Origin: Minisyncoccota bacterium
GTDB lineage: Bacteria > Patescibacteriota > Microgenomatia > UBA1400 > UBA12028
DNA: 64,000 nucleotides
Assembly: GCA_016211945.1 (NCBI GenBank)
Contig: JACRHV010000006.1
Location: forward strand, 46,723-110,722
Direction: 5' to 3'
Shown: positions 1 to 64,000 of the stretch, piece by piece
How the letters are laid out: each line of letters begins with the position of its first letter
Numbering within the stretch: position 1 is the first letter of the stretch
Made by a program: the position numbers and the translations under genes
The notes under the pieces: model-generated
What the model was told of the DNA's origin: nothing
Database searches by the model: none
Seen by the model: the letters and a program-made list of their open reading frames with translations, nothing else

Positions 1-25
1 GAAGAATCATAATAATTAGGCATCG

Positions 26-748
26 TTAATAAAACTTCTCGTGATGAATATACTCTTTTCCAACTCCCTTATTCAACAAGAGTGTTTTAACGTCATCAAT
101 CATTGCATTGTTCCCACAGACGTAATACCCCGCATCAAGTGGTATCTTGTGAATACTCAGACAGTCTGTCACTCTTCCTCTGCACAATGACCATTCTTCC
201 TGCGATTGCGAGAGAACAAGATGTAAGGAAAAATTTGGAAATGATCGACCAAGATCCTCAAAATCATCAAGCCAGCAGAGATCTGCCTCGTATCGTAGTC
301 CCCAATACAATGTCATTAACCGCTGATCCTTTTTCTGTTGAAGTTGATCCAAAATCATGCTTCGAATTGGGGTAATTCCCGATCCCGTCGCAATAAAAAG
401 GAGAGCTTTTTCATGCGTACCAATCTCCGATTCTTGCGAGGCCACAACAAACTGACCAACTGGAGCCCGAAACGAAATGATATCTCCAGGCTTTAAGTTT
501 TTAATATAGGTTGTTCCGGCGCCTTGTGGAGAAATATCCACAAGTAACTCTATGGCGTGATCCATTGTTGGTGAGGACGCAATAGAGTAACTTTTTTTCT
601 GTTCGGTTCCTGGCACATCCAAAAGGATATACTGCCCCGCCTGAAACTCTATACGATGAGGTTCAACAAGTTCGATATGGAGATAATGAAACTTCGGCGT
701 GAGTTCTAAAGACTCGGAAATTCTTGCGGAAAATTGGAGTATTGCCAT
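26..748 (-). CDS. FAD/NAD(P)-binding oxidoreductase (ferredoxin-NADP reductase-like module, PyrK/FNR family)
   Basis: 240-aa ORF; FAD-binding 'KSYSIAS' (R/KxYS-type) and NAD-binding 'ATGSGITP' (GTGxxP-type) motifs in correct order; stand-alone FNR module without ferredoxin domain. Confidence 0.55.
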   Translation of the reverse strand: MAILQFSARISESLELTPKFHYLHIELVEPHRIEFQAGQYILLDVPGTEQKKSYSIASSPTMDHAIELLVDISPQGAGTTYIKNLKPGDIISFRAPVGQFVVASQESEIGTHEKALLFIATGSGITPIRSMILDQLQQKKDQRLMTLYWGLRYEADLCWLDDFEDLGRSFPNFSLHLVLSQSQEEWSLCRGRVTDCLSIHKIPLDAGYYVCGNNAMIDDVKTLLLNKGVGKEYIHHEKFY

Positions 749-772
749 GCGGGAAGTATATCAGAAAAGCAT

Positions 773-1639
773 CTAGAGTTCTTCGATTTTCATGGTCGAT
801 GTATCGAGTGATCCGCCCAAAAATTGAAGATATTTCTCTGTCGTTGTAATGCGCTTGTGTCCCACAAGTTGGCTGACATAGACAAGGGGCGTCCCCGCCG
901 CCAATTGTTCGACAATAAACGTGTGACGAAGATCATTCACTTTTGCTTTTGTGATACCAGCGATTCTAAAATACCGATCGATTGCGGATCGAATATTTCG
1001 AATCAAAAAAGGTTTGCATGTTTTTGTGATAAATAGCGTTTTCTCTCGAGTTTTTGGACGAATTGTCAAATATTCTTGGAGTACTCTACTTGCTGCGTTG
1101 TTCATAGGAATTGTTCGCATCATCCCAGTCTCCTCATCCTTGATTGTAAGTGTGCGTTTGTCGAGATCGCATCCATCAATTTTTAATCCCGCTAGCTCGC
1201 TAATGCGCATGCCTGTTTGCAAAAGAAGCTCGACAACCGCAGACATTCTTTTATCGCCACGACATGCATCACGAAGTGAACGATACTCCGTCTTGGTTAA
1301 GATGCGAGGAGCCGATGATTCATATTTTGGTTTTATAACACGAGAGACCGGATTTTTTTCAATGACTCCAGTTTCACGAAGGTAGGTGAAGAATGCTTTG
1401 AGCGAGTTTAATTTCCTCACAATAGATTTGTTTGTATATCTCTTTTGTTGAAGATTTTCGCTGAAGCTCTCGACGAGTTCGAGTGATACCTGAGAAGGTA
1501 GTTCGTTATTACTTTTCTCTGCTATTTCAATGAATTGGTCAACGTCTTTTCCATATGCAAGAACCGTTGAATGTGCTTTTTTCTGTTTTCGAAGTTCCTC
1601 TAAAAAGAGGGTATGATATTCTCGAAGTGTTTGTGCCAT
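773..1639 (-). CDS. tyrosine site-specific recombinase, XerC/XerD family
   Basis: 288 aa; C-terminal catalytic signature 'LRHTF...LVGHKRITTTEKYLQ' (R..HxxR..Y of tyrosine recombinases); N-terminal SAM-like core-binding domain. Confidence 0.75.
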   Translation of the reverse strand: MAQTLREYHTLFLEELRKQKKAHSTVLAYGKDVDQFIEIAEKSNNELPSQVSLELVESFSENLQQKRYTNKSIVRKLNSLKAFFTYLRETGVIEKNPVSRVIKPKYESSAPRILTKTEYRSLRDACRGDKRMSAVVELLLQTGMRISELAGLKIDGCDLDKRTLTIKDEETGMMRTIPMNNAASRVLQEYLTIRPKTREKTLFITKTCKPFLIRNIRSAIDRYFRIAGITKAKVNDLRHTFIVEQLAAGTPLVYVSQLVGHKRITTTEKYLQFLGGSLDTSTMKIEEL

Positions 1640-1718
1640 AGTATGTAATCGTTTTACGAGCAGTCACGTCCGGCAGGAGATACATGAGTATCCGAGATAA
1701 TACAATGTATAGGATAGT

Positions 1719-2114
1719 TTGTCAATGAAAAATCATCGAGTATCCCCAATATATATAGGATTATGGATTATCCTTTGTACTGCAGTTAGTGTATCGCTCA
1801 TAAAGCATTTGTATGATATTTCTCAAGTGTATCGACGCGTACAAACAATCGAAGAAAAAAACGAGGTAGTACAAAGAGAAAATGCAGAAAAGAAAAAGAA
1901 AATTGATGAGTCAAAAACTCCATTTGTTCGAGAACAAATGATCCGAGATGAACTTGGTATGCAAAAACCCAATGAAAAGATTGTGCAGATTATCCAAACG
2001 CCCGAGCTCGCACCGTCTCAATCACCCACTGTTATAGCGCAACAAAAGATTTCACTGTGGGACAAAATTTCTCTCGTATTTTCCAAAATTCGAGGTTTCT
2101 TTTCCAGACGTTGA
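1719..2114 (+). CDS. FtsB/DivIC-like septum formation initiator (single TM + coiled coil)
   Basis: 131 aa; N-terminal TM 'IYIGLWIILCTAVSV', Lys/Glu-rich coiled coil, then 'IRDELGM' motif typical of FtsB/DivIC. Confidence 0.5.
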   Translation: MSMKNHRVSPIYIGLWIILCTAVSVSLIKHLYDISQVYRRVQTIEEKNEVVQRENAEKKKKIDESKTPFVREQMIRDELGMQKPNEKIVQIIQTPELAPSQSPTVIAQQKISLWDKISLVFSKIRGFFSRR

Positions 2115-2125
2115 GGTGTATACTC

Positions 2126-2382
2126 CTCCCTATCGCGCGGGGTAGTGTACGGCTGCACGTGAGGCTCAATATGGGCCATCAACCTCTGGTTGATGAATTC
2201 TGGCTATATCGGTGAAACCCCTCTGGGGCAATACCGAGGAAAGATCTTCACTTTTGTGAAGAAATCCGTAGAGACTATACGCCAGATCCGTTACAACGGA
2301 AAGATATAGTCCGACACTCTTAGTAATAGGAGAAACAGGTGCATAATCTCGCAGACAAGGTTCGACTCCTTGCCCCGCAACA
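2126..2382 (+). ncRNA. ssrA: tmRNA (ssrA) candidate, unusually short (~257 nt)
   Basis: 5' 'GCGGGGUAGUGUACGGCUGCAC' resembles tmRNA 5' acceptor/D-analog (GGGGxxGUUACGGAUUCGAC); 3' end has T-arm 'CAAGG-UUCGACU-CCUUG' matching the tmRNA T-loop consensus GGUUCGACUCC, followed by acceptor 3' strand 'GCCCCGC' complementary to 5' 'GCGGGGU' and discriminator A; terminator immediately downstream; tag ORF not confidently identified (triple stop UAGUAAUAG at ~2330). Confidence 0.45.
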
Positions 2383-2389
2383 CGATAAG

Positions 2390-2411
2390 ACCGCCCGAGA
2401 GGGCGGTTTTT
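2390..2411 (+). terminator. rho-independent terminator after tmRNA candidate
   Basis: hairpin CCGCCC-GAGA-GGGCGG followed by TTTTT. Confidence 0.6.
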
Positions 2412-2449
2412 AAATTATTAATGCTGTAAAATACTATATCGACCAGCAT

Positions 2450-2522
2450 GCCAGGGTAGCTCAGTGGTAGATGCAATCGTCTCATAAGCGATAGGCCGGG
2501 AGTTCGAGTCTCCCCCCTGGCA
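2450..2522 (+). tRNA. tRNA-Met (anticodon CAT; could be initiator, elongator or tRNA-Ile2-lysidine type)
   Basis: acceptor GCCAGGG/CCCTGGC 7 bp, anticodon stem ATCGT/GCGAT with loop CTCATAA (CAT at 2483-2485), T-arm GGGAG-TTCGAGT-CTCCC, discriminator A; D-stem imperfect; CCA not encoded. Confidence 0.8.
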
Positions 2523-2791
2523 CATTTCTGAACCATAGCATTTTTCTTGCTCGCTCTGTTGTTTTCACCCCTCCATCCCACCAAACCCCACCTCCACTTT
2601 TGTAAGCTATTTGTAAGATTCGCACGATACCATATACACATGATCAAATTCCTTTCCTCCCCCAACCCATTACTCGCTAGCATCGCGGTACTTGTCATAC
2701 CGTGGTTCTCTATTCTGAAGGCGCTCATCACTGCAGCGTACTTCTTCATGCAAGCCTACAGAGGCTAAACCAAAAAAGCCGCTGGATGAGC

Positions 2792-2822
2792 CAAAAAGCC
2801 CCGGACTTGCCGGGGCTTTTTT
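2792..2822. terminator. bidirectional rho-independent terminator (serves groEL on minus strand and the tRNA on plus strand)
   Basis: AAAAAGCCCCGG-ACTTG-CCGGGGCTTTTTT: GC hairpin flanked by A-run and T-run. Confidence 0.6.
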
Positions 2823-2845
2823 CTATTTTCGTATGTAAGAAAGCA

Positions 2846-4480
2846 TTACATATCCATGCCGCCCATACCTGGAGCACCACCTCCCATACCAACCTTCTTG
2901 TCTTCCTTAATATCGGTAATCAGACAGCGTGTTGTCAAGATCATGCCTGCCACACTTGCCGCATTCTTCAATGCATGCTTTGCAACCTTGGCTGGATCAA
3001 TCACGCCCATCTTGAGCATGTCGCCAAACTCCAATGTTTGTGCGTTAAATCCATAGGTTGGACTTTCCTGCGAAAGCACTTGGTACAACACCTTTCCGCC
3101 GTCAGCTCCGGAGTTTTCCGCAAGTTTGCGCAAAGGCATTGCCAAGACATCGCGGACAATCTTAATACCTGCCACAACATCCTCATCTTTTTCCTTCAAA
3201 ACATCCAATGCTTTGACTGCGCGCAGGTAGGTCACACCACCACCCGGGATTACCCCTTCCTCAATCGCGGCCTTGGTCGCTTCCTTTGCATCCTTGACGC
3301 GCTCTTGAAGCTCCTTTAGTTCAATCTCTGTTGCAGCGCCAACCTTAATGACCGCAACACCACCGGATAGCTTCGCCAACCGCTCCTGCAACTTCTCTTT
3401 GTCAAAATCAGAAGTCGTGATATCGATTTCTTTTTTGATCTGCGCGACTCGTCCGTTGATGTCGGCCTTTGTTCCTTTGCCTCCAACAATTGTGGTTGTA
3501 TCCTTGGTCGAACGTACGCTGTCGGCATGTCCGCAGTCTTCCGGTGTCACCGAGTCCAACTTGCGACCCGTATCACTGGAAATAAATTGGCCACCCGTTA
3601 ACACTGCGATATCCTGCAACATCGCCTTGCGTCGATCACCAAATCCTGGGGCTTTGACCGCCAACACATTAAACACTCCACGAAGCTTGTTCACGACCAA
3701 TGTCGCAAGCGCCTCGCCATCAACATCGTCAGCAATCAACACAAAATTCTTGGAAATCTTCATGAGTTTTTCCAAAAATGGGAGGAGATCTTGAATTGAG
3801 CTGATCTTTTGATCGGTAATCAAGATGTATGGATTCTCCATAACGGCTTCCATGCTATCTGAGTTCGTCACAAAATACGGAGACACGTAACCTTTATCGA
3901 AGGCCATGCCCTCGGTATGCTCGATCTCGATATCCATGGTCTTGCCTTCCTCAACCTCGACCACTCCATTCTTTCCCACGAGTTTTAATGCCTCAGCAAT
4001 TTTTTCGCCGATCGCGGCATTTTGCGCAGAAATAGTGGCAACCTTCACCCAATCTTCTTCTTTCACCGGCTTCGCCAACTTGCTAATCTGTTCGACCACC
4101 GCGGAAACCGCAAGGTCAATGCCTTTTTTCACCATCATTGGGTTTGCACCAGCAGCAATATTCTTCATACCCATAGCGGTTAAATGATGCGCTAATAGTG
4201 TGGCCGTGGTTGTTCCATCACCAGCAACATCGTTTGTTTTTGAGGCCGCTTCCTTGACAAGTTGCGCACCCATATTTTCATACGGATCTTCCAAGTTCAC
4301 TTCTTTTGCAACGCTGACACCATCATGCAGAACCGCTGGGGCTCCCCAAGATTTGTCGATCGCGACATTTCCACCACGCGGACCTAATGTGGTTACCACT
4401 GCCGCGGAAAGTTTAGCGATACCTGCAAGCATTTTTTGCTGCGCTTCATCGTTAAACACCATTTGTTTTGCTGTTGCCAT
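2846..4480 (-). CDS. groL: chaperonin GroEL (Cpn60)
   Basis: 544 aa; 'AAVEEGVIPGGGV' and other GroEL signatures; C-terminal GGM repeat tail 'GMGGGAPGMGGMDM'; immediately downstream of groES. Confidence 0.97.
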   Translation of the reverse strand: MATAKQMVFNDEAQQKMLAGIAKLSAAVVTTLGPRGGNVAIDKSWGAPAVLHDGVSVAKEVNLEDPYENMGAQLVKEAASKTNDVAGDGTTTATLLAHHLTAMGMKNIAAGANPMMVKKGIDLAVSAVVEQISKLAKPVKEEDWVKVATISAQNAAIGEKIAEALKLVGKNGVVEVEEGKTMDIEIEHTEGMAFDKGYVSPYFVTNSDSMEAVMENPYILITDQKISSIQDLLPFLEKLMKISKNFVLIADDVDGEALATLVVNKLRGVFNVLAVKAPGFGDRRKAMLQDIAVLTGGQFISSDTGRKLDSVTPEDCGHADSVRSTKDTTTIVGGKGTKADINGRVAQIKKEIDITTSDFDKEKLQERLAKLSGGVAVIKVGAATEIELKELQERVKDAKEATKAAIEEGVIPGGGVTYLRAVKALDVLKEKDEDVVAGIKIVRDVLAMPLRKLAENSGADGGKVLYQVLSQESPTYGFNAQTLEFGDMLKMGVIDPAKVAKHALKNAASVAGMILTTRCLITDIKEDKKVGMGGGAPGMGGMDM

Positions 4481-4489
4481 AAATCCTCC

Positions 4490-4798
4490 TTATTTCACTG
4501 TCGCTAAAATATCTTCAAATTTTAAAAATTGATACTCTATGTCACCGATCTTGACCTCATTTCCACCCCACTTTTTGTAGATCACCGTATCTTTAGCTTT
4601 ACACGGAGCCTTGACTGTTGCGCCGTGTTCTGTCACCCAGTCCGCACCAACCGCCAATACCGTCCCATACTGTGGTTTTTCGTCGTGCGAATCGGGGAGA
4701 TAAATACCGCTTGTTGTTTTTGTTTGCTTTGCCGCCGGCTCAACGAGCACGTATCCCGGCATGGGTTGAAGTTTTGAGACAGAAACTGACATTGCCAT
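4490..4798 (-). CDS. groS: co-chaperonin GroES (Cpn10)
   Basis: 102 aa; 'LQPMPGYVLVEP...TTSGIYLPD...GTVLAVG' GroES pattern; GGAGG RBS. Confidence 0.95.
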   Translation of the reverse strand: MAMSVSVSKLQPMPGYVLVEPAAKQTKTTSGIYLPDSHDEKPQYGTVLAVGADWVTEHGATVKAPCKAKDTVIYKKWGGNEVKIGDIEYQFLKFEDILATVK

Positions 4799-4835
4799 AG
4801 TTCCTCCTTATTTTTGAATATACATACAAACGAAG

Positions 4836-4862
4836 TTAGCAGTAACTTATCAGAAGTGCTAA
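4836..4862. promoter_or_regulatory. CIRCE-like inverted repeat (HrcA operator) upstream of groES
   Basis: TTAGCAGTA-N9-AAGTGCTAA on plus strand (reverse complement TTAGCACTT-N9-TACTGCTAA) vs consensus TTAGCACTC-N9-GAGTGCTAA; located 38-64 nt upstream of groES start. Confidence 0.65.
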
Positions 4863-4927
4863 TTTGTGTCAAGGGGCAGAGCTGAATAAATTTTCACCCT
4901 TCTTTTCTATGCAGTATAATAACTCCT

Positions 4928-6124
4928 ATGTCTTCTCGCCCCACCGTCGCAGTTCTCTTTGGCAGCCGCAGCGTTGAGCATGAAGTATCTGTGGTTACCG
5001 CAATGCAGATTCTCGCGAACATTGATCGCAATAAATACAATGTTGTTCCCGTGTATATTGATAAACAGGGACGATGGCTCACAGGAAAAGGACTGGAAAA
5101 CCTCGAATCATTTAAGTCTCTCGCGCTTCGCGACGCATCCAAGTTTTTGGAAATTTCTCCATCGGCAACGCCAACACGCGCGATGATAGAACCACTCCGC
5201 AGTGGACTGCTTTCACCAAAAATTCCAAGAATCGATGTTGTGTTTCCCGCACTCCACGGAACATTCGGCGAGGATGGAACGGTTCAGGGTCTCTTGGAAC
5301 TCGCAAACATCCCGTATGTGGGATGCGGCGTTACCGCGAGTGCGGTTGGAATGGATAAAGTCCTTCAAAAGGCCATCTTCAAGCAGGTGGGACTAAACGT
5401 CGTCAAACACAGTTGGTTTTTCCGCGAAACATATCAACAAAATCCAGAGTCCATTATCAAAAACCTCGAAAAAGAACTCCCCTACCCCATGATCGTCAAA
5501 CCAGCGAACTTGGGTTCCAGCGTTGGCATTACACTCGCAAAAAATCGAGAAACATTACAGGAGGCCATTGAGGTCGCACAAGCGTTCGATCGAAAGATTC
5601 TTGTTGAGGAAGTAGTACAAGATATGATCGAGATCAATTGTTCGGTTCTTGGGTGGAAAACACTTGAGGCCTCTGTGTGTGAGCAGCCGGTTAAACACGA
5701 CGAGTTTCTCTCGTATAAAGACAAATACATGGGCGGCGGGAAAAAGGCCGGGACAAAAGATGCTCCCGCAAAAGGTTCATCCAAAGGAATGGCAAGTTTG
5801 GCGCGCCTTGTTCCAGCACCAATCCCGGAACCACTCGCAAAACAGATTCAAGAAATGGCAAAGGTTGCGTTCCGATCCATTGACGGTTCCGGCATTGCCC
5901 GCATTGACTTCATGGTGACCACCACAAGAGGAAAAGTTACACCACAATCTAAAGTCTATATCAACGAGATCAATACGCTCCCTGGTTCGTTCTCGTTTTA
6001 CCTCTGGGAAGCTACCGGTGTGCAGTTTGTGACATTAATTGACAAACTTATCGATATAGCAATAGAACGGCAGCATGATAAAAATACAACGACGTTTAGT
6101 ATTGATTCGAAATTGCTCGGATAA
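4928..6124 (+). CDS. ddl: D-alanine--D-alanine ligase (ATP-grasp) with Lys/Gly-rich insertion
   Basis: 398 aa; 'VAVLFGSRSVEHEVS', 'FPALHGTFGEDGTVQGLLELANIPYVGCGV..SAVGMDK' Ddl signatures; ~40-aa insertion 'KDKYMGGGKKAGTKDAPAKGSSKGMASLARLVPAPIP'. Confidence 0.9.
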   Translation: MSSRPTVAVLFGSRSVEHEVSVVTAMQILANIDRNKYNVVPVYIDKQGRWLTGKGLENLESFKSLALRDASKFLEISPSATPTRAMIEPLRSGLLSPKIPRIDVVFPALHGTFGEDGTVQGLLELANIPYVGCGVTASAVGMDKVLQKAIFKQVGLNVVKHSWFFRETYQQNPESIIKNLEKELPYPMIVKPANLGSSVGITLAKNRETLQEAIEVAQAFDRKILVEEVVQDMIEINCSVLGWKTLEASVCEQPVKHDEFLSYKDKYMGGGKKAGTKDAPAKGSSKGMASLARLVPAPIPEPLAKQIQEMAKVAFRSIDGSGIARIDFMVTTTRGKVTPQSKVYINEINTLPGSFSFYLWEATGVQFVTLIDKLIDIAIERQHDKNTTTFSIDSKLLG

Positions 6125-6172
6125 TCTCCGTTTATTGAAACAACGAATAAAACACGATATAATCCGGCAAAT

Positions 6173-7558
6173 ATGAAGATTTTTCAATCATTTTTTTCAA
6201 TCCTACTCTTCGCCTTTGTTGTCCTCATTTTTGCAACCCAAGTGTATGCAAATCTCAAGTACGGAAGTGGCGAGTATGTAAATATTTGCGGAACAGGTCT
6301 TGCGGCAACGGAAAACAAATGTAATAAAGGTTGTGATACGTCCTCTGGGACCTGTTCTGCGAGTGGAAACTATGTCGTGAAGTTTACGTGTAACGGACGA
6401 ACAAGTGATGGCGAATGCCGAAGCAATGAAACATCTTTCTCCACCTCGCAATCTCTATCTGGAACAACCTGCGGAAAAACCGTACAAATCGATGTCTTTG
6501 ATCGAACTTGCCGTAATCAATATGGCCAATGGGAAACCTGCGCATTACAAGACTACATTGTGTGGTATTCCGGCGACTGCTCAACAACAACCACACAACG
6601 ATCGTGCAACGAATCGTGTTCGGCAAATAGCGACTGCGGTTCCGGACTGACGTGTTATTCCGGTTCTTGCCGTAATCCATCATGTGCTTCTCAATCTTCT
6701 TGCCAATGCTCTCCGCCCACACCAAGCGCATGCAACGGATCGTGTGCAACAAATAGCGACTGTGCGAGTGGTCTTGTGTGCCGATCCGGATACTGCAGAA
6801 ACTCAATATGTGATTGGAAAACAAGTTGCCAGTGTGATGGTCCAACGCCAACACCAACCCCAACGCCTGAGTATAAAAGTTCATGTGACTCGCTCCAAGT
6901 CGTTGGCGGTAATAACTCCAATGTTCCATCAACTGTGACATTGAGAGCTCGGGCATCGGACAATAAGGGTTCAATTCAACGATATCGTTATTATTTTGGT
7001 GACGGAAAACAAGAAGAGATAACAAGTGTCGAGATTCAGCATAAATATGAAACATCCGGAAGTTTCTTAGCGCGCGTTGATGCGCAAGATAGCCGGGGAA
7101 ATTGGAAAAGCAGTAGTTCGTGTGAGGCCTGGGTGTATGTCAACTCTTCTCCAGTCGAATCATTCAAGTCAGATTGTTCAAACTTATTCGTCAATGGCGG
7201 GAATAACAACCAACCACCAACAACCGTTCAATTTACCTTAACGGGGTACGACAACAAGGGCGGGATTAATAAATACAAGCTCGATTTTGGGAATGGCATA
7301 GTCAAGGAAACAGATGGCAACACATTCGAACAGCGATATGACATAGCGGGAACATATGTTGCACGTGGATATATCAGAGACAATAAAGGAACCTGGAAGG
7401 GTGGAACTGGAAGCTGTTCACAAACGGTGTATGTCAACACGAAGCCACTCACACAACAACCAAAGACCGGTACCCCAACACTTTTGACCCTTGGTGCGAT
7501 TGGGAGTGGATTCATGGGAGTTCTTCTGCTTACATTGAAAAAGCGATTTGTCGCATAA
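6173..7558 (+). CDS. secreted cysteine-rich surface protein with two PKD-like repeats and C-terminal sortase-type sorting signal
   Basis: signal peptide 'ILLFAFVVLIFATQVYA'; two 42-aa 8-Cys modules; PKD-like repeats with 'YRYYFGDG' and 'YKLDFGNG'; C-terminus 'QQPKTGT' + hydrophobic 'PTLLTLGAIGSGFMGVLLLTL' + 'KKRFVA' resembles LPXTG-type sorting signal (non-canonical PKTG). Confidence 0.65.
   Translation: MKIFQSFFSILLFAFVVLIFATQVYANLKYGSGEYVNICGTGLAATENKCNKGCDTSSGTCSASGNYVVKFTCNGRTSDGECRSNETSFSTSQSLSGTTCGKTVQIDVFDRTCRNQYGQWETCALQDYIVWYSGDCSTTTTQRSCNESCSANSDCGSGLTCYSGSCRNPSCASQSSCQCSPPTPSACNGSCATNSDCASGLVCRSGYCRNSICDWKTSCQCDGPTPTPTPTPEYKSSCDSLQVVGGNNSNVPSTVTLRARASDNKGSIQRYRYYFGDGKQEEITSVEIQHKYETSGSFLARVDAQDSRGNWKSSSSCEAWVYVNSSPVESFKSDCSNLFVNGGNNNQPPTTVQFTLTGYDNKGGINKYKLDFGNGIVKETDGNTFEQRYDIAGTYVARGYIRDNKGTWKGGTGSCSQTVYVNTKPLTQQPKTGTPTLLTLGAIGSGFMGVLLLTLKKRFVA
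6605..6856 (+). repeat. in-frame tandem duplication (2 x 126 nt) encoding Cys-rich modules CN(E/G)SC(S/A)(A/T)NSDC(G/A)SGL(T/V)C(Y/R)SG(S/Y)CRN
   Basis: module 1 starts at Cys codon 6605, module 2 at 6731; period exactly 42 codons. Confidence 0.6.
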
Positions 7559-7561
7559 CTC

Positions 7562-8221
7562 ATGAAACACATATCTCGGCCAAATATTCCACGATTTGCA
7601 TTCTTTATTCTTCCCATTCTTTTTCTTGGGTTTTCACTGTATTGGTTTGCAACAGTATTTTTGCCTGTTGTATTTTTGGAAACACAATACCAATATCGAC
7701 AGGTTCTGCTTGAGGTTTTTCATACAACATCCCTGCGTGGTATTTTCATTCCAGAATTTCGCGTTGATCTCCGCGGCCGAGCTGCACAACATAATGTGAA
7801 CGGAATTTATATTCCAAAAGTCCAAGTTGATGCGGAAATTATTTACAATGTTGATCCAAATGATCAGAACGCCTACACTGCGGCACTCAAGAAGGGGATC
7901 GCCCACGCCTCCGGGACTGCGTTACCGGATAGTGGCGGACTTGGGTATTATTTTGCACACTCTACCACTCCGAATCTTGTGGCACAATATAATGCCGTGT
8001 TTTATTTACTTGGCAAGCTTGAAAAAGGCGACGATGTTTTTGTATGGCATCAAGGAAAACGGTTCATGTATAAGGTAACTGAAAAATCGCTTACCGATCC
8101 TAGTGATGTGAGCTTTCTTCAAAAAACATATGAGGAAGAAACCATTGTCCTGCAGACCTGTTGGCCGCCGGGGACGACGGTAAAACGGATGTTGGTGTTT
8201 GCGGAAAGAGTAGAAGAGTAA
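7562..8221 (+). CDS. sortase family transpeptidase
   Basis: 219 aa; N-terminal TM anchor; His in 'YYFAHSTT'; active-site 'IVLQTCWPPGT' (TLxTC motif); conserved Arg 'TVKRMLV'; directly downstream of candidate substrate. Confidence 0.65.
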   Translation: MKHISRPNIPRFAFFILPILFLGFSLYWFATVFLPVVFLETQYQYRQVLLEVFHTTSLRGIFIPEFRVDLRGRAAQHNVNGIYIPKVQVDAEIIYNVDPNDQNAYTAALKKGIAHASGTALPDSGGLGYYFAHSTTPNLVAQYNAVFYLLGKLEKGDDVFVWHQGKRFMYKVTEKSLTDPSDVSFLQKTYEEETIVLQTCWPPGTTVKRMLVFAERVEE

Positions 8222-8298
8222 GTAGGATTTTGTGCGATTTGTCAATGATAGTAGAAAGGTTTATACTGCGAATAACCCATACATAAAGAAGGAAACAT

Positions 8299-8610
8299 AT
8301 GCGACATTTAAGTCCTACGATTGTTATAGAACGCGGTGATTTTAGTGATCTTGGCGTTACCGTCGAGGCTCTTGCGAAAGAAATGATGAGTATTTTAAGC
8401 ACAGCCGCAACAACCGCCATCAGAGAACATTCTAAAGAAGACCCTAGGGGGCAGGTTATTACTATTATTAAGGTAAATCCAGAACAAGAGATTTCGGTAT
8501 CTTATAGAAATAACTATACTCCAAATTTAGGAGATGAAGATTTTCTCGATTCCCTTCTTTTGCGTGCTGCCGGCGAAGTAAAGTCACGCACCAATGTTGT
8601 TTCGGCTTAA
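8299..8610 (+). CDS. hypothetical protein
   Basis: 103-aa ORF with AAGGAAA RBS-like sequence 8 nt upstream; no recognisable motif. Confidence 0.4.
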   Translation: MRHLSPTIVIERGDFSDLGVTVEALAKEMMSILSTAATTAIREHSKEDPRGQVITIIKVNPEQEISVSYRNNYTPNLGDEDFLDSLLLRAAGEVKSRTNVVSA

Positions 8611-8611
8611 A

Positions 8612-9808
8612 TTAAAAATACTGATCTGTCAAATCATTCTCAAATAATATGGCACTACCGGGTTTTGCTAAAACTCTTAGTTGTTGTTGTACCTCCACCA
8701 AATCAGGAACCCAAACCGTCTTCTTTGCTCCACGCGCACCCTCAACCAGTGCTTTCTTATTCTCTTCCCCTACAACAATGATAACGTCGCAGACTTTTGC
8801 CGCTTCTTGCGCCGCCTCCCTATTTTCCTTCTCTTGAACAGCTCCAAGCTCTATCATCCCCGGTGTAACGATAATCCGCATTGTTGCTTTCGTATTTTTC
8901 AATGTCTGCAGCGCCCGTCGGAATCCAGTCGGATTGGAGTTGTATGCATCGTCGATAATGATAAGTCCATTCACCACACTTACCTCATTGCGGTGTTCAA
9001 CGCGCGCCAATTGTATCTGAGACAGAGCTACATCAAAATATTTCGCAACTTCTCGCACGCCATCCTCAACTTCTTTAAATTTCTTCATTGATTGGATAGC
9101 GACTCCCTTTGGAATCTGAATGTCTTCTTGAATAAAAAAGACTCCCTCCTTCTTCACATATTCTGGCAACTCAAACTGTGCCCGCACCAATGCGTTCATA
9201 TCATCATGAAATCTTTCGAGGTGCATCGGCCCCACTGCCGTCAATACCCCAACCTCCGGCTGAATCAACTGGCACACTCGTGCTATTTCTCCTCGATAAA
9301 ATGCGTCCATCTCGCAGATAAAAATTTCAGTACCTACGGGTAATCGCAAAACAGACAACGCCACTCCCATTATTGTATTGATGTTTCCTTCCGTAGTAAT
9401 GACACGATATTTTGAGTTCAATGTCGCAGCCAATGACATTTTCATGGTCGTCTTCCCCCACGACCCCGCAACACCAATCACGCGCATCTTTGGATGCAAT
9501 ATTCGTCTTACTGCCCAAGCGCATCCATACACAACACTCTTCACAAACACATCAAATGGGGTAAGACAATAAAGACTTACAAATAATGCTTTTTCTTTTG
9601 AAACGAACAACGAGATAACAGTAATGAGAACAAAAAGAACTCGAACCTTCATCGTCCACACTAAACGATGTTTTTTTTCTTCCACACCACGACCTGGATT
9701 TTTCATAAACCACGTGCGTAAACACGTAACATCATAGTTTTCGAGCTGTGCCAAATACAAAAGTTGACGAGTCGTCATGATAAAAATCTCCGAAGGTGCG
9801 CACAACAT
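8612..9808 (-). CDS. Mur ligase family protein, MurF-like (UDP-MurNAc-tripeptide--D-Ala-D-Ala ligase); start uncertain
   Basis: P-loop 'RVIGVAGSWGKTTMK'; 'IIDDAYNSNP' matching MurF DDxYNANP motif; short or degenerate N-terminal domain. Confidence 0.6.
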   Translation of the reverse strand: MLCAPSEIFIMTTRQLLYLAQLENYDVTCLRTWFMKNPGRGVEEKKHRLVWTMKVRVLFVLITVISLFVSKEKALFVSLYCLTPFDVFVKSVVYGCAWAVRRILHPKMRVIGVAGSWGKTTMKMSLAATLNSKYRVITTEGNINTIMGVALSVLRLPVGTEIFICEMDAFYRGEIARVCQLIQPEVGVLTAVGPMHLERFHDDMNALVRAQFELPEYVKKEGVFFIQEDIQIPKGVAIQSMKKFKEVEDGVREVAKYFDVALSQIQLARVEHRNEVSVVNGLIIIDDAYNSNPTGFRRALQTLKNTKATMRIIVTPGMIELGAVQEKENREAAQEAAKVCDVIIVVGEENKKALVEGARGAKKTVWVPDLVEVQQQLRVLAKPGSAILFENDLTDQYF

Positions 9809-10527
9809 ACCTCCACATCTTCAAGATACGCAAAATGTGATTTTCCGCGAAACACGAAAAGTTCAGACTGAGGAATAAGTGTGTGCATGCGCTCACCGTC
9901 TGAGAGAGGGGTATCACGATCCTCACTTCCCCACAATATCAGTGTTGGGCACACAATTTTTACAAGAAGATCAGAAATATCTTCACGCAATATATAGACA
10001 AATGTTTTTTGTTTTATGGGATCATTCAACGCCGAATAATCAGATGAGCGCAAAGGACCAAAAGAATAGAGTAATTTTCGTACGTGCGGGAACATCTTCT
10101 TGAGTCCCGGAAGTTGAAATATTTCTTTTCCCACTCCAACCGCCCCCTCAAAAACCTGTTGAATTATATGGCGTGTTGGCCGAATTCCAGAAGCGTCAAT
10201 GAGCACAAGTTTCTCTACATAATCCGGATAGGTTGAGGCGATGACCGCGGAAACAGCCCCGCCAAAAGAGTGACCAACGAACACCGCTTTTTTGATGGCA
10301 TGCGCCTTCAAAAAAAGAACGATATCTTCTGCATAGTCATGCAGTGTGGAGATACGCTCTAATGGGCTCTCTCCAAATCCCGGCAAATCAATTGCATATC
10401 CATAAAACGAGGTTTTAAGGCGCTCAATGACAGGAAGCCAAGAACGCTTGTCCCCACCCCACCCGTGTAAAAAAATCACCGGCGTTTGTCTGCGCTTTTT
10501 TACTCCAAATGTCTCGAATGAAAGCAT
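9775..10527 (-). CDS. alpha/beta hydrolase fold protein
   Basis: 'VIFLHGWGGDKRSW' and nucleophile elbow 'VGHSFGG'. Confidence 0.75.
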   Translation of the reverse strand: MLSFETFGVKKRRQTPVIFLHGWGGDKRSWLPVIERLKTSFYGYAIDLPGFGESPLERISTLHDYAEDIVLFLKAHAIKKAVFVGHSFGGAVSAVIASTYPDYVEKLVLIDASGIRPTRHIIQQVFEGAVGVGKEIFQLPGLKKMFPHVRKLLYSFGPLRSSDYSALNDPIKQKTFVYILREDISDLLVKIVCPTLILWGSEDRDTPLSDGERMHTLIPQSELFVFRGKSHFAYLEDVEVCCAHLRRFLS

Positions 10528-10969
10528 GAGGATAGTATATCAGGCCATAAATACACACATGGGGGCTATCGAGAAAAAGAGCAAAATTTATTTCCTCTTT
10601 TTATGCTCACTAAGTTGTCCATCTTTCCATAACACGTAAATAAGAATCGAGCCGGCGAGGGCAAAAATTGCCCCAGTAAGGTAAAACAACATAAAATATT
10701 CTGGATGAAAAATCATATCCTCCTTTCATCAAGTATTACGCTCATTATCCAAAGAAATCCTGATGATAGTAGACCAAATCCTATCATAAAAAGATTTCTC
10801 GAGTCAAGAAAACCTGGAATTGTAACGGACGCAAAAAAGACTTGAGCAACATCAGAAAAAATTGATGAAATTCTTTGTATTCTTCGTGAAGTAAAAAATC
10901 GCTGTCTCCTCATCATATTCACAAGAATACTACGCAAATCTTACAATAACCTTACAAAAAGGGAACTCT

Positions 10970-11518
10970 TTATTTTTCCACATTTTCTTCGAGGCATTCC
11001 AGCGCAATCTGATGTACCTTTCCATAATACGCACCGTAATCGCTCCACCGGAATGGGTTGCCACCGTCACCAATATCAACAATTTCCTTAGGAAGATGTG
11101 CGTAACGATCAATCAACTGCTCCATTTCTTCGCGCGAAAAGCGCACGATACCATCAAGGTCATCCGCAGGATGTAATTCCTCGGCTCCAATCTCATACAA
11201 AAATAAAAACGTCGTAAATCGTGTTGTGCGTTCCAGCGACGTAATATCCGCCTCAATCACCGCAAGAGGTTTGAGGTATGCGGGATTCACTCGAACCCCC
11301 ACCTCCTCCTCTACCTCACGCGTAGCCCCAACATCTGCGGGTTCGGCCTCGTCCAAACCACCACCAATAAACCGCACAATTTTATCTGGATAAATGTTTT
11401 TTGCTCCCAAAATAAACTTGCCATTCGCATCGCGCAAAACAACCAGCGCGTGGCGACCTCGCTGCAAAACAGGAGGTATGACATCAAACGAAAATGAAAA
11501 ATGATAGTGGCGAACCAT
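10970..11518 (-). CDS. NUDIX hydrolase
   Basis: Nudix box 'GGGLDEAEPADVGATREVEEEVGV' (Gx5Ex7REUxEExGU). Confidence 0.8.
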   Translation of the reverse strand: MVRHYHFSFSFDVIPPVLQRGRHALVVLRDANGKFILGAKNIYPDKIVRFIGGGLDEAEPADVGATREVEEEVGVRVNPAYLKPLAVIEADITSLERTTRFTTFLFLYEIGAEELHPADDLDGIVRFSREEMEQLIDRYAHLPKEIVDIGDGGNPFRWSDYGAYYGKVHQIALECLEENVEK

Positions 11519-11532
11519 TCTCGCCCCCCAAC

Positions 11533-12144
11533 CTATTCTTTGCGACCCTTGAACACACTAAAAATGGACTTTGCTTCGCCTGATTCCTTCACAATCTTCA
11601 CCTCAGACAAAAGAACACCCTCACAGTTTAATCCTTTATCATGGAACTGAATGTTAAGTTCGTCTTTTAACTGCTTTTCCAGCTCTGTGCGATGTGACAT
11701 AACATCGTCCAGCTTAATTGTGGACAGCGCTGCAGAAACGCGAGATCTGGCAAGTGGCCGCACTAGCTTCGACACAAAATGTTCACCAATGTTTTCCCAA
11801 AGTTCTGGGGCATTCTGTTTGTCTATTCTGAAGAGAATTGATCCTTCAACACTTATTGCTTTGTTATCACCGGTGGTGGTGTGGATCGGTTCGTCACCAA
11901 GTGCCTCTGGATTTAATGAGAGATCGAATCCCTTGCGGATCGTATACTCGAGCATTTGGGCGTTAAACAACTTGGCAATCTGCCAGAAAGGAATCTTGAG
12001 GTGGAGACCTGGGCCCCAAACGCGCGGAAGCACCCCGCGGCCGCGGTCATAGACGCAGGCGATATGCCCAGGAGGAACCGAGATAAAAAACCCACCAACA
12101 ACCTCGTCCGCCAAGAATGAAACAACCAATCTATCGAACTCCAT
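11533..12144 (-). CDS. SPFH/band-7 (prohibitin/HflK-like) domain protein
   Basis: 203 aa with N-terminal hydrophobic segment and SPFH-like core 'TTGDNKAISVEGSILFRI'. Confidence 0.65.
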   Translation of the reverse strand: MEFDRLVVSFLADEVVGGFFISVPPGHIACVYDRGRGVLPRVWGPGLHLKIPFWQIAKLFNAQMLEYTIRKGFDLSLNPEALGDEPIHTTTGDNKAISVEGSILFRIDKQNAPELWENIGEHFVSKLVRPLARSRVSAALSTIKLDDVMSHRTELEKQLKDELNIQFHDKGLNCEGVLLSEVKIVKESGEAKSIFSVFKGRKE

Positions 12145-12198
12145 AGCCGATATTGTAACACTTAGAGAAATGAAAGTCGAAGAAGGTACCAGGCTTTA

Positions 12199-13035
12199 CT
12201 ATTCACGTAATTCTTGCGATTGAGATGATGTGGTTGAAGAAATGGGCTGGTCTATTTTTGCCGGATTTTCCGCCACATTTTCATGTGGTCCAAAAAAGCG
12301 CTGGAGCGTTGTGTAAATGAGACGAAGCAAGGAGTACACAATACTGAAACAGAGTGCGGTAATGACAAAAAGCTTCTTCCCTGCTGGGAGAAATATAAAA
12401 ATGAGAAACGAAAAAATAGGCAGGGTAAACTGCATGCGTACTACTTCACGACGCGTCACTTTGTATGGCGAGGCCAATGAGTTAATAACCTCCAAAATAA
12501 AGATTAAAATTGACTGCAGAAGGTTAAGCGACATATGTGGATGTGTCAAGTCGTATTTCCCTAAAAATATGAGGTTAAATGGCTGCTGCACTTTTGGCAT
12601 CCACGAATAAATTAAATGAAGATCCTCTCCAAGTAGTCCTTTTGCAAAAATGCGCCACAGCATGAGTGCGATGATGACTTGGATAAAAAGATCGAGTAAA
12701 GACGAGTTTACAACGCGTTTATTACTTTGTAAAAGTTTCTTAATTTCCTTGTCTTTTTGAATAGGGTCACCTGAAAGTCTCTTCTCTATCTCATCGATTT
12801 TTTCCTCAATTTCTCTGCGTTCTTTTTCAGACCGTTCTGCAGAAAACGTAAGTGGGAGCATAAGTAAACGAACAATGATGGTAAAAATAATGACGGCAAC
12901 ACCCATGTCTGCCGGAGGTGGGTGCGCAACCGCTGTTCCCGCGGTTGAGGCTAAAGAAAGCACCCAATAAATTCCAACCAAAATGTTGAGAAATGGCTGG
13001 TAAATAATGAGTGTATAAATCTCGGTGATGCTCAT
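12199..13035 (-). CDS. YidC/Oxa1-family membrane insertase paralog (divergent)
   Basis: 'YQPFLNILVGIY' and 'VAVIIFTIIVRLLMLPLT' followed by Lys/Glu-rich coiled region as in YidC TM1-loop; second YidC-like gene besides 25545..26336. Confidence 0.55.
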   Translation of the reverse strand: MSITEIYTLIIYQPFLNILVGIYWVLSLASTAGTAVAHPPPADMGVAVIIFTIIVRLLMLPLTFSAERSEKERREIEEKIDEIEKRLSGDPIQKDKEIKKLLQSNKRVVNSSLLDLFIQVIIALMLWRIFAKGLLGEDLHLIYSWMPKVQQPFNLIFLGKYDLTHPHMSLNLLQSILIFILEVINSLASPYKVTRREVVRMQFTLPIFSFLIFIFLPAGKKLFVITALCFSIVYSLLRLIYTTLQRFFGPHENVAENPAKIDQPISSTTSSQSQELRE

Positions 13036-13050
13036 GACATGGGTATTGTA

Positions 13051-14403
13051 CTATACGTTTTTACTTCTTTGTTTTTCTTTAAGGCTTCGTGTTGTTGATA
13101 CATACGGATTGTGCGTGTGCACAACAACTAATTCCCCTCCGTATCTCTTCATAAGTCGTTGCTTGTTTTCTTGATGAAGAGTGTGTGATGAACAAGCATA
13201 GATCTGTGGATGCATATACCGCAAGAGATATTCATAGTCTTCCTGCGTATTGAAGTTTTCTGGGAGAATAAACGCAAAGTCTATAAAAGACAGTTCTTTA
13301 AGTTTTTTCAATCGAATGTTCTGCGGTTCTTTTGGCCTTCCTTCCCCCTTCAGTTCTCTCGCCCTTTTGTCTGATTCTACTCCAACAACCAGCACATCTC
13401 CCGCTCGTTTTGCCGCCATGAGAAAATTTCTATGCTCGTCATGGAGGAGATCAAAAACCCCCGTTGCAAGGACAATTGTCTTTCCGTCTTTTCGCAGTCT
13501 TCCTAAACGATCAATCACTTGCTTGATCTTTGGCTGAGTATAAAAATAAGGTATGGGTTGCGCATATCTTTGCATATATGTTTGATACAAACGTAGGACA
13601 TCATTACTTGTATGCATTGGGTGAAAAAAGGCGAATGATCGAGAAATTTTTTCATGAGTCATTGAGTGTTTCATGTACTGATACTGCATCCAAAAACAAA
13701 AATTTTCGATCAAAGATCTTGAAGTTATTTTCTGTTCCGGTAAATTGTTTCTTGGCAAAATCCGAGGTGCAATGTAGTCAGACGCCCATCGATTTTTAGA
13801 GAGGAATTCGTCCGCAATGGCGTGACGATCAAATAATGGAACTGCTTGGATGACTTCGTGTGCTGTATATAAATTTCTCTGTTCTTTTGGAACTTCTAAT
13901 GCAGTTTCGTCGAGCCAAAGATTAAGACACCACGTGTTCGCGTCATGCTGTGTAGACTCGCTCCTCAACACGCGCTTGTGCGTGTACACTCCCAACATTT
14001 TACTGAGAAGTACAACGACACACCGCGTTGTCCACAACCACCCAGGTTTTGTGATGATCATGAAATCGATATCATCATTCTCCTGGGCGTTTCCAACCGC
14101 CACTCCGCCGGTTAGAAATAGTGCAGAAATTGTCGGAATTTTGCTTAAAAATTGAGCGCCCCTTTTTGCCCTATTCAGTTTTTCTTCATTTGTCTTTTTT
14201 CTTTTGAGTCTTTCGTAAACAAGATGTTCTCTCCCGCGAAGAAAAAGATATCCTCCTTGTTCTTGTATCTCGTTTTGAATGTGAATCCGTGAAAGTGGCG
14301 TTCCAACAACAATCGCGGACTCTTTTGCTTCCCGTAATGTGAGTGGAAAGTCGAATATATCCGCATAACATACTGCACGGAACAACGAAAAAGGGAGGTT
14401 CAT
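13051..14403 (-). CDS. two-domain protein: N-terminal Pol-beta-type nucleotidyltransferase + C-terminal cytidylyltransferase-like (HIGH-type) domain
   Basis: 'GGVAVGNAQENDDIDFMII' NTase motif; C-terminal 'VLATGVFDLLHDEHRNFLMAAKRAGDVLVVGVESD' (G-FD-LH-GH, CTP_transf_like as in TagD/RfaE domain II). Confidence 0.55.
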   Translation of the reverse strand: MNLPFSLFRAVCYADIFDFPLTLREAKESAIVVGTPLSRIHIQNEIQEQGGYLFLRGREHLVYERLKRKKTNEEKLNRAKRGAQFLSKIPTISALFLTGGVAVGNAQENDDIDFMIITKPGWLWTTRCVVVLLSKMLGVYTHKRVLRSESTQHDANTWCLNLWLDETALEVPKEQRNLYTAHEVIQAVPLFDRHAIADEFLSKNRWASDYIAPRILPRNNLPEQKITSRSLIENFCFWMQYQYMKHSMTHEKISRSFAFFHPMHTSNDVLRLYQTYMQRYAQPIPYFYTQPKIKQVIDRLGRLRKDGKTIVLATGVFDLLHDEHRNFLMAAKRAGDVLVVGVESDKRARELKGEGRPKEPQNIRLKKLKELSFIDFAFILPENFNTQEDYEYLLRYMHPQIYACSSHTLHQENKQRLMKRYGGELVVVHTHNPYVSTTRSLKEKQRSKNV

Positions 14404-14420
14404 ACTATGCAGATTGTACG

Positions 14421-16385
14421 CTACTGTTGGGCAGTTTGAAGTACCTGTTGCACACCGAGTTCTGTCGTCTTGAGTAACTCCTCTAGAGATGTTTGACTCG
14501 TGTTTGCACCGTTCACAGCATCCTCGTAATACTTAATAATCTTGTCATTAATCCCGTTATCAAATGTTCTGGAGGCCATAAACCACGACGTCGCTTTTGG
14601 TGCATCGGAAAGATACGCACCGGCGTACGGATCGTTCACAAGGAGACTCGCCATATCGGTACGTGGATAGATCTCACCGAAAAGGCGCGGAGATTTGGTG
14701 ACGGCAGAATCATGCAGTTTCTGTAAAACTTCCTTACTGCTCATGTACTTTACAAGTTTCCACGCAAGATCCTGTTGCTTGCTCGATTTTGATACTCCCT
14801 CGGCCCAATACGTTGCCCAAGCCACACTCGTTCCTTGGAGTTGTGGAGTCGGAGCAATCCGAAACTGCACGTTTGGATTAATTGCTTTTACCTCAAATGC
14901 TCTCCAAGAGGGGGCGATCATCATCGCAACTTTTTCTGTTGCAAATGCGTACGTTGAGTTAGGTAATGTTTCATCCCAGACCCGAAGTGCCTTATAAAAA
15001 TTCGTGTAGTACTTCACGCTTTCAAGCACCAATTTTGATGAAGGTTTTGCGGGATCACCGCCATTTTGCAAAATAAGAAGGGCGAGTATGTCGGAGAAAT
15101 TGTCGACGTTTGTTGTTGTGCCTAACGCTATTCCAGCACGCTCTATTTTTTTGTCTTTTGATCTTACGGTAAGCGCCTTTGCGGCATTTTCAACGTCGGC
15201 CCACTGTGTTGGCGGGGTAAGGTTTGCTGTTTGGAAAATAGAGGTGTTGTAGTACAAACCTAGTCCGTCATACATCAGGGGAATACCAACATATCCGTCC
15301 GTTGTTTTTAGTTGTTTTGACACAACTGGGTAAAACGTTTTTTCGTAATCTATCGCGGTCATGACTGATGAAGGCATCACTGCTAAAGAGTTCTTCAACA
15401 CTGGAGTCCATGTTGCGTGGAAGCGGAATAAATCGGGTCCTTGTCCTTTTTTCAATGCATCCTGTAACCGTTCTCTGTATTCCTTTGGAGACTGTTGAAC
15501 ATACTCCACAACAATTCCTGGATTCTGCGATTGAAAATCCTTAAGAACCTGATCCATCACGGGACTTGGTTCCCACAGTCCCCAGTATGTGAGCGTTGTT
15601 TGCTTCACTGGCTGTTCTTGTGCTTTTTGCGTCCCCGTTGTTTTCGTGGTCGTTTGTGCTGGAGTTCCTCCTCCAAAAAGTTTTGAAACAATGAGCCACA
15701 CGATACCCAAAATCGCAAGAGCCCCGACAATAAGCGGGAGAAATCGAAATGGAGACTGCTTAATATCAGACGCGTTTGCGGGTTTCATGAGAGGTTGCTC
15801 TTTTTGCGGCGGTTTTGGCGGCGATTGCCCCACATCCGACGTTGGGGTTGGAATCGAGACTGTTTGCGGTTTTTGTGCAAGCGGCGGTATGGTGGGCAGT
15901 GGAGTCACAAAGGGTTTTGGAGATGTTGGAGGCGTTGAAGATACGGGAGCCGTTGGGATGTTTCCCTGTGTTTGTCCCATGACAACCGGTTTCATTGGAG
16001 TCTGTGGGGGTGGAACAACAGGTTTGATCTGCGGCAACGGCGACTGAGGGGGCAAGGGTTGTGATTGTGGCGCCTGTGTTACTGGGAGAGGAGGAGTAGA
16101 TCCTGCTGGTTTTGGCAAACTACCCTGTGTGGACGGAGGAAGACTTTGGGGTGCGGACGACGTTGATTGGGTCATAATTTTTTGTTGAGGTAGTTGTGTT
16201 TGCGCTACAACTCCGGAAGAAGGCAGCGGCCGTGCTTGTTGCGATGGTTGTGGTACTTGCGGTTTTGGTTGCACGAGTGGCTGAGGGGGTGCTAAAACGA
16301 CACCCTTGGGCGGTGCGCTCATTGGTGGTTGTGCAGAGGGCTGGGCTGGCGTAACCCCGGGAATGGGTTGAACCGAATCTGCCAT
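14421..16385 (-). CDS. ABC transporter substrate-binding protein (family 1, sugar-type) with ~200-aa Pro/Gln-rich N-terminal extension and TM anchor
   Basis: low-complexity PQ-rich N-terminus, TM 'LPLIVGALAILGIVWLIV', then SBP_bac_1-like domain 'LTYWGLWEPSPVMDQVLKDFQSQNPGI'. Confidence 0.7.
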   Translation of the reverse strand: MADSVQPIPGVTPAQPSAQPPMSAPPKGVVLAPPQPLVQPKPQVPQPSQQARPLPSSGVVAQTQLPQQKIMTQSTSSAPQSLPPSTQGSLPKPAGSTPPLPVTQAPQSQPLPPQSPLPQIKPVVPPPQTPMKPVVMGQTQGNIPTAPVSSTPPTSPKPFVTPLPTIPPLAQKPQTVSIPTPTSDVGQSPPKPPQKEQPLMKPANASDIKQSPFRFLPLIVGALAILGIVWLIVSKLFGGGTPAQTTTKTTGTQKAQEQPVKQTTLTYWGLWEPSPVMDQVLKDFQSQNPGIVVEYVQQSPKEYRERLQDALKKGQGPDLFRFHATWTPVLKNSLAVMPSSVMTAIDYEKTFYPVVSKQLKTTDGYVGIPLMYDGLGLYYNTSIFQTANLTPPTQWADVENAAKALTVRSKDKKIERAGIALGTTTNVDNFSDILALLILQNGGDPAKPSSKLVLESVKYYTNFYKALRVWDETLPNSTYAFATEKVAMMIAPSWRAFEVKAINPNVQFRIAPTPQLQGTSVAWATYWAEGVSKSSKQQDLAWKLVKYMSSKEVLQKLHDSAVTKSPRLFGEIYPRTDMASLLVNDPYAGAYLSDAPKATSWFMASRTFDNGINDKIIKYYEDAVNGANTSQTSLEELLKTTELGVQQVLQTAQQ

Positions 16386-16426
16386 ATTTCTTCTCTTTCC
16401 GTATACTTCACCTTATACTACAACAC

Positions 16427-18193
16427 ATGGGACTGCCGAGACAAGCAACGAAGAAAAAAAACAAACTCCAATACGTCTGGATTGTCGCGATTGCAATGGT
16501 TGTTCTCCCTTTGCTCTATCGAGATTACCGCACGCACATTCTTCCAAATGTTTTCATTGAGAATGTTTCTGTGAGTGGTCTTTCTTTTGAACAAACAGAA
16601 AGGCTCATCCGAGAAAATCTAGATTTTGCTCCCCCAACACTCATCACCCTTTCTCTTGAGGGAAAACAGTACATCCTTCCTACATCAGACATTTCTCTCC
16701 ACTACTATCCTGATGCTGCTGTAAAGTCCGCATTCACACTCGGAAAAACCGGTTCATTGTGGGAAATGATTCTCACTTTGCGAAAACAGAATTCGCGGTC
16801 CGTTGTTTTTCGCATACCAATGACATATGACGAAGGAAGACTACAGACTTGGATTCAGACCATCGCAGATGAACTCGACCGCCCAGGTAAAATCCCAACC
16901 GCTACCCTCCGAGCGCAAGGAAATCTTCAATCGCTCGTGATATATCCTGGAAAACTAGGAAGAGTTGTAGATAAAACAGCACTCAAAGAACAGATCGTTG
17001 ATGCGCTCTCACATCCCCCATTCACATCCGAAATTTCACGAGATATTCCTCTTATTGTTTCCGTTCCACTCACAAAGAATGAAGAACTTGGCGTAAAACA
17101 GCGCGTCTCCTCACTTCTTGGACGTGTGGTGCAGTTCTCTGCAAACGGAAAAGTCTTTACATGGAACGATCAGTCTCTTGTTTCCTTTCTCTCTCTCCCT
17201 CATGGATACAACCAAGAAGCGGTAAAGAAAGAGGTTGGACGGTGGGTAGAGTCCGTAGATCAACCACTGCAAGAACCAGAGATGCATGTTGAGCAAGGAA
17301 GAGTGACCTCATTTGTTCCTCCACAGCAAGAAATAAAGCTTCAACTCGATCAATCACTCCTTTTGGCAAAAGAAGCACTCCATTCACTCGAGGGGTTCGG
17401 AGAAAAAAAAGAACACACCCTCATTCAACTCCCCTTCTCTTCTGTTGATCCAAAACAAAAACTCGAAGACATAAATATCTTGGGAATACGAGAGAGGGTT
17501 GGGTTTGCAGAATCGTATTTCCATCATTCCATTCCACAACGTGTAGACAATGTTAAGCTCACCGCTCAGCGCATGAATCTTACTCTCATTCCTCCAGGGG
17601 GGACGTTTAGTTATAACGCGATAGTTGGCGAGGTATCCGGAAGAACAGGTTTTAAGCCCGCATACATCATTAAAGACGGGAGGACAATTCTTGGCGACGG
17701 CGGGGGCCTTTGCCAAGGTTCAACAACAATGTTTCGCGCCGCGCTGAATGCCGGACTTCCTATTATTGAGCGTCGAGGTCATAGTTATCGCGTGAGTTAT
17801 TATGAGGAGAACGCGCTTCCGGGAATAGATGCAACGGTGTACGCACCGTCTGTTGATTTTAAGTTTAAGAACGACACCCCATCAAATCTCCTTATTACTG
17901 TTGATGTTGATCCAAAAAACTATCATATGGTTATCCAATTTTGGGGAACATCTGACGGAAGAAAATCAGAGATACTTAATCATGTTGTTTATGACAAAAC
18001 TCCCCCACTGCCAACACGGTATGAAGACGATCCAACTCTACCCCCGGGCAAGATGAAACAAATTGATTGGTCTGCCCCAGGAGCAAAAACGAGTTTTGTG
18101 TACAAAGTGACACGTGGAAATGAGGTACTTCAGAATCGAGAGTTCAAAACAACATACCAACCATGGGCTGCGGTATATTTGAGAGGGATATGA
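16427..18193 (+). CDS. VanW-family protein with N-terminal TM and putative peptidoglycan-binding region
   Basis: 'GDGGGLCQGSTTMFRAALNAGLPIIERRGHS' matches VanW core (GGGVCQVSTTLYNA). Confidence 0.7.
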   Translation: MGLPRQATKKKNKLQYVWIVAIAMVVLPLLYRDYRTHILPNVFIENVSVSGLSFEQTERLIRENLDFAPPTLITLSLEGKQYILPTSDISLHYYPDAAVKSAFTLGKTGSLWEMILTLRKQNSRSVVFRIPMTYDEGRLQTWIQTIADELDRPGKIPTATLRAQGNLQSLVIYPGKLGRVVDKTALKEQIVDALSHPPFTSEISRDIPLIVSVPLTKNEELGVKQRVSSLLGRVVQFSANGKVFTWNDQSLVSFLSLPHGYNQEAVKKEVGRWVESVDQPLQEPEMHVEQGRVTSFVPPQQEIKLQLDQSLLLAKEALHSLEGFGEKKEHTLIQLPFSSVDPKQKLEDINILGIRERVGFAESYFHHSIPQRVDNVKLTAQRMNLTLIPPGGTFSYNAIVGEVSGRTGFKPAYIIKDGRTILGDGGGLCQGSTTMFRAALNAGLPIIERRGHSYRVSYYEENALPGIDATVYAPSVDFKFKNDTPSNLLITVDVDPKNYHMVIQFWGTSDGRKSEILNHVVYDKTPPLPTRYEDDPTLPPGKMKQIDWSAPGAKTSFVYKVTRGNEVLQNREFKTTYQPWAAVYLRGI

Positions 18194-18224
18194 CAACACA
18201 TCTTCCCCTGGTATAATTCCTCAT

Positions 18225-20504
18225 ATGGACAAAGCTTTTCTTCATCAAGAGTACGAACAGAAACTGTACGCGTTGTGGGATAAACACCACACATTCCAAC
18301 CAAATATGAAGAATAAGAAGCCTCCGTTTTCTATTCTTCTCCCTCCTCCAAACGCAAATGCATCACTCCATGCGGGTCATGCAATGTTTGTTATCGAGGA
18401 TATTTTAATTCGATGGAAGAGAATGCAGGGGCACCCGACGGTGTGGATTCCCGGAACGGATCACGCAGGATATGAGTCACAGTACGTCTATGAAAAACAT
18501 TTAGCAAAACAGGGGAAGTCTCGGTTTGATTTTGATCGTGAAACACTCTACAACGACATTTATTCTTTCGTGCAACAAAACTCCGGTTTGATTGAAGAAC
18601 AACTCAAACTCTTAGGTTTTTCGCTTGATTGGTCGCGTAAAACATTTATGTTGGATGACCACGTTGTTTCCACAGTCTATGATACCTTTGCGAAAATGGT
18701 GAAAGATGGACTTGTCTATCGAGACCATTACATTGTGAACTTCTGTCCAAAATGTGGAACAACCTTTGCTGACCTCGAAGTAAAACACGAGGAGCGAAAA
18801 GACCCCCTGTACTACATCAAGTACGGCCCATTCGTTGTCGCAACCGTCCGACCAGAAACAAAGTTTCGTGACGCCGCACTTGCTGCGAATCCAAAAGATA
18901 AGAGATATAAAGACTGGATTGGAAAAACGATTGAGGTTCAAGGGGTACTGGGTATGGTAAAGATGACTGTCATTGCAGACGAGGAGGTCGATCCTGAGTT
19001 TGGAACCGGCATTATGAAGGTGACTCCCGCACATGATGCGCACGATTTTGCGCTAGGCCGTCGATACAATCTTCCAGTTACCCCAATCATTGATACGCAT
19101 GGAAAAATGGATTTTTCATGGTTTTTACAAAGCGAAAAAACAAAATCAACCGAACCAAAACACCTTGAACGCGTACAAAAATACCACAATAAATCTGTTC
19201 GCGATGTTCGCGCGCTTATGGTTGAGGATATGAAAGCGGATGGCCTCATAGAAAAGGTTGATGAGAACTATACACACAATGTAACGGTGTGTTATAAATC
19301 TGGCCACGATATTGAGCCGCTCGTACTCCCCAACTGGTTTGTCCGAATGAAACCGCTCGCAAAACCCGCCATCGAAGCAGTAAAGAAAAAACGTATTCAA
19401 TTTGTGCCAAAACGATTCGAGAAACAATATTACCAATGGATGGAACACATTCTGGATTGGCCGATCTCGCGGCAAATTGTGTGGGGTATTCGAATTCCTG
19501 TGTGGTATAGCGTACAAGAAAATCCGAATATTCAGGTAACATTTTTAGATTCTGAACACATTCGAGTCACCGGAACAGTACAAGAAGTACTCAATCAGGG
19601 TTACGTTCTCGAAGAAATTCAAAAAGGTCTCCAGTCACTCCGCGCGCCAGTTGATGCGACATACGTTGTGAGCGATAAAGCTCCGGGACCAGATTATCTT
19701 CCGGAGACCGATACGTTTGACACTTGGTTTAGTTCCGGTCAATGGCCGCTTACCACACTCCACTATCCAGAGAGCAAAGATTTTAAAATGTTCTACCCCA
19801 CCGCCGTACTGGACACCATGTGGGATATTCTTTTTTTCTGGGTTGCACGCATGATCATGTTTGGCCTCTATCTAACAAAAGATGTTCCATTCAAAGCAGT
19901 CTACCTTCACTCCATGGTCACCGATGAAAAAGGACAAAAAATGAGCAAGTCTAAGGGAAATGTTATTAATCCCATAGACATTGCACATGAATTTGGCGCA
20001 GATGCGCTTCGTATCGCGCTTGTCGCCGGATGTGCGCCTGAAAATCCAATCGCACTAAGTAAAGAAAAGGTGAAAGGGTACAGAAATTTTGGAAACAAGT
20101 TGTGGAACATTGGGCGGTTTATCGTGATGATGAAGGAGCAGGGCGCAGAAAATTCAACGGATCAGGTCCTTACAAAAGATGATCAATCACTCCTCACTGG
20201 CGTCCAATTGCTCACCAAACAAACACAAAAATATCTAGATGAGTATCGTTTCTCCGATGCCGCGCTTGGTCTCTACGATTTTGTTTGGAATACTCTCGCA
20301 AATACCTACCTTGAACACACAAAATCACGTGAAGATAAGGATTGTGTATTCTCAACGCTGTTGCTTGCTTTCACATCTTGTCTCAAGCTCATTCATCCAT
20401 TTATGCCTTTTGTCACAGAGGCAATTTGGCAAGAGTTCGTTAAAGAAAAACTTGTCGATGATCCCCTCCTGATTACCGCAGCTTGGCCACGAGCAGAACA
20501 TTGA
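18225..20504 (+). CDS. valS: valyl-tRNA synthetase (short form lacking C-terminal coiled coil)
   Basis: HIGH region 'PPPNANASLHAGHA' and 'KMSKSKGN' KMSKS motif; 759 aa. Confidence 0.85.
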   Translation: MDKAFLHQEYEQKLYALWDKHHTFQPNMKNKKPPFSILLPPPNANASLHAGHAMFVIEDILIRWKRMQGHPTVWIPGTDHAGYESQYVYEKHLAKQGKSRFDFDRETLYNDIYSFVQQNSGLIEEQLKLLGFSLDWSRKTFMLDDHVVSTVYDTFAKMVKDGLVYRDHYIVNFCPKCGTTFADLEVKHEERKDPLYYIKYGPFVVATVRPETKFRDAALAANPKDKRYKDWIGKTIEVQGVLGMVKMTVIADEEVDPEFGTGIMKVTPAHDAHDFALGRRYNLPVTPIIDTHGKMDFSWFLQSEKTKSTEPKHLERVQKYHNKSVRDVRALMVEDMKADGLIEKVDENYTHNVTVCYKSGHDIEPLVLPNWFVRMKPLAKPAIEAVKKKRIQFVPKRFEKQYYQWMEHILDWPISRQIVWGIRIPVWYSVQENPNIQVTFLDSEHIRVTGTVQEVLNQGYVLEEIQKGLQSLRAPVDATYVVSDKAPGPDYLPETDTFDTWFSSGQWPLTTLHYPESKDFKMFYPTAVLDTMWDILFFWVARMIMFGLYLTKDVPFKAVYLHSMVTDEKGQKMSKSKGNVINPIDIAHEFGADALRIALVAGCAPENPIALSKEKVKGYRNFGNKLWNIGRFIVMMKEQGAENSTDQVLTKDDQSLLTGVQLLTKQTQKYLDEYRFSDAALGLYDFVWNTLANTYLEHTKSREDKDCVFSTLLLAFTSCLKLIHPFMPFVTEAIWQEFVKEKLVDDPLLITAAWPRAEH

Positions 20505-20535
20505 GTTATTTTCCTGCACGCTCAATAATGAACGC

Positions 20536-21093
20536 GTGAGAACATATCATCGATGTGTCATTGTTGGAAGACGTTTTGCTGAGTTTGCGTTGGCATATAT
20601 TCTTTTCATCTTTGAAACCGTCGCCCAAGCGCCCTTATACTTTTTTATCTCTCTTACTCTTCTTCTCTCTATCGTTGGAACACTTCTTCGTCCTGATCCT
20701 TTTTTTTGGCAAAAGATTGCGTTAGGCGTGCAAAAATATTCAATCTCCACGATTGAAAACGCGCTTCGCGTTGCGCAAGACAATGGTGATCCGATCCTTG
20801 CAAAGAATCTTTATCTTCATTCTGTATCATTTGATCAAAATCGAAGACTTTACGCCGTAGCGTTTCCACATGAAAAACTAAAAGAGATGCGCATGTTTTG
20901 GGGGGATATACGTGAAAAACAACCAACAAGCCGCGAAGCAATCGCGGCGCTTGCGATCATCGAATATAGTGCGAAACAGGAAGAACTTTTTGCGACGCGC
21001 GTGCATGAGTGGAAAATAATTGAGCCAAACGACAAAAGAATTACTTCTCTTCTTTTTTCGACTCGGTCTTCGTCGCCCTATCAGCAACAGTAG
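20536..21093 (+). CDS. hypothetical membrane protein
   Basis: 185 aa, N-terminal hydrophobic segments; no motif; overlaps 3' end of rplY by 53 nt on opposite strand. Confidence 0.4.
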   Translation: MRTYHRCVIVGRRFAEFALAYILFIFETVAQAPLYFFISLTLLLSIVGTLLRPDPFFWQKIALGVQKYSISTIENALRVAQDNGDPILAKNLYLHSVSFDQNRRLYAVAFPHEKLKEMRMFWGDIREKQPTSREAIAALAIIEYSAKQEELFATRVHEWKIIEPNDKRITSLLFSTRSSSPYQQQ

Positions 21094-21745
21094 CTTCGCC
21101 TTCAGCGGTCTCTTTTTCTGCTTTGCCTTGTTTCGTGAGTTCGACCTCAACCGGCTCCACTGTGACTACGGGCTCAACCTCAACCTTTGGCTCTGCAATA
21201 AGGACCAAAACTTCTTCGGGCCTAAGAAAGACTTCAACTTTCGATTGATCGTACTTCAAATCAGAAACTTTTAGTTCGTTTCCTATTGCCATAAGCGTTG
21301 AAATATCTAACAAAAACTTCTCCGGCAAGTCTGTTGGGAGCGCCTCCACCTCAATCTCGTTATACAGCGTAATAAGTACTCCGCCAGCTTTTACCGCCTC
21401 CGACTCTCCAACAACATCCAAAGGAACATGTGCTTTTACCTTTACATTTAAGTTCACCTGACGAAGATCGATGTGTGTAATAACTCCGGAAACAGGATCA
21501 ACCATATAATCCGCGACAAGCACCGGACGCGAGTCTTTCTCACCCTCAACTTGGACATATAACACGCTTGTCTCACCAGCCTCTTCAAATACAGTAAGAA
21601 ACTCCTTTTCCTCAAGTTCAATATTGAGTGGTTCGGTGTTTCCGTAAATATGTGCCGGCAAAATGTGGTGCGCTCGAAGCGTTTTCACTTTCTTCCCAAG
21701 GACAGTTCTTTTTTTCGCGTGCAAAAGATGTTTCGTCGCGGTCAT
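21041..21745 (-). CDS. rplY: 50S ribosomal protein L25 (Ctc/general stress form) with Lys/Glu-rich C-terminal tail
   Basis: 'LGKKVKTLRAHHILPAHIYG' and beta-barrel L25 pattern; long C-terminal extension. Confidence 0.8.
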   Translation of the reverse strand: MTATKHLLHAKKRTVLGKKVKTLRAHHILPAHIYGNTEPLNIELEEKEFLTVFEEAGETSVLYVQVEGEKDSRPVLVADYMVDPVSGVITHIDLRQVNLNVKVKAHVPLDVVGESEAVKAGGVLITLYNEIEVEALPTDLPEKFLLDISTLMAIGNELKVSDLKYDQSKVEVFLRPEEVLVLIAEPKVEVEPVVTVEPVEVELTKQGKAEKETAEGEATVADRATKTESKKEEK

Positions 21746-21792
21746 AACATTCCTTCCTGAGTCAATTCAGAATGCTGATTCTACCATCCGGA

Positions 21793-24462
21793 TCACCGAA
21801 CTTCAACCGCCAGGTATTGGTGTCGGTCCATCGTCGCGTCAAACTGGATAATGTTCCCCGCAACCGCGCCCTCTGGCGCTAACTTTGTTGTGCGAAGTGG
21901 TTTTTGAATGTTCAACGAAAAAGAAACGGAATCCTCCCCTGTTCCAGGCTGTTTTTGCGTAAACAACGCATATGAAAAAGGTGCTTGTTGTGTAAAAAGC
22001 GTCACATAGTTTACCTGAACATCAACGGTCTTCCCTACCGGAACTTCCATGACGAACCCAACCTCCCGCTTTCCATATCGAATATCCTGTGCGATACGCA
22101 TAGATGAAAGCGGTTGTTTATCAATAACAACACTGTTGAGTTGTGTGAAGTCCGGAATGAGGAGACGAACATAGTTTTTATATGTTCCCGCAGGCCACGC
22201 TGTTGAGGGAGATGTGTTCGAGTAATGGAGTGTAAGCGCGTGAACTGCGGTTGACGAAGATAAGACGACGTTGTGTTCCGCATATCTTTGCAGATAATAG
22301 TTTGCTCTGTTGATGCCAACATTTGAGTCGACTTGATATATCGTGTCAACGACGCATGATGTTTCGGTAAACGCCTGAGGACAAGGCGGCGTCATCACTC
22401 CCCCATTGATGCCCAAAAGAGAAAATGTCTGCTCAATCCCCGGATCGCGGAGACTTACGATCATGTTTCCAGAATCAAGCGCTGCATATAATGCGGATCC
22501 TACTTTTTTTGCCCCAACAGCATCTTGTTTTTGCAAAGACTGAAAAACCGCGTCCGCAACGCTACTTAAATACCCACGTTTGTGTTGATCCCCAGACTGA
22601 AAAAGAGTTTCACTCTTCACAAACATGCGCTCGATCATGTTGTCTGCTGTGATCTCCTCATTTTGTTGTGACTGTAGCGTTACCGGCCCCGTTGCTCGCA
22701 ATAAGTCTTGAAGAACAAAGGCGTTTATCGCCACCGTCCCGTCCACTTTTCTTCCCATCTCCTTTTCAATAAACCACTCTGCTTGTCTTGCTATTGACGG
22801 AAACTGCGGACTCCAGTTACTGTCTCGAAAAAACCATTGTGTTTCACCTAAATAATCCTGGAGGTCTTGCGGTGGATCAACCTTTCCCTTGAGTAAATTA
22901 TCGGCCTCGGCGACGTCGCGAACCTGCACATCAAGAAGCCTTCCCCGATCAAATGTGAGAACTGCAAACGACTCTAAAAATCCACCAGAGGATCGGAGTT
23001 CCAGGGGATTTTGAATAAGAATAAGATAATTCTTTTTTTGTTTATCTCCCAAGATATCCGGCAAAACCGACAAGAGGTGTTGGAGTTTGACAAGCGCTTT
23101 TCGCGTTCCTCCGACGTTTTTTTCCAGATCGGCAGCGCGTGTTTGCGGCAAAAGCGGAAGATGTTCCCCGCCACGCGCCAGTTCTGAAGAAAAAAGTGCC
23201 AGATCTTTGCTTGTTTGCTCGATTTGCGATGATGCTGTGTCCAGTAAAGTGATTGGATCCTCAGACGAGTTCTGTGTTACCGCCGCGTATGTACGTGTCA
23301 GGAGCTCTATCATTTTTCTCTCTGACTCAATCGCCGTCATTCCTCGATTCGCCAAACTGACGACGTTTTTTGGCTGTTCCATTTCCGTTGCAAACCCCAA
23401 AGGAGAAAGAAATGAGTCGACGACCTGAACTCCAATGGCATAGAAGGAAACTGCTGTTTTTGTGTGAAGGAGGATCGAGTTATCCTGAGATAACGACATC
23501 CCCACTCCCCCAGCTTGACCCAGAGACTCATAGAGTTGGCGTGTGTATCTTATAACAGACATCCGAAGAAATCCAAAAATCAGAAATGGAATACAAAGAA
23601 TGCTCATAAACACCCCACTCCATACAACGATTTTTTTTGTTTTCGCTCCTGGAATTTTTGAGTTTTTCCACGGCTCTTTTACTCGAATTTTTTTCTCTTC
23701 TCTCACTTTTTGTGCCGGTTGTGCATGTGATGAAGAAAAGATGTTATTCAACCGTTCCCCCACTCCTTTTTCTTGGTCTGTTCTCTTGTGTGTGTATGGA
23801 ATATCTTGAAAGATTTTTTCCTCGGGTAAATGAGAGAAGAGGCTTTGCAGTGGCTTACTGCGCTCAAGTATTCTTGTTTGTACTATGGGTTTTACGCGAA
23901 TGGGTTCGTGGTGTATGACTTCCCTTTTTTTGATTAGTTGCGGTTCTTGTCGACGATCCAGCTCATTTTTGTCCGTGTCATCTTCCTTGTCTTTGAGTTG
24001 TCTCGAAAATTCTCCTTCCCTTCCAATATTTCTTTCGACTCCCCCCCTCTTATCTGAAAAGACGTACCGAACAACATCTTTTGCAACATTTTTTTCATCA
24101 CCAGACTCAGCTTGGATATAGAAAACAGAGGTTTGTGGGTATGTTTTATGAATCTCAAGACCAAGCTCCTTTCCCCTACTCCCAAGTACACAGGCGGTAA
24201 CGATCACCCCACGCTGTATCCCGTAGATGCATGCCTTCTCCCAATCCTCTTCTCCACTCATCACCCATATTACGCGGTACGGCGTTTCTTCAAATCCCTG
24301 CACCATCCTTTCATCCGAAATTCCTATAAATCCGTCGTGGTGGTTTGTTATTTCCTCAATAATCTGCTTTTTTAGAGGTGTTTCGCCTCCAAAAACGACT
24401 AGAGGTGTGGGACTCGCAATGACTTCTGTGATAAAACGTCGGCCTTGGGCAGAAGGACTCAT
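21793..24462 (-). CDS. large membrane-anchored protein, DUF4012-like C-terminal region
   Basis: 889 aa; TM 'VWSGVFMSILCIPFLIFGFL' ~aa 270; downstream 'LELRSSGGFLESFAVLTFDRGRLLDV' resembles DUF4012 proteins of Actinobacteria/CPR. Confidence 0.5.
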   Translation of the reverse strand: MSPSAQGRRFITEVIASPTPLVVFGGETPLKKQIIEEITNHHDGFIGISDERMVQGFEETPYRVIWVMSGEEDWEKACIYGIQRGVIVTACVLGSRGKELGLEIHKTYPQTSVFYIQAESGDEKNVAKDVVRYVFSDKRGGVERNIGREGEFSRQLKDKEDDTDKNELDRRQEPQLIKKREVIHHEPIRVKPIVQTRILERSKPLQSLFSHLPEEKIFQDIPYTHKRTDQEKGVGERLNNIFSSSHAQPAQKVREEKKIRVKEPWKNSKIPGAKTKKIVVWSGVFMSILCIPFLIFGFLRMSVIRYTRQLYESLGQAGGVGMSLSQDNSILLHTKTAVSFYAIGVQVVDSFLSPLGFATEMEQPKNVVSLANRGMTAIESERKMIELLTRTYAAVTQNSSEDPITLLDTASSQIEQTSKDLALFSSELARGGEHLPLLPQTRAADLEKNVGGTRKALVKLQHLLSVLPDILGDKQKKNYLILIQNPLELRSSGGFLESFAVLTFDRGRLLDVQVRDVAEADNLLKGKVDPPQDLQDYLGETQWFFRDSNWSPQFPSIARQAEWFIEKEMGRKVDGTVAINAFVLQDLLRATGPVTLQSQQNEEITADNMIERMFVKSETLFQSGDQHKRGYLSSVADAVFQSLQKQDAVGAKKVGSALYAALDSGNMIVSLRDPGIEQTFSLLGINGGVMTPPCPQAFTETSCVVDTIYQVDSNVGINRANYYLQRYAEHNVVLSSSTAVHALTLHYSNTSPSTAWPAGTYKNYVRLLIPDFTQLNSVVIDKQPLSSMRIAQDIRYGKREVGFVMEVPVGKTVDVQVNYVTLFTQQAPFSYALFTQKQPGTGEDSVSFSLNIQKPLRTTKLAPEGAVAGNIIQFDATMDRHQYLAVEVR

Positions 24463-24656
24463 ATCCCCTATGCTATATCACCCTGGGAAACAGATCAAGT
24501 TTTGTTCAATCTACATATACTACAATCACTTCATTTCACGCATGTTCAGATGTAATATTTTCACGTTTTTGCGCAATGTATCTCAATGTTCCAATAATTT
24601 CCGCATATTTACCGCATTATTACTGCAAAGGGATGCGAAAAGAGAAGTTCTCACTC

Positions 24657-25082
24657 TTAAAAAGAATGGAGAAAAGAATCGAGCGCTTGATTGACGAGTG
24701 CATCGGCGCGCGCGTTTTCGCTTCGAGGAATGTGCGTGAAGGTAACAGGATAACCCAAAGAGGTGAGCACATCTTGTATCTTCTTCACATATGCAAGAAT
24801 GTGGGGCTGCTTTATTTTGTACCTTCCATTAAGTTGTTCCACAACGAGCTGAGAGTCCAAACGAAACTCAAGTGTCTGGGGGGTGGGGAAGTGTCCTAAC
24901 TCTTTTTCTTTCGCTACCCAGGAAAGGGCTCGAAGTACCGCCTCATACTCAGCAACATTATTTGTTGCGATCCCAAGATATACCCCGGACTCAAAAAGAA
25001 TAGTTTCTCCGTCAAGTACAACAACTCCTGTTGCGGCGTGGCCGGGATTTCCGCGCGATCCGCCATCAGTAAAAATACGCAT
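24657..25082 (-). CDS. rnhA: ribonuclease H (RNase HI-like)
   Basis: 141 aa; 'MRIFTDGGSRGNPG' (DEDD first Asp), 'NNVAEYEAV', C-terminal 'ENARADALVN'. Confidence 0.75.
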   Translation of the reverse strand: MRIFTDGGSRGNPGHAATGVVVLDGETILFESGVYLGIATNNVAEYEAVLRALSWVAKEKELGHFPTPQTLEFRLDSQLVVEQLNGRYKIKQPHILAYVKKIQDVLTSLGYPVTFTHIPRSENARADALVNQALDSFLHSF

Positions 25083-25083
25083 A

Positions 25084-25548
25084 CTACGCTTCTTCCTGTT
25101 GGGGAAGAGATCCTACTGGATACACCGTAAGTCGTCGGTCTCTTCCAATCCCGTCTGATTTTGTCTCAACTCCGGCTTCTTTGAGAAGAGTATGAACGAT
25201 GCGTCGTTCCTCGCTTGAGAGATAGGGGAGCGTTGTTGGTGCGTTGGTCGCTCGCACTCGCTCCAATGCCTCGTCTGCAATACGTTGAACAACCTCTTGT
25301 CTTCGATCAAGATAGTCGTTCACCTCAACCGTCAGGCGTTTATCGGCTAAATCATCTCTGTATGTCAATGTTAGTATCCGCTGTAACGCCTCTAGTGTTT
25401 CGCCTCTATGTCCTATGAGCATTCCTGAGTCTTCTTCTGGGACACGAAAAACAACTCGTGTTTCACTATCTTTTTCCTCGATCTCAACAGTAACATTCTG
25501 ACACCCCATGTGGGCGAGTAACATTGTCACATACTCATGCATTGTCAT
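25084..25548 (-). CDS. jag: Jag/KhpB-like KH + R3H domain RNA-binding protein
   Basis: 154 aa; position downstream of yidC; R3H-like 'ERRIVHTLLKEAGVETKSDG'. Confidence 0.8.
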   Translation of the reverse strand: MTMHEYVTMLLAHMGCQNVTVEIEEKDSETRVVFRVPEEDSGMLIGHRGETLEALQRILTLTYRDDLADKRLTVEVNDYLDRRQEVVQRIADEALERVRATNAPTTLPYLSSEERRIVHTLLKEAGVETKSDGIGRDRRLTVYPVGSLPQQEEA

Positions 25549-26336
25549 AGAAACTCCTTATTTCCTGCTTGCCATCCTAGCCGATGGCGAATCCAAGAAT
25601 ACGCTTGTTTTGTATACGACGTAAGTCCTCCCGGACCGGAGAGGAGCCATTGTTGGCCTATGCTAAAAACGGTTGAGATAACCCAGTACATCGCCAGGCC
25701 TGCGGGGAAACGTGTTGCAGCGATTCCTGTTACAACAGGCATCATGAACACCATTTGCTTCTGCATTGCCTCTGCCATCTCCTGCACGTTTTCTTCTTTT
25801 TTATTCTCTTGTTGAATCTTCTTTGATTTTGCGTTGTTAGGAATCAAGTCGTGTCCCTCAACACCAGGCAAGATCATAACAGAAAGGATGAGTTGTGTGA
25901 TGCCGGAAAGAATGGGAAGGATGTATGTTCCGTCTGGTTGTGCAAGATTCATCCCAAAAAACTGCGTATTTATCACGATTCCGTTTATTTCATTTGATGT
26001 GAGAAAGGTGTTGAGAACTTGATACAGCGCAATGAGCACAACAAATTGAAGAATGTAGGGGAGACACCCAGCGGCCGGGTTGATGTTGTGCTTTTTGTAG
26101 AGATTCATCTGCTCTTGCTGGAGAAGTTTTTGATCATGCCCATGCGTTTTTTTGAGCCTATCCAACTCTGGCTTTAATGATTGAATCTTCTTTTGGGACT
26201 TGATTGCTGGGACAGAGAGGGGGGCTAAAACTAATCGAAGAATCAGTGTAAAAATGATAATGGCGAGTCCAAAATTCCCAACGGTTGTATAAAGAAAAAT
26301 AAGAAACTGCAAAAGCGGCGCTGTAAGAAAATTCAT
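25545..26336 (-). CDS. yidC: membrane protein insertase YidC (short Gram-positive/CPR type)
   Basis: 'AIIIFTLILRLVLAPLS', 'NPAAGCLPYILQFVVLIALY' YidC signatures; rnpA-yidD-yidC-jag synteny. Confidence 0.9.
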   Translation of the reverse strand: MNFLTAPLLQFLIFLYTTVGNFGLAIIIFTLILRLVLAPLSVPAIKSQKKIQSLKPELDRLKKTHGHDQKLLQQEQMNLYKKHNINPAAGCLPYILQFVVLIALYQVLNTFLTSNEINGIVINTQFFGMNLAQPDGTYILPILSGITQLILSVMILPGVEGHDLIPNNAKSKKIQQENKKEENVQEMAEAMQKQMVFMMPVVTGIAATRFPAGLAMYWVISTVFSIGQQWLLSGPGGLTSYTKQAYSWIRHRLGWQAGNKEFL

Positions 26337-26342
26337 ATATCC

Positions 26343-26546
26343 TCATCTACATGAGAGTATCCGTCTCAATCCCATGAATAATCCCCGCATTGTACCATAC
26401 TTCTCGATACACGAGATTGCATAATCACTACAGGTGGGGGAGTGTTTACACTGTGGAACATACCCAAAAATAGTTTTCTGCATCGCATCAATTCCAGGAC
26501 GAATGAATTGATAGATACGAATAAGAAGAACGAAGAAGGTTTTCAT
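26343..26546 (-). CDS. yidD: membrane protein insertion efficiency factor YidD
   Basis: 67 aa; 'CKHSPTCSDYA' YidD Cys motif. Confidence 0.85.
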   Translation of the reverse strand: MKTFFVLLIRIYQFIRPGIDAMQKTIFGYVPQCKHSPTCSDYAISCIEKYGTMRGLFMGLRRILSCR

Positions 26547-26859
26547 GATTGAAATACTTGGAACTCTGCGATAAGTTCGCGAATAATTTTTCTTTTGTCT
26601 TGTGAATAGAGAACGAGAACAATCTCTTTGTTTTGTTGAGTTGTGAGGAGCGGAAGGAGTGCCGCCCGAATAGCCCTTTTTAATGCGTTTCTTTTTGTGG
26701 AAAGAGGGACAACTTGAGAAGAAACAATAATGGCGGCCCGGGAAGTTCCTTCTCTCTCTTTCCAGTACATCTGAAAAGATTCTTTTCTTTTTTTGTGCGC
26801 TCCGCGAAAAAAAGAAGACTGTGTTCTGAGTGGAAATCTGTAACGTAAGGGAAGCATTC
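26543..26859 (-). CDS. rnpA: RNase P protein component (start placed at internal Met downstream of rpmH)
   Basis: 'FFRGAHKKRKESF...RAAIIVSS...STKRNALKRAIRAAL' RnpA pattern; the longer ORF (to 27001) would overlap rpmH. Confidence 0.7.
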
Positions 26860-26877
26860 TTCTATTGTACGCGCGTA

Positions 26878-27021
26878 CTACACCGTTAGTTTTTTGCGGC
26901 CTTTTGCTCTTCGGCGGGCGAGAACTTTGCGACCGAGTCGTGTTGCCATGCGTTGGAGAAATCCATGTACGCGTGCGCGTTTTTTCTTTTTTGGTTGCCA
27001 AGTTCTGAATGTCTTTGCCAT
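26878..27021 (-). CDS. rpmH: 50S ribosomal protein L34
   Basis: 47 aa '[47 protein letters not shown]'; embedded in a longer spurious ORF in the track. Confidence 0.9.
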
Positions 27022-27086
27022 AGTGCGGGGATTGTAGCAGAGGAAAGAATGTATTGCAAATGAGTCTTGCGCAAAAAATAAAAGGT

Positions 27087-27149
27087 CGTTATGATTGTGG
27101 ATAAGTCTCTTTCCCCTGCCTGAAAATAAATAAGATATCCACATTTTTC
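27087..27149. promoter_or_regulatory. cluster of three DnaA boxes between rpmH and dnaA
   Basis: TGTGGATAA (27087-27095, perfect reverse-complement TTATCCACA), ATATCCACA (27125-27133, 8/9), TGTGGACAA (27141-27149, 8/9). Confidence 0.6.
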
Positions 27150-27170
27150 TGTGGACAAAAGGCGCTCTAT

Positions 27171-28628
27171 ATGGATCTTGATCGAGAAAAACTTTGGAAT
27201 ACTGCTTTGTCAGATTTAGAAAACTCTTTTTCTCCTGGAACGTTTTCAACCTGGATTAAACCTCTTCGTATTCGCGAAATAAAGGGTGTTGGAGATGATC
27301 ACCTTATGATAACGTTTGTCTGTCCCAACACATTTCACATCCGCATGATCGAGGATCGATACTATGCGCTCATTAAGGAGGCGCTCGACAGGATTACAAA
27401 AAAGAAAAACAATCTCCAATTTGAGATTAAAATTATTAACACAGAACCTCAAAAAGTGGTGGGGGAGAATCGCGACGAAGCCACTATTACACCACAAGAA
27501 AAAAAGGCAGTGCCCCAAACGCTTTTCCAGTCTCAACCCTACTCACAACCCATACAGCACCATCAAGATCAAGTGTTTCGCTCCTCTCTCCATAGGGCTG
27601 GTCTGCGCGAGGACTACACTTTCGAGACCTTCGCTGTTTCTACGAGTAATGAAATGGCACACGCCGCCGCGATCGCTGTTTCTCAAAATCCAGGAACCGC
27701 ATACAACCCCCTTTTTCTTTATGGTGGTGTCGGAGTGGGGAAGACCCATCTCATGCAGGCAATTGGAAATAATATTTTGAGGAAAAATGCTGATACATCG
27801 ATTTACTACACCACAGGAGAACAGTTTACGAATGAAATTGTCGCCGCAATACAACAGAAAAAAACCATACAACTTAAACAGAAGTTTCGCACATACAAAA
27901 TATTGTTGGTTGACGACATTCAGTTTTTGGCGGGAAAAACATCTGTTCAGGAGGAATTTTTTCACACCTTTAACGCCATTACCCCGGCGGGAGGACAGAT
28001 TATTCTTACCTCAGATCGTCCTCCGCATGAGATCAATCCACTGGAAGACCGACTAAAATCGCGATTTGAGGCGGGGCTCATTATTGATATTCAGCAACCA
28101 ACCTTCGAGCTGCGCACCGCAATCATTCTTATTAAGGCAAAAAAACTCGGCCTCCAGGTTCCTATGGATCTCGCACAGAAGATCGCAAGTGAGGTGGAAA
28201 GTACAAGAAAACTTGAGGGAATTCTCGTAAAACTTCACTCGGAAATTTCATTGTTCCACAGAGAACTCACTCCCGACCTCGTTTCTACCATGCTCGGCAA
28301 AACAGAACAGACAGAGTTTCCGCAAAACACAATTCGCCCCGCTGAGGTTATCAAGACCGTCGCAAACCATTTTCACGTTTCCACCGCCGCACTCAAGGGC
28401 CCCTCCAGAGTAAAACACCTAGTTGAGGCGAGACATGTCGCAATGTACATCCTCCATAACCAACTCAAGGTTCAACTCGAGGAGGTTGGAGGGATGTTTG
28501 GGGGAAGAGATCACACGAGCATCCTTCACGCCTCAAACAAAATACGAGACCTTATTGGAACAGATGAAACGACGCGGACAAACGTGAATGCCATCAAGAC
28601 AAGTCTTCTTTTTTCCACAACAGTGTAG
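27171..28628 (+). CDS. dnaA: chromosomal replication initiator DnaA
   Basis: 485 aa; Walker A '[10 protein letters not shown]', '[12 protein letters not shown]', C-terminal DNA-binding domain 'HVAMYILHN'. Confidence 0.95.
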
Positions 28629-28906
28629 GTATTTTTGGGGATAACGAGGGAAAACCTCTCTTCATATTGTGTATATGTGCATATCGCACGAGGAGATATC
28701 CACTTATACACATTTTCCGAGAGTTTTCCACAAACTTTTCCACATTTTTACGGCAGTAATCAACACGAAGGTATCCCACACTAGTCGGTTCTCTCTCCAA
28801 AAGTTTTCCTCTTTTCCCCAACACTACTACATACTACTACTATCTTAAGATATATATTAGAGAAACAAACTTTGCTTTTTTTCTTTTTCCACATACAATA
28901 TCGACT
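28629..28906. other. candidate oriC segment (DnaA-box-like motifs + AT-rich unwinding element) between dnaA and dnaN
   Basis: 278-nt non-coding spacer with ATATCCACT, TTTTCCACA (x2), TATCCCACA-like motifs and AT-rich 'TCTTAAGATATATATTAGAG' near dnaN start. Confidence 0.5.
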
Positions 28907-30007
28907 ATGAAGATAAAGGTACTTCAAGAGAATCTTTTGCGTGCTGCACAGGATGTTGGTAGGGGGATCTCCACAAAACCTCCTCTCCCCATATTATCAT
29001 GCATTCTTCTCGAGACAAAACAAGGGAAACTCTCATTAAAAGCCACAGATCTCTCCGTGGGGATTCAGGCGGAGGTGGGGTGCAAGGTGGAGGAGGAAGG
29101 GATTGTTGCTGTTTCAGGGAGAACGCTTATTGAACTTCTCTCAACATTTTCCGCAGGATCGATGGAGATTGAATCTCAAGAGGGGAAAATGGTTTTACGG
29201 TCGCAAAAAACTATGTCTTCAATACAGACAGTTGACTCAAAAGACTTTCCGCCTTTTCCTGAAAGAGACAATGATGGAGTAGTTCTATCGAGCGATCAAT
29301 TTATTAGCCTTATTGAAAGAGGGGGGGTGGCGGCGGGCGTTGATGAGACGCGCCCCGTTTTTTCCTCAATGCTCTTCGAGTGTTCAATCTCTCATATTGC
29401 CGTTGTGGCGACAGACGGCTATAGATTAAGTAAAGAGGTTGTGGATGTTGCAAGTGCAAAAGAGTGTATTGCACTTGTCCCTGCAAAAATTATGAGGGAG
29501 GTTGTGCGCATTGCACAAAAACAGGGGGGAGAAGTTTCCATGGTAGTCTCAGGCCAATTGGGGCAGGTGTTTTTCGGCCTTAAAGAGTATGAGATTATAG
29601 TTCGTCTTGTTGATGCTGAGTTTCCTCAATACAGCGCCATTGTTCCCCGTGAGACACAGCTCAACATCCAAGCAGAGGCGTCGGAATTGTTGTCTGCCGC
29701 AAAAACAGCAATGGTTTTTAGCAAAGAAGTCTCTGGAATTATTCAGATGAAGATAGAAAAAAGTATCCTTATAATCTCCTCTGCCGCCGCAACAGGAGAA
29801 AGTTCTGTCGAGGTTGAGACAAAGAAAGTAAGGGGGGTTGAAGGGGAAATTTCATTTAATGGGAAATATCTCATTGAGTTCCTCTCGCTTGTAAAAACAG
29901 GAGAGATAGAGTTTGGAATGAATGAGTCGCTCAAACCGGGGATCTTTACAATCCCATCACAGAAGAATTTTTATTATGTTGTTATGCCGTTTCGGGTGCA
30001 GAAGTAG
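28907..30007 (+). CDS. dnaN: DNA polymerase III beta sliding clamp
   Basis: 366 aa; 'MKIKVLQENLLRAAQDV...LPILSCILLE' DnaN N-terminus; dnaA-dnaN synteny. Confidence 0.9.
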   Translation: MKIKVLQENLLRAAQDVGRGISTKPPLPILSCILLETKQGKLSLKATDLSVGIQAEVGCKVEEEGIVAVSGRTLIELLSTFSAGSMEIESQEGKMVLRSQKTMSSIQTVDSKDFPPFPERDNDGVVLSSDQFISLIERGGVAAGVDETRPVFSSMLFECSISHIAVVATDGYRLSKEVVDVASAKECIALVPAKIMREVVRIAQKQGGEVSMVVSGQLGQVFFGLKEYEIIVRLVDAEFPQYSAIVPRETQLNIQAEASELLSAAKTAMVFSKEVSGIIQMKIEKSILIISSAAATGESSVEVETKKVRGVEGEISFNGKYLIEFLSLVKTGEIEFGMNESLKPGIFTIPSQKNFYYVVMPFRVQK

Positions 30008-31844
30008 GTTGATTTTTTTGTCGATCTAAAATTTCCTGTGGATTGGTTGTAATAAGCTCATGCTCCTCTGGCGACGCAATCACGCGTAGAGCAACGTGAT
30101 TTTGACCCGCAAAAAAGAGACCCTCCCCAACATCGCTTGCCATGAGGAATCTTTTCTCTCCTTCACTAAGGAAGAACACTTGTGAAAGATAGGGGATTGC
30201 GGCGCTGGACTGCTTCATTAAAAATTGTAATGAGGAGTTTGTGACAATAGCCTTTCCAAAATCGTTATTCAAGAAATCCTCAACGTCCTGGGTGATTGTT
30301 GTGATGCCTAAGAAATATTTTCGCGCGCGCTTCGCCATGGAATGAAGGAAGTTTGCACTGTCTCGATACTTCATGAAGTACCAGGCCTCATCAACAATGA
30401 GAATGCGCTTCTTTAGTTTTTTTCTAATGCGCGTCCAGATGAAATCGAGGATAAGAAACATGGCAATAGGACGAAGCTCCTCCTCCATCTCTTTAACAGA
30501 GAACACGGTGAATTGGTTCTTAATATCAAAGCTCGATTTTTGGTCAAAAATGCCGCGGAACGATCCTTTAATATATTTTTCAAGGCGTGCCGCCAGATTT
30601 TGTGCATCCTGATTTTCCATACCAATAAGTGATTTATATAAATCCTCCATAAGTGGAGGCTCGTTCGCCTGCGTTGCAGGATCCGGCGTAATCCCTTTTG
30701 CTTTGTATGCCGCGATGAGTGCGCGATCAAGCATTGCGTCTTCTGTGGGGGAGAGATCTCCCATCATGATTTTGAGCAGCGTATGAATGGAAATAATCTT
30801 CATGCCGAGTTCATTCTCGCCCTCTTCATAGACAGAGCTTAGGTCAAACGGATTGATTTTTTTGGGCGAATCAAAAGTAAAGTTGATGTACTCCCCACCA
30901 ACAGAGGAACAGAGGTCTTCATACTCGTGTTCAGGGTCAAGAATAATAACCTCTGCGTCAAACATGAGTTGGCGTAGCGCCTCAAGTTTTACGGCGTACG
31001 ATTTTCCAGCACCGGACTTTGCAAACACCACCATGTTCGCGTTTTCCATACTGAATCGGTCAAACACTACGAGGGATTCGTTGTGTTCATTGATTCCATA
31101 TAAAATTCCCGTATCACTCGTCAATTCTGCAGAAGTAAATGGAAAGGTTGTTGCGAGAGAGGTGGTGTCCATGTTTCTCGTAATGAGCAACTTGTCTAGA
31201 CCAATGGGGAGTGTGGTTTTAAATCCATCCTCCATCTGCAACCCAGCGACCTTGCTCACGATAAGGAGAGAGCCAAGAAGTGACCGAATTTGATTAGTAA
31301 CTTTATTGAGTTCCTCAACAGATTCTGCTGAAAGTGTGATGTAGAGGCCAAATTGATAAAACCGCTCCGCCCCTTTTGCGAGCTGTTCTTGGATGGATCG
31401 CGCGTCCTCCAGCTTAATCTCGGTATTAATGTTGCTGAGTTTTCCCTGTTTAATATCAGAACTAATCTCTGCCTCCATCTCGGTAATTTTTCTTCGAAGG
31501 TCGTCCAAGATTTTTTTCACCTCCACGGGGAAAATATGCATTGAGATATCAAGCGAGTGTGGAAAGTTAATGAGAGGGGAAAGCCAGTTTGCGGGAACGG
31601 TTCGCGGATACCCAGCAACAAAAAGTGTGCGCGTATAAATATCATTGATTTTTTGATATGAAAAATCGACCTCAATAGCTTCTGGAGAGATGATATCTTG
31701 AATACTCACAAGGCCGGAAGAAAAAGACTGAAGTTCTTGTGGGGGTTGAGCGGACGAGGCTGACGTGGGAGTGGAGGGATTTCCGCCAGAGTCAGTCTGT
31801 TTTTTTTGGAATGGGAATGAAAAGGTGGGCAGTGCGAAAGGCAT
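29982..31844 (-). CDS. VirB4/TrbE/CagE-family type IV secretion ATPase (core + ATPase domains)
   Basis: 620 aa; Walker A 'VVFAKSGAGKSYAV'; upstream VirB4 central-domain pattern 'IEVDFSYQKINDIYTRTLFVAGYPRTV..NWL'; Pro/Ser/Gln-rich N-terminal linker. Confidence 0.75.
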   Translation of the reverse strand: MPFALPTFSFPFQKKQTDSGGNPSTPTSASSAQPPQELQSFSSGLVSIQDIISPEAIEVDFSYQKINDIYTRTLFVAGYPRTVPANWLSPLINFPHSLDISMHIFPVEVKKILDDLRRKITEMEAEISSDIKQGKLSNINTEIKLEDARSIQEQLAKGAERFYQFGLYITLSAESVEELNKVTNQIRSLLGSLLIVSKVAGLQMEDGFKTTLPIGLDKLLITRNMDTTSLATTFPFTSAELTSDTGILYGINEHNESLVVFDRFSMENANMVVFAKSGAGKSYAVKLEALRQLMFDAEVIILDPEHEYEDLCSSVGGEYINFTFDSPKKINPFDLSSVYEEGENELGMKIISIHTLLKIMMGDLSPTEDAMLDRALIAAYKAKGITPDPATQANEPPLMEDLYKSLIGMENQDAQNLAARLEKYIKGSFRGIFDQKSSFDIKNQFTVFSVKEMEEELRPIAMFLILDFIWTRIRKKLKKRILIVDEAWYFMKYRDSANFLHSMAKRARKYFLGITTITQDVEDFLNNDFGKAIVTNSSLQFLMKQSSAAIPYLSQVFFLSEGEKRFLMASDVGEGLFFAGQNHVALRVIASPEEHELITTNPQEILDRQKNQPTSAPETA

Positions 31845-31908
31845 AGCGTTTTTATCTTAACATAAAAATATAGATGCCTTTTTTCGCAACGAAGGACTAC
31901 ATCACTGC

Positions 31909-32793
31909 TCACGATGGAGATTGGGATGGTTGGGAATCAGAAAAAACCTCAACGGGAACCTTTGGCTCCGCGGAAGGTTGTTGTGCCGGAGTAAAAGACG
32001 CGGATTCTTGAAGAACAGTTTGTGGCAGAGCCTCAGTTTTTACCGGCAATGAAGGCCGTTCCTCTTCGCGCGTGCTGGCAGAGTCTTTTGTAAACTCCTG
32101 TAGAGCTGGTTGGTTCATCACGCCACTTAAACTTGCCTCAACCACGGCCGTCGTGTAACTTTTTGTGTCTCCCATTTTTTGCCCCTCATATGAGCCTGGA
32201 TTGTAAATGGTGTACAAAAGCTGGATGAGCTCTTGTGTGTTCAACTGTCTTGCTTGTAGTCCAATGCGACCAAACTGTGCAGTAAGGTGATCTCTCTTAG
32301 GCTCAAGGTCGGTGAGCGCTCTTTCCAGAATGTACGCGCGGTCCAACTGAAAAGAATCTTTCTTTTTAATGGAGGGAATTGCTGACGCTGCCTCAAGAGA
32401 GGTTGCTCGAAAAGGAATGACGACATAGAACTTTTTATCTAAGATGCGTCGCTCCTTTACGAGCTCGCCAACAAACTCCCGATATCGGCGAATCTGCGTT
32501 TTACGGAGAGGGGAAAGTGTTTTATCTTCCCACTCTTTGACATAGCGAAGATATGTTGTTACGTCTTTTTTTTGAGATCGGACAACTATTTCTATGGGGA
32601 AGGTGAGAGAGTTGAGGAGGCCTGCATAGGAATAGATGATCGCATCCTGCTCTTCTTCTGCGAGAAGTCCGAAGTTCAGTGATCCAACAGAAAGAACCAT
32701 CGCGACAGAACCATCTTTCAAGATAATAATGTCGTTTGTGATGTCGAAAATCTCAAGGTAGTTTTGTGTGGTAGATTGAATATGGTTTGTCAT
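31909..32793 (-). CDS. VirB4 N-terminal-domain-like protein (separate ORF preceding the ATPase)
   Basis: 294 aa; 'DIIILKDGSVAMVLSVGSLNFGLLAEEEQDAI..LLNSLTFPIEIVV' resembles extreme N-terminus of VirB4/TraC; ends in Pro/Ser/Gln-rich low complexity; 64-nt AT-rich spacer before next ORF. Confidence 0.45.
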   Translation of the reverse strand: MTNHIQSTTQNYLEIFDITNDIIILKDGSVAMVLSVGSLNFGLLAEEEQDAIIYSYAGLLNSLTFPIEIVVRSQKKDVTTYLRYVKEWEDKTLSPLRKTQIRRYREFVGELVKERRILDKKFYVVIPFRATSLEAASAIPSIKKKDSFQLDRAYILERALTDLEPKRDHLTAQFGRIGLQARQLNTQELIQLLYTIYNPGSYEGQKMGDTKSYTTAVVEASLSGVMNQPALQEFTKDSASTREEERPSLPVKTEALPQTVLQESASFTPAQQPSAEPKVPVEVFSDSQPSQSPS

Positions 32794-32807
32794 GATCGCG
32801 CCCGTAT

Positions 32808-33914
32808 TTATAATGGAGAAACAATTGCTCCATGAAGAGACAGTCTCATTGTATCAAAGGAATACCCATCTTTTTCTACGACAATGTTGTATTCGCCGGA
32901 GGGAAGCGGGGTTGAGACGAAAAATTGACCAAGCTTGTTCGATCGCAGTGCGCGAAGAGGCATTCCTAGATGGTCTTGAATTTCTATAATACACTGATCA
33001 ATCATCTTTCCGGATTGGTCAAGAATCATGCCAACCACAAGATTTGGAGTAGTTGGTGTTTTGGGGAAGGGAAGTGCAGTATTTGTTTGCACTTGAGCAA
33101 GATTTTCTCCAACACGAAGTGTGGGTTGCTGAACCGTTATGGGTCGTATAGAAGAAATATTTTCATCGATAAGATGTTGTGGAGCAATACTCTCTTCTTT
33201 CTGTAATTCAACATGAATGGGATGTTGTGAGGGAATTGCCACAGGCCCTTCGTATGTTGATTGACCAAACGTTTTTGCGGCATCAAATATTGTTTTGTTT
33301 TGTTGTTTGTCTTCGTCAACAGTGATAGAAATTGGTGATTGTGCGAAGGCGTGGAGGTTGTGCATCTCAACATGAAGCGATGGTTTTTCCGGTGCAATTT
33401 TTGTAGATGATGGACGAATGTTTGTGGACGCCGGCACAGAATCATACAACGAAATGACCGATGCTGCCTGGTAAAACAGGTCAGTTTCATCTTGAGATGG
33501 AAGCGAATTTTGTGTTATAGACTGGAAATACGCGGCCGCTCGCGCGCGTTTCCTCGGAAGCGTTGTTTCTGGTGTGTTTGGAAGTGTAGAAGAAAGCGTT
33601 GAATAGGAGAAGGCCTCGGGAATTCTCGCGGTTTTTTTCCAGTAAAATTTTGTTGGATTGTAAATCGCTCGAAGAAAAGCAAGAAACCAATGGTCAAGTG
33701 GGCGCTCCTCCAGTGGGATGAACGCAAACGCTACTCCCAAGAGGACGAAGAAGATCGTGAGCGGCCACTTCAATATGCCCGGGAGATTGGAGGAGTATGA
33801 CATGAATGCGAGAAGGCCTCCGGCACCCAACTCGAAAAACTGCTTGATTGTCATGTTGCCAATAAGGTGAAATTCGTACGAGGTAATATTCTGCGGGACA
33901 GGATGCTCTTGCAT
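32808..33914 (-). CDS. VirB3-like membrane protein fused to C-terminal Ig-like (carboxypeptidase-regulatory-like) domain
   Basis: N-terminal 2 TMs with 'FFELGAGGLLAF' and 'IPLEERPLDHWF' (VirB3/PrgI-like, immediately upstream of VirB4); C-terminal beta-sandwich-like 'LGQFFVSTPLPSGEYNIVVEKDGYSF'. Confidence 0.4.
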   Translation of the reverse strand: MQEHPVPQNITSYEFHLIGNMTIKQFFELGAGGLLAFMSYSSNLPGILKWPLTIFFVLLGVAFAFIPLEERPLDHWFLAFLRAIYNPTKFYWKKTARIPEAFSYSTLSSTLPNTPETTLPRKRARAAAYFQSITQNSLPSQDETDLFYQAASVISLYDSVPASTNIRPSSTKIAPEKPSLHVEMHNLHAFAQSPISITVDEDKQQNKTIFDAAKTFGQSTYEGPVAIPSQHPIHVELQKEESIAPQHLIDENISSIRPITVQQPTLRVGENLAQVQTNTALPFPKTPTTPNLVVGMILDQSGKMIDQCIIEIQDHLGMPLRALRSNKLGQFFVSTPLPSGEYNIVVEKDGYSFDTMRLSLHGAIVSPL

Positions 33915-34022
33915 GATTTTATTGTAGCAGGAAAACGAAGATATCCTTTCTACATAACAAAGAACTGTATTGCCTAAAAAAGAGCAACTTCGTTTTTTCT
34001 TCTCATGTCCAAATACAAAAAC

Positions 34023-34994
34023 CTATGGTTGGACCGCGGGAACAATAACCTCCATTGTTGAAGTATAGTTTTGGGGAGTTGTGGCGGTTCCGACAAATCG
34101 AAAATACGGGAAATATGTTTGATCAACGCTTCGGTACTCCAAGGATACCTGGGTAAAAATGATTGAGGAGAAATCCTGGACAGAAACATCAATAGGGGTT
34201 TGTGCGCGATTATTCACACCAATAGTGAGAAAAGTACCACCCCCACTTTTGATTTCCTGGAGAGCGTTTTCTACTGGACGCGTGGAATATGTTTTCTCAA
34301 CTTGCGCTTGTGTGTATTGATACGGAAGAAAACGAGCAGCCTCTATCCCACGAGAGGAAAGAGTAATAAGCGCGACAGGAAGAGAAGAATTTTCAGCGTA
34401 GAGGGGAAATCCATCGACGGTTAATGTAAAGGGAATAATAATAATGGCGGAGGCGCTCACATTTTGAAGAGGCGCACCATGAAGGTCATTAAAATATAGA
34501 ACTTGATCCTTTTGTGGTGAGAGGGAAGAAAAACCAAGTGAATCGAGAAAATCTTGTGCGGGAACGAGCGCTGTTTCGTAAGAAAGAGGAGTTTCAACTT
34601 CAGGGGAAGCTTGAACAGTATATGTGACGGCCTGCGAAACTTCATCAATGAGGAGGAATGATGTCTTATTTTCTCGCACCCAATATCCCTCAACACCACT
34701 TTCTTTTAACTGTAGTTTTTGTGCGAGTTTTGTAGAGAACTCACGTAGATCTGAAGTAAGAGGTGTTGAGGAATAAAGAGGAAGAACTTGTGGGAAACTT
34801 GGGAGAGATCCAGAGAATTCAACAGATTGAAAACGCGTTGTTGTTCCAGTCGGACTCGTGAGAACAGAAGGTGATTGTTTTTTTTGTAACGCAAATTGAA
34901 GTATAAAAAGGACAAAAACAAGAAGGGCAAGAAAAAGAAGGAAAAATAAAAGAGGATGTTTTTTTATTTTGGAAACAGCAAGAAACATTTTCAT
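34023..34994 (-). CDS. membrane-anchored extracytoplasmic protein of the T4SS-like operon (VirB8-like topology?)
   Basis: single N-terminal TM 'LLFFLLFLALLVFVLFILQF' then ~280-aa Ser/Thr-rich domain; start at internal Met gives 4-nt overlap with upstream gene. Confidence 0.45.
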   Translation of the reverse strand: MKMFLAVSKIKKHPLLFFLLFLALLVFVLFILQFALQKKQSPSVLTSPTGTTTRFQSVEFSGSLPSFPQVLPLYSSTPLTSDLREFSTKLAQKLQLKESGVEGYWVRENKTSFLLIDEVSQAVTYTVQASPEVETPLSYETALVPAQDFLDSLGFSSLSPQKDQVLYFNDLHGAPLQNVSASAIIIIPFTLTVDGFPLYAENSSLPVALITLSSRGIEAARFLPYQYTQAQVEKTYSTRPVENALQEIKSGGGTFLTIGVNNRAQTPIDVSVQDFSSIIFTQVSLEYRSVDQTYFPYFRFVGTATTPQNYTSTMEVIVPAVQP

Positions 34995-37900
34995 GGTGTA
35001 GGTCCTCCCGCACATTCTGATTTTACAGGGTCATTAACTTTCGGAAGTGTGGGGAAAATAGGAAGATTTGTGTAAATATGCCCCTTAGCCTTCTGGTTCT
35101 GCCTTTCATAGTGTAGGTGTATTCCAAAAGAAAACCCAGTATTTCCCGTTAGACCAAGATGGCTTCCGGGATTCACGCGAACCCTTTGGGAGATGTTTCC
35201 GGGATTTAAATTCCCATTGAACGCGGACATATGACCAAAAATAAACACAATTCCTTCGTCTGTATGCAAAACAACATGGTTGCCATAAAGCACGTAAGCA
35301 AGCGGAGAAGACGTCATGGGCACAAAGTATGCGTATCCACCAAATGGAGAGTATATGGGGGTTGGCCCGGTGGCCGCGGTACCAATGTCTATCGCGTTTC
35401 CAGACAGATCCCAAGTTGCGTGACCGGGATCAGCAAGTTGTGTAATAACACCCGTCGTTGGCCAGCAGCCCTTATGAGCCACGCCATCCAACCCCTCAAC
35501 GTTCACGTTATTTACACTGCTTATATTTGCCACAGCATCTCGGTTGGTCACAAATGGCCCCAAATTCAGAATATTCGCAACTCCCCCTATCGTTAACGCC
35601 CCCATCGCTGTCCAGGCGATTGTTGTTCCGCTAATAGTGGTACTTGCTAAGGTACTCAGTGATTGAATCCCGTTCGAGAGAACAGCAGATCCTGCGCGTA
35701 AACCGCTTATTATCTGCTGTCCAACTCCTTTGGCAAGCAGCTTTATTCCAGATAAAGCGGAAGAAAATGCGTGTGAGAAAAAAGAAAAAACACCCTGAAA
35801 AGATTGAAAGAGTTTAAAAATTTGCACAAGAGATGCGATAAGTGACGCAAAACCCGCAAGTAGGGAGAGGATCCCGAGTCCGATGAGAAAGTTGACAAAC
35901 TTACCAAGATACTCGATTCCTTTGAGGTTTTGTTCGATAATTCCATCAAGAAAACCTCCAATAATGGGAATACTTGCGATCCATGACTTAATCGCCATCG
36001 CGGTGTCGAACGCGACGTCCCAAGCCTGTCCAGCTTCGGGGCCGGCAAATAACGTTAATAATGCGCCAATTGCTTGTTTTCCTCGTTCGATATCGGCAGA
36101 CCTGTCGGAGTTTCCTAAAAACTGTTGATGTTGAGCTTCGCCGCTGAACTCAGATATCTCGAGAATATATGATGGGGCCGTAAAAAGAAGTTCGAACTCA
36201 TCTGTTCCAAATCCGCGCATCATGTACTCGAAAAAAACAGCCTCATTACCCCACGCATCAGCATTACCATGAATAAAGTCTTGAATTTCTCCTGCGCTCC
36301 AAATCTGTGAGGCAAGGTATTGAAAAAATCCCCGTTTCGCATGAATCCTTCGGGCAGTTTGTTGCGCCTCATTTTTCTGATCAAGCGCTTTCTGTATAAA
36401 AGCAGACTGTTTATGAAGCTCTCCGTCTGTAATCTTTCCGTTTTTATGCTGTTGTTTCAGGACGGCTAACTGGTTTGCGAGCGCAGTTTTTGGCGAAAAC
36501 AAACTATGAGACATGACCTTGTGACCGTTGATGTGCTGTCCTTGTTCATCAACATCGCTCATATCCTCAAGGAGTTTTTGTAGAAGCGGGTTTACGGATG
36601 AAGATTTTAGGCTGAGCGGATCTGCATAGAGGGCTGCAGGATTGTCTGACGCAAGATATGCTTCATATGCCAGCGCATCCATATATTGGGTAAGCAATAT
36701 GGCAAAAGCGACATTGTCGTTATGGAACGCTCGACGAATACGCTCTTGTGTTTGTGGTTCTGTACGAAATTCGTTGAGGACTGCTTGAGCAAAATCTTCT
36801 AAGTCTTTTGAGGTGAGATTGGTGGAGTTTTGTCGCAAAAGCGATTTTGCTTGCAGAGAGAGAAGGAGTTTGTCTATTTGTGAGTAGGTTAGCCCTTCTT
36901 TTTGTAAGGACTCGCGAAGAAAATCCTCAAAAGATCGCGAAGATATGTCTTTTATTTGTGAAGCCTCTTGGAGAGAAGAAAGACGTTCTTCTTTTTGTAC
37001 ACCATCTTGCTCAAGGGCATTCCAGTATTGCGCGTCAGCCGCAAGCGCAAGATTATCTGGAGTAATCCCATGCTTCTCACTGAACGCACGGAGATTCTCA
37101 AGAGATTCTCCTTTTTTGATGAGCCTATTGGAGATGAGGTGTTGTTCGAGCGCCGCCTGAAAAGATGGATTGTGCTGTAGACTGATAAGAGTACTAATAT
37201 AAAGATTTATTCTTGCAGAGCCTTCACCCCCAGTTGAAGTTAAAAATGCGGAAAGACGCGTAGAATCAAGCCTTTGGAGTTCGTAAAGAATGGTAGGAGT
37301 GATGTGTCGAGAAATTTGTGACTCAAGCGCTTGGAATCCTTTTGGATTTTTATCAGGATTGATTCCGGCTTGGGCGGCAACAGCGTAAAGAATGGCGTGT
37401 CGAATCCGCGCGACTTCATCGCTTAATGCGCGATCCTGAACAACAAGTTTTTCGATGGAGATTTGCTGATCTACAGGTTTTTTTGTCTCTATTTTCTCTT
37501 TTTCTTCACGAAGAACTTCTTCTGCGGCGTCAGAGTCAGTTTCTTGCGTTGATGAAGTAGAGAATGTGGCTCCGGCTGTTTGTTTTGGAGCGGAAGCCGC
37601 CTTTTCCTGCGGTATTGGCTCTGGCTCTTCTGCTTTTTTTGTTGCTGTAACCTCTTGTTTTACTCCGTATGAGCTAAACTCCAACAAGATTTCCGTTAGA
37701 GTAAGTGCGGCCTCAATAGACTCAATGACTCTAGATTTTTTGTCCGCCCTGTTTATGCCGAAAAAATATTCGCGTTGGATATAGTCCCAAAGATGTGTAT
37801 TGTATGATGTTTCATCTCGATGAAGAAAAAGAAACTCATCAACTGTAGCAAGCCAAATGATTAATGCATGGAATTCCACCTCTTCTTTTCTTGGATGAGG

Positions 37901-38161
37901 ATTGAGATGGGGGTAGAGGTGATAAATAACCGCACTTTTTGTGAGTCCTACAAGCGTTTTTCCTTCAGATTCTGAAACAAAGCTATCGGCGCTGTATGTT
38001 CCGTCACTAAAAAGATAGAAAAAAACGGTATCATTGCGATACCGCTCAAGCATCTCAAGAACATCTCTTCCTTTGATCGCGTATTGGCGGTCTATGGCGT
38101 TTTTTAGAGCATCAGATATCGTGTGTTCCGTCTGGATATGAGCCATGAATGTATTGTACAT
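34991..38161 (-). CDS. 1056-aa protein: large N-terminal domain, TM cluster, C-terminal M23 (LytM-type) peptidoglycan endopeptidase
   Basis: TM 'FLIGLGILSLLAGFASLIASLV'; C-terminal 'GNHVVLHTDEGIVFIFGHMS...LGLTGNTGFSFGIHLHYE' (M23 HxxxD...HxH motifs). Confidence 0.65.
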   Translation of the reverse strand: MYNTFMAHIQTEHTISDALKNAIDRQYAIKGRDVLEMLERYRNDTVFFYLFSDGTYSADSFVSESEGKTLVGLTKSAVIYHLYPHLNPHPRKEEVEFHALIIWLATVDEFLFLHRDETSYNTHLWDYIQREYFFGINRADKKSRVIESIEAALTLTEILLEFSSYGVKQEVTATKKAEEPEPIPQEKAASAPKQTAGATFSTSSTQETDSDAAEEVLREEKEKIETKKPVDQQISIEKLVVQDRALSDEVARIRHAILYAVAAQAGINPDKNPKGFQALESQISRHITPTILYELQRLDSTRLSAFLTSTGGEGSARINLYISTLISLQHNPSFQAALEQHLISNRLIKKGESLENLRAFSEKHGITPDNLALAADAQYWNALEQDGVQKEERLSSLQEASQIKDISSRSFEDFLRESLQKEGLTYSQIDKLLLSLQAKSLLRQNSTNLTSKDLEDFAQAVLNEFRTEPQTQERIRRAFHNDNVAFAILLTQYMDALAYEAYLASDNPAALYADPLSLKSSSVNPLLQKLLEDMSDVDEQGQHINGHKVMSHSLFSPKTALANQLAVLKQQHKNGKITDGELHKQSAFIQKALDQKNEAQQTARRIHAKRGFFQYLASQIWSAGEIQDFIHGNADAWGNEAVFFEYMMRGFGTDEFELLFTAPSYILEISEFSGEAQHQQFLGNSDRSADIERGKQAIGALLTLFAGPEAGQAWDVAFDTAMAIKSWIASIPIIGGFLDGIIEQNLKGIEYLGKFVNFLIGLGILSLLAGFASLIASLVQIFKLFQSFQGVFSFFSHAFSSALSGIKLLAKGVGQQIISGLRAGSAVLSNGIQSLSTLASTTISGTTIAWTAMGALTIGGVANILNLGPFVTNRDAVANISSVNNVNVEGLDGVAHKGCWPTTGVITQLADPGHATWDLSGNAIDIGTAATGPTPIYSPFGGYAYFVPMTSSPLAYVLYGNHVVLHTDEGIVFIFGHMSAFNGNLNPGNISQRVRVNPGSHLGLTGNTGFSFGIHLHYERQNQKAKGHIYTNLPIFPTLPKVNDPVKSECAGGPTP

Positions 38162-38166
38162 GAAAA

Positions 38167-39978
38167 CTACGACACAAGCCGCGCAGGACTTCCAACGAGC
38201 GCTGAATATGTCATTTCAAATACACCAAATCGCATGCCACCCGCATATGCGATTGAAAGCCAGGAGGGTAGATGTTCAGTATCGTGCGTGTAAGAAGTTG
38301 GTTTTTCTGATGACGCATTTTTTTCTTCAGAATGGCGCACAAGCGATTTTAAGGTATCTTTTGCTTCACAAAAATAACAAATTCCGCACTCGCCAACCCA
38401 ATCGCCAACATGTTTTCCCGCATGTTTTTTTTCACGTTTACGCTCACACAGAGGATTTTTACACCCCTCATCAGAGAACTTCCACGCTGTGTCAAATCGG
38501 TGCGCACCAATGAAGGAACGGAGCTGTTCTTGCGTAAAATCTTGACTACGAAAAAATGAAAGAAGTGCATCAGAAGTTCCAAAAGATTGTAGGTCTGGGA
38601 TGCCTAAAGAGGAGGCAAATGAAGGTTGTGATAACACCGTTCGTATGCCGCCGAACGGAGTTCCCGCTGCGCAGTCGACGACTGACAAAAAGTCAAACTG
38701 TAGAGAACCCATGGTTGGTGCTTTTTTAATAATGTGGGACAAAAATGTTTCTCGTACTTCCGGAAGTTTTTCTGAAGCAAGAGTTTTTCGCCGTTTTGGA
38801 TGCAGAAATTGTTTGTATGCATCCCACACCGCATTTGAATTAAAATCGCCATCGTCAAATCCAAGACCATTCATAGCAACCTCGTTTGCGATGCTCAGCG
38901 CAGCTTCTGAATACGCGTCGTGGTGAAGATATTCTTCAATCAGAACAGAGGTCATGGTCTCCACAACCCTCCTCATTCTTTTTTCGCGAGTATTGAATCG
39001 CGCAATTGCTGTTTGGTGTTCTGTAAGAATAGTTTGAATCTGAGGGGAATCAAGAGAAGCTTTGTGGAGAAGCGCCGTGAAGAATGATTGTGTGTCCAAA
39101 TGTTGAAACATGAAATCAACAGGAAGAATCTGTTGCATTAGTTCCGGTTCTGTTTGGGGGAGAGGGGGTTGGGAGGTATGGAGAGATGCATGTTCCATGA
39201 GATGTGAGAGCTCAGACAAAGGAAGAGCGGCCTTGTACTGATGAAGAAACACAAAGAATTGGTGGCCTTCCGGTAAATAGGGGTTGTATGCGAGCTGGAC
39301 GGCCTCAAGAAATGATTCTCTGTCTGGATGATATACTTGGTGATCTGGCATCGCAAAAATATATTTTTGACCAACAGATGTCGCCCTATCAGCTTCTTTT
39401 CGCATGTGCGGAGGAATAGTCTTTCGGATGTCCTGAGGAAGAGAACCTGAATATGAAATAAATCCTTCAGGAGGAGTGTGTGCGATGTGTTCAATAAGCA
39501 TGTGTGGCGCTGTATGAGAAAGTTCGGAGCTCATAAGAGTCATCACTTCCTTAAGTTGAGCTGCTTCTCTTGCATACCGCTGTGCTCGTTCTAGGTCATG
39601 ATTCTTCATGGCAAGCATCATCGCTTTGCGCTGCTGATCCATAAGACCTTGGTGTGCGTATTGAACTCCCACCAAATCGTCGATATGCAATGTTTGTGCT
39701 GTATGCCACAGAGGAGTGACGACGTTGCAGTAAAAACGAAAACGCATTTCTTCTTGGAGATACGTCGCGTACTCTTTGTGTAAAAGTTCCGAAACGTGCG
39801 GTCGAACGCGCTTTTTTGTAATGAATGAAGGAGTGTTTCCGTAGTGCTGAAAAAGAGATTCAATGGGACCACGGAGTGTGTGGTAGAGATTGAATCGAGG
39901 AACAGGTATGCCAGTGCGTTGTTGAATATATTCTTTGGTTGGAGAACGTCTGGTACGAGTTTCGGCTGCAACGGCCAT
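38167..39978 (-). CDS. hypothetical 603-aa protein (first gene of the minus-strand T4SS-like operon)
   Basis: long ORF, no TM or P-loop, Cys cluster 'CERKREKKHAGKHVGDWVGECGICYFCEAKD'; no family recognised. Confidence 0.5.
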   Translation of the reverse strand: MAVAAETRTRRSPTKEYIQQRTGIPVPRFNLYHTLRGPIESLFQHYGNTPSFITKKRVRPHVSELLHKEYATYLQEEMRFRFYCNVVTPLWHTAQTLHIDDLVGVQYAHQGLMDQQRKAMMLAMKNHDLERAQRYAREAAQLKEVMTLMSSELSHTAPHMLIEHIAHTPPEGFISYSGSLPQDIRKTIPPHMRKEADRATSVGQKYIFAMPDHQVYHPDRESFLEAVQLAYNPYLPEGHQFFVFLHQYKAALPLSELSHLMEHASLHTSQPPLPQTEPELMQQILPVDFMFQHLDTQSFFTALLHKASLDSPQIQTILTEHQTAIARFNTREKRMRRVVETMTSVLIEEYLHHDAYSEAALSIANEVAMNGLGFDDGDFNSNAVWDAYKQFLHPKRRKTLASEKLPEVRETFLSHIIKKAPTMGSLQFDFLSVVDCAAGTPFGGIRTVLSQPSFASSLGIPDLQSFGTSDALLSFFRSQDFTQEQLRSFIGAHRFDTAWKFSDEGCKNPLCERKREKKHAGKHVGDWVGECGICYFCEAKDTLKSLVRHSEEKNASSEKPTSYTHDTEHLPSWLSIAYAGGMRFGVFEMTYSALVGSPARLVS

Positions 39979-40103
39979 ATAATGTCCTTACTCGTTCCTG
40001 ACTTTCTCCATGGAGGAGTTCACAGTTGCGGCACAGTCCACGATTTCCACGTGGTTCCGAGTTGGATTATGGTAGCAGAGAATATGATGGTTGTGAAGAT
40101 TGA

Positions 40104-41444
40104 ATGTGGAGTGTGGGTGGCGAATACATTATTGATGGATCATTGCGTTTTTATAGAGTGGTAGGTAGGATGGAGCATATGGGATTTGATACATCAATGC
40201 TCGGTGTGGAAGGGGTGGAGGCATTTACTTCTCAGCCCGCTTCAGCTCATACGACAGCTGATGCAGTAGCAGATGAAGGTGTTGTAGATGGTGGAGCCGC
40301 AACGTGGATGCCAACCGCAGACGCCGCCACTAAAAACGTGGCCCCAGAAGATGAGAAAAAACAAAAGAAAGAGTTAAAGGAAGAAGACTACGATCTACTT
40401 GCCGCACTCGTTCGACAGCTCAACGAAGCAAATACCGCCTTTTATATAGAGGAGGCGAAAGCTCCAGAAAATCTCGAGGAGCTTAGAAAAGAACATAAAA
40501 AGAACATGCAAACACTTCATGAGCCCATTCTCCTTACGTTAGGAAATTCCGAGCAAAAAGTAGCCCACATTCTTACTAGAGATTTATTTGATCTTTCCCA
40601 ATCTGCAAAAGTTTTTTTTGAGATTACTCGCGTGCTTCAGGATTCTCCCTCAGAGGAGAAACTTACATATAGACTGGAGTTGGAGCATGTAGTTTCTGAG
40701 GGACTTACTCGAGAAATCGTGCGAAAAACACAAGAAAGTCAGAGAGCTTCTAAAGAAGAACCGCAAACAGAGGAAGAGATAAAAAAGGAAGATGCTAGTA
40801 AGGTTCTTGACAAGATTATTGAGAATCCAAATTTGGACGAAGAAAAGAAAAGCCATTTTCGAAAGCTAAAAGAGGCTTTGTTAGCCCTGCCCGGTGAGTT
40901 CTCAGAACACGTTATACAGGGGACCCATATTGATCAACTTATCGAATTTCTTCTAGTGGGAGGATCGTACGGATCATCCTCTGGAAGTTTTGAACATATG
41001 AAGAAAAAAGGGGAGGATTGGTTGGTTGGACACACACATATCGTAGAAGTTTTTGGCCAGCCACCAGAAGGAAATAATCGATGTTTCCACGCCATGGAGG
41101 AAACACTGTTAGAAATTGGCGACACCGATGTTCAAAACAATATACAGAATAAAAATACAGCAAAAGAATTTCTCGATGAAGAAAAAAAGTTTGATTTTAG
41201 CAAATATAAAATGTGGCTTATCTCAAAATATAAACTCTTTTTTGCCATACAGCGCGATGCTGTGGTGAAAAAACTGAAAGAACAGTTATGTGATGGTCTG
41301 GAAGGAAGAAGAGGGATAAAGGTGAAGGTTAAAGATGAACAAAAAGAAGTAGATGAACGAGAATCAAAAGAACTCAGACTCTCGCAAGACGCTCTAGATT
41401 TATTTTTAGAGATGGCGATGGATGCTACGGAGAAGGAAAAATAA
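40104..41444 (+). CDS. hypothetical acidic Glu/Lys-rich protein (start uncertain)
   Basis: 446-aa ORF, highly charged, predicted helical; divergent from 38167..39978. Confidence 0.45.
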   Translation: MWSVGGEYIIDGSLRFYRVVGRMEHMGFDTSMLGVEGVEAFTSQPASAHTTADAVADEGVVDGGAATWMPTADAATKNVAPEDEKKQKKELKEEDYDLLAALVRQLNEANTAFYIEEAKAPENLEELRKEHKKNMQTLHEPILLTLGNSEQKVAHILTRDLFDLSQSAKVFFEITRVLQDSPSEEKLTYRLELEHVVSEGLTREIVRKTQESQRASKEEPQTEEEIKKEDASKVLDKIIENPNLDEEKKSHFRKLKEALLALPGEFSEHVIQGTHIDQLIEFLLVGGSYGSSSGSFEHMKKKGEDWLVGHTHIVEVFGQPPEGNNRCFHAMEETLLEIGDTDVQNNIQNKNTAKEFLDEEKKFDFSKYKMWLISKYKLFFAIQRDAVVKKLKEQLCDGLEGRRGIKVKVKDEQKEVDERESKELRLSQDALDLFLEMAMDATEKEK

Positions 41445-41558
41445 TCGCTTACTTTTGTAGTAAGACAACTCGATGCCTCTCAGACCAGTAAATCTCTGGT
41501 AATAGAAATGTAAAAATAAAGACAACGCTCCCGCCAATCTCGTGTTAAAATAAGTACC

Positions 41559-44450
41559 ATGGTTACTAGATTAGAAACGCCAGCACAAGTAATAGAGGAA
41601 GTTTCAGAGGAGAGGGTTGGGCCACAAGAAATAAAAAATTTCCCGGAATTTTATGCATTCAATAGAGCACGGGGGACATTATATGACAAAATGCGCGCTG
41701 TTCGTGGAGCTCCCCCAGCAACACCAATTCTTTTGGAGGAACACGCAGCCCTAAGAGTTTTTTTGGACGACATTGAAGCATATACAGACGCGAGCATCTC
41801 TCTTTATGAGAGATTGAAACGTGATGGATATGTCCGTGCAGACGAACTTATGAAGGCGGTGCGTGACGAACTTCGTGTGAAAACGGAATCATTATTTGAG
41901 CGGCCGAATTGTCAAATAGAAATAACCGGTACACAATATCCAGCTGAACAAGTGAAATTAGGATTGTACGCTGCGTCTCGGCTTAAGTTAAGACAGATAT
42001 TATCTCAAGGACTTACCCCATCAAATCTCCGTGAAGCACGGGTGTTGTATCGCGCAATGTTTACTTCGCCCGCCGGGCAAATATCGCTCCAGTCTCATAC
42101 CTTTTTTTCTCAAGAACTTCAAGGGGTTTTACAAGCATATCCAGAATTAATGATGGAAGAACCAGAACCAGTAGACATGAAGGATATTACTGATGCAACA
42201 GTAGAAAATAATGTAAGACTAGAAATTGAACAAATATTGGGACAGTTGGGTATAAGAGTAAGCGTTGATCAAGTGCTCCAAACGATAAATGATTGGCAAC
42301 AACGACTTATAGCGTACGATGATAGTCCTTCTGAAAGGGGAGTTATAAATAACGTTCCAATGCTTTCTAGCCTCGAAGGTGAATTGAGAAAAAAGGGAGA
42401 TGCCTTAACCGCCTTTGATCGAGTAAACAAGGTAGGATTAAAACTAAGATCAATAGCAGATGTATTAGCACAAATCATTCAAGACTCACAAACATTAGAC
42501 AACATCGATGAACGAAGAAGAATGGATGTGTGGGTTGATGCGGAGTTGCGCAATTTAGAAAACTCTATAATCACAAGAACTGGAATAGACTTTAAAACAT
42601 ACATTGAGATGATTTTGGATCCAAATTTTGATCCAAACGCAGCAGATGATGATGCGGACACAAATCTTCAAGATATTATTACGAAACTTGAGGCAGAAAG
42701 AAATAGACTTCTTCAACGAAGAGGAAACAGTCCTGTTGCAAGTAGAGTAGCAAATCAACTCAATGAAGATACTTTAGCGAAGATAGTTGGAGAGTGGATT
42801 GTAAAGGCGCGCGATGCGAAAAGAAAAGTGGGGACGCGGACACCCGCAATACCCCTCGTTGATGAGGATGCGCCTCCTAATGTAGCAAAACCCGACATTA
42901 TAAGAATGTATGAAAAAAGAGGATTATCTCAAAATGAACTTATGATGGAGGCAGATAAATACTTATCTGCATTAGAAAGTTCTGAAGAGGGAACAGGAAA
43001 CATAAAAAATAGAGAAACCGTTGTATATCTTGACGCACTACAAGAACTACTTCAAGGAGAAAAGCGTGAATATGTAAGAAGGCGCATAAGATTGTATGAT
43101 GCAGCATCATATGCTGGTGCAAGTAAATCAATGATTGTATCCTATGATGTCCTAATAAAAGGACAAGATAAAAGTGGGGACATATGGGGGGGGAATGGAT
43201 CAAATAAATTTGACGAAAAGGACTATGATTTCTTTTTAAGAGAATGGGACAAACGTGATCAAGTATCTAGAGTTCTTGATGCATTTGCTTATCTTTTCAG
43301 TACCAAACAAATAAATAATGCACCAAATGAATTTTATGCTCCTAATTATCGAGAAGATGAACCTACAAGGAATAAGTTGTGGGCTGAGGCTGGGAGAATT
43401 TCTGGAGTACAGGGAGACGCACTCACGATAGGAATTTATTTAGCAATCTGTTTGGATATGCGAAGGTATTTTGCTATGGCAGAGTATGCAAGAGGATGGT
43501 CTCCTAGGCATGATTTTGCCGCAACAATTGAATGTGTTCAAAAACATAATCCTAATGTTTCGGCGGCATATAAAATTTCTGGAAAAGGAGAAGAACCTGT
43601 TAATTTTGCATTAACATTTGCAGCGATGCCCCCACAATGGACCAGGCTAGCAGAATTCGATATAGGAGCTCATACATCTCAGGACGTGGCTAGACGAAAA
43701 TTAGATAACCTGCTTTTAGCAGATCGCGCAACGAAATTATACTTAGATACCTATGCCCCCATAAGGCAAAAGAGATATCAATTAATAGACGGGAAAAACC
43801 CATGTCCAACTCTTTATGAATTTTTTGTATTAAGACAAGCGGATAGGCTAAGGGGCAAACCCATGACTCTTAAAGACTATTTCAAGGGATATGACTCATT
43901 TGGGAAACTTTATGAAGAATGTGCAAAAACTATTTCGTTTACCGGTGACGCAAAAAAGGACATGGATATTATTTTAAAAGATGTGAGAAATATTCGTGAG
44001 AATTTGTTTTCAGGAACAAAAGCGCTTCCAATGATTGATGCAGAGTATAGAGCACAGATGATTTTATCCCATATATTTATGTTATTTAAAGAATATAATT
44101 TGAAACATCCAGATGGAGCGAATCTTGACAGTTTGAAAGTTGCTGTAAGAAAACTTCTTGAAGAAGGTGCAACATTTTCCACAGGAGGCTTCGAAGATGA
44201 AGACGGACAACAAGTAAATACACAACAGTTTTTTGTAAGAAGATTTCCAGATTACGTTGCACCGGGACTTGCTGGAAGGGGAACTATTGTTACCTATGCA
44301 TTTCCCGGTACTCTTGCGCGAAAGTATGCGCCCATTTTATCTCCACACAGTTTAGATAGAACTTGGGCGAGAACAACCTGGGCCGAATTTAGAAGACAAA
44401 ATGCGCAGATCGAGCTTCCTGAAGCCCCAATGGAAGAGAAGAAAAAATAA
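41559..44450 (+). CDS. hypothetical 963-aa protein (candidate secreted substrate/effector; no motif)
   Basis: long uninterrupted ORF with normal codon usage; no Walker A, no TM; no relaxase motifs found. Confidence 0.55.
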   Translation: MVTRLETPAQVIEEVSEERVGPQEIKNFPEFYAFNRARGTLYDKMRAVRGAPPATPILLEEHAALRVFLDDIEAYTDASISLYERLKRDGYVRADELMKAVRDELRVKTESLFERPNCQIEITGTQYPAEQVKLGLYAASRLKLRQILSQGLTPSNLREARVLYRAMFTSPAGQISLQSHTFFSQELQGVLQAYPELMMEEPEPVDMKDITDATVENNVRLEIEQILGQLGIRVSVDQVLQTINDWQQRLIAYDDSPSERGVINNVPMLSSLEGELRKKGDALTAFDRVNKVGLKLRSIADVLAQIIQDSQTLDNIDERRRMDVWVDAELRNLENSIITRTGIDFKTYIEMILDPNFDPNAADDDADTNLQDIITKLEAERNRLLQRRGNSPVASRVANQLNEDTLAKIVGEWIVKARDAKRKVGTRTPAIPLVDEDAPPNVAKPDIIRMYEKRGLSQNELMMEADKYLSALESSEEGTGNIKNRETVVYLDALQELLQGEKREYVRRRIRLYDAASYAGASKSMIVSYDVLIKGQDKSGDIWGGNGSNKFDEKDYDFFLREWDKRDQVSRVLDAFAYLFSTKQINNAPNEFYAPNYREDEPTRNKLWAEAGRISGVQGDALTIGIYLAICLDMRRYFAMAEYARGWSPRHDFAATIECVQKHNPNVSAAYKISGKGEEPVNFALTFAAMPPQWTRLAEFDIGAHTSQDVARRKLDNLLLADRATKLYLDTYAPIRQKRYQLIDGKNPCPTLYEFFVLRQADRLRGKPMTLKDYFKGYDSFGKLYEECAKTISFTGDAKKDMDIILKDVRNIRENLFSGTKALPMIDAEYRAQMILSHIFMLFKEYNLKHPDGANLDSLKVAVRKLLEEGATFSTGGFEDEDGQQVNTQQFFVRRFPDYVAPGLAGRGTIVTYAFPGTLARKYAPILSPHSLDRTWARTTWAEFRRQNAQIELPEAPMEEKKK

Positions 44451-44465
44451 AAAATCAAAGGGAAA

Positions 44466-46154
44466 TTAACTCTTCTTTGTGGCGTCTTTCTTATCTGCGA
44501 AAGTTGTATCTCCAACTTTATTTGCAGCCCAATGACCGCCTTTTTTAAATTCTTCTTGGATAGGAACAAACGGGTCCGTTCCTGTTCCGCGAACAAAGTT
44601 TCCAGCGCTAATAAATGCACCTTTGCCAGCATCTGCAGCGGCACCAACTCCAACAGCCCCCTTCTTCAAAATATTCTCTCCAGAAACTCCGCCATATGGC
44701 AACTTTGTTGTATCTGTCCAGTCCAACCCATCCACCAACTTGCCACCCTTCCACCCTTTTTGCAAGTTGGCACTGATCTTTGGTATATACTGGTCGAATG
44801 GGCTCTTCGGATTCCCCAACATCTTGAGAGATATATCGATCGCTTCTGGCATGAGCATGAGGATGCCAATAGCAATGAGGCCTTGGATAGCACCAATGCC
44901 CTTAGAGTCAGCCCAAAATGTACTAATTTGTGGAGCTTGAAATCCCGCAGCCTGACTTGAGTCTGTACCATCAATCCATTTATATCCAACCCCCTTTGTT
45001 TCGCTTTGACCCCCTAAAACCATGGCGAGAAATATCATTGTGATAACAACGGGAAACGGTAGAAGTGTGGCAAAAAGACTGCGCAGCCACTCACTAAAAT
45101 CAAGTTTTCCGGTAAAAAGGTTTAACAAAAGTAATATTGGTGAAAAAATAACACTGATAATAAACTTGACATAACTCATGAGCAGTTTAAAAAATGTTTG
45201 TGTGACAGAGAAGAAAATAACAATGGCAAAAACAAGCTCTGCAATGATAGCACCCGAAACATTCGCAATTTTCCCAAGTCCTTGAAGATAAATATTGCTG
45301 TCTTTGCTGGAGAAAAACCCTTCAACAAGTTTCCCAACAGACAGTGCAGCTCCAGCCGTTGGATTTCCACTTCCTCCACCGAATATGAGTTGTAGTCCAT
45401 TTGAAAAAATATTGTTCGAAAGTGCAATTTTTTCAAGCGTAATTGGTTGTCCAAGTGGATCGGTAAGCGTTGGAGGAAGCAAATTTTGTAACTTAAAGAT
45501 GCCTATGATGAGATATATCATCAAATACATGATATCGATAAGAAAACCACTAATTGCAAACGAAAAAGTAATAGCAAGCGCGGTCCAGAGAAAATTTGGG
45601 ATAGCACTCGTTATGGTTACCGCTGTCTGTCCTCCCCATTTTTGCCGGAACATAATCATAAACCCGATGTACATAAATGCCAGAACAAAGAAGATATACG
45701 CAATGTCGCGAAATGCCTTCCATACTTGAAGAATAGGGCTCAAACTTTTAAACCCAATACCTTGTGCATACGCTTGAGGAACAAAAGGAGAATGTTCTAA
45801 AAGATCTGCAATCCAAACACCAGTATTTGCCGGAGGATGTGTGATCATGGCGGCCATCATATTTCCCATTTGTGGGACAACCCCCTGAATAACACTCTCT
45901 CCATCAGTCGAACGACCTCCAATAAGGATATCGGTCCACGAATGACTATTTCGCACCCAAGTTCCCAGATTATATGCCTCATTGTTAATATTACCCGTAT
46001 CTTGTGTGTGTTTGACCGCGTCATTAAATTCTTCATTGCTTGGGGTTACGAGCGATCTTCGCAAGTCTTCTGAAGGCCTTTCTGCAACAGCAAACACGGT
46101 ATGGGGAGTAAAAAAAAGCACAATGATCACAAGAAAAGAGAAAACGCGTTTCAT
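44466..46154 (-). CDS. VirB6/TrbL-like polytopic membrane protein with signal peptide and Gly-rich C-terminal tail
   Basis: start placed at 'MKRVFSFLVIIVLFFTPHTVFAVA' signal peptide; ~120-aa extracytoplasmic N-domain then at least 6 TM segments ('IAYIFFVLAFMYIGFMIMF', 'LWTALAITFSFAISGFLIDIMYLMIYLIIGIF' ...). Confidence 0.5.
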   Translation of the reverse strand: MKRVFSFLVIIVLFFTPHTVFAVAERPSEDLRRSLVTPSNEEFNDAVKHTQDTGNINNEAYNLGTWVRNSHSWTDILIGGRSTDGESVIQGVVPQMGNMMAAMITHPPANTGVWIADLLEHSPFVPQAYAQGIGFKSLSPILQVWKAFRDIAYIFFVLAFMYIGFMIMFRQKWGGQTAVTITSAIPNFLWTALAITFSFAISGFLIDIMYLMIYLIIGIFKLQNLLPPTLTDPLGQPITLEKIALSNNIFSNGLQLIFGGGSGNPTAGAALSVGKLVEGFFSSKDSNIYLQGLGKIANVSGAIIAELVFAIVIFFSVTQTFFKLLMSYVKFIISVIFSPILLLLNLFTGKLDFSEWLRSLFATLLPFPVVITMIFLAMVLGGQSETKGVGYKWIDGTDSSQAAGFQAPQISTFWADSKGIGAIQGLIAIGILMLMPEAIDISLKMLGNPKSPFDQYIPKISANLQKGWKGGKLVDGLDWTDTTKLPYGGVSGENILKKGAVGVGAAADAGKGAFISAGNFVRGTGTDPFVPIQEEFKKGGHWAANKVGDTTFADKKDATKKS

Positions 46155-46218
46155 GTCTTCGTATTGTACAGAACAATCGAGAGAACAACAAGCATTTTCC
46201 TGGTACAATACCAGAGAT

Positions 46219-49200
46219 ATGGTTCCTCGATTTTCTCTCTTTATTACCTCTGTTATTTCCATTTTTGTTTTTCTGGCATTTCCTTCCGGTATTCGAGCGG
46301 TAGAGTTGGGAACGCATGTTGCCCATTTTGATCGTGGAGCGGAGATCGGTGTTTTAGGCCTTATTCGAAGCAAGTTGAGCAAACAAGATGGATATCCCGT
46401 TACCATCAACATTGATCCGCAATGGTCAACAGCAGAGATCCAAGAACTTGCCGACAAGGCAGAAGGCTTTCGTGTTGCTCTTCGTATTATTAGCGTTTCA
46501 AGCAAAGCAACCCCAGAAGAAATGCAAACGCTTGTTCAACAACTCAATGGTGTGCGTTGGAAGACTACAGGAAAACCTGTTGTTGTGTTGGGAAACGAAC
46601 TGAATAACTTAGTAGATGAATGGAAAAGTATTGCTGTTTCAGTTGAGGCTGCGGGAGCTGCGTACACACCACTTCATGATGTGATATGGTCAGGGTCGCC
46701 AAAATTAGACATGGGAAGGTACGACCTTGCTGCTGCAACCATTGACCCATACCATCCGAACAACTGGAAACTTTTTGTGTCAGGGGCGGGGAGGGCATAT
46801 ACACAGCACAATACAATCTTTGTAGCAAACATCTATGAAAACAGTGCAGAGGACACAAAAAAACGGATTGAAGAAATCAAATCGGGAATTTCCGGAGTAC
46901 CGTCAAAAACAATACTCACAGAGTATGGACCAAAAGACCCCAAATCGCCGCTTGCTGAGTACATGCGGTTCTATAAAGAGAACGCTCCGCCATCCAATGT
47001 GGAATATGCGACCGCACTACTCGCTAATTATTGTAAGAAAGATAAGGCAGTTTTTGGATATTTCTACTATATAGAAGGAAAAGTGTACACGATTGATGGT
47101 GATGAGGTGGACCCACAAACCTGTCTCGGGGCAAAATCACTCACTGATGAATCAAAAACCCCAGATGATGAGGTAGACGGCATCTATGTCTACAAAGATA
47201 TCTATAAAAATGTGCTGTTAAATGGGGAAAAAGGAGGGAAGGAAAGTGCGTCAAGATACGTCATGATGTGTGCTCCGCAATTTTGGACAGACGCTGAGAT
47301 TCAAGACCAAGATAAAAAAATCTATTGGGAAAAACTTGGCGACAAGGCAAAAACACTCAGCGAGTACTGCACAAGTGAGATAGGATCAAATACGAACGAA
47401 CCAAACTGCGTATTCGATCCTGTCACTGCAAACTTTACTGTTATTAATGATAATCTTACGGTTCCGTTGTATAGGAAGGCGACCTTTAATGATAAAGGTC
47501 AGCAAATGGACAATAACAGGGCAGAAAGCATTGAGTCGTTTTTTGGAACGAACACAAAAGAGGGAAGAAAAACAGGGGATCCGCTTTTATATTCACCCAA
47601 CGTCAAACTTCTTTCAAAGGCGCAGTACTGCACTCAAACAGTTCGATACTTAAAGGCAATTGAGATGATGTGCCAAGAACCGCAAGCACAGCAATCAACA
47701 ACAGACAAAGAAATAGTGCCTAGGGGAAAATGCACATTGAACAATGAATTCGAGAACAGTCGAAAACAAAAAGTGCGCTATTTGGATATTCTCAAACAAG
47801 TAAAAGACAACGCGGCTGCTCAGGGGCTACAGACACCAGAAGACTATTGTGATCTTGTAGTAAAAAAACAAGACCCCAATCTCATGAAGGACCTTGCCCA
47901 AGTCCAACCGCTCACAAAAAATGCGTTTAAAATTGGATACCTTGTCTATTACAATACCGGGAGGTATAAAAAAGACTCAAATGATCCGGAAGACAAAGCC
48001 GCTTTTCAGGATAGCTCAGAATATTTCCACCCGGTCTACAGAACATTGCGCGATTACTATGCCAATGTGACATTCCAAGTAATTCCCTTCTTAGTTCCTG
48101 CAAATGTATTTAGCACCTCGTCACAGGAAGACGTTGTTGGAAATTCGTTCGCCTCGTTTGATAGTCCGTACACAACAGTATTTCAAACACTCATGCCGCA
48201 AGCAAAGATAAACCAATTGGCAGAAAGTGAACAAAAAAGAAGAGTGATGATTGAGTCTCAACTCGATCAACCATGGAATGCATTCAATGACGCTAGTCAG
48301 GAAAAACCGTACATTCAATGTCCTGTTTGCGATGACAGTTATAACAAGAGAGGATATGTTCCGTCGGTGGGGTCTTTAGCGGCAAACAAAACGTATCTCG
48401 CTTTTGCAAAAACGATATGGAGACGCATCAATGCGGGAATCTACACAAAAGAATTTGTGCAAAATTTGGATGTAAAACAGGGAAATGAACTCGTGGCCCA
48501 ACCTCCTGATATTTGGAATAGTTGCAATGTGGCGCCGGAACTCGTCCGCGGTGAGTCTGCGCAAGCACTCCATTCACAGGGTGGCATTTCCTTGATAAAG
48601 GATGGAAAAGAAACGTTGTGGGGGAAGGTGAAGCAGTCGGCGACAGAGATTACATCGCTCATCCGTGCTCCTAAGGGTACTCGGAGAGATCCGTATGAAT
48701 ATTACGTTCGGGGATATCTCCTTTTACCGCAAGAATACGGATATCTTCTCTCGACAGAACAGGATTTTCTGCGAGCGTTGATCCCGTACTCTGCACAAAA
48801 AAATATTTTAGAGACAGAGCAAAAGAAGAACGACTTTAACGCATTTGGTAATATCGCAGGACTTGATCCGTCTAAAGCAGACTATGATAAACAAGTTCCG
48901 CTATGGAATCGTTTTCTTCGCTTAAACGGCCAGGTTTTTGGACTAAACGATCTGACCGCAGACTCTACGGGAAAGCACGGCAAAGATGGGAATCCGGACA
49001 CATATTACACAGAATCTAAAGATGAATATGAAGCACGCGTCGCAAAAGCAAGACAAGATTGTGCAAATAGAGGGATTTTGCCAAGAGACTGCTCAATTCC
49101 GGAGCGGAAGAAAACAGAGATTACAGCAAAGCAAACATCACAAAATCCAGGATATAAAGAGGGAAAAACCGATTTTCGTCCCATCCTTCCGGGAGGATGG

Positions 49201-50028
49201 TTAGCGCGGGGCATCTTTGAGTTGATGGCACACATTACTTCGAGTAAAGGAAGTGCCAACTTTCAAGATAAATATTGTGGACTGGAAGACTATTTATTGG
49301 GGACAAACTGTGCGGGTGCGGGAAGTACAAGTTCGATCAAAAATACAACAACCTCATCTACAAAGGGAGATATCGCGTGTATAAATGTATGGGTTGATGA
49401 AGCAACGGCACAGGCACACGCACAAGACATTTTAGCAAGTCTTCCTTCACGCGCAGATTGGGGGAAATATTTTTCTGGTTATTTGAGTGATCCGGTAAGG
49501 CAGTGCAAGGATCCAACCACAAACCCAAGTCCGAGTGAATACGATAGCGTGGCAAAGCAATATCTCTTTGAGTCTGTTCCTGAATGCGGTGGAGTGTCGT
49601 GCTATTCGTATATTGTTCAGCGCACATTATCTGCAAAGACATCGGACGGTAAGGTTGTTGATCCCTACATCGCAATTTCTATTGCATTAAATGAAAATGG
49701 TGGACTAAAAACAGCGAGGAAAGATCGGATGAGTCAACATTTTGGAGTGGTGACTCCTATTACGGGTCACTCAAAAGAATGTCCGGAGGATAACGAGTAC
49801 ATGGGCAGAATTGATGAGAAACTCGACATCATGCTCCAAACGCTCATCGCAGGATATAAGGGAAAGGATACTTTGGGTGCAGATGGTGTTGCGGCATTAG
49901 AGCGATATAAATCGGGAAGTAATGCAAGACCGCTTGAAGATCAAACGTATAGTCAGAAAATGATACAACTTACACAGATCATCAGCGGTAACGCATACTC
50001 ACCACTGTGTACAGGGAAAACTCTTTAA
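46219..50028 (+). CDS. giant (1269-aa) secreted protein; N-terminal region with GH-A-like 'VVVLGNELNN' motif
   Basis: start placed at 'MVPRFSLFITSVISIFVFLAFPSGIRA' signal peptide (track ORF start at 45982 would overlap divergent gene); 30+ Cys; no repeats. Confidence 0.6.
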   Translation: MVPRFSLFITSVISIFVFLAFPSGIRAVELGTHVAHFDRGAEIGVLGLIRSKLSKQDGYPVTINIDPQWSTAEIQELADKAEGFRVALRIISVSSKATPEEMQTLVQQLNGVRWKTTGKPVVVLGNELNNLVDEWKSIAVSVEAAGAAYTPLHDVIWSGSPKLDMGRYDLAAATIDPYHPNNWKLFVSGAGRAYTQHNTIFVANIYENSAEDTKKRIEEIKSGISGVPSKTILTEYGPKDPKSPLAEYMRFYKENAPPSNVEYATALLANYCKKDKAVFGYFYYIEGKVYTIDGDEVDPQTCLGAKSLTDESKTPDDEVDGIYVYKDIYKNVLLNGEKGGKESASRYVMMCAPQFWTDAEIQDQDKKIYWEKLGDKAKTLSEYCTSEIGSNTNEPNCVFDPVTANFTVINDNLTVPLYRKATFNDKGQQMDNNRAESIESFFGTNTKEGRKTGDPLLYSPNVKLLSKAQYCTQTVRYLKAIEMMCQEPQAQQSTTDKEIVPRGKCTLNNEFENSRKQKVRYLDILKQVKDNAAAQGLQTPEDYCDLVVKKQDPNLMKDLAQVQPLTKNAFKIGYLVYYNTGRYKKDSNDPEDKAAFQDSSEYFHPVYRTLRDYYANVTFQVIPFLVPANVFSTSSQEDVVGNSFASFDSPYTTVFQTLMPQAKINQLAESEQKRRVMIESQLDQPWNAFNDASQEKPYIQCPVCDDSYNKRGYVPSVGSLAANKTYLAFAKTIWRRINAGIYTKEFVQNLDVKQGNELVAQPPDIWNSCNVAPELVRGESAQALHSQGGISLIKDGKETLWGKVKQSATEITSLIRAPKGTRRDPYEYYVRGYLLLPQEYGYLLSTEQDFLRALIPYSAQKNILETEQKKNDFNAFGNIAGLDPSKADYDKQVPLWNRFLRLNGQVFGLNDLTADSTGKHGKDGNPDTYYTESKDEYEARVAKARQDCANRGILPRDCSIPERKKTEITAKQTSQNPGYKEGKTDFRPILPGGWLARGIFELMAHITSSKGSANFQDKYCGLEDYLLGTNCAGAGSTSSIKNTTTSSTKGDIACINVWVDEATAQAHAQDILASLPSRADWGKYFSGYLSDPVRQCKDPTTNPSPSEYDSVAKQYLFESVPECGGVSCYSYIVQRTLSAKTSDGKVVDPYIAISIALNENGGLKTARKDRMSQHFGVVTPITGHSKECPEDNEYMGRIDEKLDIMLQTLIAGYKGKDTLGADGVAALERYKSGSNARPLEDQTYSQKMIQLTQIISGNAYSPLCTGKTL

Positions 50029-50030
50029 CA

Positions 50031-50468
50031 TTATTTATCCGGAAGCTCAATCTGAAATGTTTTTATCGATTCTACGCCGGTAAAACTGGAAATAAAGTTC
50101 AGTGCAATAAAGCCGGAAACGGATAACGCGATCCCAATAAAAGCTGCGGTGATTGTTTTTTGTCCCGTTTCGGTTCCTTTGGGATTTCCGCCGGAAGTTG
50201 AGTACAAAAGTGCTCCAACAATAAGCATAACAAATGAGGCAACTCCTACGGCAGTGACCGCAATGGCAAGGATGTTCGAAACAACGCACTCTATACCAAC
50301 AAGCGTTGCGACGTCTTGTTCATTTGTGCCCTTTCCGACACATTTTGGATTAATCGTTGTCCACTCAGAAGTACTCTGAGCGTATACAGGAGAGGTAGAG
50401 ATGGAAAAAGCAATGAGAAACGAAAAAAGAAGAAACATTGTTCGAGAAAAAATCGAGTGTTTTTGCAT
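50031..50468 (-). CDS. VirB2/TrbC-like two-TM pilin candidate, paralog 1 (own transcription unit)
   Basis: signal-like N-term, TM1 'AVGVASFVMLIVGALLY', loop 'STSGGNPKGTETGQKTITAAF', TM2 'IGIALSVSGFIALNFI'. Confidence 0.55.
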   Translation of the reverse strand: MQKHSIFSRTMFLLFSFLIAFSISTSPVYAQSTSEWTTINPKCVGKGTNEQDVATLVGIECVVSNILAIAVTAVGVASFVMLIVGALLYSTSGGNPKGTETGQKTITAAFIGIALSVSGFIALNFISSFTGVESIKTFQIELPDK

Positions 50469-50500
50469 AAAAGAATTGTATCACACCAGGGAAAGTAAAC

Positions 50501-50526
50501 AAAAAGCCCCGGTTCCCCGGGGCCTT
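50501..50526 (-). terminator. rho-independent terminator downstream of pilin-like paralog 2
   Basis: minus-strand RNA: GCCCCGG-GGAA-CCGGGGC followed by UUUUU. Confidence 0.6.
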
Positions 50527-50545
50527 AACTTCAATAAAAAAAAGA

Positions 50546-50884
50546 TTAATACCCTTTTGGAAGCGTTGCTCCAATATTGAAGACATCAACTCCAAAGAAG
50601 TACGCAACAACCTGCATCAATGCATATGACGCTGCAACAATCGCCAAACCAACAAGTGCGGCGGTAATTTTGTTTCGCGCATTCTCTGTTTTTCCTTTAT
50701 CTCCACCCGATGTAATCCACTCAACGCCACCGAGAACGAGATATGCGAAAACAAGAATAGCAGAAACCAACAACGCGACGTTCAAGACGCGCGAGAAAAG
50801 AAGACCGATGTCGGTGATCTTGAACCCATTCGATTGGGGATCAATCGTGATTGGTGGTTTTGCTTGTGCGAGTAGGGCGAGCAT
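50546..50884 (-). CDS. VirB2/TrbC-like two-TM pilin candidate, paralog 2
   Basis: 'AYLVLGGVEWITSGGDKGKTENARNKITAALVGLAIVAASYAL'. Confidence 0.55.
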   Translation of the reverse strand: MLALLAQAKPPITIDPQSNGFKITDIGLLFSRVLNVALLVSAILVFAYLVLGGVEWITSGGDKGKTENARNKITAALVGLAIVAASYALMQVVAYFFGVDVFNIGATLPKGY

Positions 50885-50933
50885 ATTTCCTCCTTTTGTC
50901 CTAGATGTATTCTATATGTTCTTTCTCTGTATA

Positions 50934-51251
50934 TCAAGGGTTTACTATTGTAATGTCGAGTCCAAAGAAATAGTTGATAATGCGGAAGATTGCAAAGACA
51001 CTCACCATCACAGCCAAACCAATGAGCCCTTGTGTAATCATCTGTTTTGCGTTATCTATTTTTCCTTTATCGCCACTTGCAATAATCCACATGAATCCAC
51101 CAAGAACCATGTATGCCAAAGCGGCAACTGAAGCAACGGCCAGAGCCAGCCCAGCATATCGTCCAATCAATGTTCCCAAGTCCAGTTGAACTTTTGGTCC
51201 CAAATTCGATCGGATATCAACTTTTTGCGCAAGTAGTATTGGTAACGTCAT
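50934..51251 (-). CDS. VirB2/TrbC-like two-TM pilin candidate, paralog 3
   Basis: 'AYMVLGGFMWIIASGDKGKIDNAKQMITQGLIGLAVMVSVFAI'. Confidence 0.55.
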   Translation of the reverse strand: MTLPILLAQKVDIRSNLGPKVQLDLGTLIGRYAGLALAVASVAALAYMVLGGFMWIIASGDKGKIDNAKQMITQGLIGLAVMVSVFAIFRIINYFFGLDITIVNP

Positions 51252-51260
51252 ACTATTCCT

Positions 51261-51830
51261 TTATTTACATCCTCCGCGTCCGTCCGGATTTACCCCAGAG
51301 TCGCATGGAGCGTTTCCCGCATTACAGTTACAGGTGTCGCTAATCCCAAATCCACACATACCCTGATTTTTTCCACCGCATGTATTACAAATATTTGGAT
51401 TATTGAGAGTAATTGGAGTTTTCCCCTGACAATACGGATTCGAAGACCCCGTTCCAGTAGAGGAGGTTCCGCCAAGATCTCCAGAGATGCGTGTGAAATC
51501 TGGTGCCAAGAGATCAATTCCAAGTGCGGTGCCAAAGAATGTACTGATGGCCGCGACTGAGAATAATACAGCCAATCCAATAAGACCCTGTGTGATTCTA
51601 TCTTTTGCTTGCTCGATTTTCCCCTTATCACCTCCCGCAGAAATCCAGGTCAACCCACCCATAATCATGTATGCAACAACCGCCAATCCACCAAGAACGA
51701 GGGAAGTTTGCCACAGAATTCCAATATATTTCCCCAAACCTGTACCAGCAACATCGGGATTAGCTGCGTTTTGCAGTCCTGCAGGGAGAGCGGGATTTGA
51801 GATGTCGGCCAACATTGTAGATAACGTCAT
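51261..51830 (-). CDS. VirB2/TrbC-like two-TM pilin candidate, paralog 4, with Cys-rich C-terminal extension
   Basis: 'AYMIMGGLTWISAGGDKGKIEQAKDRITQGLIGLAVLFSVAAI' then 60-aa tail with 10 Cys ('CNTCGGKNQGMCGFGISDTCNCNAGNAPCDSG'). Confidence 0.55.
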   Translation of the reverse strand: MTLSTMLADISNPALPAGLQNAANPDVAGTGLGKYIGILWQTSLVLGGLAVVAYMIMGGLTWISAGGDKGKIEQAKDRITQGLIGLAVLFSVAAISTFFGTALGIDLLAPDFTRISGDLGGTSSTGTGSSNPYCQGKTPITLNNPNICNTCGGKNQGMCGFGISDTCNCNAGNAPCDSGVNPDGRGGCK

Positions 51831-51831
51831 A

Positions 51832-52209
51832 TTATTGCCACAACCCTTCCAACATTTTTACGGGACTGAGAATACTGATTCCCAACACACCACCAACAAT
51901 ACTAATGATAAACTGAGCAAGAATGACAATAATGAGTCCGATCGCAGCGTTCGTCATTTGAGTTCGAGCAGCCTCAACCTTTCCTTTATCCCCACTGGCG
52001 GAAAGCCAAGCCAACCCACCGAAAACGAAGTACATAAGAAACATAAGTCCGCCAATAATAGTGAAGAAACCCAGAAAAACAGAGAGAAATTTTTCAATTG
52101 CTCCGCCCCCTGCCTCGGCTCCAGTTCCATCTGCTGGTCGGAAATACGGACTCGTTCCCTGGATTGTTCCTTGAAGAGGGTTTTGCGCAAGTAAAGAGAG
52201 TACGTTCAT
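51832..52209 (-). CDS. VirB2/TrbC-like two-TM pilin candidate, paralog 5
   Basis: 'MYFVFGGLAWLSASGDKGKVEAARTQMTNAAIGLIIVILAQFI'. Confidence 0.55.
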   Translation of the reverse strand: MNVLSLLAQNPLQGTIQGTSPYFRPADGTGAEAGGGAIEKFLSVFLGFFTIIGGLMFLMYFVFGGLAWLSASGDKGKVEAARTQMTNAAIGLIIVILAQFIISIVGGVLGISILSPVKMLEGLWQ

Positions 52210-52718
52210 CGCGTTCTTCCCCCGTTATTGTTCCGATCTCGTAGTGAATCAGGTAGCGCTTTGAGAATAGCGTCAATGTCTCCATTGGATGAGGAACCGG
52301 AGTTTCTTCCCGGACCCCCCTCTGGACCACCGCCAGATGAAGCAGGAGCTCCCGGGCCTTGAATAACAGGACTCACAAAAAAAGTAGCATCCTTGAAGAG
52401 GAGAAATCCAGTCAAAGCCATAAGGGCAGGGGCAAGAATCATAATGACCAAACCCCACAGACTCATGTTTAATTTACTCATGACTTTCTCATGTGCTTTT
52501 GCATCTCCTGCTGAAGTAAGATAGGTATATCCAGCCATGACAATGTTATACAGAGCAATGAGTCCCCCTACAATAATTGCCATTCTTAACAGATTTGTTG
52601 TGAGAGTAATAAGTCCACCACTAGCACCGTAATCTGCAATCGCAGCTGGCGGTGTTATTGTTCCAAAAAATGTTGAGTCTGCCATTATTCTTTTTCCTAC
52701 ATTACTACGGACCACCAT
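52206..52718 (-). CDS. VirB2/TrbC-like two-TM pilin candidate, paralog 6 (divergent loop, Gly/Ser/Asn-rich C-terminal extension)
   Basis: 'LYNIVMAGYTYLTSAGDAKAHEKVMSKLNMSLWGLVIMILAPAL' then 'PGAPASSGGGPEGGPGRNSGSSSNGD'; real start possibly the internal Met of 'MADSTFF'. Confidence 0.5.
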   Translation of the reverse strand: MVVRSNVGKRIMADSTFFGTITPPAAIADYGASGGLITLTTNLLRMAIIVGGLIALYNIVMAGYTYLTSAGDAKAHEKVMSKLNMSLWGLVIMILAPALMALTGFLLFKDATFFVSPVIQGPGAPASSGGGPEGGPGRNSGSSSNGDIDAILKALPDSLRDRNNNGGRTR

Positions 52719-53037
52719 TCAATATGGGCTGTCCTATGACAATTTGTACAACTTGGATGATCCAATAAGCAGAAAGGATGACCAAAAAACCAATGACTGC
52801 AGTTTGAATAGTCTGCATTCCTTTCTCTGTTCCCTTAGGATCTCCTCCTGACATAAGTATAGTAAGTCCGCCGCCAATGAGCAAGCCAAAAATGATAATT
52901 CCAGCAAACACATACATGTTTGGAAGAACAACTTTATTTAAAAAATCTGCTGGAGTAGCAAAGACGTCTGCAACGGAAGAGGAGCTGTTCAATTTATATT
53001 TCTCACCCAAATCAATAGCAATAAGCGTGCCATTCAT
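52705..53037 (-). CDS. VirB2/TrbC-like two-TM pilin candidate, paralog 7
   Basis: 'IFGLLIGGGLTILMSGGDPKGTEKGMQTIQTAVIGFLVILSAYWIIQVVQIV'. Confidence 0.55.
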   Translation of the reverse strand: MNGTLIAIDLGEKYKLNSSSSVADVFATPADFLNKVVLPNMYVFAGIIIFGLLIGGGLTILMSGGDPKGTEKGMQTIQTAVIGFLVILSAYWIIQVVQIVIGQPILNGGP

Positions 53038-53060
53038 GATGGAAGTATTGTATCACAGGT

Positions 53061-53459
53061 TTATTGAGGAGTTGCAGACGATGTTCCGGTTTTTTGTGTC
53101 GCACTTTCTGTCGCTGTGCTTTCTTTTTTTGGTGTTCCTGCTTCTGCTGTAACCGCAGTCTTCTTTAATCCCTTTTCATCTGTCTCGGTAATTTCTTTGA
53201 TAATAGGGAAAGTTGACAGAACTTCATCGGGATACAACTTTCTTTGTCTCAAGTCTTGAAGCGTTTTTATATCAAGTACGGGGGTAAGCGGTTGAACTTG
53301 TCGCTGAACTGTTGGCGGAATAGACGATTTGTGAAGAGAAAAATATATTGTCATTCCGATCCAAACTCCAACAGCAACCAAGGATACGACAAAAATCGTC
53401 AGGATAATCTGTCTTCTAAAAAGCGATTTGATGAATGGTTGTTCCTGTGCTGCGTTCAT
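53061..53459 (-). CDS. hypothetical single-pass membrane protein (Thr/Ser-rich C-terminus)
   Basis: TM 'IILTIFVVSLVAVGVWIGMTIYF'; co-oriented between PilO-like gene and pilin-like array. Confidence 0.45.
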   Translation of the reverse strand: MNAAQEQPFIKSLFRRQIILTIFVVSLVAVGVWIGMTIYFSLHKSSIPPTVQRQVQPLTPVLDIKTLQDLRQRKLYPDEVLSTFPIIKEITETDEKGLKKTAVTAEAGTPKKESTATESATQKTGTSSATPQ

Positions 53460-54133
53460 GGTGTTTTTTCATCCTTCTTTGCAGAACTTCCTGGAAGTTG
53501 TATTGGAGTGCCATAGTATGCAACGCGAAAAGCAATAGTTGTAATGAGTGAGCTGGTTTTCTCAAATTCGTCTCGTTTCGCATTCATTACAAGCGAATCA
53601 ACCGAAACATACCGATCCATTGCCAACATCTCGGCAATAAACGCGCGGACGAGTGGGTATGGGGCCTTCAGATTGACGCTGATCAAATAACTTGTGAGCT
53701 GAGGAGCGGTGCTCGTTGCTTCTTTTGGAACTTGTGTGACCTGCAGCGAGTTAATGAGTACGGTATGTGCCGTTGCGACATACTCAAGACGTCGCATGAA
53801 TCCATCAAAATTTGGTGTGTTCGGTATTGCTTTATGAAGTAAGCTTACTTCATTCTTTAACGTCGGAAGCTCACTACTTAATGTAGAAAGTGAGGCTATT
53901 TTTTTTGAAAGTGCGTCGCTCGTTTTTCTCCGGTCCTCGATATCATGGAGCAGTTGTGACATGGTGAGCAACGTTGGACGAATGGCAAAAAGCGCGAGAA
54001 GGATGACCGCGAGAAGTGTTGCAATAAGCTCTGTGGAGACCTTTGCAATCGGTTTTTGATAAAACTGTTGCAGCTGCCTCACCGTTTGGTTGCGTGGTGC
54101 GGAGGGTATTGAAGAAAACGGTGAGTGTATCAT
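53456..54133 (-). CDS. PilO-like type IV pilus/secretion inner-membrane assembly protein
   Basis: 225 aa; short cytoplasmic N-term, TM 'LIATLLAVILLALFAI', coiled coil, then ~120-aa C-domain; overlaps PilN-like gene by 4 nt. Confidence 0.45.
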   Translation of the reverse strand: MIHSPFSSIPSAPRNQTVRQLQQFYQKPIAKVSTELIATLLAVILLALFAIRPTLLTMSQLLHDIEDRRKTSDALSKKIASLSTLSSELPTLKNEVSLLHKAIPNTPNFDGFMRRLEYVATAHTVLINSLQVTQVPKEATSTAPQLTSYLISVNLKAPYPLVRAFIAEMLAMDRYVSVDSLVMNAKRDEFEKTSSLITTIAFRVAYYGTPIQLPGSSAKKDEKTP

Positions 54134-54705
54134 GACGTTTTCCCTCCCGGTATGGGTTGTATTTGCACGCGAATAGAAAACTCTAGGCCGGCACCACCCT
54201 GCGTATTGCTTTTAATTTGATCGACATACAATGCTTTTGTTTGCGGTTGTTTTTGAAGTCTGCGCACAAGAACAGCCAACGATTCAGGAGTAAGTGCGTT
54301 CCCAGTAATCTGCACTTCCTGTGCGCGAATCTGAACAAGTGTATAGACCACATCTTTAGGAATGCTTTTTGCGAGAACATCAAGCGCACTCAACGGATCC
54401 TGTGTCCCTTTTTGTTGTTGGAGGAACTCCGTTTTTTTCTGGATGAGACGTACATCCGACTCTAATGTTCCGTACGAATCAACAATGTAGGACTTTTGTG
54501 TAATGGATGAGTTCAGATCAGTAAGATCGCGGTCGAGTTTAAAACGAGAGGCGAAACTGATAATGACAACAATTTCAGTAAAAATAACAAGGTAGCGACC
54601 AACAGTGGAGGCCCACGCCATAATGCGCCCAACGGGAGTCTCAAAAAAAGGATCCTGAGGAAGCAAATTTATCGACAGATGGCGGGGCTGGACGCTGGTC
54701 TGCAT
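54130..54705 (-). CDS. PilN-like assembly protein (INLLP motif)
   Basis: 191 aa; N-terminal 'LSINLLPQDPFF' (PilN INLLP PilM-binding motif) followed by TM 'YLVIFTEIVVIISFA' and periplasmic domain. Confidence 0.55.
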   Translation of the reverse strand: MQTSVQPRHLSINLLPQDPFFETPVGRIMAWASTVGRYLVIFTEIVVIISFASRFKLDRDLTDLNSSITQKSYIVDSYGTLESDVRLIQKKTEFLQQQKGTQDPLSALDVLAKSIPKDVVYTLVQIRAQEVQITGNALTPESLAVLVRRLQKQPQTKALYVDQIKSNTQGGAGLEFSIRVQIQPIPGGKTS

Positions 54706-54775
54706 AAAAATATGATAGCAGAAAAAGAAGATGGGAGGCTGGGAGTTCTGGTGAAAAGCGTAAAATAGAGGGGGT

Positions 54776-55309
54776 ATGAAATATAATTATTCTGAGGCAG
54801 ACGTTTTACTTCTTCAATCTGGTGATGTTCGTGCTGTAGAACGATGGTTTCGTACGTTTCAAAAACCACTGTTCGCCTTCATTCTTACTCGAGTATCTGA
54901 TCTGCATGATGCAGAAGAATTGTGTCAAAATACTTTTCTCTCTTGTCTTGAAACACTCCCGTTGTATAGAGGAACATCATCGCTTTTTACTTGGATGTGT
55001 GCGGTGGCAAAGCATGAGATTGCGGATTACTTTAGGAAAAAATATGCCAAACGCGCACTACAACTCATTCCATTTGGAGAAACATTGTTGCCCGAACATC
55101 TTCATACTATGCACGATGTTTCGGATACGGTTCGTAGGGTACTCAAGAAACTAACGCAAAAGGAGCGAGAACTTCTTTTTCTGAAATACATAGACAACGC
55201 AAGTGTAAAATCAATCGCGCATTCATTGGGGATGAGTATGAAAAGTATAGAGTCGATGTTATATAGGGCAAGAAAAGCGTTTCAAAGGATTTATGCAGAA
55301 CACATCTAG
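54776..55309 (+). CDS. RNA polymerase sigma factor, ECF (sigma-70 regions 2 and 4)
   Basis: region 2 'LSCLETLPLYRG...FTWMCAVAKHEIADYFRK'; region 4 HTH 'ASVKSIAHSLGMSMKSIESMLYRARKAF'. Confidence 0.8.
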   Translation: MKYNYSEADVLLLQSGDVRAVERWFRTFQKPLFAFILTRVSDLHDAEELCQNTFLSCLETLPLYRGTSSLFTWMCAVAKHEIADYFRKKYAKRALQLIPFGETLLPEHLHTMHDVSDTVRRVLKKLTQKERELLFLKYIDNASVKSIAHSLGMSMKSIESMLYRARKAFQRIYAEHI

Positions 55310-55532
55310 CAAAGATTTTCAATATCAGTTGTATACACTTGCTCGGGAGCAAAAAGAACTGATGGAAACGAGTTTTCTCCCAAGGTGGATGGGGGGTGGT
55401 GCGGTATGGTTTGCAACACACGCTTTTTTGAGTATTGTTAGTCTTGTTTTTTTTGTATGCGTCGTTATCATGTCGTTTTGGTTTCCAACATTCTTGCACT
55501 GGGCTGACCTGCTCATAGGGAGGCCGCAATGA
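55293..55532 (+). CDS. small membrane protein, possible anti-sigma factor
   Basis: 79 aa, overlaps sigma-factor stop; one TM 'AFLSIVSLVFFVCVVIMSFWF'. Confidence 0.35.
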   Translation: MQNTSSKDFQYQLYTLAREQKELMETSFLPRWMGGGAVWFATHAFLSIVSLVFFVCVVIMSFWFPTFLHWADLLIGRPQ

Positions 55533-55846
55533 TCTCGATAAAAAACATCTCATGGGCGTTGGTATACACGCTGTTTGAGATTACACAGGGATTTTTCTTG
55601 CATCCATATCAAACGATGCGACAAGTTATTCGCGATCGAGTGTTTGTGTGGACTATTGGAATGCCACTTGTGCTCTGGGCAGTACTCATTTTTGTCTGGA
55701 GAATAGGATGGAATCTCTTGTTTTCATTAATACCTTTTTCTGTCTTTTGGCTTTTTCTTGCACTGTGGATATCAGGATCAATACTTTTGTATCAACTCCT
55801 TCTCCTCTATCTTTTTTATCGATTCCTCCGGGCAAAAGTTGCGTGA
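55529..55846 (+). CDS. small polytopic membrane protein
   Basis: 105 aa with 3 hydrophobic segments; ATGA overlap with upstream ORF. Confidence 0.4.
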   Translation: MISIKNISWALVYTLFEITQGFFLHPYQTMRQVIRDRVFVWTIGMPLVLWAVLIFVWRIGWNLLFSLIPFSVFWLFLALWISGSILLYQLLLLYLFYRFLRAKVA

Positions 55847-56100
55847 TTTGTCGGGCAACTTGCGACTACATACATGTGTCGAACGAAGCGAATAGTCCAT
55901 CGAGATACTGGAGAAACCAGGGACAGGAGAGAAATCCCACAGGGTGGATCTGTCCTTCATGCGGAACTATCGTTTCTACACACAGGCGTTCATGTGTAAA
56001 AGAGGGATGTTGTGGAAGGAGAAAGAGTGAAGGATTTATATTATGGCCAACTCAAATAGGGTCACGAATAATAGAACTTATGAAGGAATATGAACAATGA
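55843..56100 (+). CDS. small zinc-ribbon protein (GTG start)
   Basis: 85 aa 'CRATC...CPSCG...CVKEGCCG'; GTGA overlap with upstream stop and ATGA overlap with idi start suggest translational coupling. Confidence 0.3.
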   Translation: MICRATCDYIHVSNEANSPSRYWRNQGQERNPTGWICPSCGTIVSTHRRSCVKEGCCGRRKSEGFILWPTQIGSRIIELMKEYEQ

Positions 56101-56654
56101 ACCACCAACACGATCAAGTTCAATGTGTTGATGAACACAATACTCCGACTAACGTTATGGATAAACTAGAAGCGCATCGAGGCGATGGAAAACGGCATCG
56201 TGCAGTTTCCGTATTTTTATTGAATAGTACGGGGGAGTTGCTCATTCAAAAGAGAAGTGCAAAAAAAATTGTCGGCGCCTTACAGTGGGCAAACACATGT
56301 TGCGGAAATGTATGGCCGGGAGAGACATATGAGCAATGCGCACAAAGACGTTTAAGAAAAGAACTCGGAATTACTCGGGCAAAAATAATGCCCGCTTATA
56401 CATTTGAATATCATCTGCGATGTAACGACAAATATAGTGAGTGGGAAATGGATAGAATATTTGTTGGTAGATACCGTGGAAAATTAACGCTGGATCCAGA
56501 AGAAGTTTTAGATGCTCTGTACATCTCCCAGGAAAAGTTAGAGATAAACATGCGGAATAATCCCGAAGATTTTAGCCCATGGTTTCACCTCATATTGAGA
56601 GATCCACGTTTACGTGAAGCAATAGGATGGAGAAGAGATGCAAAAATTCAGTGA
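56097..56654 (+). CDS. idi: isopentenyl-diphosphate delta-isomerase, type 1 (Nudix fold)
   Basis: 'HRAVSVFLLNSTGELLIQKRSAKK', 'WANTCCGNVWPGE' (Idi catalytic Cys region), 'EWEMD'. Confidence 0.7.
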   Translation: MNHQHDQVQCVDEHNTPTNVMDKLEAHRGDGKRHRAVSVFLLNSTGELLIQKRSAKKIVGALQWANTCCGNVWPGETYEQCAQRRLRKELGITRAKIMPAYTFEYHLRCNDKYSEWEMDRIFVGRYRGKLTLDPEEVLDALYISQEKLEINMRNNPEDFSPWFHLILRDPRLREAIGWRRDAKIQ

Positions 56655-57222
56655 GATGAGTTCACCAGAGCTTCTACGCTATGTAGAGAGAGCCACCAAA
56701 AAAAGAGGAGTAGTGGTAAAACTGTTGGTTGTTGGATGCTCAAACGATGTTCTTGTTATTCCTGTTCCTGTGGCAGATAAGGAGATATACGGAGCAGAAA
56801 AACACGATGTCGTAGTAAAAAATGGCGCAGTCTGTGTTCGTCAGGGTTTACGCCAAGCGAAATTTGGCACGGTTGGCGGTGGCGTTCATACTGATGAATC
56901 TATAAGTTTTGCGGCTACAAGGGAATGTATCGAGGAATTTGTTGAGTTGGGTCTTTCATTGGATGAAATAAAGGCATTTGCACATACGGTATTCTCTGTT
57001 TCACGCCCATTAGGTCTTACAGTGTTTCAGTGGATTACAAGTGAGACAGAAGAAGTGTTGCGAGGAGTTTTTGATCTGTACAGTGTAGATGTTCTGCTCA
57101 ATGGAGAACAATGTGGCATACTTGCAAGGCGTGGCGCGACTTTTCTTCAGGCAGTAGAAACAGAGTCTTTGCGATCATATATGCAGGTTTTACAAAAAGA
57201 ATGGAGGACGCATGCCAACTAG
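56638..57222 (+). CDS. hypothetical protein with degenerate Nudix-like box
   Basis: 'GGGVHTDESISFAATRECIEEFVELG' approximates Gx5Ex7REUxEExGU with Gly replaced. Confidence 0.35.
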   Translation: MQKFSEMSSPELLRYVERATKKRGVVVKLLVVGCSNDVLVIPVPVADKEIYGAEKHDVVVKNGAVCVRQGLRQAKFGTVGGGVHTDESISFAATRECIEEFVELGLSLDEIKAFAHTVFSVSRPLGLTVFQWITSETEEVLRGVFDLYSVDVLLNGEQCGILARRGATFLQAVETESLRSYMQVLQKEWRTHAN

Positions 57223-57481
57223 AGGAGAGGGTGTTTTTATTAATATTCATGGATTACATAATGAAGACCTCAATCGTTTATCAACTTTTCTCGCGCCAGA
57301 AGAAGTTGCGCGAGTTTTTCGTTTAATACATGGAGAGAGGTATGAATATTTTTCCTACGCTATGGAAGACACGCCGGCCGTTCTTCGTGCACTTCTTGAA
57401 GAAACTCTACAGAGGTACAACAAAGAACAGTATCCTGATTTGGTTTGGGAAATAAAAGAGTCAACGGGGGTTATCGCATGA
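57212..57481 (+). CDS. hypothetical small protein
   Basis: 89-aa ORF overlapping both neighbours by a few nt; no motif. Confidence 0.3.
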   Translation: MPTRGEGVFINIHGLHNEDLNRLSTFLAPEEVARVFRLIHGERYEYFSYAMEDTPAVLRALLEETLQRYNKEQYPDLVWEIKESTGVIA

Positions 57482-58290
57482 AATCATCTGTCGTCCTCAT
57501 AAAGCTGGGTGGGTCGATTATTACAAACAAGGATATTCCACTTTCTCTACGTTCAGATGTATTAAAGCGATTGGTACAAGAGATTGTCGACGCAAAACGT
57601 ACACTGAGCACAAAACGCCACGCCCCACTTTTTATTGTTGGGCATGGACAGGGGAGTTTTGCGCACGCGCCCGCAATGAAGTATCAAACAATGCAAGGAT
57701 TTGTGAATAATGAAAGTCGTATGGGAATGGCAATTGTCCAAGATACCGCAGCTCAGCTCAACAGACTTGTTATCCATGAATTTCTTGAGGCAGGAATTCC
57801 CGCAGTCTCTCTTTGTCCAAGCAACAGTTTAGTCACGGATAAAAGAAAAGCGACCTCGTACTTTTCTGATGTGTTTGAAGAATATCTTCGCAGAGGTCTT
57901 TTCCCAATTACCGGCGGTGATGTCATTGTGGATAAGACACAAGGATGCACGATCTGGTCAACAGAAGAAGTACTCGCTTTTTTTGCGCGTATTTTCGTGA
58001 AGCATGGATGGAGGGTTGAACAGATTATCCATGTTGTCGAGGTAGATGGAGTATATGATCTCAAGAAGCAAGTTGTCTCCGTGGTAACGAAAAAAGTGTG
58101 GGAAGAGCTCCAACACGCAGTCACCACAACAAAAGGGTTTGATGTTACTGGTGGTATGGCATTAAAAGTTCGAGAATCACTTGATTTAGCAAAACTTGGG
58201 ATTCATTCGCGCATTCTCTCTGGATTGAAAGAAAATAATTTGTATAACGCACTTACTGGACAGCGGTGGGAAGGAACAGAAATTCAATAA
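57478..58290 (+). CDS. isopentenyl phosphate kinase (amino-acid kinase family)
   Basis: 'MKSSVVLIKLGGSIITNKD' N-terminal Gly-rich loop of IPK/AAK family, 'FIVGHGQGSFAH'; start placed at internal Met giving ATGA overlap. Confidence 0.7.
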   Translation: MKSSVVLIKLGGSIITNKDIPLSLRSDVLKRLVQEIVDAKRTLSTKRHAPLFIVGHGQGSFAHAPAMKYQTMQGFVNNESRMGMAIVQDTAAQLNRLVIHEFLEAGIPAVSLCPSNSLVTDKRKATSYFSDVFEEYLRRGLFPITGGDVIVDKTQGCTIWSTEEVLAFFARIFVKHGWRVEQIIHVVEVDGVYDLKKQVVSVVTKKVWEELQHAVTTTKGFDVTGGMALKVRESLDLAKLGIHSRILSGLKENNLYNALTGQRWEGTEIQ

Positions 58291-58310
58291 GTTCTGGTAC
58301 AATACTCGAT

Positions 58311-59030
58311 ATGTCTGATGCGTCTTCTTCTTTAGTCACCCTCGCAAAAAATATCAAACATATTGCTATTCTTATGGATGGTAATCGCCGTTGGGCTAAG
58401 GCCAAAGGTTTGGGCGCGGTCAATGGACACGAATATGTAGTAAATCATGTTATTGAACCTCTTGTTGACCGTTGTATTGAGTTGGGTATTCCATACCTCA
58501 CAATGTGGGCGTTTAGTACGGAAAATTGGGATCGCGACAGAAACGAACTCGAAGCAATTATGCAGTTGTTCCGCATGGCCTTTGAAAAAAAAGTGGAGGA
58601 CCTTCATCGCAAAGGGGTGCGGTTGCGCATTTTGGGTGAAATCGAAAAGTTTCCAAAAGATATTGCGAAGCAGGCAAAACGGTGGGTGGAGATCTCCAAG
58701 AACAACACAAAGATTACCGTGAGTTTTGCCTTAAATTACGGGGGGCGCGACGAGATATTGCGGGCGGTGCGGAAGCTGGTGGCGAGTGGGGTAAATGCGG
58801 AGCAGGTAACAGAACAGGCAATTTCATTGAACCTTGATACCACAGATGTTCCTGATCCTGATCTTATCATTCGTCCCGGTGGCCAGTTCCGCCTTTCCGG
58901 TTTTATGGCGTGGCAGTCGGTTTACAGCGAGCTCTACTTTACGCCGGTCCTCATGCCGGACTTTACGATTACAGAGTTTGATAAAGCCCTTGAAGACTAC
59001 GGGAACAGGAAAAGAAGGTTTGGGAAGTAG
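58311..59030 (+). CDS. uppS: undecaprenyl diphosphate synthase (cis-prenyltransferase)
   Basis: 'HIAILMDGNRRWA', 'YLTMWAFSTENWDR', 'FALNYGGRDEI' UPPS motifs. Confidence 0.85.
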   Translation: MSDASSSLVTLAKNIKHIAILMDGNRRWAKAKGLGAVNGHEYVVNHVIEPLVDRCIELGIPYLTMWAFSTENWDRDRNELEAIMQLFRMAFEKKVEDLHRKGVRLRILGEIEKFPKDIAKQAKRWVEISKNNTKITVSFALNYGGRDEILRAVRKLVASGVNAEQVTEQAISLNLDTTDVPDPDLIIRPGGQFRLSGFMAWQSVYSELYFTPVLMPDFTITEFDKALEDYGNRKRRFGK

Positions 59031-59672
59031 CTAGAAAAGCGCTGTTCGAGTTTTTGGATCGGTTTTTCCACGGGGGTGAATAAGGTTTGGACTTTTTGCA
59101 ATCTGCGCCCCCTCAAGAGGAAATCGTGTGCAAAGAAGCATGACTGATTGTCCTGCTAATTTTGTTATAGGGGAGAGAGCAAAGAGAGGGATGGAATGTT
59201 CTTCATCAAAACCGGGTAATGTAATCTGCGCAACGTCTCTAGAGGTTGTTACAACATCACTTGGCGAAGGAAATGGGACTTGATTATTGAGGAAAACAGC
59301 AAACAAACCACTTTGTTTATGGACACGTGAGTATTCGGTGTCATCAAGATGTTGAATGTTCACCACAATACGCGCTTGGTGAGACATCGCTTTTATAAGA
59401 GTTGCGTTGGTTAACACACTAAATGTTACCTCAACACTCTTTCCTCGCTCTGGGAGAATTATTGCGCAGTGTATAGGTGTTGTTGGAACAAGCGGCTCTT
59501 TTGGTGATAATAAAGCTCTTTGAAGGCCTAGTAGAGTCTTGACGTCTGGAATCGCCGCGACTAATTTTTCGATTGGGAAAAAAACATGTGTAAATCGACC
59601 AAGATTCTCGCGAAGTACTTGTTCTGAAATTGTTACAGTATCTCCTGGTCGATCAAACCATGGTCTTGTCAT
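59031..59672 (-). CDS. hypothetical protein
   Basis: 213-aa ORF co-oriented with giant gene upstream; no motif. Confidence 0.45.
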   Translation of the reverse strand: MTRPWFDRPGDTVTISEQVLRENLGRFTHVFFPIEKLVAAIPDVKTLLGLQRALLSPKEPLVPTTPIHCAIILPERGKSVEVTFSVLTNATLIKAMSHQARIVVNIQHLDDTEYSRVHKQSGLFAVFLNNQVPFPSPSDVVTTSRDVAQITLPGFDEEHSIPLFALSPITKLAGQSVMLLCTRFPLEGAQIAKSPNLIHPRGKTDPKTRTALF

Positions 59673-59678
59673 GTGTTC

Positions 59679-62600
59679 CTATAGTACAGCTCCAACGATC
59701 TCGCGAACAAGAGCCTCTGCTTCGCGGGCAATGAAATCATGTTTAAGCAACATCTCTTTTCCACCGGTAATATCAGTTTGTGCTAACCTTAGTGTTTCAA
59801 TGTCAGCTGATAGTTGACGCAAACGCTCAATAAGGATATTCGCATATTGAATCGAAAGATTGTGTGCAGGATCGTCTGGAGACGTTTCTTTTTTCTCTTT
59901 GTCTTCTCGTATCGCCTTTGCAAGTTCACCAATCATGCGCTTTCTCATGTCCACACTAATCTGTTTTTGTGTTGTCGATAAATTTGCCGCGTCTTGAAGA
60001 AAAGTTGAGGTCAATGCAACTCCTTTATGTTCATTCAGAGCAGAAAGTTGAAGGGCGATATCAATAGGAATTTGTGCAGTAGGAGTGTGAGCTTGGCCCC
60101 TCAACGCCTCAACATCGAGAACAGTAAAAGAAACATTATGCAGAATGTTTTGAGCAATTTGTTGCGAAAATTCTGGAGAAATTTTAGAGTTGGGGGGATC
60201 AAGATAATGCAATGTTCCAGATTCTCCAAACCATTCGATTGCAAGATGTCCAACACTATCAAGGATTCCCGTACCGTCATTGTCGGTATGGACGCTCCGT
60301 ACTCTACATGGAATTCCAGCGTATCGGAGAAGCTCCAAGAGTGGGACAGCGCCAACCTGACAGTTTCCCTTGCCGGACTTTATAAGCGAAATGATACGAT
60401 CTGCGCCTTCAGGTTGAGGATCATAGAGGCGTCTTTTTTTCCAAAAGAGATAGATGATTGTGACTATTTGGTCCCGACTGAGCGCTGAGCCGCGACTATG
60501 AATGAGTTCAAGAACCCCTTTGGTCTCATCATCGAGCTCTTCATATTTGGTTATCGGAGTTTTCAACAACAGTTCATATGATTCTTTTCTATCTTCCAGT
60601 TGATGTTCAATAAATTCATTATTGTCCGCATTTGCCTCTTTTTTCTTGAGGTATATGCGTGTGCCTTTGGGAAGAATCGGTAACCTGTTTGCTTTTGCAG
60701 AATCCCCGCTACCCTGGAGATCTGGTGGAAATATGATGACGTAATGATTGTGAATAGCGTCAAACATGAGTGTGGGAACACTTGCAGAGTCAGAGCTTTT
60801 CCAAGGGAAGGAAATGTAAAGAATGGAGTACTCACCACTTACCGGTAAAATAATCTCACGATTTGTAGGAATGACATCTTTTTCTGTTTCTACAAGACCG
60901 TCGTCTTGCACATCCAAATATCCATTTTCATCTTTTGGATTATACGGAAGCCATCCTTGGAATCCAACAAAAGTTGCCGGAACAGGAACAATAGCTTCGC
61001 TTTCTAGAAGGATTCCATCAGTTGTCTCTTTTGCCGTATCGTAACAATTTGTTGGGTAGTAGGATGGTGCGTTTGTTCTCCAGTGGGCCTTCCACACCGT
61101 ATTCCCAAAACTCACACGCTCTCTCCCCTCTTCTTTGGCGATACTTGCATTGTCATAAGATGCTTGGTCAACAAGAAACGGCATGCTACTGTGTGCAAAA
61201 GCAGACTCGGTAAACAAAGCTTGAAGAAGTGGTCCTCTCCGTCCTACCCGACGGGACGTGATCCATTCGTTTGAACCGGTGAGATATGTACCTCCCGGCC
61301 CACTCATACGTTCTCGCCAGGGGAGTCTTGCCAAGATATCTGAAGATAATGATCTTTGGATTTGTTCTGCCTCTTTTTTTCTTCTCTCACTTTCTTTTAT
61401 GAATTCATCCAACTTCTCTTTCGCTCTATCTAAATCACGCAGTGCGACTTGACCCTTATCTGCCTGTTCACGCAAGTTTGTGAGAATAAGTTCTAAAGAA
61501 TCAGCCTCGGTCTTTCTTTTTGACCAATCTGGATTAATAGATTGTGTTTTCTCATCAAGTTTCCCAAGAATTCTCACAAGTTTTTCAACATTTCCTCGGA
61601 TAACAAGTTTACATTCTACGTGTGGTTTATCACGGTCTTCTTTCCTGTATTCTCGAGGAAAGAATCCGTAAGAATAACTTGCAGTTCCATATGAAAGAAA
61701 CGGTTGGTTATCATGGACACCAAACTCGGTACACCACTCATTTGCCCACAGCTGCGTTGAAAAACCTAGAGACTTCATCGACTGCATAAAAGAGAGAAAC
61801 TTGATCGTGCTGTTATCTTCTACTTTTTTACCATGATCAAAAGACCGTTGAAGGGATTGATGTGGGCCTTCGATAGGAACACTTTTCATGGTTATCTCTA
61901 AACGGCCATCGTTTGTGATGTAGTATGAAAGCCCTGTTTTTTCGAATGAAAGAGTGGTTAGCATGCAGTCAAGTACCATATCTTCTGGAGGCCTTTTTTC
62001 ATCCTCTCTCAGGGCGTGTTGTGGGATTTTAATCAGTCGAAGAAAGCCTTCATTTGATTTGATTGTTTGCCCGTTTTTTTTGAGTTCACTCTCAACCAAC
62101 GATTCAATGGGCAACACTTTTAGTGTGCTGCGGAGATACTCAACGAGAGGTCCTTTTGGAAAAAGAGGACACATGCAATCTTTTCCTGAGAGAAATTGAT
62201 AGGAATGAATTGCGTCAGCATTGTACGCAAAATGTCGTTCTGCTCGTGGAAAAACTTCGTTAAATGCATAAATTATTGTGTCTATCACTTGAGGCGAGAG
62301 AGCTTTATACTTTTCAAACAAGGGAGAAAATTCTGGATATCTTTGCTCATCATCCGTAGAGGTGATCCCATCAGAAGGGGCGTACTCTATATACGCCCGA
62401 AATATTTTTGCCCAAACTTTTGAATCACGACAAGAAGCAATACTTGCCCGAATCATGTCTGGAATAGGTCCTGATACTGCCGTACTATTAGATACTCGAT
62501 TTACCGTTCCAAACGTTTCTGGTCCCACGCTTGCAATATTGTATGAAAAACAAAAAAGCTTCATATCGCGTAAAGCCTGCGGAATCATGTGTGTTCCGCG

Positions 62601-63665
62601 GAAATATATTTTAGGGGATGATTCTTGCAGGATCTCTATAGACCATGAGCCTATCAAAGGTTTTGCCTCTGTTTTCTCGGATGAGATTGTTGTCATGAGC
62701 ATGGATTCAGAGCCTTCTTCTGGCTTTACAAGACTTGTTTCACTTGGATATTGCGGATGCACATCCAAAATGTTTTCTTGCGCATGTGAAAAAGCCTCTT
62801 GTATTTCTTTTGTTGGATGGTGGAGTGAGGTAATAACTGTATTCTTGTCTTCAGATGCAATTTTTGCGGGATCAAGTTGAACAACAAGGAACTTTAATGT
62901 CCAAAGCGGTCTTCTATCAAACTTCAATGATTCACGGTAACAGTACACGCGAAAATAATGCCCATCTTCATCACAGGCCTGAATTGTGGCAAAAAAAGGT
63001 GAATCTTCTTGTTGAAAATCTTCTTCTCGTTCGAGTTGTGTCTGATACTGGGACAACTCTCTTTTTTCTTCTTTTGTAAGTCCCGACTTAGGATCATTGA
63101 GAATGAGATCAATAACTTCTCGGCGATCTTGCGCGTTCGCTAGGAGTGCACACATCACAATTTTTGTTCCTTGACCATATCCGCCATCACGGACCTCATT
63201 GACACTCGCAAGTTCTTCAAACATTCCTGTGGCATTTCCAAACATTGTTACGGTGGCAAGATCGCGGAATCCAAAATTTCGAAATTGAATTTCATCCGCA
63301 TCAAAAAAATCCTCACGATGTTGAAAACGCGACCCTTCTCCATGTTTGATGATTTCTATAGATGGAGGTTTCCATCCCTTCCGATCCTTACCAATAAATC
63401 CAAAATCTCTCAACCCCTGCCAACATTCATAAAACGATCTCGCCATATGTTTAACATGATCAGCCCAGATCATTGTTCGCACAGCCTCATGCGCACCAGT
63501 CAGTGCGCTTTCTACCACACGCACTGAATTTGGAATTACCTCTGGAGATCGTGAGATGTGTTCCAATACAACGGGAGGTACGGACTCCCACCCAGAAGGC
63601 ATGTGTTTTCGTTCCGGAGGGGTAGCTGTTTTTGTCTCGGTATTGAGAAATGAAAAAAATCCCAT
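59679..63665 (-). CDS. giant (1328-aa) protein with C-proximal transglutaminase-like Cys-His-Asp core
   Basis: 'SGKGNCQVGAVPLLELLRYAGIPCRVRSVH...GHLAIEWF...HYLDPP' matches transglutaminase-like cysteine peptidase core (G-C...RxxGIPxRxV, HxWxE, D) at about 60.0-60.3 kb. Confidence 0.6.
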   Translation of the reverse strand: MGFFSFLNTETKTATPPERKHMPSGWESVPPVVLEHISRSPEVIPNSVRVVESALTGAHEAVRTMIWADHVKHMARSFYECWQGLRDFGFIGKDRKGWKPPSIEIIKHGEGSRFQHREDFFDADEIQFRNFGFRDLATVTMFGNATGMFEELASVNEVRDGGYGQGTKIVMCALLANAQDRREVIDLILNDPKSGLTKEEKRELSQYQTQLEREEDFQQEDSPFFATIQACDEDGHYFRVYCYRESLKFDRRPLWTLKFLVVQLDPAKIASEDKNTVITSLHHPTKEIQEAFSHAQENILDVHPQYPSETSLVKPEEGSESMLMTTISSEKTEAKPLIGSWSIEILQESSPKIYFRGTHMIPQALRDMKLFCFSYNIASVGPETFGTVNRVSNSTAVSGPIPDMIRASIASCRDSKVWAKIFRAYIEYAPSDGITSTDDEQRYPEFSPLFEKYKALSPQVIDTIIYAFNEVFPRAERHFAYNADAIHSYQFLSGKDCMCPLFPKGPLVEYLRSTLKVLPIESLVESELKKNGQTIKSNEGFLRLIKIPQHALREDEKRPPEDMVLDCMLTTLSFEKTGLSYYITNDGRLEITMKSVPIEGPHQSLQRSFDHGKKVEDNSTIKFLSFMQSMKSLGFSTQLWANEWCTEFGVHDNQPFLSYGTASYSYGFFPREYRKEDRDKPHVECKLVIRGNVEKLVRILGKLDEKTQSINPDWSKRKTEADSLELILTNLREQADKGQVALRDLDRAKEKLDEFIKESERRKKEAEQIQRSLSSDILARLPWRERMSGPGGTYLTGSNEWITSRRVGRRGPLLQALFTESAFAHSSMPFLVDQASYDNASIAKEEGRERVSFGNTVWKAHWRTNAPSYYPTNCYDTAKETTDGILLESEAIVPVPATFVGFQGWLPYNPKDENGYLDVQDDGLVETEKDVIPTNREIILPVSGEYSILYISFPWKSSDSASVPTLMFDAIHNHYVIIFPPDLQGSGDSAKANRLPILPKGTRIYLKKKEANADNNEFIEHQLEDRKESYELLLKTPITKYEELDDETKGVLELIHSRGSALSRDQIVTIIYLFWKKRRLYDPQPEGADRIISLIKSGKGNCQVGAVPLLELLRYAGIPCRVRSVHTDNDGTGILDSVGHLAIEWFGESGTLHYLDPPNSKISPEFSQQIAQNILHNVSFTVLDVEALRGQAHTPTAQIPIDIALQLSALNEHKGVALTSTFLQDAANLSTTQKQISVDMRKRMIGELAKAIREDKEKKETSPDDPAHNLSIQYANILIERLRQLSADIETLRLAQTDITGGKEMLLKHDFIAREAEALVREIVGAVL

Positions 63666-63692
63666 GCATTTACAATACCAGTTTTTTCTCTA

Positions 63693-64000
63693 TCAGAGTA
63701 TCTGGATTCCGAAGATGATCTGCACAATTTGAATGACCCAGTACGAAACAAATAAAAGAATAAATCCAATAGCTGCCGAAGTAATTTTTTGTTTTCCAGA
63801 CTCTTGCGATTTTGGTTCTGTAGCCCCAAACAACATCTCAAAACCACCAACGATAATCATCACAAAAAGAATAATTCCACTTGCGGTGTAAAGGTAGGGA
63901 AGGAGAGCGGTGAGGATTGCACCAAAAGTGATTACATTACTACTTGTCAAACCTCCTCCCAAGTTGATACCAATTGCATCATCAATATTCTTCCGAATTT
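63693..64000 (-). CDS. VirB2/TrbC-like two-TM pilin candidate, paralog 8 (5' end beyond window)
   Basis: 'IILFVMIIVGGFEMLFGATEPKSQESGKQKITSAAIGFILLFVSYWVIQIVQII'; C-terminus nearly identical in pattern to paralog 7 ('SAYWIIQVVQIV'); reading frame stays open to the window edge. Confidence 0.45.
   Translation of the reverse strand, partial: IRKNIDDAIGINLGGGLTSSNVITFGAILTALLPYLYTASGIILFVMIIVGGFEMLFGATEPKSQESGKQKITSAAIGFILLFVSYWVIQIVQIIFGIQIL

Follow-up and report, generated by a model that had tools for sequence, protein, structure and literature searches.

The genes at positions 29982–54705 of the 64-kb stretch of DNA analysed here (the window) resemble those of a type IV secretion system (T4SS) and lie against a replication origin. 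This raises the question whether they belong to a conjugative element, to a new kind of apparatus or to a system already described. In a first-pass annotation they were read as a relaxase-less T4SS-like apparatus, not a conjugative element, and in addition as an atypical, possibly undescribed variant. The reading as non-conjugative is right and agrees with earlier reports (PMC10633639, PMC12102498); the reading as a novelty is wrong. The block is, with high probability, the chromosomal, origin-proximal T4SS typical of Patescibacteria in a Microgenomatia-type genome, of MPF_FATA-like monoderm conjugation ancestry and repurposed non-conjugatively.

Results and Discussion

The position of the block was examined first by means of the replication origin. 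Matches to the DnaA box TTATCCACA with at most one mismatch occur 29 times in the whole window compared to 15.9 ± 4 expected, and nine of the 29 fall within 27096–28893 (no strand assigned), where they form clusters flanking dnaA (27171–28628). Together with the minimum of the cumulative GC skew at 24–26 kb of the window, these clusters put oriC at a distance of about 1 kb from virB4. The dnaN gene (28907–30007, plus strand) is convergent with virB4, and the 3′ ends overlap by 26 nt, with an identical overlap in the relative L085. The adjacency to the origin noted previously is thereby confirmed. All flanking genes of the block were recognised as housekeeping genes in Pfam scans of the 64 kb, and the GC content is flat along the block (0.39–0.45). 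A tyrosine recombinase gene is located at 773–1639, 28 kb from the block, with housekeeping genes in between.

Pfam and NCBIfam profile searches recovered nearly all genes that had been listed for the block, at the coordinates given for them. The VirB4-like ATPase (29982–31844, minus strand) was confirmed as a CD1110/MPF_FATA-like protein with 387 bits against the NCBIfam profile conju_CD1110 (NF045971, cutoff 325) and with Pfam matches to P-loop_TraG (PF19044, 4.9e-29), AAA_10 and CagE_TrbE_VirB (9.5e-6). Walker A (AKSGAGKS) and Walker B (ILIVDE) are present. Only profile positions 182–734 are covered, and the protein is devoid of the usual N-terminal domain. As judged from profile matches, VirB4 is split into two genes, and the neighbouring TrsD-like gene (31909–32793, minus strand, 294 aa) encodes the detached N-terminal domain. 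Its product matches the VirB4_plasma profile at 103–281 (1.3e-9), TrsD (NF041427, 2.5e-6) and the CD1110 profile at 11–173 (1.7e-4), and has a precomputed Pfam match to PF26593 (TraC-like). This gene had been overlooked before. The VirB3-like membrane protein (32808–33914, minus strand) was borne out by PF12666 (PrgI; 1.1e-6, 29.6 bits compared to a gathering score of 27). Its long C-terminal extension contains a weak CarboxypepD_reg-like domain (PF13620, 1.4e-3), and the same domain pair is found in the PrgI homologues of L086 and L087.

In Pfam scans of all large ORFs of the 64-kb window neither a relaxase nor a T4CP nor VirB11 was found, and of the ORFs with 150 aa or more, only two, DnaA and VirB4, encode a Walker A motif. 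The statement that the block lacks a relaxase, VirD4/TraG, VirB11 and a second P-loop protein therefore holds for the whole window. Since DNA-processing genes are missing from the window and the neighbours are housekeeping genes, the block represents a chromosomal T4SS-like apparatus and not a conjugative element. A decayed integrated element that has lost its relaxase and coupling protein, or carries them beyond the window, could be suspected from the VirB4 family, CD1110, which is named for conjugative elements, and from the tyrosine recombinase gene. The recombinase, however, stands far off beyond housekeeping genes, the dnaA/dnaN core synteny is conserved in many species, and the even GC content of the block speaks against this origin as well. 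Moreover, the best 120 of more than 8000 VirB4 homologues share 71–99% identity between lineages, which points to a strongly constrained core gene and not to mobile cargo. A Patescibacteria dataset holds only 109 relaxases, with only 15 near virB4 (PMC12102498). We consider a decayed element highly improbable.

Next to the ATPase genes, the 1056-aa M23 metallopeptidase protein (34991–38161, minus strand) was found as described, with PF01551 at residues 924–1024 (2.8e-9) and the motifs HxxxD (HATWD) and HxH (HLH). It consists of an N-terminal region of about 690 aa without assigned function, a hydrophobic membrane anchor (TM segment 758–776) and the C-terminal peptidase. From these features it is a candidate cell-wall hydrolase of the system, and a VirB1-like role is plausible and precedented. 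The single-pass membrane protein of the earlier description corresponds to p330 (34023–35015, minus strand, 330 aa), with one predicted N-terminal TM segment and about 290 aa outside. It takes the place expected of a VirB8-type subunit. No match was found in Pfam, NCBIfam, PHROGs or the PDB, the AlphaFold model, with a pLDDT of 36, gave no usable fold, and no VirB8 homologue was recovered.

The order M23 hydrolase, p330, PrgI/VirB3, TrsD and VirB4, set against dnaN/dnaA, is a conserved core common to dozens of relatives. Counted over 83 metagenomic loci, TrsD adjoins PrgI in 72/74 and VirB4 in 63/73 loci, the M23 gene adjoins p330 in 32/48, and the next gene past VirB4 is dnaA or dnaN in 32/51. 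At about 20% identity, p330 lies between M23 and PrgI in 28–30 of 57 loci. The layout recurs, with a span of about 23–24 kb, in two relatives whose contigs measure 811 kb and 995 kb.

A second sub-module comprises the array of VirB2-like pilins together with a large secreted protein and a polytopic protein of VirB6 fold. The latter (VirB6L, 44466–46154, minus strand, 562 aa) had been proposed as VirB6/TrbL-like. The polytopic character stands with seven TM segments, and R388 TrwI/VirB6 is the best structural match of the AlphaFold model, but a match to a VirB6 HMM was not obtained. As a fold-level VirB6 candidate for Microgenomatia, the modelled protein may be new. The Cys-rich 1269-aa protein with an N-terminal hydrophobic segment as Sec signal (46219–50028, plus strand) is conserved in L002, L003, L006, L007, L008 and L169, and in this clade its gene is invariably located between the pilin array and VirB6L. 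Within the family of seven members one protein matches Pfam Cellulase GH5 (4.6e-4) and one Glyco_hydro_cc (0.035), whereas the protein of the window has no Pfam match of its own; a clan GH-A-like N-terminal domain is possible from these similarities.

Three soluble proteins are found between the sub-modules. The 603-aa protein adjoining the M23 gene (38167–39978, minus strand) has no TM segment and no family match. Homologues occur in only four loci and in the L087 family (hhalign 95%), and in L085 and eight other loci an unrelated family occupies the slot (hhalign probability 1–2%). This cassette-like variable slot may also be new. The acidic/lysine-rich 446-aa ORFan (40104–41444, plus strand) has no match in Pfam, NCBIfam or PHROGs, and the 963-aa ORFan (41559–44450, plus strand, no TM segment) has neither a family nor a PDB match. 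For both, the homologues found are confined to the near-identical contig L001.

All seven VirB2-like pilin candidates (50031–53037, minus strand) match PF18895 (T4SS_pilin) with E-values of 8e-10 to 2e-3, and three exceed the gathering score. Each contains two TM segments. With a purpose-built pilin HMM values of 1e-30 to 1e-40 were obtained. The seven proteins are divergent, with a mean pairwise identity of 26% and a maximum of 44%. A terminator-like hairpin is located at 50526–50503 between pil6 and pil7.

Wang et al. 2023 (PMC10633639) and Quinonero-Coronel et al. 2025 (PMC12102498) already placed this system on record, including the Patescibacteria VirB4 clade, TrsD, PrgI, arrays of 2–11 pilins, the missing relaxase and the proximity to dnaA/dnaN. 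Adjacency to dnaA/dnaN, the missing relaxase and a distant T4CP are headline results of PMC12102498, where 441 VirB2 arrays of 2–11 genes each are described, especially in Microgenomatia. Arrays on the scale of seven genes, the origin adjacency and the absent relaxase are thus no signs of an undescribed variant. Similar to the locus, the published systems (PMC12102498; Southlakia epibionticum SEML1_0006-0019, PMC10633639) combine VirB4 with adjacent TrsD, PrgI/VirB3, a VirB6-like protein, peptidase-type wall hydrolases by virB4 and divergent PF18895 VirB2-like arrays, are placed by dnaA/dnaN/rnpA and have no relaxase or T4CP nearby. As the published descriptions fit point by point (PMC12102498, PMC10633639, PMC12857230), the locus is of the known Patescibacteria type. 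It differs in that three or four large genes specific to the lineage lengthen it to about 25 kb, in a VirB6 invisible to sequence HMMs and in a PrgI extension of about 270 aa. Monoderm MPF_FATA conjugative systems (pCF10 Prg/Pcf, pGO1 Trs, CTn2 CD1110, ICEBs1) share the CD1110-type VirB4, TrsD and PrgI, as well as a multidomain peptidoglycan hydrolase anchored in the membrane; PrgK of pCF10 likewise has a LytM/M23 domain. In contrast to these mobile elements with relaxase, T4CP, oriT and adhesins instead of VirB2 pilins, the window contains no relaxase, T4CP or oriT, and the locus is chromosomal and origin-linked with seven or eight pilins.

The function of the apparatus, be it export, adhesion or uptake, we infer from Saccharibacteria Tn-seq and gene content. 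VirB4 and TrsD would dock on PrgI and VirB6 at the cytoplasmic membrane and power the extraction and polymerisation of pilins, while the cell wall would be opened by the M23 protein and perhaps also by the glycosidase-like 1269-aa protein. The resulting pilus or channel could establish host-cell contact for protein export or exchange of material. Sequence-diverse pilin paralogues might provide a wider or varied surface specificity, and the fast-turnover 603-, 446- and 963-aa proteins are candidate substrates or accessory factors. Effector/toxin T4SSs working without a VirD4 coupling protein are known in Bordetella Ptl and Brucella VirB (PMC12857230). They serve as a precedent for export driven by VirB4, with substrates delivered by Sec or recruited in another way, although these diderm systems with VirB7/9/10 and VirB11 are unrelated at the locus level.

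The apparatus might also run in reverse and import DNA or other host macromolecules instead of exporting proteins, like archaeal Ced or Helicobacter ComB. Family-level similarity of VirB4 to CedB (3e-12), the absent relaxase and T4CP, and the reliance of Patescibacteria on hosts for nucleotides are in line with uptake, as is the co-localisation of the T4SS with comF, recG and radA in class ABY1 (PMC12102498). The CedB match is, however, far under the cutoff (46 compared to 700 bits) and generic for the VirB4 family, and competence genes were not found in the 64-kb window. S. epibionticum needs its T4SS for viability but survives deletion of comEC (PMC12857230), so ComEC-linked DNA uptake is not what makes the T4SS essential. 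We regard uptake as unlikely.

PilN- and PilO-like proteins had been identified correctly (54130–54705, PF05137 3.4e-12; 53456–54133, PF04350 2.8e-7 and T2SSM_b 1.1e-4; both minus strand) and were taken as signs of an unusual variant. After PilO follows the bitopic p132 (53061–53459, minus strand, 132 aa), an order found in 76 loci. The three genes have mutual 4-nt overlaps, and p132 is separated from the first pilin gene by 23 nt with no terminator between. This arrangement, in which the module precedes the pilins in one apparent operon, is unmentioned in PMC12102498 and PMC10633639. It is restricted to the window and the five relatives L002, L003, L006, L007 and L008. Among 66 informative genomes (species representatives with at least 3 kb downstream, flanks examined up to 10 kb on each side), 63 keep the three genes with neither a pilin nor a VirB6-like gene in the flanks. 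The upstream neighbour is murJ in 62 of 83 loci, as in most CPR genomes sampled, and the downstream neighbour is a 518-aa fn3-like protein in 70 loci. PilN-PilO-p132 is hence an independent three-gene module and not a general part of the T4SS, most likely a separate envelope module, which does not mark the locus as unusual.

The module resembles PilM-PilN-PilO(-PilP) of type IVa pili, with p132 in the PilP position, and probably serves type IV pili. In an alignment of 40 sequences the N-terminal INLLP motif of PilN, the PilM-binding motif of type IV pilus PilN, has an invariant N12 and a P15 conserved to at least 90%. Unlike in type IVa pili, no PilM, PilB, PilC, PilT, PilD or type IV pilin is encoded nearby, and PilM, PilB, PilC, PilD and a class-III-signal pilin are missing anywhere in the 64-kb window.

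The tight operon with its 23-nt gap and translational coupling in six genomes could reflect a functional link, which we rate as less likely than a separate envelope module whose genes are, in this clade, now co-transcribed with the pilins. Taken furthest, such a link would mean that the VirB2-like pilus has taken over PilN, PilO and p132 as a platform for its assembly or alignment, a true T4P/T4SS chimera in this clade. The overlaps, the persistence of the pilin-adjacent order down to 44% PilN identity and the lack of other type IV pilus genes in the window would fit. The many module copies beside murJ and the fn3-like protein do not, and the conserved INLLP suggests that the usual PilM partner remains elsewhere in the genome. 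As one ancestral rearrangement is enough to explain the adjacency, a chimera appears improbable. The clade-specific PilN-to-pilin operon itself may be a new observation.

Upstream of PilN, by a few kb, relatives carry two to three additional pilin genes; in L002 and L003 these stand beside uppS, and those of L006 and L007 have a similar offset. In the window an eighth T4SS-pilin-like ORF, previously overlooked, lies outside the block at 63693–63962 (minus strand; 3.3e-28 with our own pilin HMM).

Results and Discussion

The T4SS block (29982-54705) opens with a 620-aa VirB4 on the minus strand that, according to the ORF listing, begins 26 nt within the 3' end of dnaN. The protein scored 387 bits against the NCBIfam profile conju_CD1110 (NF045971; curated cutoff 325), matched Pfam P-loop_TraG (PF19044; 4.9e-29) as well as AAA_10 and CagE_TrbE_VirB, and contains both Walker A and Walker B motifs. 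By these profile scores it is a monoderm ATPase of the CD1110/MPF_FATA type. Its alignment to NF045971 spans profile positions 182-734 only and the adjoining 294-aa gene (31909-32793) covers positions 11-173 (1.7e-4); VirB4 is therefore split. The same 294-aa protein matched the N-terminal part of Mycoplasma VirB4 (1.3e-9) and TrsD (2.5e-6), all three values falling below curated cutoffs; the precomputed Pfam match is PF26593 (TraC-like). A TrsD next to virB4 is a kept arrangement, and the protein was counted as a member of the T4SS. The components listed in the first-pass annotation are present; the TrsD-like gene is missing from that list. PrgI/VirB3 exceeded the gathering score of PF12666 (29.6 bits against 27) and bears a C-terminal extension of about 270 aa. 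Judged from sequence, the constraint on the VirB4 ATPase is unusually strong. Its homologues number more than 8000, the best 120 being named after several CPR lineages. Over these 120 the identity is 71-99%, compared to about 20% for the neighbours p330 and M23.

To survey the gene order, 80 loci from a TrsD-seeded metagenome scan and three VirB4-anchored loci were subjected to ORF and HMM analysis. This synteny comparison, suggested in the earlier reading, revealed a core order common to dozens of loci: M23 (32/48), p330 (about 30/57), PrgI (72/74), TrsD and VirB4 (63/73). The gene following VirB4 is dnaA or dnaN in 32 of 51 loci, and then come rnpA, yidD, yidC, jag, RNase H and DUF4012. The same overall layout, with a PilN-VirB4 distance of 23-24 kb, recurs in two relatives whose contigs measure 995 kb (JBFOMN010000025.1, assembly GCA_040960375.1) and 811 kb. 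At its C-terminus the 1056-aa protein carries an M23 domain in which the HxxxD and HxH motifs are intact. Between its gene and PrgI lies p330, a bitopic 330-aa protein that is VirB8-like in topology and position. No profile match was obtained for p330, including a profile search against the PDB; a word-index search returned two close homologues only, and the AlphaFold model from a 2-sequence MSA, with a pLDDT of 36, was too poor for use.

Pfam scans of every large ORF in the 64-kb window revealed no relaxase, T4CP or VirB11. Of the ORFs with 150 aa or more, only those of DnaA and VirB4 contain a Walker A motif, and a VirD4/TcpA-type coupling ATPase is thus absent from the window. The absence of relaxase, VirD4/TraG, VirB11 and a second P-loop protein, as claimed from first inspection, therefore holds for the block and, DnaA apart, for the whole 64 kb. 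The large ORFs outside the block are housekeeping genes (GroEL, Ddl, Mur ligase, LeuRS, L25, two YidC, RnpA, Jag, RNase H, UppS, UMP kinase), and its flanks are conserved housekeeping genes in the relatives as well. Around dnaA, at 27096-28893, nine of the 29 DnaA-box matches lie close together, and the cumulative GC-skew minimum is at 24-26 kb; therefore the locus abuts oriC. Together with the dnaN overlap, this confirms the proposed origin adjacency. The site is chromosomal, near dnaA/dnaN, with neither relaxase nor coupling protein near virB4. A conjugative element such as an ICE or plasmid T4SS differs from the window, which is without relaxase and coupling ATPase over 64 kb; an ICE was rejected because of the housekeeping context, the flat GC content and the conserved dnaA synteny. 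The non-conjugative reading put forward earlier is upheld by the lack of DNA-processing genes in the window and by the housekeeping surroundings.

Seven small proteins with two transmembrane segments (50031-53037, minus strand) form the pilin array. All of them match PF18895 (T4SS_pilin) at E 2e-3 or better, three of the seven above the gathering score, and their mean pairwise identity is 26%. Four of the seven carry a very short leader of the M-x-L-x-x-LLAQ type, without classical signal peptide. A full Sec-type signal is present in the last pilin (50031-50468), which is separated from the others by a hairpin at 50526-50503 that resembles a strong terminator. With the pilin HMM an eighth pilin-like ORF was detected outside the main array at the far end of the window (63693-63962, minus strand), adjoined by another surface-related gene (59679-63665), whose 1328-aa product has a transglutaminase core. 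Extra pilin genes are also found in four relatives (L002 1290-2587, L003 4812-6925, L006 3633-4695, L007 4970-6098), two to three per locus and a few kb upstream of PilN, in L002 and L003 beside uppS. Some of their products are long (about 290 aa).

A system of this kind was reported for a Saccharibacterium, where the origin-proximal T4SS (SEML1_0006-0019) is essential, including its pilin series, and a coupling protein or relaxase is not recognisable (Wang et al. 2023, PMC10633639). The requirement for epibiotic growth derives from S. epibionticum Tn-seq only (PMC10633639), and among T4SSs this one is the first with a demonstrated essential role in the growth of its bearer (PMC12857230). In the Patescibacteria survey of Quinonero-Coronel et al. 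2025 (PMC12102498), the VirB4 clade is sister to MPF_FATA, TrsD is the most abundant partner and PrgI is present, along with a divergent VirB6, a rare VirB8 and M23/LysM-type hydrolases. The survey further describes 441 arrays with 2-11 VirB2 genes (mean identity 25%), found above all in Microgenomatia and Saccharimonadia; relaxases are near-absent, T4CP genes lie far from virB4, and dnaA, dnaN and rnpA are close (PMC12102498). A 2025 review restates these points (PMC12857230). With these systems the window shares the CD1110-type VirB4, TrsD, PrgI, the PF18895 array and the dnaA/dnaN site. The locus is a further example of this recently described kind of non-conjugative T4SS, and the suggestion of an undescribed variant is not borne out, the type being already described (PMC10633639, PMC12102498).

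The components observed here, the way they are ordered and conserved, and the lack of DNA-processing genes in the window allow a mechanism to be sketched. VirB4 and TrsD on a PrgI/VirB6 membrane platform would power the extraction of pilins and the assembly of a pilus or channel, and the M23 protein would remodel the wall locally. The 1269-aa protein p1269 may assist, given its Sec signal and the weak GH5/GH-A hints in two of seven family members, and the divergent pilin paralogues could vary the exposed surface. By analogy to Ptl and Brucella VirB, which act without a coupling protein, such a machine might serve host contact and the transfer of proteins or other material. The Patescibacteria T4SS is central to host exploitation by ultrasmall epibionts. 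No new principle emerges from the window, and it offers three usable leads, all possibly new: a VirB6 candidate at the fold level, a gene slot of variable content, and an operon specific to the clade that joins PilN to the pilins.

The VirB6 candidate is a 562-aa protein (44466-46154, minus strand) with seven hydrophobic segments. Pfam and NCBIfam gave no VirB6/TrbL/PrgH signal, a Pfam scan of each of 62 diverse relatives gave no TrbL/VirB6/PrgH match, and the family profile found no match among PDB sequences. The family comprises 2959 representative clusters (50% identity) at E up to 1e-3. With an MSA from its own family, AlphaFold yielded a model with a pLDDT of 78 and a pTM of 0.64, for which Foldseek placed TrwI/VirB6 chains of the R388 T4SS on the first seven ranks in the PDB (best E 5.7e-3, prob 1.0); an unrelated match follows at E 1.4. 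The model would fit a VirB6 fold, with a similarity that is marginal but consistent. Of the three families named for HMM verification in the first-pass annotation, VirB4 and VirB3/PrgI exceeded the cutoffs and VirB6 remained without a match. A candidate at the fold level fits the published view that extreme divergence makes VirB6 scarce in Microgenomatia (PMC12102498), and the family covers this class in which published HMM surveys found VirB6 scarce.

Compared to the core, gene conservation breaks down past the M23 gene. The slot beside it lies at 38167-44450 in the window, at 1-3642 and 814-2448 in the related loci L085 and L087, respectively, and is also seen in the cluster 15 loci (L095, L099, L106-L110, L112). 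Homologues of the 603-aa window protein p603 occur in a few loci, with an hhalign probability of 95% to the L087 family. The slot gene of L085, a locus with 87% VirB4 identity, belongs to another family common to eight further loci: the hhalign probability between the p603 and L085 families is 1-2%, compared to 95-97% within families. The occupants hence comprise at least two unrelated families of soluble proteins of 520-690 aa. We infer that these fast-replaced proteins may be candidate substrates or accessory factors, and the turnover beside a wall hydrolase makes the slot a natural place to seek effectors. Slot content differs even where two genomes share 87% VirB4 identity, and the exchange looks cassette-style. 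For the 446-aa and 963-aa window proteins p446 and p963, the sole locus with homologues found was a near-identical 16-kb contig; these soluble proteins, too, may be substrates or accessory factors. Searches of Pfam, NCBIfam, PHROGs and PDB sequences gave no match for p603, p446, p963 or p1269.

The p1269 family (window 46219-50028; alignment A6) has an invariant Cys-rich core, and p1269 carries a Sec signal. Against Pfam, one of seven members matched GH5 (4.6e-4) and one Glyco_hydro_cc (0.035). By eye, the N-terminus shows GNELNN...TEYGP motifs like those of clan GH-A glycosidases, and some homologues end in G-x-x-GP-x-Q, reminiscent of lytic transglycosylases. With matches in two of seven members only and the GNELNN/TEYGP motifs recognised by eye, an assignment of p1269 as glycosidase was rejected.

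PilN (PF05137, 3.4e-12) and PilO (PF04350, 2.8e-7) both exceed the gathering scores. The distribution of the module was surveyed by a PilN homologue search and a scan of species-representative genomes, and PilN, PilO and a 132-aa protein (p132) recurred as a three-gene module in 76-83 loci. MurJ is the upstream neighbour in 62 of 83 loci, LepA and S20 lying beyond it on that side, and a 518-aa fn3-like (fn3/Big-domain) membrane protein follows downstream in 70. This neighbourhood of murJ, PilN, PilO, a p132-like gene and the 518-aa gene is that of most sampled CPR species genomes (loci L004 and L009-L084, e.g. L004 8246-13370). In 66 species genomes the sequence reached at least 3 kb downstream of PilN. 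A pilin array stands beside PilN in only three of them; in the other 63 no pilin-like ORF was found in the fetched flank, and the idea of overlooked pilins was rejected, as no match appeared there even at E up to 10. The order PilN-PilO-p132, seven pilins, large secreted protein and VirB6L, the 562-aa protein, is, two further relatives included, restricted to the clade of the window (L002, L003, L006, L007, L008), in which PilN identity is 44-72%.

PilN and PilO are shared with type IVa pilus machinery, from which the window differs by having no PilM next to PilN, no PilB/PilC/PilD and no class-III-signal pilin within its 64 kb. Among the annotated recurrent neighbour clusters of PilN loci, no PilM or other T4P gene was found either. 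The INLLP motif at the N-terminus of PilN, described in the type IV pilus literature as PilM-binding, is conserved. PilN-PilO-p132 is probably an independent envelope module serving type IV pili encoded elsewhere, and in our reading one rearrangement set it upstream of the pilin array. The module genes overlap by 4 nt, the gap to the first pilin is 23 nt and no terminator precedes the hairpin at 50526-50503; because the operon is this tight, a functional link to the pilins is conceivable, and we consider it improbable. It is equally doubtful that the module was captured into the VirB2-pilin operon of one Microgenomatia clade as a platform for a T4SS-type pilus. If such a capture took place, type IV pilus alignment proteins would here, for the first time, be seen to work with the pilins of a type IV secretion system, and a functional operon would link two pilus systems thought to be separate. 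Independently of this, the M23-adjacent slot might hold swappable effectors. PilN/PilO are unmentioned in a T4SS context in PMC10633639, PMC12102498 and PMC12857230.

Many public records with typical CPR loci (L006, L010, L013, L017, L058 and others) bear the titles 'uncultured Pseudomonadales', 'Vitreimonas sp.', 'TM6' or 'Limisphaerales', which look like taxonomic mislabels of MAGs. Surface-related genes also occur at 6173-8221 of the window, where a PKD-domain protein is followed by a sortase. With ARAGORN, introns allowed, a tRNA(CAT) gene was found on the plus strand at 2136-2381 (within 2118-2523) with a 175-nt group I intron in the anticodon loop (Rfam RF00028, 56 bits). Its C1/A72 mismatch suggests an initiator tRNA, and an intact tRNA-Met follows at 2450-2523 on the same strand.

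Follow-up and report, generated by a model that had tools for sequence, protein, structure and literature searches.

The locus described here raises the question of why a VirB4-type ATPase should be spread over two adjacent reading frames. In the window, by which we mean the whole 64,000-nucleotide stretch that was analysed, ORF1 (294 aa) and ORF2 (620 aa) are both present on the same strand in different reading frames (offset 1), and are separated by a short spacer (Table 1). The original prediction had read them as two pieces of one VirB4 and had offered three accounts, namely a natural but unusual two-gene VirB4, a gene whose linker has recently acquired a frameshift or stop, and a sequencing error. 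The split proves to be real, ordinary for the phylum and already known.

Table 1. Coordinates of the ORF pair, its parts and its neighbours in the window
Feature	Position	Strand	Remarks
dnaA	27171..28628	+	translation read as DnaA by eye
dnaN	28907..30007	+	translation read as DnaN by eye; converges on virB4 3' end
ORF2	29982..31844	-	620 aa
ORF2 VirB4 core	29982..31709	-	PF03135 aa 66-213; P-loop ATPase domain aa 265-568
ORF2 Walker B	30387..30401	-	LIVDE, aa 482-486
ORF2 Walker A	30999..31013	-	GAGKS, aa 278-282
ORF2 N-terminal leader	31710..31844	-	aa 1 to ~45; FPFQKK motif then low-complexity
Intergenic spacer	31845..31908	-	64 nt, 66% A+T
ORF1	31909..32793	-	294 aa
ORF1 C-terminal low-complexity tail	31909..32178	-	aa ~206-294 and stop codon; Pro/Ser/Gln-rich
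ORF1 folded domain	32179..32793	-	aa 1 to ~205; TrsD/TraC-like, corresponds to first half of VirB4 N-terminal domain
PrgI/VirB3-like membrane protein	32808..33914	-	368 aa; Pfam PF12666 29.6 bits (cutoff 27), aa 5-88
330-aa protein	34023..35015	-	between M23 gene and PrgI-like gene; no Pfam match; also called in L082
1056-aa protein	34991..38161	-	C-terminal M23 peptidase domain; Pfam Peptidase_M23 aa 924-1024

Family assignment of the two halves

When compared with full-length VirB4 profiles ORF1 matches only the N-terminal ~170 positions (11-173 of 752 in the NCBIfam CD1110-family profile and 103-281 of 894 in VirB4_plasma), which bears out its earlier assignment to the extreme N-terminal part of VirB4. 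ORF2 aligns with positions 182-734 of 752 of the CD1110-family profile (NF045971; 387 bits, above the cutoff of 325) and with 293-893 of 894 of VirB4_plasma. Hence, the two halves have matching VirB4 homology and complement each other exactly, spanning the NCBIfam VirB4 profiles collinearly and without overlap. ORF2 additionally recovered the Pfam families P-loop_TraG (101.6 bits, E 4.9e-29), AAA_10, DUF87 and CagE_TrbE_VirB, as well as the VirB4 C-terminal domain in the PDB (4ag5; E 4e-46), and its Walker A and Walker B residues are invariant in the homologue alignment (A1). Its P-loop type, Walker motifs and score over the curated cutoff place it in the VirB4 family of T4SS ATPases. The central region and Walker A that had been predicted for ORF2 are both there, but this description was incomplete, as it also contains the second half of the N-terminal domain and the P-loop C-terminal domain in full. 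The only part of the N-terminal domain of VirB4 that ORF2 has is PF03135; profile positions 1 to ~180 sit in ORF1.

A PDB sequence search with ORF1 gave chance-level matches only (Crb2 Tudor, ribosomal protein S15). Foldseek searches with its AF2 model returned TrwK/VirB4 alone as top matches; both AF2 models used in this study are of medium confidence (pLDDT 72.5 and 68.0). ORF1 also aligns with positions 13-200 of 201 of the NCBIfam TrsD/TraD profile NF041427 (E 2.5e-6), at a score of 27.5 bits that is far under the curated cutoff of 200, and in BLASTP with TrsD of pGO1 (E 1e-7) over aa 21-202, which comprise the whole folded domain. The precomputed annotation of an identical protein includes a PF26593 TraC-like match, a family that the local Pfam scan did not return. 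Moreover, ORF1 is encoded between the VirB3-like gene and the virB4 core gene, an order shared by 70+ related loci. By these similarities ORF1 is a distant TrsD homologue, which lies outside the narrowly defined staphylococcal/enterococcal subfamily NF041427. As TrsD goes unmentioned in the main text of Guglielmini et al. 2014, the equation of TrsD with the VirB4 N-terminus rests on PMC12102498 and on our own profile and structure results.

Conservation of the split

A separate N-domain ORF is found in 72 of the 80 related species-level loci and a fused gene in none of them; six of the eight loci that remain are truncated upstream. The genes stay closely adjacent and in the same order in ~97% of the informative loci, with gaps that range from -13 to 288 nt (mostly <60 nt) and with relative frame offsets of 0, 1 and 2 all seen across species. 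As for the non-adjacent cases, L002 has the trsD-like gene in inverted orientation, and in L003 a 1097-aa gene lies between the pair, which are 3.4 kb apart; in L025 no trsD-like gene was found within 2.3 kb. The best 120 homologues of ORF1 are all stand-alone proteins of 189-513 aa, and the best 120 homologues of ORF2 are all 591-741 aa long, those at 71-99% identity coming from Pacebacteria, Woesebacteria, Cerribacteria and Saccharimonadia. The nearest homologues of the window VirB4 are all from Patescibacteria, and in an NJ tree it falls into an all-patescibacterial clade (n=121), in which every sequence is of split length.

Estimates of dN/dS lie at 0.012-0.077 in the N-domain and at 0.004-0.024 in the ATPase, and in comparisons with the nearest relatives dS has reached saturation, with a dN of merely 0.05-0.10; selection on both genes is strongly purifying. 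Median identity across relatives is 55% for the N-domain versus 76% for the ATPase. An independent Logan assembly (run SRR12113407, L082) is 99.98% identical to the window over 11,875 nt with zero gaps, junction included, and in it the 294-aa and 620-aa genes are again called, 64 nt apart. The original prediction had proposed a check of orthologous loci, and the consistent two-gene arrangement found there identifies the split as a conserved feature and not a lesion. Of its first account the natural two-gene VirB4 stands and the qualifier "unusual" does not: the split is the majority state in the phylum and is published (PMC12102498).

The junction

The low-complexity sequence noted earlier at the junction is indeed present on both sides of it: the ORF1 tail (aa ~205-294) is modelled by AF2 with a pLDDT <60 (about 47-60), and the ORF2 leader is variable in the homologue alignment. 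In relatives the tail measures 6-485 aa (median 149), is rich in P, A, T and Q, and the TrsD-like protein has a conserved C-terminal motif, PP[LVIM][PA]E[ILV]. The consensus of the leader is LPFxKK followed by variable sequence; 65 of 75 related leaders have this motif, whereas shuffled sequences would yield 6.8. Both junction ends in the window's clade are hypervariable low-complexity extensions, with short conserved motifs at their termini.

The AT-rich spacer has the length and position originally reported. A consensus scan of its minus strand found neither a sigma-70-type promoter nor an intrinsic terminator; it contains a weak -10-like TAAGAT 9 nt ahead of the ORF2 ATG. A -10-like hexamer at a fixed distance from the virB4 ATG was considered as a shared element and dropped, as it occurs in 27 of 76 loci and is weak in the window. 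Because the spacer has neither consensus it hints at co-transcription, which is probable, in the order prgI-like, trsD-like, virB4.

Gene neighbourhood

The PrgI-like gene lies directly upstream of ORF1 across a 14-nt gap, and in most related loci with enough upstream sequence such a gene also precedes the N-domain gene. The PrgI-like protein additionally shows a weak C-terminal CarboxypepD_reg-like match. The 1056-aa M23 protein is likely to be the cell-wall hydrolase of the system and an analogue of VirB1. An M23 gene also neighbours virB4 in three related loci (L083, L086, L087), and PMC12102498 describes some VirB1 homologues of Patescibacteria as having M23 domains, as well as homologues of peptidases and lysozyme adjoining virB4 in Southlakia epibionticum. 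The cluster is flanked by dnaA, dnaN, yidC, jag and rnpA/rpmH-like ORFs; neighbours corresponding to dnaA and dnaN in L083, L085 and L086 have Bac_DnaA and DNA_pol3_beta Pfam matches. Among the 24 larger ORFs scanned none had a Pfam match to a relaxase or T4CP, and several large neighbours (38167..50028) matched no Pfam family.

Fused orthologues and the history of the split

In a sister clade fused orthologues of 783-897 aa are interleaved with split ones, the two forms sharing 76-88% identity in the ATPase part. These one-piece orthologues are collinear with the window pair: in P0324 (787 aa) positions 6-204 align to ORF1 aa 5-203 with 49% identity and no gaps, and positions 213-774 to ORF2 aa 52-612 with 67% identity. 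Eight residues separate the two stretches, and the ORF1-type tail is absent. The AF2 model of this fused protein superposes on full-length TrwK/VirB4 (TM 0.70/0.69). All that sets split and fused members of the sister clade apart is a small alteration in a 4-nt overlap, ATGA; therefore, one mutation can interconvert the two states. At least 6-7 fusion/fission changes are seen on the NJ tree (Fitch minimum 7, one involving a partial sequence), a count that is only indicative given the very short internal branches of a tree without support values. The interleaving argues that the two states are interchangeable, and suggests that a single VirB4 protomer is made up of both proteins.

Interpretation of the two-gene arrangement

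Based on these observations we consider it highly probable that ORF1 and ORF2 are two intact, co-evolving genes that jointly encode the VirB4-type ATPase of an origin-proximal chromosomal T4SS of Pacebacteria/Microgenomates-type Patescibacteria. ORF1, a TrsD/TraC-like protein, corresponds to the first ~200 residues of a one-piece VirB4, i.e. the first half of its N-terminal domain, and ORF2 to the second half together with the P-loop motor. The two proteins would assemble non-covalently and so complete this domain. [quoted passage not shown]

The existence of one-piece orthologues in the sister clade, and the single mutation by which the states could be interconverted, might also be taken to mean that a frameshift or stop in the linker has recently turned a one-piece virB4 into a decaying gene. 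This is scarcely credible when 121 of 121 sequences of the window clade are of split length, the split recurs in 72 of 80 loci in all three frame relations, both halves have a dN/dS well <1 at saturated dS, and ORF2 keeps Walker A and B intact and has a conserved start and N-terminal motif of its own. An artificial stop or frameshift introduced by sequencing or assembly might be suspected in a metagenome-assembled genome, but the independent assembly has an identical junction, the same arrangement is found in 72 other species, and the ~140 aa of junction extensions with a spacer cannot come from a single base error, leaving this account with next to no probability. The evidence thus refutes both of the lesions that the original prediction had entertained. 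The adjacency of the ORFs on one strand with a short spacer would equally suit programmed recoding, in which frameshifting or read-through yields a single VirB4 polypeptide. This we regard as exceedingly improbable: there are 64 nt to cross with stops in all frames, neither offset nor gap is constant across species, no slippery element is conserved, and L002 has an inverted trsD-like gene and L003 one that is 3.4 kb away.

ORF1 could instead be an independent accessory protein of VirB4 N-terminal descent that acts outside the ATPase, for example as an adaptor or regulator using its disordered tail. Consistent with this, linkage and arrangement of the two genes vary (L002, L003 and L025, and Gracilibacteria in PMC12102498), the N-domain evolves faster than the ATPase, the tails of the window's clade (6-485 aa) are clade-specific and have a conserved C-terminal motif, and TrsD is without an assigned function in that paper. 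Against this, split and one-piece orthologues occur interleaved and with high ATPase identity, the fused model has the global VirB4 fold, and adjacency and order are tight in nearly all informative loci; we accordingly judge such a role to be improbable. Within the preferred reading of two genes for one ATPase it is conceivable, though we think it rather unlikely, that the polypeptide boundary in the patescibacterial VirB4 N-terminal domain is a labile, functionally tuned joint; in the window's clade its freed ends would have gained the hypervariable disordered extensions, whose terminal motifs could be docking peptides governing how, or in what stoichiometry, the ATPase assembles on PrgI/VirB3. 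If so, docking motifs would make the split a regulatory feature and not a neutral fission.

For annotation, a ~600-aa VirB4 after a ~200-500-aa "hypothetical protein" in Patescibacteria calls for no pseudogene or mis-assembly flag, and the small protein should be named a TrsD/TraC-like N-terminal subunit. The subunit composition of this T4SS matters for reconstitution and structural work because the sole tractable patescibacterium cannot do without the system in epibiotic growth. The interleaved one- and two-piece orthologues are a ready-made natural experiment, and mark a linker site for expression constructs. The current picture of T4SS biology is unchanged.

Comparison with known systems

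The window locus is an instance of the MPF_FATA-related Patescibacteria T4SS (PMC12102498; S. epibionticum, PMC10633639), with nothing essential different. Both have a PrgI/VirB3-like protein, a TrsD homologue and VirB4 in the vicinity of dnaA/dnaN, rnpA and rpmH, and a likely cell-wall hydrolase close by, and sequence relationships assign the window VirB4 to the Patescibacteria clade with adjacent TrsD and PrgI/VirB3 homologues. The study of Quinonero-Coronel et al. 2025 (PMC12102498) reports the same origin-proximal dnaA/dnaN synteny, gives TrsD homologues beside virB4 and near dnaA as the commonest patescibacterial T4SS component, describes trsD and virB4 as unlinked in Gracilibacteria, and notes that a TrsD homologue has been listed as essential in S. 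epibionticum; essentiality of the T4SS for epibiotic growth comes from Tn-seq in that species only (Wang et al. 2023, PMC10633639). In the sections and keyword matches of PMC12102498 consulted we found no mention of fused TrsD-VirB4 orthologues, hypervariable tails or terminal motifs.

The closest two-gene parallel is TrsD and TrsE (TraD and TraE) of the pGO1/pSK41 subclass of MPF_FATA conjugation systems, from Gram-positive bacteria. The pGO1 order trsC (VirB3-like), trsD (227 aa) and trsE (VirB4 ATPase, 672 aa) is that of the window genes, and the breakpoint matches, with TrsE at CD1110 positions 183-730 and ORF2 at 182-734. However, identities are low (21% for ORF1 to TrsD, 26% for ORF2 to TrsE), TrsD is without the long low-complexity tail of ORF1, and pGO1, a staphylococcal conjugative plasmid, carries genes for a relaxase and a coupling protein, whereas the window locus lies beside dnaA/dnaN and appears to be chromosomal. 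ORF1 and ORF2 span the profiles of one-piece VirB4 proteins (the CD1110 family of Firmicutes ICEs, Mycoplasma ICE VirB4 and R388 TrwK) collinearly, but differ from them in comprising two polypeptides, whose junction ends add ~140 aa of low-complexity sequence. The VirB3-VirB4 fusion proteins of some conjugative systems, of which none were found in Patescibacteria according to PMC12102498, likewise vary the polypeptide division of the VirB3/VirB4 inner-membrane module; these are fusions, whereas the window pair is a fission, in the opposite direction.

Two adjacent genes encode complementary parts of VirB4

The matches of ORF1, the TrsD/TraC-like N-domain protein, and ORF2, the VirB4 core, to full-length VirB4 models of NCBIfam are exactly complementary. 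ORF1 covers positions 11-173 of 752 in the CD1110-family VirB4 and 103-281 of 894 in the Mycoplasma-ICE VirB4, while ORF2 covers positions 182-734 (387 bits against a cutoff of 325) and 293-893 of the same models, and the reading frames of the two genes differ. As Pfam places PF03135 (CagE_TrbE_VirB) at aa 66-213 of ORF2 and a TraG-type P-loop at aa 265-568, ORF2 comprises the second half of the N-terminal domain together with the motor; its Walker A (GAGKS, aa 278-282) and Walker B (LIVDE, aa 482-486) motifs are intact and invariant among homologues. The original prediction of a VirB4 split into an N-terminal ORF and a core/ATPase ORF is confirmed by these positions, and alignment to full-length VirB4, as it proposed, yields collinear, complementary halves. 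A further NCBIfam match, of ORF2 aa 68-216 to positions 327-477 of the 477-position SCO6880 family model, suggests that actinobacterial systems may divide VirB4 elsewhere, with the entire N-terminal domain as a separate protein.

A MAG protein with the annotation 'Candidatus Pacebacteria' has the same sequence as ORF1, whose precomputed Pfam family is PF26593 'TraC-like'. ORF1 matches the NCBIfam TrsD/TraD family over positions 13-200 of 201 with an E-value of 2.5e-6, far under the curated cutoff. In its AF2 model (pLDDT 72.5) an alpha/beta folded domain (aa 8-200) is followed by a disordered tail, and the best 14 Foldseek matches in the PDB are all chains of R388 TrwK/VirB4 (E from 6e-4, 185 columns). 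Taken alone, this structural evidence is modest; it is in agreement with the profile coordinates. The staphylococcal plasmid pGO1 has the comparable gene order trsC (VirB3-like), trsD (227 aa) and trsE (672 aa) and shares the breakpoint, as TrsE begins at position 183 of the CD1110 profile and ORF2 at position 182; ORF1 aa 21-202 align to TrsD at E 1e-7 and 21% identity, and ORF2 is 26% identical to TrsE.

Coordinates of features in the window and of the one-piece orthologue (ORF1-ORF2 spacer measured from TGA to ATG)
Feature	Coordinates	Strand	Description
ORF1	31909..32793	-	294 aa, stop TGA
ORF2	29982..31844	-	620 aa, start ATG
ORF1-ORF2 spacer	31845..31908	-	64 nt, 66% A+T
PrgI/VirB3-like protein	32808..33914		long, 368 aa
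Large ORFs adjoining T4SS genes	38167..50028		603, 446, 963, 679, 1348 aa
rnpA- and rpmH-like ORFs	26543..27249		within origin-region set
Second YidC-family gene	12199..13035		window
P0324 gene	L083:7477-9840		one-piece TraC-like+VirB4

Natural one-piece orthologues

The N-domain served as query in an exhaustive search without profiles, which recovered 1938 cluster representatives; within the best 150 of them the domain lies at or near the N-terminus. Among these 150 only P0324 (787 aa) has the length needed for the ATPase, and does include it; the other long proteins scanned (597-715 aa) owe their length to long tails. P0324 positions 6-204 align without gaps to ORF1 aa 5-203 at 49% identity and positions 213-774 to ORF2 aa 52-612 at 67% identity, with 8 residues between the two stretches. 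Its gene, found in two independent samples, resides in a locus of the same kind as the window, with PrgI, VirB4, M23 peptidase, dnaN, dnaA, yidC and jag. Modelled with AF2 from 37 natural fusions, P0324 superimposes on full-length TrwK with TM-scores of 0.70/0.69 over about 840 alignment columns.

Together with 42 further proteins (e.g. P0388, P0425 and P0499), P0324 belongs to a set of 43 fused forms of 738-897 aa. Split-length ATPases are interspersed among them, with 76-88% identity in the ATPase part. In a neighbor-joining tree without support values, built from 558 core columns with pGO1 TrsE as the root, the window's clade of 121 sequences is entirely split; its sister clade, which includes some members labelled Amesbacteria, contains both forms and requires a Fitch minimum of 7 changes, one of them via a partial sequence. 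Where members of the sister clade are split, the TraC-like proteins are short (198-223 aa), and two of the three examined show a 4-nt ATGA overlap of the TraC-like stop with the virB4 start. These split members can be matched to their fused relatives residue by residue: in the split form '...GTRVKAL*' is followed by 'MKDLNTAKSVPD', and the fused counterpart reads 'GTRVKNLSEAKSVPD'. These one-piece orthologues are direct proof that ORF1 and ORF2 are complementary; the two ORFs correspond to the two parts of a VirB4 protomer, and among close relatives a one-piece version stands in for a two-piece one and vice versa. Nine other patescibacterial virB4 genes (P0423, P0424, P0427, P0433, P0434, P0475, P0477, P0486 and P0502) are intein-interrupted, their ATPases of 1158-1215 aa carrying intein and LAGLIDADG homing-endonuclease domains (PF14890, PF14528).

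The split is a conserved feature and not a lesion

The original prediction had left three readings of the split, namely a natural two-gene VirB4, a pseudogenisation and a sequencing error, and had pointed to orthologous loci as a check. In 80 loci from a one-genome-per-species collection, all patescibacterial by their best matches, the N-domain gene lies upstream of virB4 on the same strand with its own stop codon in 72, and none shows a fusion; in 6 of the other 8 the sequence ends less than 600 nt upstream. Depending on the species, the second gene lies in frame 0, 1 or 2 relative to the first, and the intergenic distance is -13 to 288 nt, with a median of about 15. Likewise, the best 120 of 1622 ORF1 homologues are all stand-alone proteins (189-513 aa), and the best 120 ORF2 homologues (591-741 aa, 71-99% identity) include none of one-piece length. 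Three exceptional loci show that the trsD-like gene and virB4 behave as independent units: in a Microgenomates MAG (L002) the former is intact but inverted between the prgI-like gene and virB4 (4955-5977, minus strand), in L003 a gene for a 1097-aa membrane protein (2548-5841) is inserted between them, and in L025 no trsD-like gene occurs within the 2.3 kb upstream of virB4 (1-2293).

Against the nearest relatives dS is saturated, and dN amounts to 0.10 in the N-domain and to 0.05-0.06 in the ATPase. Pairs without saturation give dN/dS values of 0.012-0.077 (N-domain) and 0.004-0.024 (ATPase); purifying selection is strong on both genes. A pseudogene is accordingly rejected, given a split retained across species in all three frame relations and dN/dS far below 1. 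An assembly or sequencing error is refuted by an independent Logan assembly of run SRR12113407, which matches the window at 99.98% identity over 11,875 nt without gaps and in which genes of 294 aa and 620 aa are again separated by 64 nt. Of the three readings, a natural two-gene VirB4 is thus the right one.

Junction extensions and terminal motifs

Tails of the TrsD-like proteins in the window's clade are rich in P/A/T/Q and vary from 6 to 485 aa (median 149), and the VirB4 leaders from 6 to 54 aa. The motif P-P-[LVIM]-[PA]-E-[ILV] occurs in the last 20 residues of 32 of 72 tails (shuffles, 0.3), at most 2 residues from the C-terminus in 26 of them; codon third positions vary inside it, and selection therefore acts at the protein level. 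A hydrophobic-F/L-x-KK (LPFxKK-like) motif starts 65 of 75 VirB4 leaders (shuffles, 6.8). The window's ORF2 leader (31790..31844) has FPFQKK, and ORF1 has near its C-terminus (31912..31990) only a degenerate VPVEVF. The long linkers of the fused proteins P0499-P0501 contain an internal 'LPAFLQKK', and loci L012, L024, L031 and L040 illustrate the tail and leader motifs.

No promoter or terminator consensus was found in the 64-nt spacer, and co-transcription of the genes across it is therefore predicted as likely. In L001-L080, a scan of the 50 nt before the virB4 ATG recovered a -10-like hexamer (TACAAT, TAGAAT or TAAAAT) ending 6-8 nt before the start in 27 of 76 loci, 8 nt being commonest; this sequence pattern is a hint that virB4 may in some species have its own promoter and an mRNA with no leader or a very short one. 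Only TAAGAT, 9 nt before the ATG, occurs in the window (31845..31870).

Proposed function and gene neighborhood

In R388, VirB4 dimerises through its N-terminal domain (residues 15-400), around which VirB3 wraps (PMC9259494). We propose that the TrsD-like protein would bind the N-terminal part of ORF2, completing the VirB4 N-terminal domain, and might serve to dock the ATPase on the PrgI/VirB3-like protein, whose gene lies 14 nt upstream. This PrgI/VirB3-like protein shows a weak CarboxypepD_reg-like (Ig-like) match at its C-terminus, also recorded for the PrgI homologues of L085 and L087, which is an additional domain, possibly extracytoplasmic, on a VirB3-type protein.

The large ORFs adjoining the T4SS genes have no Pfam matches and may include surface proteins of the T4SS, or its VirB6, VirB8 or pilin-like components in unrecognised form; AT skew is unusually high at 40-50 kb. 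On the other side, window positions 24657..30007 hold a classic origin-region set (RNase H-like, jag/KhpB with KH+R3H, yidC, dnaA and dnaN). The cumulative GC skew minimum lies at about 24-26 kb and is consistent with an oriC there.

Relationship to known systems

The window is a plain instance of the patescibacterial T4SS of Quinonero-Coronel et al. 2025 (PMC12102498), and the two-gene VirB4 was therefore already known. Passages of that paper give 2,272 homologues, with an association to virB4 for 1,664, list the TrsD homologue as essential in S. epibionticum, and place the T4SS cluster near dnaA, dnaN, rnpA and rpmH in Paceibacteria and Microgenomatia. For S. epibionticum, passages of Wang et al. 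2023 (PMC10633639) show an essential T4SS without recognisable relaxase or coupling proteins. The passages of these two papers make no mention of fused orthologues interleaved with split ones, of hypervariable junction extensions or of terminal motifs, which we regard as small additions to the described system rather than a new kind of system.

Follow-up and report, generated by a model that had tools for sequence, protein, structure and literature searches.

The M23 (LytM-type) peptidase protein encoded on the minus strand at positions 34991..38161 of our window, a 64,000-nucleotide stretch of Patescibacteria chromosome near dnaA/dnaN, belongs to a T4SS operon and is a constant member of this gene cluster in ultra-small Patescibacteria. 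Its peptidase head forms a cassette with the next gene, and the two have been swapped together repeatedly among relatives. We favor, at a rough probability of 55%, the view that this protein is an integral subunit of a chromosomal T4SS in a patescibacterium (Microgenomates/Paceibacteria-like) that combines a cytoplasmic scaffold and a membrane anchor with an exchangeable extracellular wall peptidase and its cognate partner.

A peptidase head and its neighbor are exchanged together

M23 heads are paired with a ca. 330-aa partner at 43 loci, and heads with an HExxH motif are paired with an unrelated partner of ca. 200 aa at another 18. A head accompanied solely by the other type's partner occurs at no locus; L047 carries both partner families, and the ca. 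330-aa family was found only beside M23-type heads. The ectodomains of the two partner types are unrelated by hhalign, and Pfam hints for the partners (DUF4309/BamE and DUF4901/FTP) stayed below threshold and did not recur. A near-identical pair of loci, L002 and L088, differs only in this cassette: identity is 93% for VirB4, 83% for TrsD, 78% for PrgI, and 58% for the scaffold, while heads and partners are unrelated. At least 12 head switches are apparent on the VirB4 tree.

The gene and its T4SS operon

The M23 protein is encoded by a single ORF with an ATG start according to the ORF listing; the original prediction had its coordinates and length exactly right and lacked only the strand. Because other family members start at the position of Met6 in the family alignment, this codon (nt 38146; 1051 aa) may be the true start. 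The ORF is a genuine gene, since a 91%-identical orthologue sits within identical gene order and an overall dN/dS of 0.078 indicates strong purifying selection, with values of 0.05–0.10 for all domains except the low-complexity linker (0.57). The genes of the operon and the parts of the M23 protein are as follows, all on the minus strand:

38167..39978, minus: upstream soluble protein of 603 aa
34991..38161, minus: M23 protein, whole ORF, 1056 aa plus stop, under purifying selection
37622..38161, minus: N-terminal helical domain (residues 1–180), without signal peptide, conserved only in the close subfamily
37442..37621, minus: low-complexity charged linker (residues 181–240), K/E-rich in relatives, the sole part with relaxed constraint
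37148..37432, minus: conserved helical-bundle module (residues 244–338), common to most long family members
36092..37147, minus: rest of the central helical region (residues 339–690), predicted to be cytoplasmic
35558..36085, minus: membrane region by hydropathy (residues 693–868), holding an IPIIG motif
35822–35908, minus: strong transmembrane segment (about residues 752–780)
35090..35470, minus: M23 domain (residues 898–1024), starting with the family motif G-C-W-P
35465..35467, minus: Cys899
35420..35422, minus: His914, proposed first zinc ligand
35399–35401, minus: G921, at the canonical HxxxD His position
35387..35389, minus: Asp925, zinc-ligand Asp of the H...D motif
35231..35233, minus: His977, catalytic His (in FGHMS)
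35111..35119, minus: His1015-Leu-His1017, HxH motif, followed by Glu1019
35012–35014, minus: Cys1050
34023..34994, minus: downstream partner, 323 aa from Met8 of the listed ORF 34023–35015
32808..33914, minus: PrgI-family (VirB3-like) protein, its C-terminal part weakly CarboxypepD_reg-like
31909..32793, minus: TrsD-like protein resembling the VirB4 N-terminus (sequence match; PMC12102498)
29982..31844, minus: VirB4-type ATPase of the CD1110 family, abutting dnaN and dnaA

In operon order, the 603-aa protein is followed by the M23 protein, a single-pass protein with an N-terminal transmembrane segment that belongs to the ca. 330-aa family, PrgI, the TrsD-like protein, and VirB4, with successive gaps of 5 nt, a 4-nt overlap (the partner's start and the M23 stop sharing ATGA), 108 nt, 14 nt, and 64 nt. 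The 603-aa protein matched no known family, and a related gene occupies its position in L001, L002, L005, L009, and L088, with identity measured for L009 (27%) and for L002 versus L088 (61%) only. The finding of PrgI, TrsD, and a CD1110-type VirB4 confirms that a protein with a peptidoglycan peptidase lies inside a monoderm-type T4SS operon. The gene had been placed immediately before VirB3/VirB4, which is right as to the operon, but the 330-aa protein precedes PrgI and the TrsD-like gene precedes VirB4. Likewise, the Gram-positive T4SS that had been suggested is indeed of the monoderm type but rather a chromosomal patescibacterial system beside dnaA/dnaN (PMC12102498).

The gene order is repeated around four distant family members of 976–1290 aa. 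Of 49 related GTDB loci with sufficient flanking sequence, 48 have an ORF of 700 aa or more on the same strand that ends 2.3–5.2 kb upstream of virB4; these include loci without adjacent dnaA. The C-terminal end of these 48 ORFs is M23 in 34, HExxH zincin-like in 13, and something else in 1.

Active site, membrane region, and scaffold

The predicted C-terminal LytM/M23 domain was borne out by a Pfam Peptidase_M23 match at residues 924–1024 (37.5 bits, cut-off 28.7), by a family profile against solved M23 structures (E 1e-20; the degenerate LytM structures EnvC and SpoIIQ are also among its matches), and by Foldseek (probability 1.0 to M23 structures). The strings FGHMS and GIHLHYE are present as described and carry H977, H1015, and H1017. 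Across relatives of 25–48% identity, Asp925 and His977 are invariant (146/146) and the HxH motif is kept in 145 of 146, so the catalytic residues on which the original prediction hinged have not been lost. The canonical HxxxD His is absent, its position being taken by the unconserved G921, and His914 (kept in 130/146) would stand in its stead. Ten residues separate it from Asp925 in the M23 protein, a distance that varies among relatives. The string HATWD (914–918) resembles an HxxxD motif by coincidence, D918 being unconserved and D925 the conserved Asp.

This spacing resembles the LasA / beta-lytic protease group (MEROPS M23A), in which a long loop rather than HxxxD separates the zinc-ligand His and Asp (LasA His23...Asp36). 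MAFFT places these two residues of the verified LasA sequence on the H914 and D925 columns, while HMMER aligns LasA and the M23 head over the C-terminal two thirds only. Both proteins keep the HxH motif and the catalytic His and share a W...G...Q...H pattern before the Asp by eye, although LasA is a small secreted enzyme. From the MAFFT placement and its conservation, we propose that His914 is equivalent to LasA His23, and we infer zinc binding and endopeptidase activity for the head. The protein's only two cysteines, Cys899 and Cys1050, bracket the M23 domain and are both kept in 118 of 139 relatives, so a disulphide between them probably staples the head.

The predicted cluster of TM helices is generous: there is a membrane region, but strong hydrophobicity is confined to about residues 752–780, with weaker helices at 693–712, 786–806, and 840–868. 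No signal peptide was found in the M23 protein, and K+R counts flanking the first transmembrane segment average 2.7 on the N side versus 0.9 on the C side in 85 relatives, a positive-inside bias. We infer a cytoplasmic N-terminus and a head on the outside. The number of passes is ambiguous by crude hydropathy (2 in 41 relatives, 3 in 20, 1 in 16), and with an even number, head and N-terminus would share one side of the membrane, which counts against an extracellular head.

The N-terminal part is helical and presumably cytoplasmic as predicted, but its soluble length is about 690 rather than ca. 600 aa. The suggestion that it might carry extra scaffold functions fits its conservation: a 5-helix module (residues 244–338) recurs in 56 of about 150 family representatives, with near-invariant E249, R252, G266, P289, L295, and F334 among others in a 13-member alignment (A1). 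An AF2 model of residues 239–363 has a pLDDT of 88 and six DSSP helices, of which the first five form the bundle; the model of the entire protein is of low quality (pLDDT 50). The module gave no informative PDB match, and neither a sequence nor a fold link between the scaffold and known T4SS subunits was found.

Possible roles of the M23 protein

In the subunit model that we favor, the ca. 690 N-terminal residues would form a cytoplasmic helical scaffold, conserved bundle included, with the PrgI/TrsD/VirB4 base as its presumed docking site. The membrane anchor would consist of the strongly hydrophobic helix together with two or three weaker ones and would hold the M23 domain outside the membrane. 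There, with His914, Asp925, and His1017 as zinc ligands and His977 and His1015 as catalytic residues, the head would cleave peptide cross-links of peptidoglycan, and this local opening would let the secretion channel and a VirB2-like pilus through the wall. The exchangeable unit comprises the head and the translationally coupled downstream protein, whose most likely role is that of an inhibitor, regulator, or adaptor bound to the head. A hydrolase targeted by a neighboring partner has a precedent in PrgK, which binds the VirB8-like PrgL (PMC11323569). Replacement of the M23 head by other peptidase types (HExxH; a Hedgehog/DD-peptidase fold in SEML1_0007) suggests that catalysis is the selected function. 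The frequent swaps in close relatives are not obviously needed for cutting an own, presumably stable, wall, and the missing canonical HxxxD His also weighs against this model, as do the ambiguous number of membrane passes, the low-quality model of the entire protein, the lack of a link from the scaffold to known T4SS subunits, and the lack of a glycosidase domain.

Alternatively, the head may attack the peptidoglycan of the epibiont's host bacterium, delivered or exposed by the T4SS. The partner would then be a cognate immunity protein or inhibitor that shields the producer's wall, and the swaps would follow an arms race or the wall chemistry of the host. The cassette does behave like polymorphic toxin/immunity pairs, with no pure mismatch between heads and partners, unrelated partner ectodomains, repeated switches, and the L002/L088 replacement amid near-identical T4SS genes. 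Patescibacterial T4SSs are mostly without relaxases and essential for epibiotic growth (PMC12102498, PMC10633639), and the partner's topology, an N-terminal anchor with an outer domain, is what immunity against an extracellular wall enzyme would need in a monoderm. We nevertheless regard this idea as less likely than the subunit model. The head begins only about 30 residues past the last hydrophobic helix, which would tether it close to the producer's own membrane, the normal site of insertion for its strongly hydrophobic segment; the M23 protein shows neither a recognizable trafficking domain nor a cleavage site; partners of 190–350 aa are large for immunity proteins; and their binding or inhibition of the head is putative, with sub-threshold Pfam hints.

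It seems unlikely that the domain is instead a non-catalytic interaction module of an envelope-spanning complex that lost metal binding with its canonical His, like SpoIIQ, EnvC/NlpD, or the LytM domain of PrgK. The unconserved G921, the degenerate structures among the profile matches, and the degenerate, metal-free LytM domain of the T4SS protein PrgK (PMC11323569) fit this idea, but the other active-site residues are invariant, the substitute His914 is conserved with an M23A-like spacing, and positional orthologues with an intact-looking HExxH are expected for catalysis rather than for a specific binding surface. M23 peptidases are common in division and elongation, and many housekeeping genes lie near dnaA, so that a wall enzyme for growth or division might merely sit beside T4SS genes near the replication origin. 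We consider this very improbable given the tight same-strand packing with a start/stop overlap inside the operon, the position relative to PrgI/TrsD/VirB4 kept at nearly all loci even where dnaA is not adjacent, and the absence of any scaffold homologue outside a T4SS context in 1.84 billion representatives.

Like the subunit that we propose, the VirB1-like wall hydrolases of monoderms, PrgK (pCF10), TraG (pIP501), TcpG (pCW3), and CwlT (ICEBs1), are encoded in monoderm-type T4SS clusters and are membrane-tethered with an extracellular peptidoglycan-hydrolase part, and prgK adjoins prgL as the M23 gene adjoins that of its single-pass partner. The suggested PrgK/TcpG-like kinship did not hold: there was no match to the PrgK, TcpG, CwlT, or VirB1 families beyond the generic M23 fold, and domain searches of the M23 protein detected neither SLT nor lysozyme, CHAP, or NlpC domains. 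VirB1-type hydrolases have a glycosidase domain that it lacks, PrgK's LytM domain is degenerate whereas the M23 protein keeps its active-site residues, and the 690-aa scaffold and exchangeable cassette are absent from PrgK, TraG, TcpG, and CwlT.

Another similar protein is SEML1_0007 of Ca. Southlakia epibionticum ML1 (Saccharibacteria), which has 1113 aa and scored as essential by Tn-seq in the study of Wang et al. 2023 (PMC10633639). It is encoded beside virB4 in an origin-proximal T4SS cluster and ends in a zinc-peptidase-type domain of Hedgehog/DD-peptidase fold (residues 951–1105; PMC10633639 Table S2), and among its structural neighbors is a "Peptidase M23 domain-containing protein" from the CPR. 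However, its head fold is not M23, its gene follows virB4, whereas the M23 gene precedes that of PrgI, and its neighbor is a lysozyme/Cys-peptidase protein. Phage ejection or tape-measure proteins with M23 (e.g., the cyanophage A4 internal protein, PDB 9k2v) are likewise long, helical, and envelope-crossing, but the similarity is limited to the M23 domain, and a full-length Foldseek match (TM-score 0.09) is no evidence of relationship.

As in CdiA-CT/CdiI, Rhs, and LXG systems, a conserved N-terminal body breaks sharply into unrelated enzymatic C-termini and the next gene changes with them. Here, however, the body is not a secreted filament but a membrane protein in a secretion-core operon. 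No more than two or three types of head were seen, the heads are wall peptidases instead of nucleases or pore formers, and immunity is a candidate function of the partner only. The exchange of this cassette is the main feature of the locus and lies beyond the reach of reading a single sequence.

The operon and its type IV secretion neighbourhood

The gene of the M23 protein, i.e., the 1056-aa product with an N-terminal scaffold, a membrane region and a C-terminal peptidase "head", lies among genes of a type IV secretion system (T4SS) in the following operon order:

38167-39978 (-), soluble protein of 603 aa, first gene of the order
34991-38161 (-), M23 protein, second in the operon
34023-35015 (-), single-pass protein of 330 aa (the "partner"), between the M23 protein and PrgI
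32808-33914 (-), PrgI-family (VirB3-like) protein
31909-32793 (-), TrsD-like protein
29982-31844 (-), VirB4 of the CD1110 type

The original prediction had placed the M23 gene immediately before VirB3/VirB4; it is indeed in the same operon, but the partner gene intervenes before PrgI. The stop codon of the M23 gene forms an ATGA overlap with the probable start of the partner gene, which suggests translational coupling. The window (G+C 43.6%) also carries dnaA (27171-28628), dnaN (28907-30007), yidC, leuS and a gene for a DUF4012 protein. T4SS_pilin (VirB2-like) genes are found at 51261-51830 (-), with 30.4 bits against the Pfam cut-off of 26.6, and at 52206-52718 (-), with 22.9 bits and hence below that cut-off. 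They adjoin PilO- and PilN-like type IV pilus genes located just past them at 53456-54705 (-), so two surface machineries are neighbours in the window. No relaxase was detected among the subset of window ORFs that was scanned. Patescibacterial T4SSs have been described as origin-proximal and relaxase-poor, with split TrsD/VirB4, PrgI and VirB2-like pilins beside dnaA/dnaN (PMC12102498), and the system of the window fits this Patescibacteria-clade T4SS (MPF-FATA-related; Quinonero-Coronel 2025) in both gene content and location. The nearest 80 VirB4 loci in GTDB genomes all belong to CPR bacteria (Microgenomates/Woesebacteria, Paceibacterota and Cerribacteria). Many metagenome-assembled genomes with a CPR-type T4SS (those of loci L008, L011, L014, L016 and others) are titled "uncultured Pseudomonadales bacterium", which is probably a default label because gene content and neighbours in the VirB4 tree disagree with it.

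Several other features of the window were recorded alongside. A 679-aa ORF at 44466-46505 (-) with about seven hydrophobic segments and no Pfam match is a VirB6-like candidate, and it overlaps by ca. 520 nt with an opposite-strand ORF of 1348 aa at 45982-50028 (+), likewise devoid of Pfam matches; both have TTG starts, so their true starts are uncertain. The PrgI proteins of the window (32808-33914, minus strand) and of the related loci L006 and L007 are far longer than classical VirB3 (ca. 370-400 aa) and have a C-terminal extension with a weak CarboxypepD_reg-like (Ig-like) match. At 59679-63665 (-), a very large envelope-type protein of 1328 aa shows a transglutaminase-core match near its C-terminus (residues 1068-1134). 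Finally, an Rfam group I catalytic intron match over the full model at 2118-2333 (+), scoring 56.1 bits against a gathering score of 50, lies upstream of a gene for tRNA-Met(CAT) at 2450-2523 (+), at a distance of 117 nt.

Family, architecture and active site of the M23 protein

When 1.84 billion representatives were searched exhaustively, 235 proteins matched the M23 protein at E ≤ 0.001. About ten of these are similar over their full length at 28-31% identity, and many further matches of 1200-1700 aa have the M23 head and the membrane region in common with it. Word-indexed protein searches returned nothing beyond a single 91% orthologue for the full protein and no matches for the helical-module alignment, and tblastn against 72,556 plasmids yielded generic M23 matches only and thus no sign of a plasmid-borne ancestor. 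Around four of four distant members, the gene order is kept, i.e., a protein of ca. 520-600 aa, the big M23 protein, a single-pass protein of ca. 330-350 aa, PrgI, TrsD and VirB4. For a broader survey of synteny, we used the window's VirB4 as a probe and considered those GTDB loci, 49 in all, in which the sequence reaches 7.5 kb or more upstream of virB4. All but one (48) have an ORF of 700 aa or longer on the same strand that ends 2.3-5.2 kb upstream of virB4, so the large protein belongs to the regular equipment of this T4SS lineage and is not an accessory of one genome.

The gene itself is one ORF of 1056 codons with an ATG start in the ORF listing. Its 91% identical orthologue, found in a Logan assembly, has matching gene order, and dN/dS between the two is 0.078 overall (0.096 for the N-terminal part, 0.068 for the central part, 0.046 for the membrane region and 0.052 for the M23 domain); only a charged linker is relaxed, at 0.57. 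Order and low dN/dS together mark a real and fully constrained gene, though its true product may be 1051 aa long since relatives begin where Met6 lies. The following layout was obtained from hydropathy, structural models and an alignment of 13 full-length relatives:

Residues 1-180, N-terminal helical domain without signal peptide
Residues 181-240, low-complexity charged linker
Residues 240-690, central helical region, its first ca. 95 residues (244-338) being a conserved module
Residues 693-868, membrane region with a strong hydrophobic segment at ca. 752-780 and weaker ones at 693-712, 786-806 and 840-868
Residues 898-1024, M23 domain, beginning with a G-C-W-P motif
Ca. 30 residues after the M23 domain, C-terminal tail including Cys1050

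Across 85 relatives, lysine and arginine residues around the first hydrophobic segment are more frequent on its N-terminal side (2.7 vs 0.9), a bias that supports an N-in orientation, while the number of membrane passes is ambiguous. The sole cysteines of the protein, Cys899 and Cys1050, lie on either side of the M23 domain, and 118 of 139 relatives keep both; we read this pair as a probable disulphide staple, which would place the domain outside the cytoplasm. The AlphaFold model of the full-length protein is poor (pLDDT 50), and its top Foldseek match, a cyanophage pre-ejectosome protein, was dismissed as a relative given a meaningless TM-score of only 0.09. We also rejected an identity as a VirB6/PrgH-type channel subunit, which would need at least five transmembrane helices, because the protein has too few hydrophobic helices (one strong segment and two to three weak ones) and because a separate polytopic ORF exists at 44466-46505.

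Other family members vary in their architecture. Three representatives of 1593-1628 aa (P0055, P0070 and P0052) have the helical-bundle module duplicated in tandem. Many others, e.g., P0015, P0016, P0018, P0020, P0022 and P0034, carry an apparently beta-rich spacer of ca. 150-200 aa between the last hydrophobic helix and the GCWP motif (for example "...YVTIEKRAFITGCPENKCENP...") that is absent from the window's protein. The median distance from the last transmembrane helix to the head is 154 aa in the family and ca. 30 residues in the window's protein. At L005:4733-8631, on the contig with representative P0002, the M23 head is found in a separate overlapping ORF of 336 aa, which reflects either a natural split or a frameshift through sequencing error or pseudogenisation.

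The C-terminal LytM/M23 domain that had been proposed from the sequence was recovered by Pfam Peptidase_M23 (PF01551) at residues 924-1024, its score of 37.5 bits exceeding the cut-off of 28.7. The family profile matches solved M23 structures at E 1e-20, PHROG and PDB sequence matches concur, and Foldseek comparison of this region of the model, where pLDDT is about 70-80, assigns the M23 fold with probability 1.0 and TM-scores (target) of 0.45-0.65 to Csd1/2, DipM, EnpA, LytM and lysostaphin. Among 146 relatives, Asp925 and His977 are invariant (146/146), His1015 and His1017 are each present in 145 and Glu1019 in 133. His977 corresponds to the catalytic histidine of the central strand (the LytM/lysostaphin "xxH" after the Y-G-N strand), and H1015-L-H1017 to the HxH motif, which holds the second zinc ligand and a catalytic histidine in this family. 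In pairwise and profile alignments to solved enzymes, the M23B-type HxxxD motif with its histidine four residues before the aspartate is absent in the canonical register, where the histidine column is occupied by Gly921, a residue unconserved among relatives. The stretch HATWD fits this motif by chance only, since its Asp918 is not conserved, and was rejected. A histidine is instead kept in 130 of 146 relatives at a variable distance from the aspartate (x6-x12, most commonly x6); in the window's protein it is His914, x10 (11 residues) upstream of Asp925. The M23A enzyme LasA reportedly has His23 and Asp36 as ligands with a long His-to-Asp loop, as Spencer et al. are said to have found in 2010. 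With the LasA sequence checked against PDB 3it5, these two residues fall on the His914 and Asp925 columns in a MAFFT alignment, though HMMER leaves that part unaligned. The M23 protein is a member of Peptidase M23 with a probably non-canonical ligand spacing. Given the invariant residues and the conserved His914, we regard its M23 domain as probably an active zinc endopeptidase with an M23A-like ligand arrangement. An M23 subgroup is defined by its GCWP motif, by the putative LasA-like spacing of its ligands and by two flanking cysteines.

Exchange of heads together with a downstream partner

The C-termini of the 48 large ORFs from the synteny survey comprise 34 M23 domains, 13 zincin-like domains with an HExxH motif and one other. 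The HExxH domain occupies the C-terminal ca. 200 aa at loci L016, L017, L019, L023, L025, L041, L042, L046, L052, L055, L063, L064, L071, L008 and L088; it often begins with G-C-[FIY], many copies end in FGGQE[YF], and because its Pfam matches are all sub-threshold zincin families (ATLF, M57, M91 and DUF6055), it was left unassigned. At L066, a large ORF in the same scaffold position (3087-7094) has a third type of head that is neither M23 nor HExxH and is followed by a single-pass protein of 224 aa (7103-7777) matching the HMM of the ca. 200-aa partner family.

The boundary of exchange is sharp. Two family representatives of 1071 aa each, P0003 with an M23 head and P0006 with an HExxH head, are 58% identical over residues 1-862 and unrelated beyond, similarity ending just past the last hydrophobic helix. 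The same contrast is seen between two closely related loci:

Identity between loci L002 and L088 by component
VirB4: 93%
TrsD: 83%
PrgI: 78%
Upstream protein: 61%
Head: unrelated
Downstream gene (348 vs 188 aa): unrelated

More generally, conservation falls steeply along the operon, both in this pair, where scaffold and upstream soluble protein are down to ca. 60%, and between the window and L008/L009; membrane-distal or envelope components diverge much faster than the VirB4 ATPase.

According to HMMs of the partner families, M23 heads go with a ca. 330-aa partner at 43 loci and HExxH heads with a ca. 200-aa partner at 18. No locus was found in which a head is paired solely to the other type's partner, four loci being irregular or truncated, including the HExxH-type L047 with matches to both families. 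In hhalign, the two families align only across the N-terminal membrane helix (probability 60%), and their ectodomains are unrelated. The partner has no PDB matches and no Pfam match above threshold; an assignment as VirB8/NTF2-like or PepSY-like was rejected, as isolated sub-threshold Pfam matches did not recur among members. Two unannotated partner families are hereby defined. In a neighbour-joining tree of VirB4 from 61 loci, which is crude but unambiguous for close pairs, the two head types are intermingled, and parsimony requires at least 12 changes between them. The window's closest GTDB neighbour with a complete locus, L008 (VirB4 87% identical), is itself of the HExxH type; the truncated L010 reaches 92% in VirB4 over a partial stretch. 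From these comparisons, head and next gene form a cassette that is exchanged between close relatives.

A proposed wall-opening subunit and what it may mean for epibionts

The best-supported reading of these sequences is that the M23 protein is a T4SS subunit in which a cytoplasmic scaffold and a membrane anchor would carry a zinc endopeptidase outside the cell, where it would open peptidoglycan to let the channel or pilus through, with the head bound by its cognate partner. A dedicated wall-remodelling enzyme as known from Gram-positive T4SSs had been predicted, and operon setting and M23 domain agree with this, but the protein is not a homologue of the VirB1/PrgK/TcpG/CwlT class. It resembles VirB1-class hydrolases of monoderm T4SSs in being encoded inside the T4SS cluster and in its likely function, and prgK-prgL is an earlier example of a hydrolase whose partner is encoded next to it. 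However, that class has SLT/lysozyme and/or CHAP/NlpC domains, none of which Pfam or NCBIfam detect in the M23 protein beside its M23 domain. It stands outside the VirB1-class families, and its scaffold has no known homologue.

A purely structural role of the kind played by SpoIIQ, EnvC or the LytM domain of PrgK (PMC11323569) is less likely. Degenerate LytM factors (EnvC, NlpD, SpoIIQ and PrgK-LytM) have lost several metal or catalytic residues, whereas the M23 protein lacks only the canonical first histidine. Loss of the catalytic residues had been named as what would speak against the predicted peptidase, and D925, H977, H1015 and H1017 are kept, with the conserved His914 as a probable substitute. 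That catalysis matters is further indicated by the invariance of active-site residues across very divergent relatives and by the replacement of heads with other peptidases, not inert domains. A housekeeping role apart from secretion is unlikely because of the synteny with T4SS genes. Head and partner could alternatively be a host-directed weapon plus immunity. The cassette arrangement and how often it changes among close relatives speak for this, since they would be difficult to account for if the enzyme acted on the organism's own wall alone. Polymorphic toxin/immunity systems likewise combine a conserved body with C-terminal domains unrelated to each other, a sharp junction and a co-varying downstream gene. 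Yet in the window's protein only ca. 30 residues tether the head to the last hydrophobic helix. We consider such a weapon improbable if well worth keeping in mind; no recognised trafficking domain was found in the M23 protein.

Beyond the wall-opening subunit as such, we can entertain a more speculative and rather improbable extension in which the protein would be the "drill head" of the essential Patescibacteria T4SS. A conserved cytoplasm-to-membrane scaffold would present an exchangeable extracellular peptidase (M23, HExxH zincin or LAS-type) with a cognate single-pass inhibitor or immunity protein, and the cassette would be tuned to the peptidoglycan chemistry of the bacterial host.

The essential T4SS cluster of Ca. 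Southlakia epibionticum includes a 1113-aa protein (SEML1_0007) with a further kind of zinc-peptidase-type C-terminal domain, of the Hedgehog/DD-peptidase fold (PMC10633639 Table S2). "Peptidase and lysozyme homologues" have been noted beside virB4 in one species, and a survey of VirB1-type hydrolases found few linked to virB4 and left the wall-opening function unassigned (both PMC12102498). Alternative peptidases on one membrane-anchored coiled-coil are known from an unrelated patescibacterial operon (eLife RP108061). The patescibacterial T4SS is already published; for the scaffold family, the head exchange and the co-varying partner, we found no description in the literature.

Patescibacteria account for a very large part of the diversity of bacteria. 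In the sole genetically tested species, growth on the host depends on the T4SS as an essential system, and what it does and how two cell walls are crossed are open questions in the literature (PMC10633639, PMC12857230). Our comparisons point to a large subunit, almost universally present and not characterised before, as carrier of the wall-opening function in Microgenomates/Paceibacteria-like lineages, and they bear on how these epibionts get into their hosts. If the drill-head reading is true, the cassette would be a determinant of which hosts an epibiont can breach and feed on.
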